Of a stretch of DNA of 64,000 nucleotides, positions 1-64,000 are shown one piece after another; the stretch's first letter is position 1; every line of letters starts with the position of its first letter. The position numbers and the translations under genes were made by a program. Source of the DNA: Bugula neritina (taxonomy: Eukaryota; Animalia; Bryozoa); the NCBI GenBank assembly GCA_964035545.1, contig OZ037767.1, positions 15,008,998 to 15,072,997 of the forward strand, in the 5' to 3' direction. The notes below the pieces were generated by a model. The model was given only the letters and a program-made list of their open reading frames with translations. It made no database searches and had not been told where the DNA came from.

Positions 1-1175
1 TTGAAGCAATCTCAGCATACTATCCACAGTTTGACCATCTTCAAATACTGCGTAAGCATATCCTACAAAAAGAAGTATTATTTTGCAATGAAGACTGTAA
101 AGTTTTTTCTTGCACCAGACTGGGTTTGGGGACTGCACTTCACCTGGGCTATAGGATTTGTGCCAGTTTCCTCTGCTGGTTTTTATTACCAACTCAACTT
201 CAAAGCTAGCTTGACTCAGCTGCATAGCTAACTACCGTTAGTTATTATAGCAAACAAGTAGACGAAAATTAGCTATCAGTATCTTATTAGGAACAGAACC
301 AAACGGTTTCAGGGTTGGTTAAATAAGAAAGGTTGGTCTGTTATATAAGAAAAATAAAGATGAAATATTATTAAGATATTATATTTGCTATCATACCAGA
401 TAATAAACCTTTGCTAGGTAGTTGAAGTTGGACTTTTCCAAATCTCTCCAATGCTAACTTTATTTCGTCTGAAATGTTTACATATAACAACAGTAATATT
501 ATTCATAACTAACATTAACTTTGGAGTTCACTCTCACAGCTAACCTATAAACTAGATTTACAGCTATTCTAAAGGACAACATTAAACAAGTAAACAGACC
601 TTTAGTCACATGCTTTGGTATTCCTCCAAGAAAAACTTTGCAAGAAAAACGTGGATTTTCGTTTTCATTTGGCATCTCACCTCGCCATTCGTGTGTTGCT
701 GTCAGAAATTCTACAAAAATATTTAGCAAATATTGAAGTATATTTAAGTTTATAGTGTCACAAAGCTAAAATAATACATAATGTTAATAGAAAACAAGAA
801 AATTTTGTTGTTGCCGATTATTAGACATATGAAACTACTGCTAGCTTACACTTGTCTTGAATAAATTGCTTTATATAACTTAAACAATAAACAGACTAAA
901 ACTATTATTACACTGCTATAATGAAATATAATATTTCCTGGAGTATGACTTAAAAGTTTCTATTAAAATAATTGTTTCTGTTGTCTTTGCAATAGAAAAT
1001 ATATTTCACAGGCAAATTCAGTAAAAACAAATGTGATTTCATTTTCAAATATTTGTTAAAACTTTCTCTAACTTTCTGAAGTTGTATATATATATACCAT
1101 ACAAAGTATATAATCTATATGCTCTAAAGTATTTAATATGTAACTTTATGTACTATACTGAGTCTTACCAGCCAT
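1..1175 (-). CDS. CPEB1: CPEB1/Orb-like RNA-binding protein, copy A (5' part; runs off the window start)
   Basis: Minus-strand exons 1175-1169 (ATGGCTG|gtaag), 710-600 (EFLTATHEWRGEMPNENENPRFSCKVFLGGIPKHVTK), 468-397 (DEIKLALERFGKVQLQLPSKGLLS) and 62-1 (GYAYAVFEDGQTVDSMLRLLQ...). Borders are GT-AG and phases are compatible. SCKVFLGG is the CPEB1 RRM1 RNP2 signature. Exon 1 is the least certain part. Confidence 0.85.
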
Positions 1176-1249
1176 ATTGTACTGTGATGGTGATTGAAGG
1201 ATCTGTTGGTAAACTCTGAGAGATGTATTCTTTGCTGTAAGAAGTCAAG

Positions 1250-1287
1250 AACTGAAGAGATCACCCAGAAGACCTCCATTATATATA
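1250..1287 (-). promoter_or_regulatory. Putative TATA box + initiator of CPEB-like copy A
   Basis: Minus-strand TATATATAA (1287-1279) lies about 30-34 nt upstream of TCAGTT (1255-1250, Inr-like TCAGTY). An ATG-free leader follows, then ACAATATGG with A at -3 and G at +4. Confidence 0.5.
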
Positions 1288-3456
1288 GGTACTGATCACC
1301 TCAATAGGGCAATTATCTCTTGGAGTCAAATCCTTAAGAACTCAATCACAACACCAGAACCAGTAATTAGAGGTACTCAGAGTAACAAAGAAAACTCATC
1401 TCTCAGGTTGGTAGGATTAAGAAAGTGTTACAAACACCAGAACCTGTAATTAGGGGTATCAAAAGAAGCTCATCTGAAAAAAGAGTTACAAATTTGCTAG
1501 AGGTAATAACACACTATACTGAGATCACTGAGTTTTGGGGTAATTTAATAATTGTAAAGACACTACAAATGGACAAACCTTTTCCACTAACACTTTTTGA
1601 CTTGAGGTTTACTTTTATTTTAGCTGATCTAACAAATATTTCCTTTACCTCTAAAGATATTTTTATGAAATGTATATTTTTGCTAAAGCCTGCTATAATG
1701 TTTTAGCTGATAATCGGTTTTTGCATGGTATAAAATAACTTTTATATACCACCTTGATTTTTCAAATATATATCTTAAATAATGTTATATAACTTTAAAA
1801 CTTCATAAATATAATCACAATTAACCAGCCATAAGGGTAACTAGAGTTTGTTAGAGCTATGAATTTTACCAAAATCTTATTGATCATGCAGATAAAAACA
1901 TTTATATAACCAATACCAAAGCATTGATTTATAAAAAAAAATACTGAGTCTGGCCGTTCTCGAGCTAACACAAAAGTAATCAAATATACTTGTAAAAGTT
2001 TTGGTTAAAGCTTGAAATAAGCTTTTATAATAATACATAAGTAAAAGGGTAACTAAAATTTTCAGCAGTTAGATATTATTTAACAGGTTAATTGAAAAAG
2101 CAAGCAAAGTGTTTTTAGAGTTCTCTGCAAGTTGTTTATGGTGTCTTACCCTGAGCTACTATCTCTAAATTAACTACAACATTTATAACAGAAGAAAGCA
2201 CAACAATAATGGCAAAATTTAGGACCGAGCTGTAACGAGTCCAAATTAATGAAAATTACTTTATATTTTGTATATGCTTAAAACTGATGCAAAGCAATTT
2301 TAGGCCAGTGTATTTTTATTCCTTTAGCTGATTTTAGCACGTTGCTCACTTTTAAATAGTCCAAATAGTATATATATACTACTTGCTTTGCCTGTTTTCT
2401 TCTCTTTGTAGACATTTCAATTATTTTGGCATAATTTGTCAAGTTTCTTCAGATTTATGGGTACTTGGCGCATAAATAAATTCCTTTGATCTAAATTAAC
2501 TTATTAACGTTGCATTTTTTATATTTCTTGTTTGGAAAAAAAAAAATTCCATAAAAAGTATTCATTAAAGACAATGTCTATTGTAATTTATTCCTGTTTT
2601 CCATCCCACACAATTTTGTGAAAATTGGAATACAATTCCATATAATATTAATAATTATTAACTGTTATTTTGAGTTTAGCAATCAATACAACAGCTATAT
2701 ATGTATATATAGGTATATTACTATAGTTATATATTGCACCAAAATAGAAATAGCATCTAACTGGGAAGTGTCTATATATCTGGGATGAAACTTTTTCAGA
2801 TAAATATAATGTATGAGTTTAACAAATAGTCTAGATTAATCTCACAGGAGATGAAGTTTTAGCATTAATTATCTTGAACATTTTGTACCAGAATTATAAT
2901 TATGTAATAAGATCTTCTTTCAAAGGACTCACTGTACCAGAGAAAAAGCTGTATAATTGCTGACCAATCAAAGAGGATTAAAAATTGAGAAACTCAGATA
3001 GCTAAAAATCAAAGGTTGTAATTAAAGAATTGCATAATAGAGTAGCTGTCATTAGCTGGTACTCATTCACTGAGTTTTGGGTACATGTGCGTGAGCTGAA
3101 CGTAAATATAACTCTTTCTTATTCAAACAAAACACATAAATAACTCTTTTTCATTAAACAAGAAGTAGGTTCATAAAGAGCAGTTTGAGGTGCATAGGTT
3201 GTCTTTAACATTCAAAGAATTATAGCCTATACAAAGAAGTAGTTCACTCTAGTTCTGTTTCTCTGGATAGTGATACGATACTGCATAAGACTTGTTGAGC
3301 AGCTCTGCTTGAGACAAACTGTTACTTTAGTTATTAAACCACTTAATGCAGATAAAATATACAGGGTGTGTGCTTTGACTAGTTCTACTCTAAAATGTCA
3401 GGATATAAAATTTCTTCTGACCAGAGTGTTTTATACATAATTTTTAATATCTAAAA

Positions 3457-3763
3457 CAGGGGTGTCTAACCTTTCTAGATCAAGGGCCACTGAAAGGGAA
3501 TATTCCGATGGCGAGGGCCACATAGTAAACTTTAGTTTGAGCTGGGGACCACATGCATACAGCATCAGCAATTTTCAAAATAATTTATTCTAAGTTCTTA
3601 TGAATCATTACAATCAAGTCATTTGTCACAATATGTATACAAATAAGATATTTTACTCTAACTCATTGGTGTGTAAAAAATAATTCTATTTGTTGTGCCC
3701 TTGAGGGCCACATAAATGCAGGCTGCCCCCACCCGGCCCTGGGGTCGTTTGTTAAACAGCCTG
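3457..3763. mobile_element. hAT-like (MER30/Charlie-style) non-autonomous DNA transposon
   Basis: Termini are CAGGGGTGTCTAAC and GTTAAACAGCCTG, with an 8-bp near-TSD ATCTAAAA/ATCTAAAC. Paralogues lie at about 12366-12661, 19063-19385, 28960-29280 and 46600-46916. Confidence 0.7.
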
Positions 3764-5923
3764 ATCTAAACTATTACTATAACTTGCTTGTTTTCAAAAA
3801 ACTGAAAAAATATTAAAAGGAAAAATGAGTGGCATGTAAGAGTGTTGGCCTATATAATATATATACATATATGTAAGGTCAGTGTTTCAAATACTAGCAC
3901 TGAGTTTGGGGTCAGCTGATGATAAATTTGTGTTTGAATCCCAGTGGGGGAAATTATTTTGTGTACATTGAAAGATAGTCTTGGTTTAAAAATCTCTTGG
4001 GATTACACCAGCTCTAAGCACCAACTTGTATATTTTTATGGAAAATTTAATTTAATTTAATAATTAGTTGCAGTTGTATATTAGAACTTATAAGTGAAAT
4101 TAAGTTTCTATTTCACTCTAAAAGATACAAATCTAATTGAATTTACGGCATGCACTAGATTACCAGCAAAATTTAGCAAATTTCGGGTATCAATCATTCA
4201 GTGTTTTAACATACCTCTCTTATATTATAAGTGATTTTAGAAACAGTAACTATTACTACACAGGTTAGACTGCACATTAAGGTATTGGAAGAGTCTACAT
4301 TCATAATAATTTACCTAAAACGATCAGAATAACTAGCATTAGCAGCAAGATTTAAGGCACATAAAAGTAGATTTTTAAACTAAAGGAGTTGTGTTTTCAT
4401 GGCTTTACAACACAGATGGAAACTTTGCATGAGAAGAGAGAACAACTCCCAGTTACAAACTATGAATCAGTTTTCAGCATGTCTTGCATAAGAAGTGTAA
4501 CTCTACATGTACATACTTATTATAGACACTGTTTATTTTATATGCAAAGACCAGGCATTTCTTTACATATTTGTATATAATAAACATATCAATGTGACTA
4601 GCAAAAAGAAACACTGTCCAAATAATAAAATATGTTATAGTATAAACATAAGTCCATTATTGAAAAATAAACGAAGATAAAAAGTACAATTTGAAAAAAA
4701 AACATTCAACAAGATACAATATAGACTAGCAGTATATTATCAAATTTTAAAATTAGGCTTTTGCAAAATAAAGAAAAATATTAAGAATATATGTTGAATA
4801 TGATGTAAATGGTAAAAACCAAGGCAGATGTCAAAGTGAATCTGGAATCCAGTAGAGAGGAATGGTATGACACATTGACACACACCAGCAGATGAATTGT
4901 AGTATACAAAGTTCAGTTCACAATCAACACAACATAGGAGAAGATTTACTATACTGCTTCAATAGCCTTATCTTGTAAACAGCAGGTAAAATCTTAACAC
5001 AGGTCAGTATGCCGTAATATTGTGAGGCTAAAGGCTAGCCAACTCTAGACTGACGTGTTGCTATGGGCACCCATACAGTAGTCTAAGTTATTTCGTCTGT
5101 CTGTTTGGAGTAGTTGAATTGAACAGTTGAATTCGACAATGAGAAATTTATACTTGAAAAATTGTTGCAAAGTTTTATATAATTTTGACTTGCACCATTG
5201 CATGCACTAAACCTTTATAGACTTTCAGTGCTTGCAATGGTCAGCTCTGCACTCATGAGATACAGCCTGGAGTTGGTTGTAGCAGCAGTCACCAGTCTCT
5301 ACTGAAATTCTTAGAAGATAAATGCTGTATCCTAAACAGCAAGCAACAGTTAGGCTTTTGCAAAATGTTAACTTCGCACCACAAACTATGCTTAAGAGCT
5401 TGGGCTATTGAATTTCTTTGTTATATGTATGTATATATTATATATGTATACCTGTGTGTCTGTATGTACTTGGTGAAAAAACTCATACACATCAAATAAA
5501 ACTATCTGATGACAATTGTGAAAAGGTTAGCCAACTTTTGCTATGACTATTATATTATATTATGTTATACTACATTATATTGGAGATATTATATATTATA
5601 CTACATAATACTATATTAACATATATTATATATTATATTACATGCAGCATATCTTGCATTGCATATATATACAAGTTTTGGCTATGTCTGATGGTATAGT
5701 GTTTTATTTTAATCACTGTATATTACTTATTATAGCTTTTGAACACAATTAATTGAATGTTCTTTTAAAAATTAATACCCTATTTTTATTTAATAAGAAT
5801 AGTATCTTATAATTATGGCTTTTAGCAGGATATATAATAACTTATTGTATAATTATATATATATATATATACATGTTTATATATATATAGTTTATATATA
5901 TATTTTATACATATAATAAATAT

Positions 5924-6024
<101 letters not shown>

Positions 6025-6244
6025 CATTCCCATATTTATGTGGCTTCATAGAGGGCTGCTCATAGGGGGGGCAGTGAAAAGTTTGACTGAGTCAAATAAA
6101 ACTGTTGACTGAGTCATTTTAATTATTATTGACTCAGTCAAATATTGTCAACACTTGATAGAAACAAATGAATGAATCAGTACGGATTACATGGAAGGAA
6201 AGCCACACGTTTCTATGCAATCCGTACGAAATTATCTTCTCTTA

Positions 6245-6332
6245 GCCTAGGGCCACACTGTGCGTATTTTCGCATGCGAAAATTAAAATCACAAGTAGCA
6301 AAGGCGAAAATACGCATCGTGTGGCCCTAGGC
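6245..6332. mobile_element. 88-bp PIF/Harbinger (Tourist-like) MITE
   Basis: 29-bp TIRs GCCTAGGGCCACACnnTGCGTATTTTCGC match at 27/29. TTA TSD at 6242-6244 and 6333-6335. The empty paralogous site (CTCTTAGTATA) is at about 40795-40805. Confidence 0.85.
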
Positions 6333-7550
6333 TTAGTATAATAATAATTATGATTATAATTATTGTTATAATAATTATTAATGTAAATAAATATTTTTAT
6401 AATTATTATGTAATAATATCCACTTTCAAAAGACTGACACCAAGGGAAAAACTGTATAATTACTGATAAATCTGAGAGGAATAAAGATTGGGAAACTCAG
6501 AGAGCCAAATATTTAATAGTGCTGGTCTAGAATATGTGCAATTATGTAAAGTCAGCACTTCAAATACTAGCTAGAGAGTTTTGTGATGCCAGGAAGAACA
6601 GCTGATTATAAATGCTTCTAATCTACAGCAAAACTCCAAATAAGTTGCCAACATATATTATAGAGAGATGGTATTTGGATGACACTAGCTGCAAGCACCA
6701 ACTATTATGTAGATAAATTGTTTGTCATGAATAACTACCTAGTACTATTGGTAGCAGCTGCAGTATGTTATAAGTGAAATTGAGTTTCTATTTCACTCAA
6801 AGACAAATTTAATTGAATTTATAGTAAATACTAGTTCAAAAAACATAAGTCTTTGCTTACTTGAACTTTTTGCAAACTTTAATAAAGCATATTTTTGAGC
6901 AGCACAGTAAAGGTGAGTGTGAGGAAAGAGATTATAGTTACATCATTGTACTTTTCACTATAAGATGATAAATATAGTTGTTGATTTCTCATTTACATTA
7001 TGGCACTATATCATTTTGTCATGTAGACAAAATAAGGTTTAACAAAGTTTGGACTGTTTGAAGTTGATGAAATCATGCTAACTAACTCTAAGCTGATTTT
7101 TCTGTCATGTATTTAAATACTACACTATTTTCATCCTACAATCTGCATGTACATTAGCCATTTATCTCTCTACATGTATTTTGCTTTGCTTTGAAAACTC
7201 CCTCATTCCTCGTTAAAGTATTTCAAGTCAACATCATATTGCCTTTTTCCTAATGCTTAGTGTTTAAAGGAAAAGACACATTTGATTTAAATTTATAGCA
7301 AATAATTTATTCTAAAAGTACATGTTTATAAATATAATAGTATTTGCTACCATCACTAACATAATATTTACAAATTACAAAGCAGCAAAACTCATCTGTT
7401 ACTGATGAAAAAGAAGCTAAAAAGGTTTAAGATTGTTTGGCTAAAACCTGTGAAGTAAATTATAACACAATGTGTTGTTTACAGAGAGGGAGGGAGGGGC
7501 AAGTCTGTGAATAAATATAAAGCTAGTTGATGAGTTGATGTTATGGTTAT

Positions 7551-10500
7551 TCAGTCTGTCTGTGTAGACACAGACCGGGTAGATTTCAGAGGATGCTTCC
7601 TAGCAACAGGTATGTGTTTTTGTTCACACAATAAGTGGCGGTCCAGCCAACAGCGTTCACAAAAATACTAAAACATGAAAAATACATTCATTGTACTTCA
7701 TAAACAAAATGAAGCCCGACCTTGAAAAAGAAAAGTTTTCACGAACATGCGAAGCTATATAACTTGAATATTTTTATATTTGCAAAATATGCTTAGCACA
7801 TGAAAAATAAAAGAAATCTTCAACCATTATCACTTTAGTAGGACTGGGTATGTATCAATTGTGTGGTAATAATTTAGAAGTATAAAGACATTGGCTATTG
7901 GGTATTTTACCTGAAAGCATGACGAGTGTTTACAGAAGTAGGGTCCCTCTCTCAACATACAATTACCACAGAGAGAATCTTTTACAATGTGAGGATTAAT
8001 CTGTATCTACAACACAATTTGCTCTGTTATAATCAGTATAGAAACAACCAACATAATATTGTTGCACCTTGAAATATTATACAAGAAATATTGTAGAACA
8101 TTCGAAATAAAATAGCAAACCATTGAATAAAGGATTGAAATTGTTGCAACATTGCCAAATTATTATAGTTAGTCAAAAGCTAATTAGAAAAAAATAAGGC
8201 TAAGCTAAATATATAACCAAGTTACTTGTCAAACTACCTGTTTTTGAAAGCCTATCGTATTAATAAATAGACATCCTTCCTCCACAGCCATTTTATAACT
8301 ATTTTTGCAAAGAAACTGCACTCGACCAGAACCTGAAATATTATCATATTTACTTTGCACCAGTAACACCATGTTACAGAGTAACACATCATTTTAATGT
8401 TTATTTAGATTATAGTGTATGTTTGCAAACTGCTTACATAGAAACTTTATGTAAATAACTGCAGTAGGTATATATTAAATTAACTTAAGTATGAGGGTCA
8501 GTCTTACCAATGGGGTATTTGTTTTTATCCGTGTCAATGCTTGCTGATATTACCCTCCCATAAACTTCTTTCATTATATTTGCCAACATGCTGGCCGTAA
8601 TCTTTCCATGTAATCCGCCTACAAATATGCTGTTCCCTTCTCCAATATTTTTTCTAGCCGTGAGATGAAAGTTATTATTTATATTCCAAGGAATTATCTC
8701 CACCTGGTAAACATTAAACTTTTCAAGTATATGGCATAGCCAATTATATAATTTATAAACAAAACTATGCATTACAACCACTACACACATTTCATGTAAG
8801 GACAAATAGAATGAATAACTGTTTATTCACCTTTTTACCCCTAATAGTAATTTTCCTTTCTCCATATTCTGATTGAAGCAATCTCAGCATACTATCCACA
8901 GTTTGACCATCTTCAAATACTGCGTAAGCATACCCTTCAAGTACAAAAAAAGTAATATTGTGCAATGAAGACTGTAAAGTTTTTTCTTGCACTAGTATGG
9001 GTTTGGGGACTGCACTTCACCTGGGCTATAGGATTTGTGCCAGTTTTCTCCACTGGTGTTTATTACCAACTCAACTTCAAATCTAGCTTGACTCAGATGT
9101 ATAGCTAACTAATTAGCAATCAGTATCTTACTAGGAACAGAACCAAAAGATTTCGCGGCTGGTTAAATAAGAAAGGTTGGTCTGTTATATAGGAAAAATA
9201 AAGATGAAATACAACCTTTGCGACTTTCTGGCCTAATAATTTACTCAACTGGCAGGACAAGAAGTGAAAACTTCATAGAGACCACATCTTAAATTGGATT
9301 TAGTGAGTACAATACAACTAATCTTCTTTTTGCAGATTGAATGCAGCTTAATAATTTCAAATTTTAACCACTGTGTTATTTCTAGTTGTAGTTGGGATAG
9401 TTATCAATGCTATTGCTATCTATAGCTATTATTGAGAGTAGAAAAGCTGATTGGGTTTGTTAGAAATATAGCCGCAATGAAGGTACGAAACAGGGAGGGG
9501 TGTAGTAACCTCTGCATAGTCATAGATCAGGGGTGGACAATTTCTTATCTTTGAGGACCAAGTTAAGAAGTCAAACAAAATTATAGTACACATAATAGAA
9601 CCTATGCTGATGGAGGTGCTAATCAGATTAGCAATGACACTGAAAAATGGGCAAAAGGGTCACAAGTGGCAATGGGACTCCCAGTTGTCCTCCTTTGCAG
9701 TAGATGAACAGTTAATTATATATATCTGAGATGTAAAAATGTTATCCTCACTGGGATTCAAACCCTACGCCTTTGACTAACCATTACACAAAGAGATTCC
9801 TAACAACATGATACTATTAAGATATTATATAAAGATGAAATACTATTAGGATATTATATTTGCTATCATACCAGATAATAAACCTTTGCTAGGTAGTTGA
9901 AGATGGACTTTTCCAAATCTCTCCAATGCTAACTTTATCTCGTCTGAAATGTTCACATATAACTATAATATCATTCATAACTAACATTAACTTTAGAATT
10001 CATTCTCACAGCTAACCTATAAACTAGATTCACTGCCATTTTAAAGGACAACATTAAACAATTAAACAGACCTTTAGTTACATGCTTTGGTATTCCTCCA
10101 AGAAAAACTTTGCAAGAATAACGTGGATTTTCGTTTTCAATTGGCATCTCACCTCGCCATTCGTGTGTTGCTGTCAGAAACTCTACAAAAATATTTGACA
10201 AATTAAATTAAACTTAAGTCTATAGAGTCACAAGGCTAAAATGATACATAATGGTAATAGAAAACAAGAAAACCTGGTTGTTTAGGATTATTAAACATAT
10301 GAAACTACTGTTTGCTGATACTTGTATTGAATATAAGCTGCTTTTTATAACTTAAACAATAAACAGACTGAAACTATTATTGCACTGCTATAATGAAATA
10401 TAATATTTTCTGGAGTATGACTTAAAAAGTTGCTATTAAAATTGTTTCTGTTGTCTTTGCAATAGAAAATATATTTCACAAGCAAATTCAGTAAAAACAA

Positions 10501-10638
10501 ATGTGATTCAATTTTAAATATTTGTTAAAACTTTCTTTAACTTTCTGAAGTTGTATATACCATACAAAGTATATAATCTATATGCTCTAAGGTATTTAAT
10601 ATGTAACTTTATGTACTATACTGAGTCTTACCAGCCAT
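7551..10638 (-). CDS. CPEB1: CPEB1/Orb-like protein (RRM1-RRM2-ZZ), copy B, 8 exons, about 265 aa
   Basis: Exons 10638-10632, 10182-10072, 9943-9872, 8934-8831, 8703-8508, 8332-8238, 8006-7911, 7667-7551 (TGA). All are GT-AG and phase-compatible, with no internal stop. Motifs: [49 protein letters not shown] (CPEB1-type, not the CPEB2-4 KYPKGAGR), and ZZ domain SLCGNC..PYFCKHSSCFQYFCERCWLDRH..H with 6 Cys + 2 His. Confidence 0.9.
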
Positions 10639-10712
10639 ATTGTACTGTGATGGTGATTGAAGGATCTGTTGGTAAACTCTGAGAGATGTATTCTTTGCTG
10701 TAAGAAGTCAAG

Positions 10713-10750
10713 AACTGAAGAGATCTCCCAGAAGACCTCCATTATATATA
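10713..10750 (-). promoter_or_regulatory. Putative TATA + Inr, copy B
   Basis: Same motifs and spacing to the ATG as copy A. Confidence 0.5.
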
Positions 10751-13165
10751 GGTACTGATGACCTCAATAGGGCAATTATCTCTTGAAGTCAAATCTTTAA
10801 GAACTCAATCCCAACACCAGAACCAGTAATTAGAGGTACTCAGAGCAACAAAGAAAACTCATCTCTCAGGCTGATAGGATTAAGAAAGTGTTACAAACAC
10901 CAGAAACTATAATTAGGGGTATCAAAAGAAGCTCATCTGAAAAAAGAGTTACAAATTTGCTTGAGGTAATAACACACTATACTGAGAGCACTGAGTTTTG
11001 GGGTAATTTAGTAATTGTAATGACGTCACAAGTGAACAAACTTTTTCCCCCAACACTTTTTGACTTGAGGTTTACTTTTATTTTAGCTGATCTAACAAAT
11101 ATTTGCTTTACCTGTAAAAATATTTTTATGAAATGTATATTTTTGCTGAAACCTGCTATAATGTTTTAGCTGATAATCGGTTTTTGCAAGGTATAAAACA
11201 ACTTTTATATATACCAACTAGATTTTTCAAATATATATATTATCTTAACTAAAACCAAAGCATTGACTTGTACGAAAAAACTAATTTTAGGCCAGTGTAT
11301 TTTTATTCCTTTTATATCTAAGTTTTACATATGTTATAGTTCAAATTGTTTAGAAACTAATACTTGCTTTGCCTGTTTCCTTGAAATTTATGGGTAGTTA
11401 GTGCATAAATAAATTCCTTTGATCTAAATTAACTCATGCATTTTGCATTTTTTATACTTCTTGTTGAAAAAATAAGATTTCCATAAGAAGTATTCATTAA
11501 AAAATGATGTCTATTGTAATTCATTCCTGTTTTCCATCCCACACAATTTTGTGAAAATTGGAATACAATTCCATATAATATTAATTATTATTAAATGTTA
11601 TTTTGAGTTTAGCAATCAATACAACAGCCATATATGTATATATAGGTATATTACTATAAGTTATATATTGCACCAAAATATAAATAGCATCTAACTGGGA
11701 AAAGTCTTCATCTGGGATGAAATCCTTTCAAATAAATATAATGTAAGAGTTCAACAAATAGTCTAGATTAATCTCACAGGAGATGAAGTTTTAGCAATAA
11801 TTATCTTGAACATTTTGTACCAGAATTATAATTATGTAATAAGATCTTCTTCCAAAGAACTCACTGTACCAGAGAGAAAGCTGTATAATTGCTGACCAAT
11901 CAGAGAGGATTAAAATTTGAGAAACTCAGATAGCTAAAAATCAAAGGCTGTAGTTAAAGAATTGCATAATTGAGTAGCTGTCATTAGCTGGTACTCATAC
12001 AGTAAGTTTTGGGTACATACTTGTGAGCTCAACATAAAGCGTTCTTTCTCATTAAACAAGAAGTAGGTTTATAGAGAGCAGTCTGAGGTGCATAGGTTGT
12101 CTTCAATATTCAAAGAATTATAGCCTATACAAAGAAGTAGTTGACTCTAGTTCTGTTTCTCTGAATAGTGATACAATACTGCATCAGACTTGTTGAGCAG
12201 CTCTGCTTGAGACAAACTGTTAATTTAATTATTAAACCACTAGGTACAAATTAATGCAGATAAAATATACAGGGTGTGTGCTTTGATTAGTTATACTCTA
12301 AAATGACAGGATATGAAATTTCCTCTGGCCAGAGTGTTTTATACATGCTTTTTTAATATTTAAAACAGGGGTGTCCAACCTTTTCAGATTGAGGGCCACT
12401 GAAACTGAAATGGAATACTCCGATGGCAAGTGTTACATTGTAAAAGTTAGTTTGAGCTGGAGGCCACAGCATCAGCAATTTTCAAAATACTTTGTTCTAA
12501 ATTCTTATGAATCATTACATAGTTAAGTCATAATTCGTTGCAAAATGTATACAAATAAGATATTTAAACGGTGGCTTTTTACTCTAACTCATTGGTGTGT
12601 AAAAATATTTTATTGGTTGTGCCCTTGAGGGTCAAATGTAGGCTGCCCCCATCTAGCCCTGATTAAAATTATCACTATAATTTGCTGGTTTTCAAAAATT
12701 GAAAAAATATTAAAAGGGAAAATGAGTGGCATATAAGAGTGCTGGCCTATATAATATACATACTGTATATATGTAAGGTCAGTGTTTCAAATACTAGCAC
12801 TGAGTTTGGGATCATCCAATCATAAATTTGGGTTAGAATCCCAGTTGGGGAAAGTATTTTGTACATATTGAAAATCTCCTGGGAATATACGAGCTCTAAG
12901 CCCGAACTTGTAGATTTTTATGGATAATTAAATTTAATTTATTAATTAGTTGCAGTTGTAAATTAAAACTTTTAGGTGAAATTAGGTTTCGTTGTTTTCC
13001 TGCATGACTTTTGAGCAATACCAGGTAATTTTATCTTGATAACTATTATTAGTATAAAGTTTTCAAAGCAGAAATAAAGTATTTGAAGTCAACATCATAT
13101 TGCCTTTTTTTCATGTTTAGTGTTTAAAGGAAAAGACACATTTGATTTCAATTTATAGCAAATAA

Positions 13166-13275
13166 TTTATTCTAAAAGTACATGTTTATAAATATAATAG
13201 TATTTGCTACCATCACTAACAAAATATTTACAAATTACAAAGCAGCAAAACCCATCTATTACTGATAAAAAAAAA
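13166..13275 (-). promoter_or_regulatory. 3'UTR module: CPE - Pumilio element - AAUAAA (copy C; paralogous positions in B, D, E, F, G)
   Basis: Minus strand reads U-run+AU CPE (13275-13265), UGUAAAUA (13232-13225) and AAUAAA (13171-13166). The hexamer is also at 7306-7311 and 23338-23343. The AT-rich background lowers the significance of these motifs. Confidence 0.45.
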
Positions 13276-13408
13276 GCCTAAAAAGGTTTAAGATGATTTG
13301 GCTAAAACTTGTGAAGTAAATTATAACACAACGTATTGGTTACAAGGAGAGGGGGAGGGGCGAGCCTGTGAATAAATATAAAGCTAGTTGATGAGTTGAT
13401 GTTGATGT

Positions 13409-16400
13409 TCAGTCTGTCTGTGTAGACACAGATCTGGTAGATTTCACAGGACGCTTCCTAGCAACAGGTATGTGTTTTTGTTCACACAATAAGTGACAGT
13501 CCAGCCAACAGCGTTCACAAAAGTACTGAAACATGGAAAATACATTCATTGTACTTCATAAACAAAATGAAGGCTGACCTTGAAAAAGAAAAGTATTCAT
13601 AGACATGAGACGCCATATAACTTAAATATTTCTATATTTGCAAAATATGCCTATACCACATGAAAAATAGAAGTAATCTTCAACCATTAGTACTTCAGTA
13701 AAACTGGATATGTATCAATTGTGTGGTAATAATTTAGAAGTATAAAGACATTGGCTACCGGGTATTTTACCTGAAAGCATGACGAGTGTTTACAGAAGAA
13801 GGGTCCCTCTCTCAACATACAATTACCACAGAGAGAATCTTTTACAATGTGCGGATTAATCTGTATCTACAACACAATTTGTACTGTTATAATCAGTATA
13901 GAAACAACCAACATAATATTGTTGCACCTTGAAATATTATACAAGAAATATTGTAGAACAATCAAAAAATAAAATAGCAAACCATTGAATAAAGGATTGA
14001 AATTGTTGCAACATTGCCAAATTATTACAGTTAGTCAAAAACTAATTAGAAACAATTACGGCTAAGCTGAATATATAACCAAGTTACTTGTCAAAATACC
14101 TGTTTTTGAAAGCCTATCGTATTAATAAATAGACATCCTTCCTCCACAGCCATTTTATAACTATTTTTGCATAGAAACTGCACTCGACCAGAACCTGAAA
14201 TATTATCATATTTACTTTGCACCAGTAACACCATGTTACAGAGTAACACATTATTTTAATGTTTATTTAGATTATAGTGTATGTTTGCAAGCTGCTTACA
14301 TATAAACTTTAGTAAATAACTACAGTAGGTATATATTAAATTAACTTAAGTATGAGGGTCAGTCTTACCAATTGGGTATTTGTTCTTATCCGTGTCTATG
14401 CTTGCTGATATTACCCTCCCATAAACTTCTTTCATTATTTTTGCCAACATGCTGGCCGTAATCTTTCCATGTAATCCGCCTACAAATATGCTGTTCCCTT
14501 CTCCAATATTTTTTCTAGCCGTGAGATGAAAGTTATTATTTATATCCCAAGGGATTATCTCCACCTGGTAAACATTAAACTTTTCAAGTATATGGCATAG
14601 TCATTATAATTTATAAACAAAACTATACATTACAACCACTACACACATTTCATGTAAGGACAAATAGAATAAACAACTGATTATTCACCTTTTTACCCCT
14701 AATAGTAATTTTCCTTTCTCCATATTCTGATTGAAGCAATCTCAGCATACTATCCACAGTTTGACCATCTTCAAATACTGCATAAGCATATCCTTCAAAA
14801 AGAAGTGATATTATGGAATGAACGATTGTAAAGTTTTTTCTTGCACCAGATTAGGCTTGGGGACTGCACTTCACCTGGGCTATAGGATTTGTGCCAGTTT
14901 CCTCTGCTGGTTTTTATTACTAACTCAACTTCAAAGCTAGCTTGACTCAGTTGTATAGCTAACTAATTAGCAATCAGTTTCTTACTAAGAACAGAACCGA
15001 TGAGTTTCACAGGTGGTTTAATAAGAAAGGTTGGTCTGTTATATAAGAAAAATAAAGATGAAATACAACCCTTGCAACTTTCTGGCTTAATTATTTACTC
15101 AACTGGCAGGACAAGAAGTGAAAATTTGTGCCCGGTTTCTCCACTCAACTTTAAAGCTAGCTTGACTCAGCTGTACTGCTAACTACCGTTAGTTATTATA
15201 GCAAGCAAGTAGAAGAAAATTAGCAATCAGTATCTTACTAGGAACAGAACCAAATGGTTTAACTGTTGGTTAAATAAGAAAGGTTGGTCTGTTATATAAG
15301 AAAAATAAAGATGAAAAACAACGGTTGCAACTTTCTAGCCTAATTATTAACTCAACTGGCAGGACAAGAAGTGAAAATTTCATAGAGACCATATCTTAAA
15401 TTGGATTCAGTGAGTACAATACAACTAAATTTTTTTTGCAGATTGAATGCAGCTTATTAATTTTAAATTTCAACCACAGCGTTCTTTCTGGTAGTAGTTG
15501 GGATAGTTATAAATACTATAGCTATAGCTATTAATGAAAGTAGAAAAGCTGATTGGGTTTATTAGAAATATAGCCGCATTGACGGTAAAAAAACATGGAG
15601 GGGTGTAAGTTCATAAATTTTATCAATTCTGCCCAGTCTACCAAAGAAGTTCAAAAACAACTAAACTTAAGTAGTAACTTCTGCATAGTTATAGATCAGG
15701 GGTGGGCAATTTCTTATCTTTGAGGACCAAATTAAAAAGTCAAATAAAATGATTGTACACATAATAGAACCTATGCTGATCGATGTGCTAATCAGAATAG
15801 CAATGACACTGAAAAATGGGCAAAGAGTCACAAGTGGCAATGGGACTCCCAGTTGCCCACCCCTGCTGTAGATGAACAGGTAATTATATATCTGAGATGT
15901 AAAAATGTTGTCCCCACTGGGATTCAAACCCTAGGCATTTCACTAACCATTACACAAAAAGATTCCTAACGACATGATACTATTAAGATAATATTATATT
16001 TGCTATCTTACCAGATAATAAACCTCTGCTAGGTAGTTGAAGTTGGACTTTTCCAAATATCTCCAATGCTAACTTTATCTCGTCTGAAATGTTTACATAT
16101 AACTATAATATTATTCATAACTAACATTAACTTTGGAATTTACTCTCACAGCTAACCTATAAACTAGATTTACAGCTATTCTAAAGGACAACGTTAAACA
16201 ATTAAACAGACCTTTAGTCACGTGCTTTGGTATTCCTCCAAGAAAAACTTTGCAAGAATAGCGGGGATTTTCGTTTTCAATTGGCATCTCACCTCGCCAT
16301 TCGTGTGTTGCTGTCAGAAATTCTACAAAAAATATTTGACAAATTAAATTAAACTTAAGTCTATAGTGCCACAAGGCTAAAATGATACATAATGTTAATA

Positions 16401-16784
16401 GAAAACAAGAAAACTTGATTGTTGCAGATTATTAGACGTATGAAACTATACTGTTAGCTTATATTGGTCTTGAATAAGCTGTTTTATGTAACTCTATGTA
16501 ACTAAAAAACAGACTAAAACTACTATTGCACTGCTATAATGAAATATAATATTTTCTGGAGTATGACTTAAAAAATTGCTATTAAAATTGTTTCTGTTGT
16601 CTTTGCAATGAAAATATATTTCACAAGCAAATTCAGTAAAAACAAATGTGATTTCATTTTCAAATCTCTGTTAAAACTTTCTTTAACTTTCTGAAGTTGT
16701 ATATATCATACAAAGTATATAATATATATGCTCTAAAGTATTTAATATGTAACTTTATGTACTATACTGAGTCTTACCAGCCAT
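13409..16784 (-). CDS. CPEB1: CPEB1/Orb-like protein, copy C, 8 exons
   Basis: Exons 16784-16778, 16322-16212, 16083-16012, 14792-14689, 14564-14369, 14194-14100, 13866-13771, 13525-13409. Exon lengths match copy B (7/111/72/104/196/95/96/117 nt) and the frame is open. Confidence 0.9.
15697..15865. mobile_element. hAT-like MITE in intron 3 of the CPEB-like gene
   Basis: Perfect 13-bp TIRs CAGGGGTGGGCAA / TTGCCCACCCCTG, with flanks TTATAGAT / CTGTAGAT (decayed 8-bp TSD). Paralogues lie at about 9528-9697, 25635-25799, 35080-35243 and 43733-43897, with a partial copy at 53070-53144. Absent from the shortened intron of copy A. Confidence 0.75.
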
Positions 16785-16858
16785 ATTGTACTGTGATGGT
16801 GATTGAAGGATCTGTTGGTAAACTCTGAGAGATGTATTCTTTGCTGTAAGAAGTCAAG

Positions 16859-16896
16859 AACTGAAGAGATCACCCAGAAGACCTCCATAATATATA
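16859..16896 (-). promoter_or_regulatory. Putative TATA + Inr, copy C
   Basis: Same spacing as copy A; TATA variant TATATATTA. Confidence 0.45.
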
Positions 16897-19800
16897 GGTA
16901 CTGATGACCTCAATAGGGCAATTATCTCTTGAAGTCAAATCTTTAAGAACTCAATCACAACACCAGAACCAGTAATTAGAGGTACTCAGAGTAACAAAGA
17001 AAACTCATCTCTTAAGCTGGTAGGATTAAGAAAGTGTTACAAACACCAGAACCTGTAATTAGGGGTATCAAAAGAAGCTCATTTGAAGAAAGAGTTACAA
17101 AGTTGCTCGAGGTAATAACACACTATACTGAGAGCACTGAGTTTTGGGGTAATTTAGTAACTGTGATGACATTATAAGTGGACAAACCTTTCCCCAACAC
17201 TTTTTGACTTGAGGTTTACTTTTATTTCAGCTGATCTAACAAATATTTGCTTTACCTCTAAGAATATTTTTATGAAATGTATATTTTTGCTGAAACCAGC
17301 TATAATGTTTTAGCTGATAATTAGTTTTTGCATAGTATAAAATAACTTTTATATTACAACTAGATTTTTCAAATACATATATCTTAATAAATGTTATATG
17401 ACTTTTTAAAACTTCATAAATGCAATAGTAATTAACTAGCCATTAGGGTTACTAGAGTTTGTTAGAGTTATGAATTTTACCAAAATCTTATTGATTATGC
17501 AGATAAAAACATTTATATAACCAAAACCAAAGCATTGACTTTCATAAAAAAAACTGCTGATTAGTCTAGAATCTAGCCATTCTCGAGCCAACACAAAAGT
17601 AAATAATTGACTTGTAAAAGTTTTGGTTAAGGCTTGGAATAAGCTTTTATAATAATATATAAGTAAAAAGGTAACTAAAATTTTCAGCAGTTAGATATTA
17701 TTTAACAGCGTAATTGATAAAGCAAGCAAAGTGTTTTTAGAGTTCTTTGCAAATTGTTTATGGTGTCTTACCCTGAGCTAATATCTTTAAATAAACTACA
17801 ACATATATAACAGACGGAAGCACAACAATAATGGCAAAAAATTTAGGACTAAATTGTCAAAAGTCTAAAATAATGAAAACTATTTTATATTTTGTACATT
17901 ATGATTAAAACTATTGCAAAGCAATTTTAGGCCAGTGTATTTCTATTTCTCTAGCTGATTTTAACACATTGTTCACTATTATAATTATTATAGTCAAAAT
18001 AGTATATATACTACTTGCTTTGCCTGTTTTCTTCTCTTTGTAGACATTTCAATTATTTTGGCATAATTTGTCAAGTTTCTTCAAATTTATGAGTATTTAG
18101 CGCAAAAATAAATTTCCTTGACTTAAATTAATTTATTAATTTTGCATTATCTATACTTCTTGTTTGAAAAAATAAGATTTCCATAAGAAGTATTTGTTAA
18201 AAATGATGTCTATTGTAGGCTAATGTATTTCTGTTTTCTACCCCACAGAACTTGGTGAAAGTTGGAAAACAATTACATATAATATTAATACTTAATAAAT
18301 GTTATTTCCAGCTTAGCAATCAATACAACAGCTATATAATATGTATATATATATAGGTATATTACTATAAGTTATATATTGCACCAAAATATAAATAGCA
18401 TCTAACTGGGAAATGTCTATATCTGGGATGAAACCCTTTCAGATAAATACAATGTAAGAGTTCAACAAATAGTCTAGTTTAATCTCACAGGAGATGAAGT
18501 TTTAGCATTAATTATTTTGAACATTTTGTACCAGAATTATAATTATGTAACAATAAGATCTTCTTCCAAAGGACTCTCTGTACCAGAGAAAAAGCTGTAT
18601 AATTGCTGACCAATCAGAGAGGATTAAAAATTGAGAAACTCAGATAGCTAAAAGTCAAAAGCTGTATAGTTAAAGAATTACATAATAGAGTAGCTGTCAT
18701 ACAGTAAGTTTTGAGTACATGCATGTTAGCTGAACATAAATAACTCTTTCTCATTAAACAAGAAATAGGTTCATAAAGAGCAGTCTGAGGTGCATAGGTT
18801 GTCTTCAACAATCAAAGAATTATCGTCTATACAAAGAAGTAGTAGACTTTAGTTCTGTTTCTCTGAATAGTGATTCGATACTGCATCAGACTTGTTGAGC
18901 AGCTCTGCTTGAGACAAACTGTTACTTTAATTATTAAACCACTAGATACAAATTAATGCAGATAAAATATACAGGGTGTGTGCTTTGATTAGTTATACTC
19001 TAAAATGGCAAGATATGAAATTTCTTCTGACCAGAGTGTTTTATACATATTTTTTTAATATCTAACTTTTCTAGATCGAGGGCCACTGAAAGGGAATATT
19101 CTCATGGCAAGTGCCACATTGTAAAAGTTAGTTTGAGCTGAGGGGCCACAGCATCAGCAATTTTCAAAATACTTTATTCTAAAATTTTATGAATAATTAT
19201 ATAATAAAGTCATAATAGGTACTGCAGGCTGCATTTGTTACAATATGTATACAAATAAGATATTTAAACAGTGGCTTTTTACTCTAATTCATTGGTGTGT
19301 AAAAAATATTTTATTTGTTGTGCCTTTAATAAATGTAGGCTGCCCCCCCCCATCCGGCCCTGGGGTCATTTGTTAAACAGCCCTGATCTAAACTATCACT
19401 ATAACTTGCTTGTTTTAAAAAAAAATTGAAAAAATGTTTAAAGGGGAAAATGAGTGCTGGCCTATATAACATATATACATATATGTGAGGTCAGTGTTTC
19501 AAATACTAGCACTGAGTTTGGGATCATCCGATCATAAATTTGGGTTTGATTCCCAGTGGGGGAAATTATTTTGTGCATATTGAAAGATGTCTTGGTTTGA
19601 AAATCTCCTGGGATTACACTAGCTCTAAGCACCGATTTGTATATTTTTATGGATAAGTTATTGACCACTATTAGTTACTGTTGTATATTAGAATTTATAA
19701 AGAAAGTTAAGTTTTTATTTCACTCCAAGAGATACAAATATGATTGAATTTACGGCAAAATTTAGCAAATATAATAAGCTAGTTTCAGGTATGAAATCAT

Positions 19801-20256
19801 TCAGTGCTTTAACAAACCTCTCTTATATTATAATTGATTTTATAAACAGTAACTATTACTACACAGGTTAGACTGTACATTAAGGTCTTGGAAGAGTCTA
19901 TACATTCCTAATATTTTGCCTAAAACTTAGAATAAATAGTATTAGCAGCGAGATTTAAGGCACATAAAAGTGGATTTTTAAACTAAGGGAATTGTGTTTT
20001 CATGACTTTACAACAGATAGATAGATGGAAACTACACATGAGAAGAGAGAACAACTCCCAGTCATAAACTATGAGTCAGTTTTCAGTGTCTTGCCATAAG
20101 AAGCGTAACTCTACATGTACAAACATATGTATATGGTACATTGGTTTGTGTGTTTCAATGATTCGCAGTAGATGTGGCAACTGCTTGACTGCTAATTTCA
20201 TGGGTCTCATTTCTATTTATTTGACTTGAAACATCACGAACCAATTTGCTGTTTGT

Positions 20257-21583
20257 TTAAATTGTTTGTTCATAAGTTTCTTTAACTGCTGTATCTGTAA
20301 AAACTGCTGCAGTTCTTATTGGTGGCTTTTCTTTTGTCAGATTAACATCAGCTAAAAAATTAGCAAAGCTTGTGCATCAACAGAATCTACTGAGCAAAAA
20401 AATAAAATACATCTTTGCATAGATCATTTGCTAAGTCACATTTCTGATTATAAATTTTTCAAATTTTTTTTATTTTTTATACATTTTGCAACACTAATAG
20501 ATTCAATTAATAAGAAAACTAATCCAAAGACCTCTTTCATAAAATTCTTTAATTTTTTTTTGCAATTTAGTATGTTATATTTGTTATACTTATAATATGC
20601 AACTAATTATAAAACCAGAATATGATGGATGCAAATAAATTCAACCAGAATAATATATTATTATTCTTATAATATAATAATATATTATCATATTACTACA
20701 TTACATAAATACTACATGTAACATAATATATTGCACTTATAAAAGTAGACTACTATATGAATAAAGCAGTATACAAATAAATGTACAACAACATTATAAA
20801 AACAAGGAAATTTACCTTCCAATGTGTTTGGAACATGAGGAGGTTCAACATCATAACTAAAATATTAACAAATAAATAACGTCTACAATTCTTGGTTGTG
20901 AAAGCTATCAGCCAACAGATTTAGAAATGTGCTTTATAAGCAATAAATTTAAGAAAAATTGCGTTGCTTTTAGAACCAACATATCATAATTTTTGAGCAT
21001 CATTATTTACACCTAATTAATATATACAAGAGCAGCCTGTGAAATGACTGATTCCTATAATACAGTATTAGAATAGTAGCTGCCTTTATAATCTGTGCAG
21101 ATGTACGTATAGTTTTAGTTAAAAATACTCGCAAATATCCCATAAGCCTTTGCAGACCCGTCTTTGGCTTCTCAACAAGGAAACATTTATCTGAAATTAT
21201 AACAGAAAAGTATCAGTTTATGTTGAGGTAAAAGCTAATATTTTCTCATATGCATAGCATATTACGAGAAAATAAAGGGGATATTCATGTTTAATATGAT
21301 TTGGATAAACTGCATGTTGGACTCTATCAACATGTATAAATTAAAGCGTCACTAGACTATCCGTGAAATGTAGTATAATATATACTATATAGTTTTGACT
21401 CAACTGGTTTAGTTGGTATATACATTAAAACTAAAAAAATCACCCCTACCCGTAGATAATCCGAAATCGCCCTAGCTTACATAACTATTGGACATACAGC
21501 TGCAGTAACTGAAGAAATACGTTATATGGAAAAAGTTGTAGTAATGAATATGTTGCTTACCCAGTTCTTCAAGGTTTAGTATG
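20257..21583 (-). CDS. Unidentified multi-exon gene or gene fragment (at least 4 exons), copy 1
   Basis: Exons 21583-21561, 21190-21133 (GC donor), 20856-20816 and 20351-20257 splice in phase to ...ILNLEELDKCFLVEKPKTGLQRLMGYFYDVEPPHVPNTLEADVNLTKEKPPIRTAAVFTDTAVKETYEQTI*. The start codon was not established. Confidence 0.55.
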
Positions 21584-22464
21584 CTGTTCCAAATACAAAA
21601 CAGGTGAGATAATAATACAGAGAAATTCATATTAATATTACATTTACATCAATATAATCATAGCAATACAGTACATGTTAAGATAACATCTACTATAGCT
21701 GTGTACACAAAATTGCTGCAAGTGAAGTGGGCAACAATGGTTTTTAGAATCAACATTGCGTTTTAGTTATTTACGTTAATCTTCAACAATCATTTTATAT
21801 TCATATGTTTGAATTGTTGTAGAAATATCTGATGAAATATATTAATCTATTATTTTAACTGTCTAATAAAATATTTTGTTAAAAAGCTTCATATTTTTAC
21901 ATGGTGAAAGCTTTATCATACGTTGCAATAAATTTTAGATATTATCTGCATGTTGTTCAAAGTAAATCAAGTAATTTGTGAAGTAGCAAAATTTTCTAGA
22001 AAGTGGTTTCAGTTAAAAAAAATTTGAAAATTTTCAATATGTAAGGAAATGTTCAATTAGAGATGTAAAGATTAAAAACTCATCAGCAATTACATGGCTA
22101 AATGATCTATAGCACTTTTTCTTATTTTATCCAGCATTTATTAAAAATCTCCCTTAAGACTCAAATATTTCGCACTATCTTTCGCAAGGAAGTATTTTGT
22201 AAGCTAGCAGGACTTCAGGCTGAGTATGGCGATGGCGTATCAGGCACAGTGAATCAAATTTATGATCAGTCTGAGCATGTGCAATTACCATTCTACTAAG
22301 AATCTATAGATTTACTTTTACTTTTAGTGCAACAAAAATTTGAAGTACCATACTAGAATGCTAGCATTTACGCTTTAATTTTTTGCTACTGGTTGTGGCA
22401 TTATGTTGGTAGTTCAACATATATATATACATATATGTATATACATGTATATATTATATATCTC

Positions 22465-22515
22465 AATCTGTGGACAGCAGCTGTTTCAGGATTTGTCCCT
22501 TCATCAGCACAGATC
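22465..22515 (-). ncRNA. Minimal type I hammerhead ribozyme (Penelope/retrozyme-like)
   Basis: Minus strand reads GAUCUGUG-CUGAUGA-AGGGACAAAUCCU-GAAA-CAG CUG CUG-UC-CACAGAUU. It has the full core (CUGAUGA, GAAA, GUC), stem I AUCUGUG/CACAGAU, stem II AGGG/UCCU and a short stem III ACAG/CUGU. Predicted cleavage is between 22473 and 22472. Confidence 0.8.
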
Positions 22516-23610
22516 AGAGTACCATGGCCCACACCTTCGCAATATACATTCCCATAATTATGTGGCTTCATAGAGGGCTGCTCATAGGGGCAGTGAAAAG
22601 TTTGTCTGAGTCAATATAATTATCATTGACTCAGTGAAATATTGTCAACACCTGATGGAAACAAATCATTAAATTTTCAATAATCACTGCATTTCCATGA
22701 ATGGGAATGAACCTGTACTGATGATGCCCATAGGGATTACATGGAAGGAAAGCCGCACGTTTTTATGCAATCTATACGAAGTTATCTTCTCTTCGTATAC
22801 ACCATATAATTTATGGTATAAATTGTTTATAGTTTATAGATTGTATTTTGTGTTATCTACACCATTTTTATCCTACAATCTGTACCCTATAGCAATTTAT
22901 CTCTCTACATATATTTTGCTTTGCTTTGAAAACTTTCTCATTCCCTTTATGGTATGTGTTGACATTTGTAAACTTGAAGCAGTAGCTACTATATACTAAA
23001 TTACTAACTTACAATAAATTCAAAACTCAAACTGTAAAATTTCTCTGCATGTAAGTTTTGGTAATGTGAAGTTTTCAAAGTGAAAACGAGGTATTTATAG
23101 TTTGTGAGGTTACTTTCTTTCTAAAGCTTGGTGGCTTAATAACCACTTGTGCTTCCTTTTTTGCGCATGAGTTTTAAGCAATAACAAATTATCTTATCTT
23201 GATTCATGTACAATTTCTCTGCATTTAACTTTTAGTAGTGTAAAGTAAAAATAAAGTATTTGAAGTCAACATCATATTGCCTTTTTCTTAATGCTTAGTG
23301 TTTAAAGGAAAAGACATACTAGATTTATAGCAAATAATTTATTCTAAAAGTACATGTTTATAAATACAATATTATTTGCTACCATCACTAACATAATATT
23401 TACAAATATACAAAGCAGCAAAACTTATCTATTACTGATAAAACGAAGCTTAAAAAGGTTTAATATAATTTGGCTAAAACTTTTGAAGTAAATTATAACA
23501 CAACTTGTTGGTTACAGGGAGGGGGGAGAGAGGGAGGAAGGAAAGGAGGGAGGGAGGGGCAAGTCTGTGAATAAATATAAAGCTAGTTGATGTGTTGATG
23601 CCGTGGATAT

Positions 23611-26600
23611 TCAGTCTGTCTGTGTAGACACAGACCGGGTAGATTTCACAGGATGCTTCCTAGCAACAGGTATGTGTTTTTGTTCACACAATAAGTGGCA
23701 GTCCATCCAACAGCGTTCACAAAAGTACTAAAACATGGAAAATACATTCATTGTACTTCATAGACAAAATGAAGGCTACCTTGAAAAAGAAAAGTTTTCC
23801 CATATAACTTGAATATTTCTATATTTGCAAAATATGCCTACCACATGAAAAATAGAAGAAATTTTCAACAATTAGCACTTTAGTAAGACTGGATATGTAT
23901 CTATTGTGTGGTAATAATTTAGAAGTATAAAGACATTGGCTATTGGGCATTTTACCTGAAAGCATGACGAGTGTTTACAGAAGTAGGGTCCCTCTCTCAG
24001 CATACAATTACCACAGAGAGATTCTTTTACAATGTGAGGATTAATCTGTATCTACAACACAATTTGCACTGTTATAATCAGTATAGAAACAACCAACATA
24101 ATATTGTTGCACCTTGAAATATTACACAAGAAATATTGTAGAACAATCAAAATAAAATAGCAAACCATTGAATAAAGAATTGAAATTGTTGCAATAGTTA
24201 GTCAAAAGTTAATTAGGAAAAATTACAGCTAAGCTAAATATATAGCCATTTCAAGTTACTTGTCAAACTACCTTTTTTTGAAAGCCTATCGTATTAATAA
24301 ATAGACATCCTTCCTCCACAGCCATTTTATAACTATTTTTGCATAGAAACTGCACTCGACCAGAACCTGAAATATTATCATATCTACTTTGCACCAGTAA
24401 CACCATGTTAAAGAGCAACACATTATTTTAATGTTTATTTAGATTATAGTGTATGTTTGCAAACTGCTTACATATAAACTTTATGTAAATAACTACAGTA
24501 GGTATATATTAAATTAACTTAAGTATGAGGGTCAGTCTCACCAATTGGGTATTTGTTTTTATCCGTGTCTATGCTTGCTGATATTACCCTCCCATAAACT
24601 TCTTTCATTAATTTTGCCAACATGCTGGCCGTAATCTTTCCATGTAATCCGCCTACAAATATGCTGTTCCCTTCTCCAATATTTTTTCTAGTTGTGAGAT
24701 GAAAGTTGTTATTTATATCCCAAGGAATTATCTCCACCTGGTAAACATTAAACTTTTCAAGTATATGGCATTATAATTTACAAACAAAACTGTACATTAC
24801 AACCACTGCACACCTTTTATGTAAGGACAAATAGAATAAATAATTGTTTATTCACCTTTTTACCTCTAATAGTAATTTTCCTTTCTCCATATTCTGATTG
24901 AAGCAATCTCAGCATACTATCCACAGTTTGACCATCTTCAAATACTGCGTAAGCATATCCTTCAAGTACAAAAAGAAGTGATATTGTACAATGGAGACTG
25001 TAAAGTTTTTTTTTGCACCATACTGGGCTTGGGGACTGCACTTCACCTGGGCTGAGATTTGTGCCAGTTTCCTCCACTGGTTTTTATTACTAACTAAACT
25101 TCAAAGCTAGCTTGACTCAGCTGTATAGCTAACTACCATTAGTTATTATAGCAAGCAAGTGGATGAAAATTAGCAATCAGTATCTTACTAGGAACAGAAC
25201 CAAAAGGTTTTACGGTGGGTTAAATAAGAAAGGTTGGTCTGTTATATAAGAAAAATAAAGATGAAATACTTTTTGGCCTAATAATTTACTCAACTGGCAG
25301 AATGGGAAATGAAATTTTCATAGAGACCATATCTCAAATTGGATTCAGTGAGTGCAATACAACTAAACTTTTTTGTAGATTGAATGCAGCTTATTAATTT
25401 TAAATTTCAACTACAGCGTTCTTTCTGGTAGTAGTTGGGATAGTTATAAATACTATTGCTATCTAGCTATTATTGAAAGTAGAAAAGCTGATTGGGTTTA
25501 TTAGAAATATAGCCGCATTGAAGGTACGAAACATGGAGGGGTGCAATTTCATAAATTTTATCAATTCTGCCCAGTCCACCAAAGAAGTTCAAAAACAACT
25601 AAACTTAAGTAGTAACTTCTGCATAGTTATAGATCAGGGGCGGGCAATTTCTTATCTTTGAGGACCAAGTTAAGAAGTTAACCTAAATGATTGTACACAC
25701 AATAGAACTTATGCTGCCGTGCTAATCAGAATAGCAATGACCCTGAAAAATGGGCAAAGGGTCACAAGTGGCAATGGGGCTTCCAGTTGCCCTCTCTTGC
25801 AGTATATGAATAGACAAGTATATATATCTGAGATGTAAAAATGTTGTCCCCACTGGGATTCAAACCCTAGGCTTTTGACTAACCATTACACAAAGAGATT
25901 CCCAACAACATGATACTATTAAGATATTGTATCTTACCAGATAATAAACCTTTGCTAGGCAGTTGAAGTTGGACTTTTCCAAATCTCTTCAATGCTAACT
26001 TTATCTCATCTGAAATGTTTACATATAACAACAGTAATATTATTCATAACTAACATTAACTTTGGAATTCACTTTCACAGCTAACCTACAAACTAGATTT
26101 ACAGCTATTTCAAAGGACAAAATTAAACAATTAAACAGACCTTTAGTCACCTGCTTTGGTATTCCTCCAAGAAAAACTTTGCAAGAATAACGTGGATTTT
26201 GGTTTTCAATTGGCATCTCACCTCGCCATTCGTGTGTTGCTGTCAGAAATTCTACAAAAATATTTGACAAATTAAATTAAAGTTAAGTTTATAGTGTCAC
26301 AAGGCTAAAATGATGCATAATGTTTATGGAAAACAAGAAAACCTTGTTGTTGCCGATTATTAAACATATGAAACTACTGCTAGCTTACACTTGTCTTGAA
26401 TGAGCTGCTTTATATATATCTTAAATAAAAAAACAGACTAAAACTATCATTGCACTGCTATAATGAAATATAATATTTTCTGGAGTATGACTTAAAAAAG
26501 TTGCTATTAAAATTGTTTCTGTTGTCTATGCAATAGAAAATATATTTCACAAGCAAATTCAGTAAAAACAAACTATGTGATTTCATTTTCAAATATTTGT

Positions 26601-26713
26601 TAAAACTTTCTTTAACTTTCTGAAGTTGTATATACCATACAAAGTATATAATCTATATGCTCTAAAGTATTTAATATGTAACTTTATGTACTATACTGAG
26701 TCTTACCAGCCAT
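23611..26713 (-). CDS. CPEB1: CPEB1/Orb-like protein, copy D, 8 exons
   Basis: Exons 26713-26707, 26251-26141, 26009-25938, 24959-24856, 24737-24542, 24366-24272, 24051-23956, 23727-23611. Exon lengths and splice sites are conserved and the frame is open. Confidence 0.9.
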
Positions 26714-26787
26714 ATTGTACTGTGATGGTGATTGAAGGATCTGTTGGTAAACTCTGAGAGATGTATTCTTTGCTGTAAGAAGTCAAG

Positions 26788-26825
26788 AACTGAAGAGACC
26801 TCCCAGAAGACCTCCATTATATATA
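26788..26825 (-). promoter_or_regulatory. Putative TATA + Inr, copy D
   Basis: Same motifs and spacing as copy A. Confidence 0.5.
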
Positions 26826-29800
26826 GATACTGATCACCTCAATAGGGCAATTATCTCTTGGAGTCAAATATTTAAGAACTCAATCACAACACCAGAACCA
26901 GTAATTAGAGGTACTCAGAGCAACAAAGAAAACTCATCTCTCAGGCTGATAGGATTAAGAAAGTGTCACAAACACCAGAACCTGTAATTAAGGGTATCAA
27001 AAGAAGCTCATCTGAAGAAAGAGTTACAAAGTTGCTTGAGGTAATAACGCACTATACTGAGAGCACTGAGTTTAGGGGTAATTTAGTTATTGTAATGACA
27101 TTACAAGTGAATAAACTTTTCCCCAACACTTTTCACTTGAGGTTTACTTTTATTTTAGCTGATCTAACAAATATTTGCTTTACCTCTGAAATTATTTTTA
27201 TGAAATGTATATTTTTGCTGAAGCCTGCTATTATATATAATGTTTTATCTAATAATCGGTTTTTGCACAGTATAAAATAACTTTTAAATACCAACTAGAT
27301 TTTTCAAATATATATATCCTAATAAATGTTATATAACCTTTTAAAACTTCATAAATATAATGATAATTAACTAGCCATTAGGGCTACTAGAGTTTGTTAG
27401 AGTTATGAATTTTACCAAAATCTTATTGATCAGATAAAAACATTTATATAACCACAACCAAAGCATTGACTTTTATAAAAAAACTACTAATTATTCTAGA
27501 GTCCCGTACTCTAGTAGTTTTCTAGCTAACACAAAAGTAATTAAATTAACTTGTAAAAGTTTTGGTTAAGGCTTGAAATAAGCTTTTATAATAATACATA
27601 AGTAAAAGGGTAACTAAAATTTTCGACAGTTGAATATTATTTAACAGCTTAATTGAAAAAGAAAGCAAAGTGTTTTTAGAGCTCTTTGCAAATTGTTTAT
27701 GGTGTCTTACAGCTGAGCTACTATCTTAAAATTAACTACAACATTTATAACAGAAGGAAGCACAACAGTAATGGCAAAATTTAGGACTGAGTTGTAAAAA
27801 GTCCAAAATAATGAAAAATGCTTTATATTTTGTATAAGCTTAAAACCAATGCAAAGCAATTTTAGGCCAGTGTATTTTTATTCCTTTAGCTTATTTTAGC
27901 ACATTGCTCACTTTTATATAGTTCAAATAGTATATATACTGCTTGCTTTGCCTGTTTTCCTCTCTTTGTAGACATTTTAATTATTTTGGCGTAATTTGTC
28001 AAGTTTCTTCAAATTTATGGGTACTTGGCACAAAAATAAATTTCTTTGATCTAAATTAACTTATTAATTTTGCATTTTCTATACTTCTTGTTTGAAAAAA
28101 TAAAATTTCCATAAGAAGTTTTCTTTAAAACCGATGTCTATTGTGGGCTAATTTATTCCTGTTTTCAATTTTGTGAAAATTAGAATACTATTCCAGATAA
28201 TAATTATTCACTGTTATTTCATGTTTATAGCAATCAATACAACAGCTATATATGTATATATAGGTATATTACTATAAGTTATATATTGCACCAAAATATA
28301 ATTAGCATCTAACTGGGAAGTGTCTATATCTGGGGTGAAACCCTTTCAGATAAATATAATGTAAGAGTTCAACAAATAGTCTGGTTTAATCTCACAGGAG
28401 ATGAAGTTTTAGCATTAATTATCTTGAACAATTTGTACCAGAATTATAATTATGTAATAAGATCTTCTTTCAAAGGACTCTCTGTACCAGAGAAAAAGCT
28501 GTATAATTACTCACCAATCAGAGAGGATTAAAATTTGAGAAACTCAGAAAACTAAAAGTCAAAGGCTGTAGTTAAAGAATTACATAATAGAGTAGCTGTC
28601 ATACAGCAAGTTTTGGGTACATACTTGTGAGCTCAACATAAATAACTCTTTTTCATCAAACAAGAAGTAGGTTTATAAAGAGCAGTCTGAGGTGCATAGG
28701 TTGTCTTCAACATTCAAAGAATTATAGCCTATACAAAGAAGTAGTTGACTTCAGTTCTGTTTCTCTGAATAGTGATACAATACTGCATCAGACTTGTTGA
28801 GCAGCTCTGCTTGAGACAAACTGTTACTTTAATTATTAAACCACTAGGTACAAATTAATGCAGATAAAATATACAGGGTGTGTGCTTTGATTAGTTCTGC
28901 TCTAAAATGGCAAGGTATGAAATTTCTTCTGGCCAGAGTGTTTTATACATGCTTTTTTAATACCTAACCTTTCTAGATCGAAAGCCACTGAAAGGGAATA
29001 TTCTGATGGCAAGTGCCACATTGTAAAAGTTAGTTTGAGCTGGGGGCCACAGCATCAGCAATATTCAAAACACTTTATTTTAAATTCTTATGAATCATTA
29101 TATAATTGAGTCATAATGGTTACTGCAAGCTGCATTTGTTACATTATGTATACAAATAAAAGATTTAAACCTAATTCATAGGTGCGTGAAAAATAATTTT
29201 ATTTGTTGTGTCTTTGAGGGCCACATAAATGTAGGCTGCCTCCCTTATCCGGCCCTGCCGTCATTTGTTAAACAGCCTTGATCTAAAGTGTCACTCTTAA
29301 CTTGCTTGTTTTAAAAAAATTGAAAAAATATTAAAAGGGAAAATGAGTGGCATATAAAAGTGCTGACCTATGTAATATATATATATGTAAAATCAGTGTT
29401 TCAAATATTAGCTAGCACTGAGTTTGGGATCATCCGATCATAAATTTGGGTTTGAATCCTAGTGGGGGAAATTATTTCTTGTATATTAAAAGATAGTCTT
29501 GGTTTGAAAATCTCCCGGGATTACACCAGCTCTAAGCACAAACTTGCCTATTTTTATGGAGAAATTAATTTAATAATTAGTTGCACTTGTATATTAGAAC
29601 TTATAAGTGAAATTAAGTTTTTATTTTACTCTAAGTGATACAAATATAATTGAATTTACAGCATGCACTAAATTACTAGCAAAATTTAGCAAACATATGC
29701 TAGTTTCAGGTTTGAAATCATTCAGTGCTTTAACATACCTGTCTTATATTATAATTGATTTTATAAACAGTACCTATTACTACACAGGTTATAGACTGCA

Positions 29801-30379
29801 CATTAAGGTCTTGGAAGAGTCTACATTCATAATATTTCACCTAAAACTTAGAATAACTAGTATTAGCAGCGATATTTAAGGCACATGAAAGTAGATTTTT
29901 AAACTAAAGGAGTTGTGTTTTCATGGCTCTACAGCACAGATGGAAACTACACATGAGAAGAGAGAACAACTCCCAGCCATAAACTATGACTGCGTTTTCA
30001 GCATGTTTTGCATAAGAAGTGTAACTCTACATGTACATACATATTATAGACACTGTTTATTTTATATGCAAAGACCAGGCATTTCTTTACATATTTGTAT
30101 ATAATCAACTTATACAATGTGACTAGCAAAAAGAAACACTGTCCAAACAAATAATAAAATATGTTATAGTATAAACATAGATTCATTATTGAAAAATAAA
30201 CAAAGATAAAAAGTAGAATTTGAAAAAAAACATTTAACAGGATATACAGACTAGTAGTATATTATCAAATTTTAATATTTAGCTTTGGCAAAATAAAGTA
30301 AATATAAAGGATAGGTGTTGAATATGATGTAAATGGTAAAAACCATAACAGATGTCAAAGTGAATCTGGAATCCAGGAT

Positions 30380-30800
30380 AGAGGAATGGTATGAGTCATT
30401 GACACAGACTAGAAGGTGATGTAGGAATGGTATAACACACTGACACACACTAGCAGGTGATGTAGGAATGGTATGACACACCAGCAGGTAAAAGAGAAAT
30501 GGTATGACACACTGACACAGACTAGCAGGTGGTGGAGGAATGGTATGACACACCGACACACACCAGCAGGTAATGTAGGAATGATATGACACACTGACAC
30601 ACACCGGCAGGTGAGAGAGGAATGGTATGACACACTGACACACACTAGCAGGTGATAGAGAGGAATGGTATGACACACTGACACAGACTAGCAGGTGATG
30701 TAGGAATGGTATGACACACTGACACACACTAGCAGGTGAAAGAGAAGAATGGTATGACACACTGACACACATCAGCAGGTGATAGAGATGAATGGTAGTA
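30380..30800. repeat. Minisatellite of about 41 bp (AGGAATGGTATGACACACTGACACACACTAGCAGGTGATGT), about 10 units
   Basis: Tandem units read directly from the sequence. They explain the repetitive ORFs 30272-30805 and 30409-30684. Confidence 0.95.
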
Positions 30801-31349
30801 TACAAAGTTCAGTTCACAATCAACACATTACAGAGTCACCAACACTGATGAAGCCAGGCTTCCCATCTAGCACCAGATTCATGCCGAACATAGGAGAAGA
30901 TTTATTATACTGCTTCAATAGTCTTGTCCTGTAAACAGCAGGTAAAATCTCAACACAGGTCAGTATGCCGTAATGTTGTGTGGCTAAAGGCTAGCCAACT
31001 CTAGACTGACGTGTTGCTATGGGCACCCATACAGTAGCCTAAGTTATTGTGTCTGGCTGTTTGGAGTAATTGAGTTGAACAGTTGAATTTGACAATAAAA
31101 AGTTCATACTTAAAAAATCGTTGCAAAGTTTCACATTGTCTTCAGATCCGTAAATTATGAAAAACATTATTTTTATTTTATGAAATGTTTTTACTTTATT
31201 GCAGGCTTTGAGTGAGTGTATACTACTTTGGAGTTACCCTCTCACACTCAGCTTCATTACATTAATTCTGCCCTTTCATCTTGTTCACTAGCAGACTTTC
31301 TATAAACAATATCACCATAATATTATGTTCCCTCACATTACTTTACTAT

Positions 31350-31760
31350 ATAATAATATACAATGAATAATACAATATAATTTATATAATATATAATGAA
31401 TGATAAATAATACATATTAGTTATTATATACAATAAATAATATATATATATATATATATATTATTTATTATATACAATAAACAATATATATATTACTTAT
31501 TATATACAACAAATAATATATATGGTATTTATTACCTTCATAATATAATTATTAATAAATAAAATAAATATAGTTTATTATATATAACGAAGAATAAATA
31601 ATATATATTATTTATTATATACGATAAATAATATATATGGTATTTATTACCTATATATAACAAATAATAAGTATTATTTATTCTATACAATATATGATAA
31701 AAAATATATATTATTTATTATATGCAATGTATAATATATCTTGCATAATATATATTATAA
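31350..31760. repeat. AT-rich degenerate tandem repeat (TATTTATTATATACAATAAATAATATATA-like)
   Basis: Low-complexity palindromic AT units, found only in the D-E spacer. Confidence 0.7.
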
Positions 31761-32460
31761 ATACATCAGAGTGCAGCGGATAATTTCATTAGCTTAGTAA
31801 GCTATGTAGAATAATAGCTTATTGTAGTTAAATAAATTATGATAAATCTTGAAGAGTTTTTGTAGCAATAAATTCTTTCAATTATATATTTTCAGCAGTT
31901 ATTAAAAATAGACAATAGATGAAACTAATCAAATGAGTTTTTGTATATATCATATATCATATATACTATATAATATATACTATATTAATAATATACTATA
32001 TTCTTTTAATTAGCCTTTGAAGATATATTTTTAAATTTACATTAATTAACTTCTCAAGTTTGCTTTTTCTTATAGTTATGAATTTATTTATTTTATTGTG
32101 TCAAGTTTTTTGTATATTTCTTATTAGATTTGAAAGTAGAAATGAAATATTTTATTAATTTTTCATGACTTAACATTTATCTAAGAAATTTTTTTGACAA
32201 TGTTACAACCAATATATACTAATACAGATACATATACATATTATAAAGATTACCACGTATACACCTATACATATTAGACACACATATTATGGTTAGACAT
32301 AATATATTGCTTATATATTTATTGTATTGTAAAATATTTGAGCTACATTTAGATGTTATACTTACTAGTAGCAGCTAGTGTTGCAATACAAATAAAATCT
32401 TTATTTGGTATAAAGTGGGTCTGCATTTATTTTCATATAATACACTAATTGAATAGATTA

Positions 32461-32586
<126 letters not shown>

Positions 32587-33245
32587 CCCATAATTATGTG
32601 GCTTCATAGAGGGCTGCTCATAGGGGGCAGTGAAAAGTTTGACTGAGTCAATATAATTATTATTGACCCAGTCAAATATTGTCAACACTTGATGGAAACA
32701 AATCATTAAATTTTCAATGATCACAGCATTCCAGTAAAAGGGAATGGATCAGTACGGATTACATTGAAGAAAAGCCATACGCTTCTATGCAATCCATACA
32801 AAGCTATCTTCTCCTAGTATAATTATTATGTAATCAGATCCACTTTCCCAGGGAAAAGCCTGAAAAATCTGAGAAGAATAAAAATTGAGACACTCAGGAA
32901 ACCAAAGTATTTGGAGTCAACGTCATATTGCTTTTTTCTTAATGCTTAGTGTTTAAAGGAAAAGACACATTTGATTTCAATTTATAGCAAATAGTTTATT
33001 CTAAAAGTACATGTTTATAAATACAATGTTATTTGCTACCATCACTAACATAATTTTTACAAATTACAAAGCAGCAAAACTCATCTATTACTGATAAAAA
33101 AGAAGCCTAAAAAGGTTTAAGATGATTTGGCTAAAACTTGTAAAGTAAATTGTAACACAGCGTGTTGGTTACAGGGAGAGAGAGAGGGAAGGGCCGAGTC
33201 TGTGAATAAACATTAAGCTAGTTGATGAGTTGATGTTATGGTTAT

Positions 33246-36162
33246 TCAGTCTGTCTGTGTAGACACAGATCTGGTAGATTTCAGAGGACGCTTCCTAGCA
33301 ACAGGTATGTGTTTTTGTTCACACAATAAGTGGCAGTCCAGCCAACAGCGTTCACAAAAGTACTAAAACATGAAAAATACACTCATTGTACTTCATAAAC
33401 AAAATAAAGGCTGACCTTGAAAAGGACATGTGAAGCCATATGACGTAAATATATTCATATTTGCAAAATATGCCTACTATGTGAAAAATAGAAGAAATCT
33501 TCAACCATTAGCACTTTAGTAAGACTGGCTATGTATCTATTGTGTGGTAATAATTCAGAAGTATAAAGACATTGGCTATTGGGCATTTTACCTCAAAGCA
33601 TGACGAATGTTTACAGAAGTAAGGTCCCTCTCTCAACATACAATTACCACAGAGAGAATCTTTTACAATGTGAGGATTAATCTGTATCTACAACACAATT
33701 TGCACTTGAAATATTTTACAAGAAATATTGTAGAGCAATAAAAATAAAAATAGCAAACTATTGAATAAAGGATTGAAATTATTGCAACATTGCCAAATTA
33801 TTATAGTTAGTCAAAAGCTAATTAGAAAAATTACGGCTAAGCTAAATATACAGCCAAGTTACTTGTCAAACTACCTTTTTTTGAAAGCCTATCGTGTTAA
33901 TAAATAGACATCCTTCCTCCACAGCCATTTTATAACTATTTTTGCATAGAAACTGCACTCGACCAGAACCTGAAATATTATCATATTTACTTTGCACCAG
34001 TAACACCACGTTACAGAGTAACACATTATTTTAATGTTTATTTAGATTATAGTGTATATGTTTGCAAACTGCTTACATATAAACTTTATGTAAATAACTA
34101 CAGGAGGTATATATTAAATTGACTTAAGTATGAGGGTCAGTCTTACCAATTGGGTATTTGTTTTTATCAGTGTCGATGCTCGCTGATATTACCCTCCCAT
34201 AAACTTCTTTCATTATTTTTGCCAACATGCTGGCCGTAATCTTTCCATGTAATCCGCCTACAAATATGCTGTTCCCTTCTCCAATATTTTTTCTAGTTGT
34301 GAGATGAAAGTTATTATTTATATCCCAAGGAATTATCTCCACCTGGTAAACATTAAACTTTTCAAGTATATGGCATAGTCATTATAATTTATAAACACAA
34401 CTATACATTACAACCACTACACACATTTCATGTAAGGACAAATAGAATAAATAACTGTTTATTCACCTTTTTACCCCTAATAGTAATTTTCCTTTCTCCA
34501 TATTCTGATTGAAGCAATCTCAACATACTACCCACAGTCTGACCATCTTCAAATACTGCGTAAGCATATCCTTCAAGTACAAAAAGAAATAATATTGTGC
34601 AAAAAAAGACTGTAAAGTGTTTTCTTGCACCAGACTGGATTTGGGGACTGCACTTCACCTGGGCTAAAGTTGCCTTTATATAGCTTCGCGATTTTCGGTT
34701 AGAATTTCAATTTGGCCGGGTTGAAAATTCTCCGGGTTGCATTGCATTGTAAAAGCCACTCGTAGAAATTTTTATACTGTGATAACTTAATCGGCCAATT
34801 TTAGAATATAGGAGTAATAACTCCTTGTAAACATCGTTATTTAGTTATTACTTTGGCGATTAGACAACGTACTCTGGTAGTAGTTGGGATAGCTATAAAT
34901 AATATAGCTATTATTGAAAGTAGAAAAGCTGATTGGGTTTATTAGAAATATAGCCGCATTGACGGTACGAAACATGGAGGGGTGTAATTTCATAAATTTT
35001 TATCAATTCTGCCCAGTCTACCAGAGAAGTTCAAAAACAACTAAATTTAAGTAGTAACTTCTGCATATAAAGTATAGATCAGGGGTGGGCAATTTCTTAT
35101 CGTTGAGGACCAAGTTAAGAAGTCAAACAAAGTGATTGCATGCACACATAATAGAACCTATGCTGATCGGGGTGCTAATCAGAATAGCAATGAAACTGAA
35201 AAAGGTCACAAGTGGCAATTGGGCTCCCAGTTGCCCACCCCTGCTGTAGATGAAAAATTAATTATAATATTATATATTTGAGATGTGAAAATGTTGTCCT
35301 CACTGGGATTCAAACTCTAGGCGTTTGACTAACCATTACACAAAGAGATTCCTAACAACATGATACTATTAAGATATTATATTTGCTATCTTACCAGATA
35401 ATAAACCTTTGCTAGGTAGTTGAAGTTGGACTTTTCCAAATCTCTCCAATGCTAACTTTATCTCATCTGAAATGTTTACATATAACAATAATAATGTTAT
35501 TCATAACTAACATTAACTTCGAAATTCACTCTCACAGCTAACCTATAAACTAGATTTACAGCTATTTTAAAAGACAACATTAAACAATTAAACAGACCTT
35601 TAGTTACATGCTTTGGTATTCCTCCAAGAAAAACTTTGCAAGAAAAACGTGGATTTTCGTTTTCAATTGGCATCTCACCTCGCCATTCGTGTGTTGCTGT
35701 CAGAAATTCTACAAAAATATTTGACAAATTAAATTAAACTTAAGTCTATAGTGTCACAAGGCCAAAATGATACATAATGTTGATGGAAAACAAGAAAACC
35801 TGGTTGTAGTGGATTATTAGACATATGAAACTACTGCTAGCTTACACTTGTTTTAAATGAGCTGCTTTATATAAATTAAACAAAAAACAGACTAAAACTA
35901 TTATTGCACTGCTATAATGAAATATAATATTTTCTGGAGTATGACTTAAAAAGTTGCTATTAAAATTGTTTCTGTTGTCTTTGCAATAGAAAATATATTT
36001 CACAAGCAAATTCAGTAAAAACAAATGTGATTTCAATTTTAAATATTTGTTAAACTTTCTTTAACTTTCTGAAGTTACATATACCATACAAAGTATATAA
36101 TCTATATACTCTAAAGTATTTAATATGTAACTTTATGTACTATACTGAGTCTTACCAGCCAT
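33246..36162 (-). CDS. CPEB1: CPEB1/Orb-like protein, copy E, 8 exons
   Basis: Exons 36162-36156, 35708-35598, 35466-35395, 34570-34467, 34342-34147, 33969-33875, 33687-33592, 33362-33246. Exon lengths are conserved and the frame is open. Confidence 0.9.
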
Positions 36163-36236
36163 ATTGTACTGTGATGGTGATTCTAGGATCTGTTGGTAAA
36201 CTCTGAGAGATGTATTCTTTGCTGTAAGAAGTCAAG

Positions 36237-36274
36237 AACTGAAGAGATCTCCCAGAAGACCTCCATTATATATA
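36237..36274 (-). promoter_or_regulatory. Putative TATA + Inr, copy E
   Basis: Same motifs and spacing as copy A. Confidence 0.5.
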
Positions 36275-38181
36275 GGTACTGATCACCTCAATAGGGCAAT
36301 TATCTCTTGGAGTCAAATCTTTAAGAACTCAATCACAACATAAGAACCAGTAATTAGAGGTACTCAGAGCAACAAAGAAAACTCATCTCTCAGGCTGGTA
36401 GGATTAAGAAAGTGTTACAAACACCAGAACCTGTAATTAGAGGTATCAAAAGAAGCTCATCTGAAGAAAGAGTTACAAAGTTGCTTGAGGTAATAACGCA
36501 CTATACTGAGAGCACTGAGTTTTGGGGTAATTTAAATATTGTGATGACATATTATAAGTAGACAAACCTTTTCCCTATAACACTTTTTGATTTGAGTTTT
36601 ACCTTTATTTTAACAAATTTACCAAATATTTGCTTTACCTCAACTAAAAGTATTTTTACGGAATGCTTATCAACAGTTTAATATTATTCAACAACCTGAT
36701 TGAAAAAGCAAGCAAAGTGTATTTAGAGTTCTTTGCAAGTTGTTTATGGTGTCTTACCCTGAGCTACTATCTCTAAATTAACTACAACATATATAACAGA
36801 AGGAAGCACACTAATAATGGCAAAATTTAGGACTGAGTTGTAAAAAGTCCAAAATAAAGAAAATTACTTCATGTTTTGTATATGTCTAAAACTAATGCAA
36901 AGCAATTTTAAGCCAGTGTATTTTTATTCCTTTATAGCTGATTTTAGCACGTTGTTCACTATTATATAGTTCAAATAGTATATATACTACTTGCTTTGCC
37001 TGTTTTCTTCTCTTTGTAGACATATTTTTAATTATTTTGGCATAATTTCTCAAGTTTCTTCAAATTTATGGGTACTTAGCGCAGAAATAAATTTCTTTGA
37101 TCTAAACTAATTTATTAATTTTGCATTTTCTATACTTCTTATTTGAAAAAATAAGATTTCCATAAGAAGTATTTGTTAAAAACGATGTCTATTGTAGGCT
37201 AATGTATTTCTGTTTTCCATCCCACACAACTTTGTGAAAATTGGAATACAATTCCATATAATATTCATAATTAATAAATGTTATTTTGAGCTTAGCAATT
37301 AATACAACAGCTATATATGTATATATAAGTATGTTACTATAAGTTATATATTGCACCAAAATATAAATAGCATCTAACCGGGAAGTGTCTATATCTGGGA
37401 TGAAACTCTTTCAGATAGCTACAATGTAAGAGTTCAACAAATAGTCTAGTTTAATCTCGCAGGAGATGAAGTTTTAGCATTAATTATCTTGAACTTTTTG
37501 CACCAGAATTATAATTATGTAATAAGATCTTCTTTCAAAGGACTCTCTGTACTGGAGAAAAAACTGTATAATTGCTGACCAATCAGAGAGGATTAAAATT
37601 TGAGAAACTCAGAGAGCTAAAAATCAAAGGCTGCAGTTAAAGAATTACATAATAGAGTAGCTGTCATTAGCTGGTAATTATACAGTAAGTTTTGGGTACA
37701 TGCACGCAGAGCTGAACATAAATAACTCTTTTTAGTTTAGGGTACATACATGTGAGCTCAACATAAATAACTCTTTCTCATTAAACAAGAAGTAGGTTCA
37801 TAAAGAGCAGTCTGAGGTGCACAGGTTGTCTTCAACACTCAAAGAGTTATAGCCTATACAAAGAAGTAGTTGACTGAGTCAATATAATTATTATTGACCC
37901 AGTCAAATATTTTCAACACCTGATGGGAACAAATCATTAAATTTTCAATAATCACAGCATTTCCATGAAAGAGAATGATGCCCGCAGGGATTACATGGGA
38001 GGAAAGTCACACGTTTCTATGCAATCCGTAGGAAGTGATCTTCTCTTAGTATATACCATAATATCTACTATAATGTAATTTTATAAATTTATTTGTTGTG
38101 CCCTTGAGGGCCCTGAGGTCATTTGTTAAACAGCCTTAATCTAAACTATCACTATAACTTGCTTGTTTTTGAAAATGTGAA

Positions 38182-38284
38182 AAAATATTAAAAGGAAGAA
38201 TGAGTGGCATATAAGAGTAGTGGTTTATAATAATATTATAAACCAGTACTCTTATATGCCACTCATTCTTCCTTTTAATATTTT
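38182..38284. repeat. Near-perfect inverted repeat (50-bp arms, 3-nt loop)
   Basis: 38182-38231 is the reverse complement of 38235-38284 with one G/G mismatch. Confidence 0.9.
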
Positions 38285-39276
38285 ATATATTATATATACA
38301 TATATGTAAGGTCAGTGTTTCAAATACTAGCACAGAGTTTGGGGTCAGCTGATGATAAATTTGGGGGAAATTATTTTGTGTACAATGAAAGATAGTCTTG
38401 GTTTAAAATCTCCTGAGATTAAACCAGCTCTAAGCACCAACTTGTATATTCTTATGGATAATTTATTCACCACTATTAGTCGTAGATGTATATTAGAACT
38501 TATAAGTGAAATTAAGTTTTTATTTCGCTCCAAGAGATACAAATATAGTTGAATTTACGGCATGCACTAGATTACTAGCAGAATTTAGCCAATATATGCT
38601 AGTTTCAGGTATAAATCATTCAGTGCTTCAACATACCTCTCTTATGTTATAATTGATTTCATAAACAGTAACTATTACTACACAGGTTATAGACTGCACA
38701 TTAAGGTCTTGGAAGCATCCACATTCATAATATTTCACCTATAACTTAAAATAACTAGTATTAGCAGCAAGATTTAAAAGACATAAAAGTGGATTATCAA
38801 ACTAAAGGAGTTGTGTTTTTTGGCTCTTACAACACAGATAGAAATTACAAATGAGAAGAGAGAACAACTCCCAGTCAAACTACGAGTCAGTTTTCAGCAT
38901 GTTTTGCATAAGAATCGTAACTCTACATGTACAAACATATTATAGACACTGTTTATTTTATATGCAAAGACCAGGCATTTCTTTACATATTTGTATATAA
39001 TCAACATATACAATGTGACTAGCAAAATGAAACACTGTCCAAATAATAAAATATGTTATAGTATAAACATAAGTCCATTATTGAAAAATAAACGAAGATA
39101 AAAAGTACAATTTGAAAAAAAAACATTCAACAAGATACAATATAGACCAGCAGTATATTATCAAATTTTAATATTAAGCTTTTGCAAAATAAAGAAAATA
39201 TTAAGAATAATTGTTGAATATTTTATAAATGGTAAAAACCAAGGCAGATGTCAAAGTGAATCTTGAATCCAGTAGA

Positions 39277-39445
39277 GAGGAATGGTATGACACATTGACA
39301 CACACTAGCAGGTGATGTAGGAATGGTATGACACACTGACACACTCTAGCAGGTGATGTATGAATGGTATGACAAACTAGCAGGTGATGTAGGAATGGTA
39401 TGACACACTGACACACACCAGCAGGTGATAAAAATAAATGGTAGT
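39277..39445. repeat. Same minisatellite, about 4 units
   Basis: Paralogous site in the E-F spacer. The A-B spacer has one unit at about 4856-4895. Confidence 0.9.
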
Positions 39446-40503
39446 ATACAAAGTTTAGTTCACAATCAACACATTACGGAGTCACCAACACTGATGAAGC
39501 CAGGCTCCCCATCTAGCACCAGATTCATGCCGAACATAGGAGAAGATTTACTATACTGCTTTAATAGTCTTGTCCTGTAAACAGCAGGTAAAATCTTAAC
39601 ACAGGTCAGTATGCCGTAATGTTGTGTGGCTAAAGGCTAGCCAACTCTATGTGCACCCATACAGTAGTCTAAGTTGTTGTGTCTGTCTGTTTAGAGCAGT
39701 TGAGTTGAACAGTTGAATTTGACAATGGAAAATTCATAATTAAAAAATCGTTGCAAAGTTTCATATAATTTTGACTTGCACTATTGCATGTACTGCACTC
39801 ATGAGATACAGCCTGGAGTTGGTTTTAGCAGCAGTCACCAGTCTCTACTGAAATTCTGAGGAAACAAATGCTGTATCCTAAACAGCAAGCAACAGTTAGG
39901 CTTTTGCAAAATGTTAACTTTGCACCACAAACTATGCTTAAGAGCTTGAGCTATTGAATTTCTTTGTTTATGTATGTATATATTATATATGTATACCTGT
40001 GTGTCTGTATGTACTTGTTAAAAAAACTCACGCATCAAATAAAACTATCTGATGACAATTGTGAAAAGGTTAGCCAACTTTTGCTATGACTATTATATTA
40101 TATTATGTTATACTACATTATATTGGAGATATTATATATTATACTACATAATACTATATTAACCTATATTTTATATATTATATTACATGCAGCATATCTT
40201 GCATTGCAGTGTTGTATTGCATATATATACAAGTTTTAGCAATGTCCGATGGTATAGTGTTTTATTTTAATCACTGTATATTACTTATTATAGCTTTTAA
40301 ATACAATTAATTGAATGTTCTTTTAAAAATTAATACCCTATTTTTATTTAATTAGAATAGTATCTTATAATTATGGCTTTTAGCAGGATATATAATAACT
40401 TATTGTATAATTATATATATATACATGTTTATATATATAGTTTATATATATATTTTATACATATAATAAATATTATATATACGTATATATACGTATATAT
40501 ATG

Positions 40504-40508
<5 letters not shown>

Positions 40509-40584
<76 letters not shown>
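40509..40584. repeat. (TA)n microsatellite
   Basis: Long TA run, paralogous to 5933-6024. Confidence 0.95.
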
Positions 40585-40587
<3 letters not shown>

Positions 40588-42017
40588 TCCCATATTTATG
40601 TGGCTTCATAGAGGGCTGCTCATAGGGGCAGTGAAAAGTTTGACTGAGTCAAATAAAACTGTTGACTGAGACATTTAATTATTATTGACTCAGTCAAATA
40701 TTGTCAACACTTGATAGAAACAAATGAATGAATCAGTACGGATTACATGGAAGAAAAGCCACACATTTCTATGCAATCCGTACGAAATTATCTTCTCTTA
40801 GTATAATAATAATTATGATTATAATTATTGTTATAATAATTATTAATGTAATTAAATATTTTTATAATTATTATGTAATAATATCCACTTTCAAAAGACT
40901 GACACCAAGGGAAAAACTGTATAATTACTGATAAATCTGAGAGGAATAAAGATTGGGAAACTCAGAGAGCCAAATATTTAATAGTGCTGGTCTAGAATAT
41001 GTGCAATTATGTAAAGTCAGCACTTCAAATACTAGCTAGAGAGTTTTGTGATGCCAGGAAGAACAGCTGATTATAAATGCATCTAATCTACAGCAAAACT
41101 CCAAATAAGTTGCCAACCTATATTATAGAGAGATGGTATTTGGATGACACTAGCTGCAAGCACCAACTATTATGTAGATATTGTTTGTCATGAATAACTA
41201 CCTAGTACTATTATATATGTAGCAGCTGCAGTATGTTATAAGTAAAATTGAGTTTCTATTTCACTCAAAGACAAATTTAATTGAATTTATAGTAAATGCA
41301 TAGTTCAAAAAACATAAGTCTTTGCTTACTTGAACTTTTTGCAAACTTTAATAAAGCATATTTTTGAGCAGCACAGTAAAGGTGAGTGTGAGGAAAGAGA
41401 TTAGTTAGATCATTGTACTTTTCACTATAAGATGATAAATATAGTTGTTGATTTCTCATTTACATTATGGCACTATATCATTTTGTCATGTAGACAAAAT
41501 AAGGTTTAACAAAGTTTGGACTGTTTGAAGTTGATGAAATCATGCTAACTAACTCTAAGCTGATTTTTCTGTCATGTATTTAAATACTACACTATTGTCA
41601 TCCTACAATCTGCATGTACATTAGCCATTTATCTCTCTACATGTATTTTGCTTTGCTTTGAAAACTCCCTCATTCCTCTTTAAAGTATTTGAAGTCAACA
41701 TCATATTGCCTTTTTCCTAATGCTTAGTGTTTAAAGGAAAAGACACATTTGGTTTCAATTTATAGCAAATGATTTATTCTAAAAGTACATGTTTATAAAT
41801 ATAATAGTATTTGCTACCATCACTAACATAATATTTACAAATTACAAAGCAGCAAAACTCATCTGTTACTGATGAAAAAGAAGCTAAAAAGGTTTAAGAT
41901 TGTTTGGCTAAAACTTGTGAAGTAAATTATAACACAACACGTTGTTTACAAGGAGGGAGGGAGGGGCAAGTCTGTGAATAAACATAAAGCTAGTTGATGA
42001 GTTGATGCTGTGGTTAT

Positions 42018-44819
42018 TCAGTCTGTCTGTGTAGACACAGATCTGGTAGATTTCACAGGACGCTTCCTAGCAACAGGTATGTGTTTTTGTTCACACAATA
42101 AGTGACAGTCCAACCAACAGCTTTCACAAAAGTACTAAAACATGGAAAATACATTCATTGTACTTCATAAACAAAATGAAGGCAGACCTCGGAAAAGAAA
42201 GGTTTTCACGAACATGAGAAGCCATATAACTTAAGTATTTCTATATTTGCAAAATATGCCTACCACATGAAAATTAGAAGAAATCCTCAACCATTAGCAC
42301 CTTAGTAAGACTGGTTATGTATCAATTGTGTGGTAATAATTTAGAAGTATAAAGATTGGCTATTGGGCATTTTACCTGAAAGCATGACGAGTGTTTACAG
42401 AAGTAGGGTCCCTCTCTCAACATACAATTACCACAGAGAGAATCTTTTACAATGTGAGGATTAATCTGTATCTACAACACAATTTGCACTGTTATAATCA
42501 GTATAGAAACAACCGACATAATATTGTTGCACCTTGAAATATTATACAAACAAGAAATATTGTGGAACAATCAAAATAAAAATAGCAAACCATTGAATCA
42601 AGGATTGAAATTATTATAGTTAATCAAAAGCTAATTAGAAAAAATTACGGCAAAGCTAAATATATAGCCATTTCAAGTTACTTGTCAAACTACCTTTTTT
42701 TGAAAGCCTATCGTATTAATAAATAGACATCCTTCTTCCACAGCCATTTTATAACTATTTTTGCATAGAAACTGTACTCGACCAGAACCTGAAATATTAT
42801 CATATTTACTTTGTACCAGTAACACCATGTTACAGAGTAACACATTATTTTAATGTTTATTTAGATTATAGTGTATGTTTGCAAATTGCTTACATAGAAA
42901 CTTTATGTAAATAACTACAGTAGGTATATATTAAATTAACTTAAGTATGAGGGTCAGTCTTACCAATTGGGTATTTGTTATTATCCGTTTCTATGCTTGC
43001 TGAAATTACCCTCCCATAAACTTCTTTCATTATTTTTGCCAACATGCTGGCCGTAATCTTTCCATGTAATCCGCCTACAAATATGCTGTTCCCTTCTCCA
43101 ATTATTTTTCTAGTCGCGAGATGAAAGTTATTATTTATATCCCAAGGGATTATCTCCACCTGGTAAACATTATTTTTTTCAAGTATATGACATAGTCATT
43201 ATAATTTACAAACAAAAGTATACATGACAACCACTACACACATTTCATGTAAGGACAAATAGAATAAATAACTGTTTATTCACCTTTTTACGCCTAATAG
43301 TAATTTTCCTTTCTCCATATTCTGATTGAAGCAATCTCAGCATACTATCCACAGGTTGACCATCTTCAAATACTGCGTAAGCATATCCTTCAAGTACAAA
43401 AAGTGATATTGTGCAATGAAAGACTGTAAAGTGTTTTCTTGCACCAGACTGGGCTTGGGGACTGCATTTCACCTGAGCTATAGGGTTTCTCCACTCAACT
43501 TCAAAGCTAGCTTGACTCAAACCAAGCAAACTTTTTTTTGCAGATTGAATGCAGCTTATTTATTTTAAATTTCAACCACAGCGTTCTTTCTGGTAGTAGT
43601 TGGGATAGTTATAAATACTATAGCTATAGCTATTTATGAGAGGAGAAAAGCTGATTGGGTTTATTAGAAATATAGCCGCATTGAAGGTACAAAACAGGGA
43701 GAGGTGTAGTATCCTCTGCATAGTCATAGATCAGGGGTGGGCAATTTCTCATCTTTGAGGACCAAGTTAAGAAGTCAAACAAAATGATTGTACACATAAT
43801 AGAACCTATGCTGACCTGCTAATCAGAATAGCAATGACACTGAAAAATGGGCAAAGGGTCACAATTAGTAATGGGGCTTCCAGTTACCCACCCTTGCAGT
43901 AGATGAACAGGTAATTATATATATATTTGAGATGTAAAAATATTATCCCCACTGGGATTCAAACCCTAGGCGTTTGACTAACTATTACATACAAAAAGAT
44001 TCCTAACAACATGATACTATTAAGATATTATATTTGCTATCTTACCAGATAATAAACCTTTGCTAGGCAGTTGAAGTTGGACTTTTCCAAATCTCTTCAA
44101 TGCTAACTTCATCTCATCTGAAATGTTCACATATAACAACAGTAATATTATTCATAACTAACATTAACTCCAAAATTCACTCTCACAGCTAACCTATAAA
44201 CTAAATTTACAGCTATTTTAAAAGACAACATTAAACAATTAAACAGACCTTTAGTCACATGCTTTGGTATTCCTCCAAGAAAAACTTTGCAAGAATAACG
44301 TGGATTTTGGTTTTCAATTGGCATCTCACCTCGCCATTCGTGTGTTGCTGTCAGAAATTCTACAAAAATATTTGACAAATTAAATTAAACTTAAGTTTAT
44401 AGTGTCACAAAGCTAAAATGATACATAATGTTAATAGAAAACAAGAAAACCTAGTTGTTACGGATTATTAGACGTATGAAACTACTGCTAGCTTACACTT
44501 GTCTTGAATGAGCTGCTTTATATAACTTAAACAAAAAACAGACTAAAACTATTATTGCACTGCTATAATGAAATATAATATTTCCTGGAGTATGACTTAA
44601 AAAAGTTGCCATTAGAATTGTTTCTGTTGTCTTTGCATTAGAAAATATATTTCACAAGCAAATTCAGTAAAAACAAATGTGATTTCATTTTCAAATATTT
44701 GTTGAAACTTTTTTTAACTTTCTGAAGTTGTATATATATACCATACAAAGTATATAATCTATATGCTCTAAAGTATTTAATATGTAACTTTATGTACTAT
44801 ACTGAGTCTTACCAGCCAT
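42018..44819 (-). CDS. CPEB1: CPEB1/Orb-like protein, copy F, 8 exons
   Basis: Exons 44819-44813, 44359-44249, 44117-44046, 43387-43284, 43159-42964, 42788-42694, 42471-42376, 42134-42018. The frame is open. This copy has several private substitutions (QPVDS, IRRKK, IETDNNKYP, CESCW). Confidence 0.88.
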
Positions 44820-44893
44820 ATTGTACTGTGATGGTGATTGAAGGATCTGTTGGTAAACTCTGAGAGATGTATTCTTTGCTGTAAGAAATCAAG

Positions 44894-44931
44894 AACTGAA
44901 GAGATCTCCCAGAAGACCTCCATTATATATA
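44894..44931 (-). promoter_or_regulatory. Putative TATA + Inr, copy F
   Basis: Same motifs and spacing as copy A. Confidence 0.5.
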
Positions 44932-46599
44932 GGTACTGATCACCTCAATAGGGCAATTATCTCTTGGAGTCAAATATTTAAGAACTCAATCACAACATCA
45001 GAACCAGTAATTAGAGGTACTCAGAGCAACAAAGAAAACTCATCTCTCAGGTTGGTAGAATTAAGAAAGTGTTACAAACACCAGAACCTGTAATTAGGAG
45101 TATCAAAAGAAGCTCATCTGAAGAAAGAGTTACAAAGTTGCTCGTGGTAATAACACACTATACTGAGAGTACTGAATTTTGGGGTAATTTAGTAATAGTG
45201 AGGAGTGACGACATAGGTAGACAAACCTTTTCCCCAACACTTTTTGACTTGAGGTTTACTTTTATTTTAGTTGATCTAACAAATATTTGCCTTACCTCTA
45301 AAAATATTTTTATGAAATGTATTATATTTTTGCTGAAACCTGCTGTAATGTTTTAGCTGATAATCGGTTTTTGATTTAAAATGGGTTTCCTACCAACTAT
45401 TATATATTTTTCAAACATATATCCTAATAAGTATTATATTACTTTTTAAAACTTCACCCCAGATAACTGCTTGCCACTTAGACACTATTAAATAATTTAT
45501 TTATTTTATTACAATAAAATTATATGTGCTTTAGGTGCAATTTACTTGAATATGGTTAAAATATATGTATTATATTTAAATAAATTTGGTTCGATTGTTT
45601 GCATTATTCAGCACATAAATAATTTTTTTTAATCTGAATTAACTTATTAATTTTGTATTTTCTCTACTTCTTCTTGTTTGAAAAATAATATTTCCATAAG
45701 AAATATTCATTAAATACAATGTTCATTGCAATGTATTCCTGTACATTTTCTGTTCACACAATATCCTAAAAATTAGAATACTATTTCAGATAATGATTAT
45801 TAGGTATTATTTCACGTTTAGCAATCAATACAACAGCTATGTTTTTTGTATATATAAGAATATTACTATAAGTTATATATTATGCACCAAAATAGAAATA
45901 GCGTCTAACTGGGAAGCCTCCAAGAGAGAAACGTATAAGTGTGAAACATTCATATCTGGGATGAAACCTTTTCAGATAAATAGAATGCAAGGGTTCAGCA
46001 ACTATTCTAGTTTAATCTCACAGGAGATAAATGGTTTAGCATTAACCTTGTACAACTTATACTATAACTATTATGTAATAAGATCTTCTTTCAAAGGACT
46101 CTCTGTACCAGAGAAAAAGCTGTATAATTGCTGACCAATCAGAGAGGATTAAAATTTGAGAAACTCAGAAAGCTAAAAATCAAAGGCTGTAATTATAGAA
46201 TTACATAATAGAGTAGCTGTCATCAGCTGGTACTTATACAGCTATAGTACATGTGAGCTGAACATAAATAAGTCTTTCTCATTAAACAAGAATTAGTAGG
46301 TTCATAAAGAGCAGTCCGAAGTGCATAGGTTGTCTTCAACATTCAAAGAATTATCACCTAAATATAGAAGTAGTTGACTTTAGTTCTGTTTCTCTGAATA
46401 GTGATACTCGATACTGCATCAGACTTGTTGAGCAGCTCTGCTTGAGACAAACTGTTAATTTACATATTTATTAAACCACTAGATACAAAATATTAATGCG
46501 GATAAAATACACTGCAGGGTGTGTGCTTTATACTCTTAAATAGCAGGATATGAAATTCCTTCTGGCCAGAGTGTTGTATACATGCTTTAATATCTAAAA

Positions 46600-46916
46600 C
46601 AGGGGTGTCCAACCTTTTCAGATCGAGGGGCACTGAAAGAGCATATTCCGATAGCAAAGGCCACATTTTAGACTTTAGTTTGAGCTGGGGGCCACAGCAT
46701 CAGCAATTTTCAAACTATACTTTATTCTAAATTCTTATGAATCATTACAATTAAGTTATTTGTTACAATATGTATACAAATAAGATATTTAAACGGTGGC
46801 TTTTTACTCTAACTCATAGGTGTGTAAAAAATAATTTTATTCGTTGTGCTCTTGAGGGCCACATAACTGTAGGCTGTCCCCCATCCGGCCCTGGGGTCAT
46901 TTGTTAAACAGCCCTA
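46600..46916. mobile_element. hAT-like MITE, F-G spacer copy
   Basis: CAGGGGTGTCCAAC...GTTAAACAGCCCTA, flanked by ATCTAAAA/ATCTAAAC. Confidence 0.7.
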
Positions 46917-47815
46917 ATCTAAACTATCACTATAACTTGCTTGTTTTAAAAAAATTGAAAAAATATTAAAAGGGAAAATGAATGGCATATAAGAGTGCTG
47001 ACCTATATAATATATATACATATATGTAAGGTCAGTGTTTCAAATACTAGCACTGAGTTTGGGATCATCCAATCATAAATTTGGGTTTGAATCCGAGTGG
47101 GGGAAATTATTTTGTGCATATTTATAGACAGTCTTGGTTTGAAAATCTCCTGGGATTACACCAGCTCTAAGCACCAACTTGTATATTTTTATGGATATTT
47201 TAATTTAATTTAATGATTAGTTGCACTTGTATATTAGAACTTATAAGTAAAATTTAGTTTCTATTTCACTCTAAGAGATACAAATTATATAATTGAATTT
47301 ACAGCATGCACTAGATTACTAGCAAAATTTAGCAAACATATGCTAGTTTCAGGTATGAAATCATTCAGTATTTTAACATACCTCTCTTATATTATAATTG
47401 ATTTTATAAACAGTAACTATTACTACACAGGTTAAAGACTGCACCTTAAGGTCTTGGAAGAGTCTACATTCCTAATATTTCACCTAAATCTTAGAATAAC
47501 TAGTATTAGCAGCAAAATTTAAGGCACATAAAAGTGGATTTTTAAACTAAAGGTATTGCGTTTTCATGGCTTTACAACACAGATGGGAACTACACATGAG
47601 AAGAGAGAACAAATCCCAGCCATAAACTATGAGTCAGTTTTCAGTGTCTTGCATAAGAAGCGTAACTCTACATGTATAAACATATGTATATATGGTACAT
47701 TGGTTTGTGTGTTTCTATAATTCGCAGCAGATGTGGCAATTGATAGACTGTCAATTTCATGAGTCTCATTTCTATTTATTTGACATGAAACATCACAAAC
47801 CAATTTGCTGTTTGT

Positions 47816-49159
47816 TTAAATTGTTTGTTCATAAGTTTCTTTCACCACTGTTTGTTTGAAAGCTGCTGCAGTTCTTATTGGTGGCTTTTCTTTTGTCAGA
47901 ATAACATCAACTAAAAAATTAGCAAAGCTTTTAATAAGCAAACAAACATCGTTGTGCATAAACAGAATCTACTGAGCAAAAAAGTGAAATACATCTTTGC
48001 ATAGATCATTTGCTAAGTCACATTTCTGATTATAAATTTTTCAAATATTTTTTATTATTTATACATTTTGCAACACTAATAGATTCAATTAATAAGAACG
48101 CTAAATCCAAAGACCTCTTTCATTAAATTCTTTAACTTTTTTGCAATTTAGTATGTAATATTATGTTATACTTATATATGCAACTAATAAAATCAGAATA
48201 TGATGGATGCAAATAAATTCAATCAGAATAGTATATTATTATTCTTATAATAAAATAATATAGAATCATATTACTACATTACATAAATACTACATGTAAC
48301 ATAATATATTGCACCTATAAAAATAAACTACTATGAATAAAGCAGTATACAAATAAATGTACAACAACATTATAGAAATTAGGAAATTTACCTTCCAATG
48401 TGTTTGGAATATGTGGAGGTTTAACATCATAACTAAAATATTAATAAATAAATAAGGTCTACAATTCCTAGTTGTGAAAGCTAGCAGCCAACAGATTTAG
48501 AAATTTGCTTTATAAGTAATAAATTTAAGAAAAATTGTGTTGTTTTTAGAACCATCATATCATAATTTTTGAGCATCATTATTCACACCTATTTAATATA
48601 TACAAGAGCAGCCTGTGAAATGACTGATTCCTATAATACAATATTAGAATAGTAGCTGCCTTTATAATTTGTGCAGATGTACGTAAAGTTATAGTTGAAA
48701 ATACTTACAAATATCCCATAAGCCTTTGCAGAACTGTCTTTGGTTTCTCAACAAGGAAACATTTATCTGAAATTATAACAGAAGAGTATCAGTTTATGTT
48801 GAGGTAAACGCCTTATATTTCTCATATGCATATAGCATATTACTATAAAATAAAGAGGATGTTCGTGTTTAATATGATATGGATAAACTGCATGTTGGAC
48901 TCTATCAACAAGTATAAATTAAGGCGTCACCAGACTATCTTTGAAATGTAGTATAATATATACTGTATAGTTTTGACTCAACAGGTTTAGTTGGTATAAA
49001 TTAAAACTAGAAGAATTATACCTACGCGTAGGGAATCCAAAATCACCCTAGCTTACATAACTATTGAACATACAGCTGCAGTAACTGAAGAAATACATTA
49101 TATGGAAAAAGTTGTAGCAATGAATAGGTTGCTTACCCAGTTCTTCAAGGTTTAGTATG
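47816..49159 (-). CDS. Unidentified multi-exon gene or gene fragment, copy 2
   Basis: Exons 49159-49137, 48766-48709, 48432-48392 and 47910-47816 have the same lengths as copy 1 (23/58/41/95 nt) and are all GT-AG. They translate ...ILNLEELDKCFLVEKPKTVLQRLMGYFYDVKPPHIPNTLEVDVILTKEKPPIRTAAAFKQTVVKETYEQTI*. Confidence 0.55.
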
Positions 49160-50849
49160 CTGTTCAAAATACAGAACAGGTGAGAAAATAATACAGAGAA
49201 ATCCATTTTAATAATACATTTACATCAATATAATCATGGCAATTAATATTGTACATGTTGAGATAAAATCTACTAGCTGTGTATACAAAATTTCTGCAAG
49301 TGAAGTGGGCAACAATGGTTTTAAGAATCAACATTGAGTTTAAGTTATTTATGTTAATCTTCAACAATCATTTTATATTCATGTGTTTGAATTGTTGTAG
49401 AAATATTTGATGAAATATATTAATTTATTATTTTAACTGTTTAGTAAAGTATTTTGTTAAAAAGCGTGATGTTTTTACATGGTGAAAGCCTTATCATACG
49501 TTGCCATAGGTTTTAGATACTAGCTGATTGTTGAAAAAAATCAATTAATTTGTGAGGTAGCAAAATTTCAGTTCAAAAAATATTGAAAATATTCAATATG
49601 TAAGATGTTCAATTAGAGATGTAAAAATCTAAAACCGGTCTTTTCACTGAAAAATGATAAATATAGTTGTTGATTTCTTATTTACATTATGGCACTAAAT
49701 CAGTCTGCCATGCATGTGGACAAAAATTTAATAAGTTTTAAAAGTGTTTGAACTGTTTGAAGTTGGTTAAATTAGACTCATTTATCATATAAGCTGATTT
49801 TTATGTCATGTATTTAAATACTGCTATGTATAATTATAGCCTTTCTGATTGTAAAAAAGTTCATTCAAATGAAACGGAGAAAAGTTTCACTTATTTGTTA
49901 GAGAGCAAGCTACATATAATATAAAATACATATATAACATATATCATATAATATTATAATATAAATATAGTCAGCTTGAAAAAATATCTCAGAGATAAAT
50001 TCAAGCCATTACAAGCTTTGCACTCTGTCAAGATTTTTCTGCTAAATACTGCTTAAAGCTATGGAAACAGCCATGACTATCTAAAAGCTATAATGGAAAC
50101 AGCCATGACTAGCTGAAAACTATGGAAACAGCCATGACTAGCTGAAAGCTATATGCTGACAACTTCTATAAATATAAAGATTAGATGTCCATAGATTAAT
50201 AAGATCTGACATGGTGATAGTGTTGGTGTATTATATGGCTAGTCACTGGTGAAGCTTGCATTGCATTATATTATTGTGTTATATTATATTAATATGCTGC
50301 AAGATACTTTATACTGGAGATACAAGTAAGTAAAGATAGTTATATGTTCTGTTTATTGTCTATTATTTTAATGATAACTCTCAACTTTTATAACCATTTA
50401 TTCGAATTGATTTGTAAACTAACTTTATTAAATTTAACATTCAGTATATTTATGTTTTGTAACTTTTACTAGAGTGCTAGCAAGGAGTAATTATATTACC
50501 AATATAAGATCTTTTAAACAGATGCAAACAAACTTCAATAGTTTTAAAAAAATTATTTTAGTGATGAATCAAAAAATTTAGGAGAGTTTACTCAAATAGC
50601 TAATATACACTCTTCCATTGCATTTTTTTAAACATATACTTTGCTTATAACAAAATTTTCAAAGGTACAACTAATAAGCTTTTTAATGGCTTCTATTTTA
50701 TTGGAATTAATCCAAAATAGTGCAAAATAAAACAAAAAAATCTATATGAGCTGCATAAAGCATTTACATTTTTTGTTGTAGAACTACAATAAAACTCTAC
50801 TATCCTTGAATGTGGTGACTCATCACAGTACTATGAAGTAACTATACCA

Positions 50850-50946
50850 ATTAGAGGTTTCCTACAAATATACTATTCTCTCTGCATCTTCTTGCTTTCC
50901 TCTTTGGAATGTAGGAGTTGTCTCTATCTTAGGGGATTATCTCCAC
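50850..50946 (-). pseudogene. Highly diverged CPEB exon-5 relic
   Basis: Reads tttttaccag|VEIIP*DRDNSYIPKRKARRCRENSIFVGNL*. The acceptor, VEIIP and NSIFVG are recognisable, but there are in-frame stops. Confidence 0.75.
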
Positions 50947-51372
50947 CTGGTAAAAATTTTGCTTATATTAAAAAGAACTATTTTATTAGCATTCTACAAA
51001 GTCTTTTAAATTAAAAAGCAATAGTTGTTTAATGGTTCTGATGTTTATTATTTTACTGTTTAATCTAAATTTTTACCATAGTTAATTCAAATAGCTTACA
51101 TACACTGTTTCACCATAACCACTTTTTAGAAAAGTCTTGTTGGCTCATAAAAAATTTTCAAATTATACTATAAGTTAAAATTAATGGTATTGTTTTGATT
51201 TCATTAAAATTAAAACAATGTTCCTAGGAATAAAATGAAAAAATTTATGCACTGATTAAAGCATTGTATTTTTTTTATTTTAGAGCGACAGAAAAACTCC
51301 AAAGTGTTGGTGGTTCATTCAGTTTATCACTAGTATATATTGAATTAACTTGAGTATGAGGGACAGTCTTAC

Positions 51373-51530
51373 GAATAGGATATTTATTTTTATCTGTGTC
51401 AATGCTTGCGGTTATTACAGTCCCGTAAACATCTTTCATTATTTTAGCCAACATGCTGGCCGTAATCTTTCGATGCAGCTGAAATATTGAATATTGAAGA
51501 GTTAATTACATTCCAATAAGTTATCTCCAC
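51373..51530 (-). pseudogene. Diverged CPEB exon-5 (RRM2) relic
   Basis: Reads tttaccag|VEITYWNV...[35 protein letters not shown]|gtaag. An internal deletion/frameshift removes SIFVGG. It is more diverged than copies A-G are from each other. Confidence 0.85.
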
Positions 51531-52364
51531 CTGGTAAACAATAAAGTTGGTAGGGAGGACCTAAACAAATGCCAACTTCTGCTGCAACTAAAACTTTTCT
51601 AAATTAAAGTGTATACTTCTTTCTAGGAGGCAGCTTCTTGATATATTAAATTGAAATATATTATCATGCAGTCTTTGGATCAAATTTTGTGTATTAGTGT
51701 CGAGAGTTCTCTTTGCATTAAAAAGGCTTTAATATACTTATCAGTAAAGCAGTACTTAGTCTTTATATTTAAATGTGTCTACTTCAAGCAAGATGATCTT
51801 TGAGTTTTGCTGCACACAGTGAAGAGTTATCTTCTCAAGATTCCGCCTTATAATAAAGGGTGGTGGAGGTATGTTAAATTTTCTCCATATCAGAGTATAC
51901 CTCTTTTTAGAGTCTAGAATCAAAAAATATAGTATTATGCAAATTTATATATTGTATTTTGTGTTATCTACACTATTTTCATCCTAGAATCTGTACTCTA
52001 GCCATTTATCTCTCTACATGTATTTTGCTTTGTTTTGAAAACTTTCTCATTCCCTTTATGGTATGTGTTGACATTTGTAAACTTGAAGCAGTAGTTACTA
52101 TATACTAAATTACTAACTTACAATAAATTCAAAGCTCAAACTGTAAATTTTCTTTGCATGTAAGTTTTAGTAATGTGAAGTTTTCAAAGTGAAAATGAGG
52201 TATTTGTAGTTTGTGAAGTTACTTTCTTTCTAAAGCTTGGTGGCTTGATAACCACTGGTGCTGCCTTTATTGTGTTTTGAGCAATACGAAGTTATCTTAT
52301 CTTGATTCACGTACAATTTCTCTGCATGTAACTTTTAGTAGTATAAAGTTTTCAAAGTAAGAAT

Positions 52365-53460
52365 AAAGTATTTGAAGTCAACATCATATTGCCTTTTTCT
52401 TAATGCTTAGTGTTTAAAGGAAAAGACACATTTGATTTCAATTTATAGCAAATAATTTATTCTAAAAGTACATGTTTATAAATACAATATTATTTGCTAC
52501 CATCACTAACATAATATTATTTACAGATTACAATTAGCAGCAAAACTCATCTGTTACTGATAAAAAAGAAGCCTAAAAAGGTTTAACATCATTTGGCTAA
52601 AACTTGTGAATTAAATTGTAACACAACGTGTTGTTTACAGAAAAGAAGGATATTACCCTCCCATAAACTTCTTTCATTATTTTTGCCAACATGCTGGCCG
52701 TAATCTTTCCATGTAATCCGCCTACAAATATGCTGTTCCCTTCTCCAATTTTTTTTCTAGTTGTGAGATGAAAGTTATTATTTATATCCCAAGGGATTAT
52801 CTCCACCTGGTAAACATTAAACTTTTCAAGTATATGGCATAGTCATTATAATTTTATAAACAAAACTATACATTACAACCACTACACACATTTCATGTAA
52901 GGACAAATAGAATAAATAACTGTTTATTCACCTTTTTACCCCTAATAGTAATTTTCCTTTCCCCACATTCTGATTGAAGCAATCTCAACATACTATATTC
53001 ACAGTTTGACCATCTTCAAATACTGCGTAAGCATATCCTTCAAGTACAAAAAGAAGTAATATTGTGCAATGGCAATAGCAATGACACTGAAAAATTGGGC
53101 AAAAGGTCACAAGTGGCAATGGGACTCCCAGTTGTCCACTCCTGCAGCAGATGAACAGGTAATTATATATATCTAAGATGTAAAAATGTTGTCCCCACTA
53201 GGATTTAAACCCTAGGGGTAATACTAACCATTACACAAAGAGATTCCTAACAACATGATACTATTAAGATATTATATCTTACCAGATAATAAACCTCTGC
53301 TAGGTAGTTGAAGTTGCACTTTTCCAAATCTCTCCAATGCTAACTTTATCTCGCCTGAAATGTTCACATATAACTATAATAATATTATTCATAACTAACA
53401 TTAAATTTGGAATTCACTCTCACAGCTAACCTATAAACTAGATTTACAGCTATTTCAAAA
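52365..53460 (-). pseudogene. Truncated CPEB1-like pseudogene, copy G
   Basis: Exon 3 (53354-53283) is intact. Exon 4 (53037-52932) is 106 nt instead of 104, a 2-nt frameshift. Exon 5 (from 52806) breaks at about 52650 and joins directly to 3'UTR sequence, so exons 6-8 are deleted. Homology ends in intron 2 at about 53460, so exons 1-2 are absent. Confidence 0.9.
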
Positions 53461-56400
53461 GCAGTATATATTTTCCTAGAATGTTGTTTAGAGACATAAA
53501 AAAACTGCCTATGCACAACATACTTTGCATCTGTTTAGTATCTCGTAATTAGACATAAAAAAATCAAAGCCAATTATAAGGCAAAAGACCATAATACTGT
53601 ACTATCATTGGATAGTTCTTCATCAATAAACAGGTAGTCGCCAGTGGTGGATATGAACCCCTCCTAGATGTTTCTCGTACTTCTTCCTCAAAAAACATTT
53701 TCATTAAGCCAAAAAGAAATAACAATACACCTTTTTAGTTGACACTTTTTAATTTCTGACTGATATTTCACCTTATTTCCAATTATAATTAACTTTTAAC
53801 CGGCACTTTTCTTTGTAGTAATTCCTACCCTTTAGACTGTGTACTTTGAAATGAGTCTGTTTTACTCGTTGCATAAAGTATAGTTGCACTGGCTACAGGT
53901 TGACACAAAAGCAAGCCTATCTTGATAAAATCATGCGCAAATGTAGAAACTACCGAGGAGTTTGTTCCTCATAATTAGAAATTGACAAATTATTTTTAAT
54001 CCGTTTAAAAGCATCTGGTTAGGGAAGCATATGCCGTGTTCAATTTGTTATTCTAGCATTAACAATAACAGAATGCAATAATTATAAGATTATGAAAGTA
54101 ATTTGTTTTCTTTCTAATTACAGATATAATATTTTAGTATATATTGTAAATTTATAAGGCTTGCATTAGGAATAACGCAGCTAAAACATCATTTTCCTTA
54201 AAGTCTTAAAAATATATAAGTATAACATAATACACTATGCCAATCAACTTATTAAAGTACCAAGCAAGCTTAGCTAGTTTAAGAAAAATTACACTAGGTA
54301 AATTCCCATTATTTATTATAGAATGCTTGCTGATATTAGCTTTTGATGTAATTAAAGTAAATTATTATTTATCTTTCTACCTAAGGATTTCTTGCCGTAA
54401 GTTTTGCTTTTATGCATGGAGAAATGTCGTAACAAACGAGTTAAATTTTTATAGCACATAAAAATGTAATCTATAAGTCGAAGATATTTAAACTTAGCCA
54501 TTAACTCATTTTAATTAGCAATGTAGCCTAAATCTAATAAAATACAAAATATATACCAGTATATATAATATATTTTTACCATGCTGTTAATTACAGTATT
54601 TGTAAAACAAATTTTATGCTCATTAATTAAATGCAACAAATATTTATAAAATACTAATAATGTTGAATAAATAAATTCAATAATTCCTTTTCTATTTAAA
54701 TGGCTGCATAATTTCTTGCAAGGTTGTATAAAGGAGTTGTGGCCCACAACTTATTATGTGTTCAATTGCCACATATGTCTTAGGAAGAAGAAAACTCCCC
54801 AAAATTTCTTGGTTTGAAAATTCTAGTATAATTAAAATCACTTAATATATGTCTTTGAAATGCATTTTGCCACTCTGCAAAATTGCAGGAACAAATATTG
54901 CATGAAGTAATAAATGATTTATGAAGTAATTAACAAACCAATGTAAAAACTGTTGTTGTATATAGAACACAACATATTGATTTTCTTCAATTTCCACATC
55001 AAATCTATATATTCAATTATATCTAACCAATGCTAATAAACTAAACATGCATGCATACAAATATTTGCATCATATGCAAGTAATATTAGCTAATTAGCAA
55101 CTATAGCATTTTTTTCATTATCTTTATTGCTTGCATATGTCTAAGTATTATTAAAATAAGGTTTTTATTTGCAACTTTGCACCACAAATTACATAAAATC
55201 TAAAAACTTGAGTTGTGACATGCATTAGGGCTACCTATACACAAATAGACCTTCATAAAACTCTCAATGATTTTATTCAACTCATGTATGCAAAAGTTTT
55301 GCATTAAAACAATTCTTCTAAACCACCCTAGAGCAGGGAATTATTACAAAAACAGATTCTCATATATAGTCTTTCCCCAGATTAATTTTTTTTCCTGTAT
55401 TTAAACTAACTTAGCAAGTGAAGATTGTGATATCACTCAGGTAATCACATATATATTATTCATAGCTGTAATACTTTAGCAATGAATAGATCATGTTTAA
55501 TTTCCACTCTACCTAGCAGTTTTTCAGAATTATAGAGCTATGTATATCGTGAAATTGGAATAGCCTAATAGTTTTACATGTGTTTATAGCTAGTCAAGTT
55601 AACTTAAAAAGCTTACAATAATTAGATGATATTTGCATTCTTTTGAAGGTTATGGTGAAGCTACTGCAAAACTGGCCATTAGTTTAGCATAATATGCAAT
55701 GCCACGCAAAAGCATGCCAAACAAGCAATGTTTATTTACCTTACCAGTGCAATTTTATCACCTTAAACACAAAAGCAAGTATAAAATACACATCCATATT
55801 AGATTAACTGTCAAGTTAAAAAAAGACAACATATATTCATGAGCTGGTTCTGTTTGCACAAGTACAATTTAGACCAGCTTATTATTTAGATTGCCACAAA
55901 AATATGACGTAAAATATGTCTTTAACAATTATTTTGATATTCACTGGTTGAAGATATTTTTTATATCCTAATATGTAAATATTGTACATAAATCTTAAAA
56001 ATTAACTAGGTGAATAAGGAAAACTGCTAATTTTATGAAACTGTTATGTTAATAAAGACAATGGCTATCAACAAATCCCACCAGACTACAAACTAATTGT
56101 AAATACTAAAGCAATTATATAGTGCTATGTGTTGATCTAGCCTAGTCAATACACCACAAATATGTATTATGACATACCACATTTTAAGTACTGGGTTACC
56201 ATTTATTCTAATGGGTATTTGTTTAAACTGTTATATACAGCTTTTTGCACTACCAATATGCAAGCCAGTTGTTATTCTGTCACTTTTTATCTACATCTCT
56301 TTTTAATGCCAGTTACTTGTTAGCTTCAGTACAAACAGCTAAACATTCTACTCTACAGCCAATCTTACTGTTAACTCTTGTTTAACAATACTACAAGAAT

Positions 56401-58520
56401 CTAAAAATTTGAGTGTGTTTTAAGTATAATATTCTATCATTATAACTTTTAAATGAAACAATAATATGATAAATGCATTATAACTTTCTGAAAAGTTTTT
56501 TTGCAAAGTATATGTTTTTGGAAAATAGTTTTACAACATTTGCTAGGAGCATTATATTTATTCCTATCTAAAATAATTTTGTTTGAACTGCTATGTTTGT
56601 AATCATGTAATCAGAAGTAAAGCATCAGTAAAATGAGTATAAATAGAAGCTTGACAGCTACATTAGGCATTGCTACATAGTACATAAATATATGGCCGTA
56701 TTAAATACTTAGCTGCATTCACAGATAAATGCATGGCTTGGAATTACAATACCATGAATACATTATTTATTTAGCTGGGTAACTATACAATTATGCCAAA
56801 GTGAAAAGCCTTTGGTTATTAATGCCTGAAATGTCTAACAATCTACTTGGGAGACCACCTTGTTGTTACAGAGTGAATGAGTTATTTGTTTGGCATTTGG
56901 ATGATGGCACAAAGAAAGGCTATTTGGTTTGTTACTTGAGACTAGTAGCAAACTGCTACAGTCATAGCATCTTAGAAGATTTTGCATCACTTGCTAGAAT
57001 TGTACATCATTTTAATGTAGCTATTGAAATTAATATCGCACTGAAAACACAGTATTGCAAAATCTTAAGCTGTACATAATTATATTATGCATCAAAAAGT
57101 ACTTCTGCTATTCGACTATCCCAGGTTTATTTTAAACTAGCACTGCCAAAGTGCCTTGACTCTATTACAGTGTTTACTAGCTAATTTTGTTCTTCTCAAT
57201 AGTGAAATAGATCTATTGCAAGAAATTAATGACTAGATATAACAATAATGATTTTTAGGCAAGACTTTCGCATCTATATTGCTCATCTGCTAGCTTGAAA
57301 TACCCCTCTCCTTGGACTAATCTCAGGCTTTTCATTGTTGTTTAAACAGTTTTTAAACTCCTATTTCAATAAATCATTACCAACACTGCCTGCATGTATT
57401 AATATTCATTAGTGCCATCAATGCACTGTGGAGACAGCACCTGATGTTCTGTATATTACATTATAGTACAGAGATACTAAATCCAAAACATCTAAAATAA
57501 TTGATGCTTCTACCAGATTTTTAGCACACCTATAATATGTATTCCTGTAGTAAATATTAATAAGATGTTTTAACTGATAGTTTTTATGCCATTATAATAG
57601 TTTGATACTATAACTACAACTTGAAACTCTTTAACCAGCACATTGGTTGGTAATATTGCTTCTTGATATTTAATTGCTGGTTCACAAACTATCAATAATA
57701 GGGATGCATATCAAAACTTGACTGCATTCATAATATGATTTTAATGCTAGGTAATGACTAAGCATGTCTGGCTGATATGAGGTGACTATTTTGTACACTG
57801 TTTAACAACATCAGCTTTTTGGGTTCATTTAAAGCATCTGCAAATCTGTATTATACATAATTACTGTTAGGGCCAATTAATTAAATTGTTAACCCTGAAA
57901 TGCTTTTTACACTGTAATACTAAGTAGAAAAAGATATGTATATATATATAAACTGATTGTAATTTATACATAACATTGTACATTTAAAAAAAATCACAAA
58001 ATACATAATTTATTAGCTAAATTTCAAGGCTTTTTGTAGGTAGTGGGTTAATGTCAATAAAGTAGAATCCGGGAAGTTGAGTAGCTTTATTCAAGAGGAA
58101 GGCTCTCCAACAGTTCTACCAAAGCCTAAATAACATGTATAAAATAAAGGTTATATGCACAATTTTTTTCCAAAACAGCCTGCAACTGTTTTGCTATTGC
58201 ATATGCCCTATGCCATTCATCAAGTAGAACAATTTTAACCAGGATATCTAGAAAAGTTGACACAAGGGCTTTATAAACTATGTAACAGTAAAACTGTGAG
58301 TAGAAATTAATTGACACTAATGAATAATGCTTTAGGTGCTGGCAACAACCATAAAAGAAAAGTTATATAACAAACAAATAGAAAAAGCACTAAACCAATC
58401 AACAGCATTATATACAATTGGGGCACATACATGAAAACAGCAGCTAGTGTCATTTTCTTAAGACAGTACTATTTTAGGTATAAATTTAAGAAGTATTAGA
58501 AAATGCAGAAATTTACTGCA

Positions 58521-58923
58521 ATTGGTTCATTTTATTTAAGTTAGTACATACTGAAGATCTCAAGTTTTTGCTAATGAACATGAGTTTTGGCCCGAAACTA
58601 AAAAAATATCAATAAATACACCTAAATAATCAAGGCTCTTTTTAATTTTCTTTGATTTCCTATGCTTTTTTTCTAATTACAGCAACTTCTGACTGGGGAT
58701 CGCCACGGTTAGTTTGTAACAGTAGGGAATCTAAATGAAATGAATAAATAGGAAAAAACATGAGAAATCATGCAAAATTAGGAAGAACCTTGATTATTTA
58801 GGTGTATTTCTTGATGTCTCACTAATTTTAAGCAAAAAGCATTGTTCATTAGCAGCTAAAATGTAAAAATGGCTAAAAACTGCAGATTTCCAGTGTGTAC
58901 TAAATTAAATAAAAGGACTCAAT
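58521..58923. mobile_element. Foldback/MITE-like element with long imperfect inverted arms
   Basis: Arm blocks pair, e.g. TTAGTACATACTG/CAGTGTGTACTAA, TGCTAATGAACA/TGTTCATTAGCA and AAATACACCTAAATAATCAAGG/CCTTGATTATTTAGGTGTATTT, around a central spacer of about 70 bp. Confidence 0.65.
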
Positions 58924-60974
58924 CACCTTTGCAACATAATTCAATAATTGCATGGTCAAGCAGAATAAACTACAATTAACAGCAACAACAGTGTAATAGT
59001 TGCGTAGAAAAGTTGTACTGCAAAAAACTAAAAGAATGCAAAATCTATAAATGTGTGCTACCAAGTAAATGCTGAACAGACATCATGAAATAGTGTACGA
59101 AATACAAACTATTAAACTTACCTGTTGATCTAATGCAGCCAAAACCTTAAGCTTAGAGTAGTGAAATTGTGCTGTTCGATGTTGATATGCTACAAGTAGC
59201 TAAGATGACTCAAATTCTTGCCTTTAGGAGTAAGAGGCCTCAGCTCAGTTTCAACAAAACTTCCAATAATCTCAACGGATGCGCTCAATTAGGAGCCACA
59301 ACAAAGCACACCCATGTCATTTTAGTAAACTCTAAAAAATGAACGGAAATAAAACTGTTAGAGAGTAAACATGCAAGAGAAACATATAGTGATGGGGGAA
59401 AAACCTGTCAGCAAAGGTTATATACACTCATAGCCATAACACGAAGAAAAAGATAATGAATAACAACCTATTCAAGATGACACAAGAAACCAAACAAATT
59501 TCTTTGAATAAAAAATATAATTAAATACTATATTACTTGGCAAAAAATATTTGTTTTGAACAACGTATTATTGGGAAGAATTGCCAGTGTCTTAAATTTT
59601 GATATTAAAATTTCTGCCTTATAGCGGAAATAGAGAGGCAATCAATAGTGTACAAAACATGTTTTCAGTCATTGGCTGTTGACTAAATTGACAAAGTTAA
59701 AGAAAGCTTCCATATCATTATTTATTTTGTTCTCAAGTGTGTGGTTACAGTTTCATGAGTCAGAAATATAATTATTTGAGATATGAAATCAAATGTAGTC
59801 AAAAGAGTGTCATACAATTTAAAATGTAGTAATAGAGCTTTGACAATAATTTCTTCTGCTAAGTAAAACAGGTACCATTATGTGCTACTTATCTTTTAGA
59901 GATGAACATCAAGGATGTTGAAAACAAAATAGTTGTAAATTACAGCAAATACCTTTCTACTTACCTAACCAGAGAAAATAAGTTTTCAACCTTGCATGCA
60001 CTCAGCTGGTTTTCAATGTTTGGATCAGTGACATCTTTATAACTGATAGCAGCATTATGTGATAGCTTTAGGAATTGTTACCTTAAATCTAAATTATATA
60101 GAACAAGAAGTGCAAAAATATGGCATTAGTACTCATTGCACAATACACACTTGCTAGAGTAGCTAATCTAGCATCACATTAATTTAAGAAAGACAAAATT
60201 TTATTACTGTTCACAAATGATGAATATTAAAATTTGAATAATTAGACAAATTAACAATGATATTGATGTTACTTCAAACATTACTAATGGTAAACACCAA
60301 AATACTAATAGGAATAGTCATGTTAACATCAATTAGAAAAGTAAAGACAGTTTATAGGTCTAACTCTTATAGTTGACAAGCAATTACAGGGCAGTCATAT
60401 TGATGTAGGCTACCCTCAAAATGTAGCACTTTAAAAATATTAAAAAGACAGCACATATAAGAACATAATCTTAAAAATAGGCATATGTGACACCTATATT
60501 TTGATTAACAAAGAAATCTTCTTTACTTTATTAATCTAGCTCATATAATGGTATTCTGTCTTAGTATGTTATTTTAATACTTGAAATCTAATCAGCTACA
60601 GAAAAGTACTTCAATTCAAAGGCCTTCATAATTATTCTTTAGTTTGCTATTTAAATAGACAGTAAGGTTGATGAATAAAATAAAAGTTAGTAAAGTAAAA
60701 ACTAAATAAATTGAGAATAATATCTCCACTCTAAGGTTATAATCCTTATAAATTAACATTTTAATACTCCTGTTATCCTTAGGTATAGTTGTTAGCAATT
60801 TAACTATGAGCTCAAAGCCAAATGTCAGTATCAGCATCCCCATTACATTGACTAAGACTGACTTTATAACCCTCAAGCTGTGGCACTCAATTTCTATAAG
60901 TAGTAACTAATAACAAATATAAAATTATTTATTTGCTACTGATAGTGATAATAATAATAATTAAAAATAATAAT

Positions 60975-63938
60975 ATGATCCATTAAAATAGAACTAATAA
61001 AGCCAACGACGTTAATGGTATGTCTAACTAAACATGGCATGTCTCGTCTGGCAGTGGGTATGTGGAGGGCCAGGCAACCTACGGCCGTCAACCCGTTAAT
61101 GGCACAACTAGAAGAAGATACTCAAGAGAAGACAACAAAGTTGTCATGAAATGCTGCTTCAAAAGTACACCCAAATTGAGAGGTTATAGAAAAACAATGT
61201 ATGAGCTCTGTAGACCCGGATCAAAGAATTATTTAAAAAGAATGTGCAAACGCTGGAAAACAGAGGAGAGTTTAACATCAGCGAATAGAGACTAGCGGAT
61301 TAAGCAAGAACTATGAAGAAACACAAGCATTTTATGGAAGAAGAACTCCATAAGATTGAAGAAGGAACCTTGCAAGAACTAGGCACATCAATTGGTGAAG
61401 AAGATAATGAAGAGCTAAATTTGCAAATAGAGGATGTTATAGTACAACATGAGATAGCATATAAATCAGCCATGAGAATTTTAAGAGTACCTAGTTCAGA
61501 GGTAGAAAAAGTGTTAGTAGAAAAATTATGAATGAGCATAACAAACTATCTAATGATCGACCAACACTAAGAGCCCTTAGGCACATTGAGAGGGTCAAAT
61601 TACTACAGGCAGTAAAACAGATTAATGATGTGCTAAACTGTGTTGAGATTATTAATACCATTGAGCTTAATAACACCACCATGGCTTGTGCGAAAAATAG
61701 TAACAGAACAAGTGTGTAACAAAAAGGAAAAAGAAAAACTGACAATGTACAAGTATGGAAAATACGACTGCAGAAGAAATAAAAAGAAATTAGATCAGAC
61801 TTAAGTAAAATAGCAGAGTGAAAAAGTAGAGCTTACAATGATTCATTGAGAAGAATGGTTGAAGAAAAATATAGGATAAAGAACAAAGAGTGTGGTGTAG
61901 TGATTGAAAAACTGAAGCAAAACCTGAGAGCTGTAAGCCAGAAGATAAACAGATATACAGAATGAGTTGATCAATATAATCAGAACACAATGTTTACAAT
62001 GATAAGCGCTTTTATCAAGAATTACGAGGAAATGAATACGTACATCTAAAGAGGCACCTGACAAGGAAATCAAAAGCATTATGATAAAATATATGGGGTC
62101 AGCCAACTAAAAATAATACCAATGCAGAATGACTAAATAAAGTTAGCAACAAATTGGAGCATATGTAAAGACAAGGAAATTAGATCTTAGAAACGATGCA
62201 AACAACTGGAATAGCAATTAATGTCATAAGGTTGATAAGAAAAAGCATGAAACCTGGAAAACACAACTGAAATACCTGGAAGAAAAGATAGGAGAAATAA
62301 AGATCAAACTAAGAATTTTCCAAGGAGACTCTTTATCTCTATCCCTTTTCTCCAACTACCGATTCGCATGACAGAAGCGGCTCAATGATGCAAATTTCGA
62401 CGAGACAGAAAACAAACCATCTCCTATATGTGGATGACCTGAAGGTAAATAGGAAATCAAAGTGGGAACTGGAAGCTTTGGTAAACACTGCCGGGATCTT
62501 CACAAGGAATATAGAAATGAAATTTGGATTAAAAAATGTGCCACACTGGTTATGAGAAAGGGAAAGAAAATTAAGGACACAGGAATCAGTTTGCCTGATG
62601 AACAGGTAATCAAAGATCTGGGTGAGAAGCCGTATAAATATCTAGGAGTTCTTGAGATTGATGGAATACAAATATATGAAATGAAAAATAAGATCAAGGA
62701 GTACTACAAACAAATAAGAAAAGTTCTGGATTCAAAACTGAATGGTGAGAACACAATCAAAGCAATAAACACATGGGCAGTAACAGCAGCGCATTACACA
62801 GCTAGAATACTTGACTGAACTGTTTCATGAGCTAAAAAATATAGACTGAAAGACAAGGAAGCTAATGACAACAAACCGTGCACCCTATCCGAGAGCAGAT
62901 GTAGGCAGGCTGTATTTTAGCAGAAGGGAAGGCGGTAGAAGAATGTTGTCAACTGAAAAATGCATAAAGATTGAAAACTGCAGCATGTCAGACTACATAA
63001 ATATAACATAGACTGATAGAAACACCACACTGAATACCTTCCTAAAAGACAGAACAGCGGTAGAACTAAATAATGATAAAGTGATAGAAAGAACTGATGA
63101 GTGTAAAGAAAAGCTTCACGTGGTCAATACATCAAAATGGTGGAAGACATGAAAGCATTTTCCTGGAACTGGTTAAAGTATGGTTGGCTGAAAAAGGAAA
63201 CAGAAGGACTGCTGACAGCTGCGCAAAATCAACTATTCACTACTAGAAATTATAAAGTGGCTATGATGAGAGAACAGGGTAGCAAGAAGTGTGGAATGTG
63301 TAACGCAAGAGACAAAACTTCGATGCACGTATTGAGTGAGTTTGAGAAGGTAGCAGAAGGAGAATATAAGAAAAAACACAACCTTTTGGCATTGATAATT
63401 TGTATAGTAGTTGTGTGAACTTCGTGGGTTTCAGAAAAGTAAGAATTGGTACGGCCATCAAGCAGAATAAGTACTGGAAAATGATAATGTGAAAACCTTG
63501 TAAGATTTTAACATACACACTGACGTAGTCATCAAAGTTAGGAGACCCGATATATTAGTAGTTGACAAGCATAATGCTGAAACAACGATAATTGATATCA
63601 CAGTCCCTGTTAACTACAGAGTAAAAGAAAAAAATTCGAAAAGTTAGGAAAATATCAGAATTTAGCACTAGAATAAACCCGCCTTTGGAAAACATCAAAA
63701 AAGTCATCCCATTGTAACTGGAGCCTTTGGAGCTTTATACAAGATTGTAGACTGGCTGACACTACTTGCAGTAGCTGAAAACAAATGCTCATTAATTCAG
63801 CAGACACCCTTACTAGGATCAGGATAAGCTCACATCCTGAGGAAAGTTCTATCCATTTCAGCCTAGTATAACTAGGCCAATGGTAAAAGGTTACACCAGC
63901 TAAAAAACTACGGTCAATCAACAATAATAATAATAATA
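60975..63938 (+). mobile_element. Degenerate RLE non-LTR retrotransposon, R4/Dong-like, in a (TAA)n repeat
   Basis: N-terminal RRYSREDNKVVM..RGYRK; RT motifs IFQGDSLS (~62315), HLLYVDDLK (~62418), YKYLG and AINTWA; ETEGLLTAAQ; zinc knuckle CGMC..H; endonuclease RRPDILVVDK..IIDITVP (~63540-63608). There is an (AAT)n tail at 63923-63938 and a TAA repeat at the 5' junction (~60948-60974). Many stops and frameshifts, with part of RT apparently deleted. Confidence 0.88.
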
Positions 63939-64000
63939 GTGCAGTTGGTTCTATTATTAGATTAGCATATTGATTATGACTTTTCGATTGCCACCCTGAT

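What the first reader, a model, noticed from the sequence alone, without database searches (positions are those of the whole stretch)
1..53460. Tandem amplification of CPEB1/Orb-like genes: at least 6 copies plus pseudogenes
Seen: ATGs at 1175, 10638, 16784, 26713, 36162 and 44819, all on the minus strand. Copies B-F keep identical exon lengths and open frames, while introns and spacers carry large indels (intron 3 ranges from 334 bp in A to about 1.2 kb in C). Known: animals usually carry one CPEB1/Orb-type gene plus one to a few CPEB2/Orb2-type genes, not a dense tandem cluster. Inference: a lineage-specific expansion of a translational regulator whose exons are under constraint, plausibly acting in germline or early embryo.
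Basis: partly seen in the sequence, partly recalled or inferred. Interest (0 to 1): 0.85.

Follow-up and report, generated by a model that had tools for sequence, protein, structure and literature searches.

The report
Tandem array of truncated CPEB1 genes
Six intact, near-identical copies (plus one broken copy) of a shortened CPEB1/Orb-type RNA-binding gene lie head to tail on one invertebrate chromosome and are kept intact by selection, which is unusual because this translational regulator is single-copy in most animals.

Summary
On the minus strand there are six complete copies (A-F) of an 8-exon, 798-nt gene. Copy A runs off the left edge of the window.

A seventh copy (G) is a pseudogene. 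A 20.4-kb insertion splits its intron 2, and its 5' half lies outside the window.

Exon by exon, the product is a CPEB1-type RNA-binding module (RRM1, RRM2, ZZ finger) of 265 aa. It has no N-terminal regulatory half.

Selection on the protein is clear:
- dN/dS is about 0.2.
- There are 37 synonymous against 30 non-synonymous changes (p = 7e-10).
- The exons carry no indels; 21 would be expected from the introns.

Each copy has a TATA box 112 nt before its ATG and an AATAAA after its stop. The copies form a star-like, recent burst on a very long stem inside CPEB1.

The genome also holds a canonical CPEB1, two full-length paralogues with about seven 3' fragments nearby, and one CPEB2.

Earlier notes of the scan concern this same window only.

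Verdict: a real, selected, lineage-specific array, and a new variant of a known kind.

The parts
1..1175 (-). Copy A, 5' part: exon 1 1175-1169, exon 2 710-600, exon 3 468-397, first 62 nt of exon 4 (62-1)
   Evidence: The rest of exon 4 and exons 5-8 lie in L001, left of the window. The whole 798-nt frame is open. TATA box at 1280-1287.
7551..10638 (-). Copy B, complete gene. Exons 10638-10632, 10182-10072, 9943-9872, 8934-8831, 8703-8508, 8332-8238, 8006-7911, 7667-7551
   Evidence: open frame, all sites GT-AG. TATA 10743-10750 and AATAAA 7306-7311. Pfam and PDB matches by exon.
13409..16784 (-). Copy C, complete gene (the reference model). Exons 16784-16778, 16322-16212, 16083-16012, 14792-14689, 14564-14369, 14194-14100, 13866-13771, 13525-13409
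   Evidence: PDB matches to CPEB1 for exon 2 and exon 7. Pfam CEBP_ZZ for exon 8.
16889..16896 (-). TATA box of copy C, 112 nt upstream of the ATG. It sits at the same distance in all six copies
   Evidence: From the TATA box to 47 nt past the ATG, only 7 of 161 alignment columns vary among the six copies.
13166..13171 (-). AATAAA of copy C, 237 nt after the stop. The others are at 7306-7311, 23338-23343, 32995-33000 and 41773-41778
   Evidence: Homology shared by all copies ends about 95 nt further downstream.
23611..26713 (-). Copy D, complete gene. Exons 26713-26707, 26251-26141, 26009-25938, 24959-24856, 24737-24542, 24366-24272, 24051-23956, 23727-23611
   Evidence: TATA 26818-26825.
33246..36162 (-). 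Copy E, complete gene. Exons 36162-36156, 35708-35598, 35466-35395, 34570-34467, 34342-34147, 33969-33875, 33687-33592, 33362-33246
   Evidence: TATA 36267-36274.
42018..44819 (-). Copy F, complete gene and the most diverged. Exons 44819-44813, 44359-44249, 44117-44046, 43387-43284, 43159-42964, 42788-42694, 42471-42376, 42134-42018
   Evidence: Pairs that include F have the highest dN/dS, 0.20-0.40. TATA 44924-44931.
52649..53461 (-). Copy G, 3' piece of a pseudogene: rest of intron 2, exon 3 (53353-53283), exon 4 (53037-52932, 2-nt insertion), exon 5 nt 1-158 (52806-52649). Exons 6-8 are deleted
   Evidence: Its 5' piece (spacer, TATA, exon 1, exon 2) is at window-equivalent 73894-78900 in L017.
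51374..51475 (-). Isolated exon-5 scrap, 86% identical to copy C
53462..64000 (.). First half of a 20,432-bp insertion in intron 2 of copy G. It is flanked by an 8-nt duplication of about CTTTTRAA
   Evidence: It ends at window-equivalent 73893, outside the window.

Best explanation
This is a real tandem array of seven units, six intact and one broken, of a protein-coding gene for a 265-aa 'RNA-binding module only' CPEB1 paralogue.

Shown:
- Each unit carries its own TATA box and a 7-nt coding first exon (ATG GCT G).
- That exon splices in phase 1 into the ancestral acceptor eight codons before the conserved Trp that precedes RRM1.
- Each unit then has RRM1, RRM2 and a ZZ finger with all 6 Cys and 2 His, followed by its own AATAAA.
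- The protein has been under purifying selection in every copy since the amplification.
- The amplification was a short burst, giving a star-like tree.

Inferred:
- The founder was a 5'-truncated duplicate of a full-length CPEB1 paralogue from the same chromosome region. It gained a new promoter and first exon, diverged strongly, and was then multiplied by unequal crossing-over.
- The product binds U-rich CPE-like elements in 3' UTRs. It lacks the N-terminal half, which in CPEB1 carries the phosphorylation switch, the degradation signals and the partner sites.
- It would therefore act as a constitutive, non-switchable binder, that is, a repressor, competitor or tether of CPE mRNAs. Copy number would serve dosage, most likely in germ cells or early embryos.
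For: - Gene models: six open 798-nt frames, identical exon lengths, 84 of 84 canonical splice sites.
- Identity: exon 2 matches human CPEB1 2mkk (E 8e-6), exon 5 matches 2mkk (E 2e-14, against 8e-8 for CPEB4), exon 7 matches the CPEB1 ZZ domain 2m13 (E 3e-5). Pfam gives RRM_7 and CEBP_ZZ. RNP motifs and zinc ligands align with reference CPEB1s.
- Selection: mean dS 0.094, about equal to the intron distance 0.093, with mean dN 0.019. Minimum changes are 37 synonymous and 30 non-synonymous against 79% non-synonymous expected, p = 6.7e-10. Variable sites by codon position are 18/8/39. There are 70 indel events in 2705 intron columns and none in 798 exon columns, P about 1e-9.
- Transcription unit: the TATA box is exactly 112 nt before the ATG in all six copies, AATAAA lies 237-267 nt after the stop, and the promoter and 5'UTR block is nearly invariant.
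- Burst: pairwise distances are 4.5-6.5% and internal branches are at most 0.005.
- Origin: canonical CPEB1 and the type II paralogues share the phase-1 intron position. Type II 3' fragments are scattered over the same 0.75 Mb. By identity, the mini protein is closest to type II among the genome's own paralogues, at 39%.
Against: - There is no RNA evidence.
- The stem of the clade is very long, 2.7 changes per column. RRM1 has lost the PWDITE motif and a loop segment, so the RNA target may no longer be a CPE.
- The parent paralogue is unresolved in the tree. The test of a mini plus type II clade was lost with the script machine.
- Copy number rests on one assembly.
Confidence: 0.6

Rival explanations
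1. The RNA-binding module has been re-targeted. The array encodes functional proteins that no longer read CPEs and do a different job, for example binding another motif or acting mainly through the ZZ finger and the invariant C-terminal STQTD tail.
For: The stem branch is very long, 2.7 changes per column, against 0.77 for type II. Identity to any CPEB1 is only 40-52%. RRM1 is altered and shortened. The C-terminal tail is invariant in all six copies.
Against: The RNP1 and RNP2 aromatic positions, the GSGRV motif and all eight zinc ligands are kept. Each exon still finds CPEB1 as its best solved relative.
Confidence: 0.2
2. The units are alternative 3' cassettes of one large gene. N-terminal exons further upstream would splice into exon 2 of one unit or another, giving full-length CPEB1 isoforms with interchangeable RNA-binding modules.
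For: The exon 2 acceptor is the ancestral phase-1 site that full-length paralogues use to join their N-terminal exons.
Against: Every unit has its own conserved TATA box, ATG exon with donor, and AATAAA. No ORF resembling the N-terminal exons of type II or canonical CPEB1 was found in the array or in 20 kb on either side. The unit furthest upstream is the broken one.
Confidence: 0.07
3. The copies are no longer functional genes. Gene conversion keeps them alike, and the open frames are a by-product.
For: The promoter and exon 1 block and intron 5 are as conserved as the exons, which conversion could produce. The units are mosaics with different spacer classes.
Against: Conversion does not distinguish codon positions or synonymous from non-synonymous sites, yet both are strongly skewed. 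Indels are frequent in introns and absent from exons. The one copy that did decay (G) shows what decay looks like here.
Confidence: 0.06
4. Assembly artefact: haplotypes or reads wrongly laid side by side.
For: Only one assembly was available and no reads could be laid on it.
Against: The copies differ by 4.5-6.5% in the gene and much more in the spacers. Unit lengths range from 6.1 to 9.9 kb with many private indels, and the spacers fall into different classes. Haplotype duplication would give two near-identical copies, not seven diverged ones. No second copy of the array exists on another contig.
Confidence: 0.04

Closest known systems
CPEB1 / Orb subfamily of cytoplasmic polyadenylation element-binding proteins
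   Same: Two CPEB-type RRMs followed by a ZZ zinc finger with 6 Cys and 2 His. Every exon has human CPEB1 as its best solved relative. It lies inside the CPEB1 group when rooted on the genome's own CPEB2.
   Different: It is 265 aa, against about 560-730 aa for the full-length CPEB1 proteins named. Only about 8 residues precede the conserved Trp before RRM1, so the whole regulatory N-terminal half is missing. RRM1 lacks the PWDITE motif and a loop segment. It is highly diverged.
CPEB1 expansion in ctenophores (six CPEB1 genes in Mnemiopsis, Hormiphora and Beroe; PMC10284499)
   Same: A lineage-specific multiplication of CPEB1 with a single CPEB2. Four Mnemiopsis genes carry consecutive identifiers (ML05853a to ML05856a).
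   Different: That expansion is old, being shared by three ctenophore lineages. This one is a recent burst of near-identical copies in an animal whose mitochondrial code and nearest CPEB1 relatives point to a protostome. The paper does not describe these copies as truncated.
The genome's own 'type II' CPEB1 paralogues at C3:15.14-15.76 Mb
   Same: Same chromosome region, same phase-1 intron before RRM1, and closest by identity at 39%. They are also prone to partial duplication.
   Different: The two complete type II genes (L002, L009) have Ser/Pro-rich N-terminal ORFs upstream and no intron inside the first RRM1 exon. About seven further loci are 3' fragments, two of them with a stop in the ZZ exon.
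Engineered CPEB1 constructs limited to the RNA-binding domain, used as dominant negatives (my recollection of the literature, not checked here)
   Same: They have the same architecture: RRM1, RRM2 and zinc finger without the N-terminal half. This suggests competition for CPE sites as a mode of action.
   Different: Those are laboratory constructs. Here the architecture is a natural, selected, multi-copy gene.

Membership tests
CPEB family (Pfam RRM_7 + CEBP_ZZ) | CPEB-type first RRM preceded by the conserved W-x-G-x-(L/M)-P motif | tested here: met
   Exon 2 aligns to residues 3-31 of human CPEB1 2mkk, E 8e-6. Exons 2 and 4 each give partial RRM_7 hits. Each is below the Pfam cut-off on its own because the domain is split by introns.
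CPEB family (Pfam RRM_7 + CEBP_ZZ) | Second RRM with the VQVIPW ... IDTDK.KYPIGSGRV signature | tested here: met
   Exon 5 against 2mkk residues 105-176, E 2e-14. Alignment.
CPEB family (Pfam RRM_7 + CEBP_ZZ) | C-terminal ZZ zinc finger with six Cys and two His | tested here: met
   CEBP_ZZ scores 34 bits for exon 7 (above the cut-off of 29.8) and 21.5 bits for exon 8. PDB 2m13. All eight ligand columns are kept in all six copies.
CPEB1 subfamily (as against CPEB2-4 / Orb2) | Closer to CPEB1 than to CPEB2-4 | tested here: met
   CPEB1 beats CPEB4 for exon 5 (57 against 36 bits) and for exon 2 (29 against 15 bits). In the tree the clade falls among CPEB1 sequences when rooted on the genome's own CPEB2. 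Its exact position is unresolved.
CPEB1 subfamily | Long N-terminal regulatory region (phosphorylation switch, degradation signals) | tested here: not met
   The ATG lies in a 7-nt exon, 8 codons before the conserved Trp. No N-terminal-like ORF was found in the spacers or flanks. The proteins are therefore truncated paralogues, not canonical CPEB1.
CPEB1 subfamily | Binds the CPE and controls cytoplasmic polyadenylation | not testable with these tools
   Needs binding assays and poly(A)-tail measurements.
Expressed gene | Spliced transcripts | not tested

The most novel reading that the evidence does not exclude
The array encodes natural 'decoy' CPEBs. These would be RNA-binding-module-only proteins made in bulk from six genes. 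They would occupy CPE sites without being switchable by phosphorylation, and so set or antagonise the activity of the full-length CPEB1 paralogues in oocytes or sperm. The recent burst might then reflect a dosage race or a genetic conflict in the germline.
Probability: 0.2. Interest if true: 0.8.

Novelty: new variant of a known kind. Interest (0 to 1): 0.55.

Why it matters
CPEB1 is a master switch of maternal mRNA translation and is single-copy in most animals. Here selection keeps six copies of a version stripped of its regulatory half. They sit next to a region littered with full-length and fragmentary CPEB1 paralogues.

If the copies are expressed, this would be a natural experiment in two respects:
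- what the RNA-binding module does on its own;
- how a partial duplicate acquires a promoter and a first exon and becomes a new gene that is then amplified.

It would also be a second, independent CPEB1 expansion besides the ctenophore one.

Tried and rejected
- Close relatives: the word-index protein search with the longest stop-free piece found nothing. The exhaustive search found nothing above 52% identity. The best hit, P0001, sits on an unnamed ENA contig and gave no taxonomic help.
- A conserved-looking 93-aa ORF on the plus strand upstream of each ATG is not coding. Variable sites by codon position are 27/25/30, with stops and frameshifts in C and E and no Pfam hit.
- Other spacer ORFs gave no Pfam family.
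- The promoter block is not a dispersed element. It occurs 7 times in the genome, all in the array.
- Short database CPEB1s: the 282-aa Trichoplax model looks like an incomplete annotation, since its sister-strain protein has 427 aa.
- Species identification: a COX1 piece gave only unnamed hits.
- The AU test of a mini plus type II clade was lost when the script machine failed.
- The joined 265-aa model was not sent to any search or folding tool. Exons were searched singly by reference. Joined sequences were used only inside scripts, for translation, dN/dS, alignment and the tree.
Full report
**The repeat.** The window is AT-rich (about 30% G+C) and lies at C3:15008998-15072997 of a 216-Mb assembly. 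A self-comparison shows a unit of 6.1-9.9 kb repeated head to tail from base 1 to 53461, at 83-97% identity.

**The gene model.**
- Stop-free frames on the minus strand recur in every unit.
- Reading copy C base by base gives eight coding exons of 7, 111, 72, 104, 196, 95, 96 and 117 nt, with canonical splice sites and a 265-codon frame.
- Mapping these exons onto the other units, after adding 10 kb of left flank, gives six complete models, A to F.
- The ATGs are at 1175, 10638, 16784, 26713, 36162 and 44819. Exon lengths are identical, all sites are GT-AG, and no frame is broken.
- Intron 3 ranges from 334 nt (A) to 1219 nt (C).
Copy A is intact too, although more than half of it lies left of the window.

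**What the gene is.** I searched the spliced model exon by exon, by reference. The joined protein was not sent to any search or folding tool and was used only inside scripts.
- Exon 2 aligns with the first residues of the human CPEB1 RRM1-2 structure 2mkk.
- Exon 5 aligns with its RRM2, E 2e-14, against 8e-8 for CPEB4.
- Exon 7 aligns with the CPEB1 ZZ domain 2m13.
- Pfam gives RRM_7 for exons 2 and 4 and CEBP_ZZ for exons 7 and 8.
- An alignment with full-length CPEB1 proteins shows the RNP motifs, the IDTDK.KYPIGSGRV signature and all six Cys and two His of the zinc finger in place. RRM1 has lost the PWDITE motif and a loop segment.
- Only eight codons lie between the ATG and the conserved Trp that precedes RRM1. 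The product is the RNA-binding module alone.

**Is it under selection?** Yes, by three independent measures.
- Pairwise dS averages 0.094, the same as the intron distance (0.093), while dN averages 0.019, so dN/dS is about 0.2.
- Across the six copies the minimum numbers of changes are 37 synonymous and 30 non-synonymous, where 79% non-synonymous is expected (p = 6.7e-10). Variable sites by codon position are 18, 8 and 39.
- The introns carry 70 distinct indel events in 2705 columns and the exons none in 798, where 21 are expected.
- Gene conversion alone cannot produce these patterns.

**Transcription signals.**
- All six copies have a TATA box exactly 112 nt upstream of the ATG and an AATAAA 237-267 nt after the stop.
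- From the TATA box to 47 nt past the ATG, only 7 of 161 columns vary. This is less variation than in the coding exons.
- An upstream ATG overlaps the TATA box, so it should lie before the transcription start.
- The promoter block occurs seven times in the genome, all in this array, so it is not a dispersed element.

**Edges and pseudogenes.**
- On the left, homology ends about 3.5 kb before window base 1.
- On the right, a seventh copy (G) is broken in three ways: a 20,432-bp insertion in intron 2 flanked by an 8-nt duplication, a 2-nt insertion in exon 4, and a deletion from the middle of exon 5 to beyond the stop.
- G's promoter, exon 1 and exon 2 lie at window-equivalent 73894-78900, outside the window. 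The whole array therefore spans about 82 kb.
- A more decayed exon-5 scrap lies at 51374-51475.

**History of the array.**
- Pairwise distances in well-aligned gene segments are 4.5-6.5%. Trees of the 5' and 3' halves are star-like, with internal branches of at most 0.005 and no consistent pairs.
- The spacers fall into different classes shared by different pairs of units. This points to a short burst of unequal exchanges.
- In a protein tree with 60 CPEB1 sequences from other animals, rooted on the genome's own CPEB2, the six copies form one clade. Its crown is under 0.06 and its stem is 2.7 changes per column. It sits inside CPEB1 but its position is unresolved.

**The rest of the family in this genome**.
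- A canonical-looking CPEB1 lies on C2 near 5.429 Mb.
- A CPEB2/Orb2 type lies on C1 near 7.767 Mb.
- A divergent CPEB1-like gene lies on C3 near 32.32 Mb.
- A second subfamily ('type II') occupies about nine loci between C3:15.14 and 15.76 Mb, starting only 75 kb beyond the array.
- Two type II loci are complete and have Ser/Pro-rich N-terminal ORFs upstream. The others are 3' fragments, two of them with a stop in the zinc-finger exon.
- The mini genes, type II and the canonical gene share a phase-1 intron eight codons before the conserved Trp.
- The simplest origin is therefore a 5'-truncated duplicate that kept the ancestral acceptor and gained a new promoter and a 7-nt coding first exon.
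- By identity the mini protein is nearest to type II (39%). The formal test of that clade was lost when the script machine failed.

**Which animal, and how new?**
- The mitochondrial COX1 on contig C321 reads TGA as Trp.
- The canonical CPEB1 is nearest to mollusc sequences.
- The host is therefore a protostome, probably a spiralian. The species was not identified.
- No protein more than 52% identical to exon 5 exists among 1.84 billion representatives.
- A published survey states that CPEB1 is most often a single gene. It reports six CPEB1 genes in ctenophores, four of them with consecutive identifiers in Mnemiopsis (PMC10284499). CPEB1 expansion is thus known as a kind. A recent array of truncated, selected copies is a new variant.

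**What is missing.** Expression, splicing, tissue and copy number all remain unverified. The functional reading is an inference from the architecture. It proposes a constitutive CPE-site binder that lacks the switch and is amplified for dosage in the germline.

Noticed in passing
window 22461-22541, minus strand: The stretch noted elsewhere as a hammerhead ribozyme has the CUGAUGA ... GAAAC core on the minus strand. Rfam gave no hammerhead match, neither at gathering score over the whole window nor at E up to 1 on 22200-22800.
   Followed up: partly
window 30377-30797 and 39278-39429; also L017, window-equivalent 77950-78500: A 41-nt minisatellite (4-10 copies) recurs in the spacers of several units. 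It produces spurious long ORFs on the minus strand.
   Followed up: no
window 61000-63500, plus strand: Inside the 20-kb insertion there are several ORFs of 80-120 aa. One has a YVDD-like motif reminiscent of reverse transcriptase. Pfam gave no significant family.
   Followed up: partly
L019:5903-6328 (about 14 kb left of the window), plus strand: The nearest recognisable gene to the left of the array has a WH1 domain (Pfam, E 8.5e-8), followed by proline-rich ORFs.
   Followed up: partly
G000 C3:15.14-15.76 Mb (L002-L010): About nine loci of a second CPEB1 subfamily. Two are complete and 99% identical in protein (L002, L009). The rest are 3' fragments, two with a stop in the ZZ exon.
   Followed up: partly
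G000 C17:12213-13505 and C6:11174072-11175412: C17 has a COX1 with no TGA stops, so it is probably a bacterial contig in the assembly. The chromosome-sized contig C6 has a COX1 copy almost as good as the mitochondrial one and also with 9 TGA, which suggests a recent nuclear insertion of mitochondrial DNA.
   Followed up: no
last exon of every copy, e.g. window 13412-13435: The C-terminal residues STQTD are invariant in all six copies. Whether they form an LC8-binding TQT motif was not tested.
   Followed up: no

Follow-up and report, generated by a model that had tools for sequence, protein, structure and literature searches.

The bryozoan Bugula neritina carries an array of six intact tandem gene copies (A-F, minus strand, eight exons each) whose 261-residue product, judged by its sequence, is a CPEB1-type RNA-binding module apparently devoid of the long regulatory N-terminus of canonical CPEBs. 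As the explanation that fits best, and that we regard as probable, we propose that these are independent genes with their own promoter and AATAAA signal, encoding a module-only CPEB1-type protein that descends from a truncated duplicate and would act as a constitutive competitor, repressor or adaptor. Every intron of copies A-F is bounded by GT-AG and all six frames run without stops; in copy B the coding sequence amounts to 783 nt, that is 261 aa. The coding part of the first exon comprises just 7 nt (ATGGCTG), which are joined to the exons for RRM1, RRM2 and a ZZ zinc finger. This minute exon had been reported upstream of RRM1 in six 5'-complete copies by a first-pass annotation of the window (the whole 64,000-nt stretch of DNA analysed), and indeed all six ATGs were located, at positions 1175, 10638, 16784, 26713, 36162 and 44819 for copies A to F, with a column identity of 99% across the 300-nt alignment around the first exon of the six copies. 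Likewise, the strong Kozak context described there is borne out by an A at -3 and a G at +4 of the ATG, its estimate of about 265 aa is close to the 261 aa of our gene model, and the claimed start of RRM1 within about 25 residues is compatible with RNP2 (K27-V-F29) beginning at residue 27. The remainder of copy A, from within exon 4 to exon 8, lies intact just before the window start. Two broken pieces accompany the array, namely fragment G, in which the alignment of exon 4 contains two gaps and exon 5 ends abruptly after ...RVIS, and a second fragment, H, at C3:15.083 Mb.

Table 1. Features of the array by position in the window; promoter, leader and splice-acceptor assignments are predictions.
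Feature	Position	Strand	Remarks
Copy A	1..1287	-	promoter, exons 1-3 and part of exon 4 inside the window
Copy B AATAAA poly(A) signal	7306..7311	-	240 nt past the stop; similar distance kept in copies B-F
Copy B exon 8	coding 7667-7554, stop TGA 7553-7551	-	ZZ second half and 16-residue tail ending STQTD
Copy B exon 7	8006-7911	-	ZZ zinc finger, first half
Copy B exon 6	8332-8238	-	RRM2 second half (SGRVQF...)
Copy B exon 5	8703-8508	-	inter-RRM linker (IIPW...NNNF) and RRM2 first half
Copy B exon 4	8934-8831	-	RRM1 RNP1 (GYAYAVF) and shortened beta-a/beta-b insert
Copy B exon 3	9943-9884	-	RRM1, alpha1/beta2 part
Copy B exon 2	10182-10072	-	RRM1 N-terminal extension (Trp11, equivalent of human CPEB1 Trp220; NP-YSC) and RNP2 KVFLGG
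Copy B exon 1, coding part	10638-10632	-	ATGGCTG, donor gtaag; Met-Ala and first base of Glu3
Copy B predicted exon 1	10632..10716	-	78-nt leader, then ATGGCTG, donor gtaag
Copy B acceptor-like ttgacttcttacag	10698..10711	-	ends cttcttacag; overlaps +6 to +19 of the predicted transcript; includes the in-frame TGA
Copy B initiator-like TCAGTT	10713..10718	-	predicted +1 is the A at 10716; invariant in 6 copies
Copy B conserved proximal promoter block	10717..10980	-	about 11% variable columns vs 47% in introns
Copy B TATA box TATATATAAT	10741..10750	-	-34 to -25 relative to the initiator A; in 6/6 copies
Conserved island	11812..12015	-	length about 200 nt; 1.2 kb 5' of the ATG; contains NF-Y-type CTGATTGGTCAG
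Copy C	13409..16896	-	stop codon to TATA, intact
Copy D	23611..26825	-	stop codon to TATA, intact
Copy E	33246..36274	-	stop codon to TATA, intact
Copy F	42018..44931	-	stop codon to TATA, intact
Fragment G	52611..53354	-	exons 3-5 only; no exon 1 or 2

The earlier assignment of the product to the RNA-binding module of CPEBs agrees with the Pfam and PDB matches, which, like the homology searches, were obtained exon by exon. CEBP_ZZ was matched by exon 7 (E 9.8e-9; 35.7 bits vs a cut-off of 29.8) and by exon 8 (E 0.0017), and RRM_7 (E 0.084) and RRM_1 (E 0.015) each stayed below the cut-off with these short pieces. In phmmer searches against the PDB, the RRM12 structures of CPEB1 (2MKK/2MKH) were retrieved with exon 2 at 7.6e-6 and with exon 5 at 3.9e-13, and the ZZ structure 2M13 with exon 7 at 1e-4. 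Exons 4, 6 and 8 yielded no CPEB match when searched singly, because these pieces are too short and too diverged; by local alignment all exons, including these three, are colinear with canonical CPEB1 proteins. Thus, the product possesses two CPEB-type tandem RRMs and a C-terminal ZZ domain with eight zinc ligands, six Cys and two His, invariant in copies A-F and identified from the alignment to the canonical CPEB1 ZZ motif, not from a structure. It further possesses the CPEB1-specific N-terminal extension, with W11 in the place of Trp220, NPRYSC in that of NPIYSC, and Glu instead of Asp at position 372. In CPEB1, Trp220 packs on RRM2 with an acidic partner at 372 and is essential for the fold (PMC4083092). 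Trp11 aligns to residue 3 of the human CPEB1 RNA-binding construct whose structure was solved, with only 9-10 residues preceding the Trp. The long disordered N-terminal regulatory region, by contrast, is missing from the gene model, as no upstream coding exon was found; although typical of CPEBs, such a region is not part of the sequence definition of the family.

Compared with vertebrate CPEB1 (2MKH/2MKK for RRM1-RRM2, 2M13/2MKE for ZZ), the mini protein shares the domain order and keeps the extension with its essential Trp and NP-YSC motif, all zinc ligands, and the UUUUA-contacting residues K237, F239, Y281, Y283, K324, I329, W331, F338, F353 and H358, among them the RNP aromatics F239, Y281, Y283 and F353. 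However, it apparently lacks the disordered N-terminal half of about 200-300 residues with its regulatory sites, in two loops its RRM1 falls short by about 22 residues, it ends in a 16-residue C-terminal tail of its own, and the identity reaches only about 40-50% even in the best exons. Furthermore, contacts have changed at Q327E, M360K, Y429H and, in 5/6 copies, D427N (Asp in copy A), besides D372E; E265Q and M321I are probably changed as well, and Y313, whose equivalent is uncertain, falls in a 2-residue deletion. As several RNA contacts are altered, it is uncertain whether the mini protein binds CPEs and competes with canonical CPEBs, and a CPE specificity identical to that of human CPEB1 should not be assumed.

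Canonical genes of the CPEB1 and CPEB2 types, with long N-terminal exons, are also present in the genome of B. neritina, and further CPEB1-like duplicates lie together with the six mini genes within 750 kb. Intron 1 is a phase-1 intron lying 8 codons ahead of the Trp codon, and its position and phase are identical in two CPEB1-type genes that carry N-terminal exons, one on C2 and the other at C3:15.14 Mb; matching intron places recur in open-frame maps before VQ/VEIIPW, after KYPIG, before IQI/VQxDP and before YFC/YYC. These shared positions indicate a DNA-level duplicate and not a retrocopy, and since intron 1 is common to the full-length CPEB1-type paralogs, a new first exon appears to have replaced the N-terminal exons at the ancestral intron. 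Outside this genome, an exhaustive phmmer search with exon 5, the most conserved exon, returned canonical CPEB1s with at best 52% identity. A word-indexed search with a 113-aa open frame around exon 5, whose length window leaves out 261-aa proteins, gave no match, nor did Pfam CEBP1_N in the genome, where the controls were likewise unmatched. Database proteins with a short N-terminus were considered as natural mini-CPEBs and rejected as likely truncated gene models, namely a 282-aa Trichoplax protein, whose sibling measures 427 aa, and a protein of 336 aa with relatives of 368 and 563 aa.

Upstream of exon 1, the TATA/Inr-like pair that had been described at a fixed distance was found in 6/6 copies, copy C having the TATA variant TATATATTAT. 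The pair is embedded in a sharply bounded block of 420 nt (10560-10980) that spans TATA, initiator and exon 1 and is conserved like coding sequence, with 4-11% variable columns vs 47% for introns and 51% for the stretch upstream of 10980 (Fisher p 2e-29 for the proximal part against introns). Conservation drops to the intron level 265 nt upstream of the initiator, near 10980. Such a profile is promoter-like, not internal-exon-like, and favours a promoter directly upstream of exon 1, with a predicted transcription start near 10716. The block of promoter and exon 1 occurs seven times in the genome, every time inside the array. No copy contains an upstream ATG in the 78-nt leader, of which 3/78 columns vary among copies B-F. 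The leader has no stable fold (z +1.0), so RNA structure does not explain its conservation; the near-identity around exon 1 could partly come from gene conversion instead of selection. The statistics of the motifs themselves are weak, such motifs being frequent in 30% GC DNA: TATAWAW-N18-26-TCAGTY was observed 11 times in the window vs 1.2 expected, yet these come down to two independent sites in each repeat unit, one being the promoter and the other a plus-strand, chance-like match inside intron 5. The statistical weight of the pair therefore comes from its position, given that about 1e-3 chance matches are calculated for the right strand at most 150 nt upstream of the ATG.

The in-frame TGA claimed upstream of the ATG is present (10710-10708 in copy B, 24 codons above the ATG) and excludes an unspliced extension; being located 5' of the acceptor-like site, it provides no argument against cis-splicing. 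This putative acceptor lies where it had been described, ending at 10698, 66 nt before the donor and 59 nt before the ATG; it is perfectly conserved in six copies, with no in-frame stop between it and the ATG. A sequencing run (X1) was discarded as splicing evidence, since it covers introns and intergenic DNA evenly, contains no intron-skipping joints and thus represents genomic DNA.

Two alternatives build on this site. In the first, the same 261 residues would be translated from a transcript with another 5' end, starting further upstream, possibly near the NF-Y island, and 10698 would accept a non-coding exon or a trans-spliced leader. A distance of 59 nt to the ATG is indeed typical of leader acceptors, and the CCAAT-type island 1.2 kb upstream is conserved and common to other gene arrays; our literature search retrieved no article reporting spliced leaders or trans-splicing in bryozoans. 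We consider this alternative rather unlikely, because it leaves the TATA/initiator pair and the promoter-like conservation unexplained, and because with a start at the initiator the acceptor would lie only 18 nt into the transcript, too short for splicing.

In the second, upstream coding exons would be cis-spliced to 10698, adding about 20 leader residues and an N-terminal region, so that the mini form would be an annotation artefact. Besides the retention of ttgacttcttacag in six copies with an open frame to the ATG, this could be argued from the full-length paralogs, which place their N-terminal exons upstream of the equivalent intron, and from the conserved island. However, upstream of the acceptor, conservation stays above the intron level for 265 nt through TATA and initiator and then stops. 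In copy B, the TATA is separated from the poly(A) signal of the upstream neighbour by 2.4 kb, in which no minus-strand open segment exceeds 62 codons and only three candidates run from an ATG to a phase-1 donor; the two candidates of at least 15 codons, which were the ones tested, are each intact in 3 of 5-6 homologous places. Homologs of the N-terminal exons of the paralogs were not found in the window beyond chance by tblastn, which is a weak argument as N-terminal regions diverge fast, and the open frame of the island has no ATG and differs between copies mostly by changes that alter the amino acid. A longer protein thus seems improbable to us.

The six copies are subject to purifying selection as judged from their substitutions, with a pooled dN/dS of 0.23 (pairwise 0.12-0.37) and a dS of about 0.09 that equals the intron p-distance (0.092); zinc ligands, RNP aromatics and Trp11 are invariant, and the gene model proposed in the first-pass annotation is sound. 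That the copies are silent, recently amplified 5'-truncated relics, with frames kept open by their youth or by gene-conversion homogenisation, would suit a region in which partial duplicates are common (fragments G and H, and several copies of the neighbouring CPEB1-like gene that are truncated at the 5' end or disrupted by transposons) and a family without a matching protein record in the databases searched, but is very improbable, as 6/6 full-length copies keep all splice sites and frames at 9% silent divergence, synonymous change outweighs non-synonymous change fourfold, conservation extends to promoter, leader and poly(A) signal, and the key residues just named are unchanged.

Returning to independent module-only genes, each repeat unit would have its own TATA/initiator promoter and AATAAA signal and would encode the structured RRM1 extension, RRM1, RRM2 and ZZ only. 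We suppose that a CPEB1-type duplicate at the DNA level lost the exons for the disordered N-terminal half, that a new promoter and the minimal first exon ATGGCTG were acquired exactly at the ancestral phase-1 intron, and that this unit was then tandemly amplified to six intact copies held by purifying selection. By analogy with engineered RRM12ZZ, the mini protein may occupy U-rich CPE-like sites in 3' UTRs and would not be switchable by phosphorylation, degradation or cofactor docking, which are functions of the canonical N-terminal half. It would thus constitutively compete with, or repress, the full-length CPEBs that other loci of the genome encode; alternatively, it would serve as an adaptor by means of its ZZ domain and C-terminal tail.

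CPEBs truncated at the N-terminus serve in the field as dominant-negative tools. The engineered RRM12ZZ of Xenopus CPEB1 and CPEB4 act as dominant-negative competitors in Xenopus oocytes and need the ZZ domain to do so (PMC4083092, with reference to Hake and Richter 1994 and Mendez et al. 2000), so that the proposed mode of action has a precedent. Their architecture and N-terminal boundary match those of the mini protein; however, they are laboratory constructs, whereas the putative Bugula truncation is germline-encoded, amplified six-fold and under selection. A further parallel is offered by Drosophila orb and orb2, in which alternative promoters vary the N-terminus of the isoforms. There, too, the regulatory N-terminus is exchanged or shortened and the RNA-binding module kept, but orb and orb2 produce isoforms of one gene with sizeable N-terminal regions, whereas the mini genes are separate and have 10 residues before the structured module.

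As central switches, CPEBs govern the translation of maternal and synaptic mRNAs, and it is their N-terminal half that contains the switch. We venture, tentatively, that the array could be a dedicated gene family of natural "anti-CPEBs", evolved, amplified and maintained, whose constitutive occupancy of CPE-like sites sets a dosage-dependent threshold against switchable CPEBs, or whose ZZ domain and invariant tail couple mRNAs to other machinery. If true, translational control would operate here in a way that has not been described for any animal. If the genes are expressed, evolution would have used competitive CPE occupancy as a regulatory layer and would have provided studies of structure and specificity with a minimal CPEB of natural origin. 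Our literature search found no report of a bryozoan CPEB expansion, of natural genes for the RNA-binding module only, or of a germline-encoded, selected and amplified family of truncated CPEBs.

CPEB1 genes are, as a rule, expressed in the germline. The CPEB1 subfamily is usually single-copy, and the array represents a clear lineage-specific expansion of it outside ctenophores. In that other phylum a comparable multiplication of the subfamily occurred: Mnemiopsis, Hormiphora and Beroe have six CPEB1 paralogs, 4/6 of which bear consecutive identifiers in Mnemiopsis (ML05853a-ML05856a), and no proteins consisting of the RNA-binding module only are described there (PMC10284499).

Between 7000 and 24000, Rfam gave nothing at the gathering score. 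The NF-Y-type island situated 1.2 kb before the ATG recurs upstream of unrelated genes elsewhere on the same chromosome; it could represent a repeat or a regulatory module common to these genes.

Self-comparison of the window (C3:15,008,998-15,072,997), eukaryotic DNA with 30% GC in an assembly of 216 Mb, revealed a direct repeat with a unit of 6-10 kb, each unit carrying one eight-exon minus-strand gene with GT-AG at every intron and a predicted product of 261 aa. Copies B-F of this tandem array are entire inside the window, while copy A is cut by the window start, its remaining exons being intact in the genome sequence that we retrieved. The array terminates in two complementary fragments, G and H, the latter of which has His9 replaced by Tyr.

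Coordinates of the mini-CPEB gene (reference copy B), the broken fragments and the upstream element (window positions unless a locus or the contig C3 is named)
Feature	Position	Strand	Remark
TATA box TATATATAAT	10750-10741	minus	copy B
Initiator-like TCAGTT	A at 10716	minus	copy B; A 34 nt past first T of TATA
In-frame TGA	10710-10708	minus	copy B
Acceptor-like cttcttacag	end at 10698	minus	copy B; 66 nt 5' of donor
Exon 1, coding part (ATGGCTG)	10638-10632	minus	copy B
Exon 2	10182-10072	minus	copy B
Exon 3	9943-9884	minus	copy B
Exon 4	8934-8831	minus	copy B
Exon 5	8703-8508	minus	copy B
Exon 6	8332-8238	minus	copy B
Exon 7	8006-7911	minus	copy B
Exon 8, coding part, then TGA	7667-7554	minus	copy B
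Fragment G	53354-52611	minus	broken; exons 3-5 only
Fragment H	L010:4899-6096 (C3:15.083 Mb)		broken; promoter plus exons 1 and 2 only
Element of ~200 nt with an NF-Y-type CTGATTGGTCAG	11812-12015	minus	94% conserved among array units
Same element	L007:6618-6814		
Same element	L008:6349-6542		
Same element	L009:6395-6589		

Exons were searched separately, with only counts being summed. By Pfam, exon 2 ends in an RRM_7 match, exon 5 contains RRM_1, and exons 7 and 8 both match CEBP_ZZ. Among solved structures, the human CPEB1 RRM12 construct aligns with exon 2 (construct residues 3-31) and exon 5 (residues 110-174), and the CPEB1 ZZ domain with exon 7; in local alignments, the seven larger exons follow canonical CPEB1 proteins colinearly, starting at the 'T-x-T-W-x-G' segment and finishing where ZZ ends. 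Trp11 is equivalent to Trp220, the first structured and fold-essential residue of CPEB1 (PMC4083092), and thus the predicted natural protein starts 9 residues before the boundary of the minimal RNA-binding module used by structural biologists. Compared with human CPEB1, it is 22 residues shorter between the Trp220 and Gln327 equivalents, in two loops. RNA contacts K237, F239, Y281, Y283, K324, I329, W331, F338, F353 and H358 are retained, whereas others are altered (Q327E, M360K, D372E, Y429H, probably E265Q, and D427N, although copy A keeps Asp) and the Y313 position falls within a small deletion. As judged from sequence, the mini protein is a diverged CPEB1-type module that likely binds U-rich RNA, and a CPE specificity identical to that of CPEB1 is not assured, above all at the fifth nucleotide. 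Protein similarity searches found no close database relative of the family. Its C-terminal tail, ...KSTRSVSTQTD-stop (7554-7601 and equivalents), is invariant in copies A-F while neighbouring residues vary.

The first-pass annotation had proposed that these genes encode an RNA-binding module only, and the 5' elements that it listed were all recovered in place in the six 5'-complete copies, including ATGGCTG followed by gtaag and a strong Kozak context (A at -3, G at +4). No upstream ATG occurs within the 78-nt leader between predicted start and ATG in the copies. The TATA-initiator pattern is found 11 times in the window against 1.2 expected; because the copies are paralogous, these represent two independent sites only, one of them on the plus strand in intron 5, so that what gives the motif weight is where it sits with respect to the ATG. 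The intron 5 match (TATA-spacer-TCAGTC, 8469-8503, kept in five copies with equivalents in C-F) is probably due to chance, but could be an antisense start.

We consider the 261-residue protein quite probable, including a variant in which a non-coding exon or trans-spliced leader is joined at the acceptor-like motif. Four lines favour the short N-terminus, namely the conservation profile, the little space upstream, the overlap of promoter motifs with the acceptor and a unique block. A conserved block at ~10560-10980, which takes in 70 nt of intron 1, runs through exon 1, the initiator and the TATA box and continues upstream for another 220 nt, has 4-11% variable columns, compared with 7.6% in coding sequence, 47% in introns and 51% immediately upstream of 10980. 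Use of the acceptor would make the DNA 5' of its pyrimidine tract intronic, and variation at intron level would be expected there, yet this DNA is conserved. A protein longer than 261 residues is unlikely, even though the acceptor shows perfect conservation, no stop interrupts the frame between it and the ATG, and the near-identity around exon 1 could partly reflect gene conversion. Furthermore, only 2.4 kb separate the copy B TATA box from the copy C poly(A) signal, and this spacer contains neither a minus-strand open segment above 62 codons nor similarity to N-terminal exons of full-length paralogs; it holds just three ATG-to-phase-1-donor candidates, of which two reach 15 codons or more, and these two, the ones tested, are intact at just 3 of 5-6 homologous places. 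TATA box and initiator show canonical geometry, the acceptor-like motif overlaps predicted transcript positions +6 to +19, and all 7 genome occurrences of the promoter and exon-1 block lie within the mini-gene array. At the 5' end of intron 1, 70 nt (10562-10631) are conserved like the leader (3/70 columns vary), pointing to a downstream element for promoter function or splicing, or else to a tract of gene conversion.

Pooled dN/dS among copies B-F is 0.23 (pairwise 0.12-0.37), and dS (~0.09) equals intron divergence (p-distance 0.092). No splice site, zinc ligand or RNP aromatic differs among copies, and an AATAAA ~240 nt past the stop is conserved in each unit, in contrast to the truncated and broken fragment G; together, these features argue for selection on the protein. 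A search for RNA runs containing the locus found none; the one sequencing run that contains it has even coverage of introns and spacers, lacks splice joints, and hence is DNA.

The genome further encodes a CPEB2/Orb2-type gene (L003, on C1) with a Q/N/M-rich N-terminal exon of 333 codons, a CPEB1-type gene (L004, on C2), and a second CPEB1-like gene (L001, C3:15.14 Mb) that has a near-duplicate (L002) at 15.76 Mb, both of which possess N-terminal exons. L004 and L001 have a phase 1 intron before the RRM1-extension exon, 8 codons 5' of the Trp codon, exactly as the mini genes do, and later introns also match; the mini gene thus appears to be a DNA-level duplicate of a CPEB1-type gene. A new promoter and a first exon with 7 coding nt would have taken the place of everything 5' of the ancestral intron, and the unit would have been amplified thereafter. 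At least 17 ZZ-domain hits fall within ~750 kb (C3 15.008-15.763 Mb), comprising the mini array, the near-identical full-length L001 and L002, and several copies that are 5'-truncated or interrupted by transposons. L005 and L006 belong to the latter group, L006 with a 445-codon open frame inserted 5' of RRM2, and the hits include transposon-disrupted partial copies of the L001-type gene. Partial duplication clearly occurs readily in this region. P0142, a Logan contig, contains a 136-aa open frame that matches L001 at 83% identity over exon and intron sequence; it derives either from a paralogous copy that has diverged or from a related species, and the mini genes have no database record of this kind.

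As a rule, CPEB1 exists as a single gene, and the finding of six paralogs in ctenophores was reported as surprising (PMC10284499). In the literature, we found no report of natural genes encoding the CPEB RNA-binding module alone, nor of CPEB expansion in bryozoans. The mini proteins share their architecture with engineered RRM12ZZ truncations, which behave as dominant-negative competitors and whose competition requires the ZZ domain (PMC4083092). Most likely, they would constitutively occupy CPE-like sites as competitors or repressors, with an effect scaling with dosage, a role that the six copies fit. Alternatively, they might serve as adaptors via the ZZ domain and the invariant C-terminal tail. 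The target motif may have shifted as a result of the altered RNA contacts.

With respect to other nearby features, the Rfam hammerhead family gave no match at gathering score (7000-24000), nor at E up to 1 (22300-22700), and the only hits were spurious miRNA-type matches falling on the TA tract. More than 30 further copies of the NF-Y-type element, 74-85% identical, all lie on the C3 minus strand at 15.6-16.3 Mb; there, they are situated ~1.1 kb 5' of genes that are unrelated and encode repeat-rich (SGSTTGP-type) proteins. This element could be a regulatory module shared at upstream positions, or else a regional repeat.
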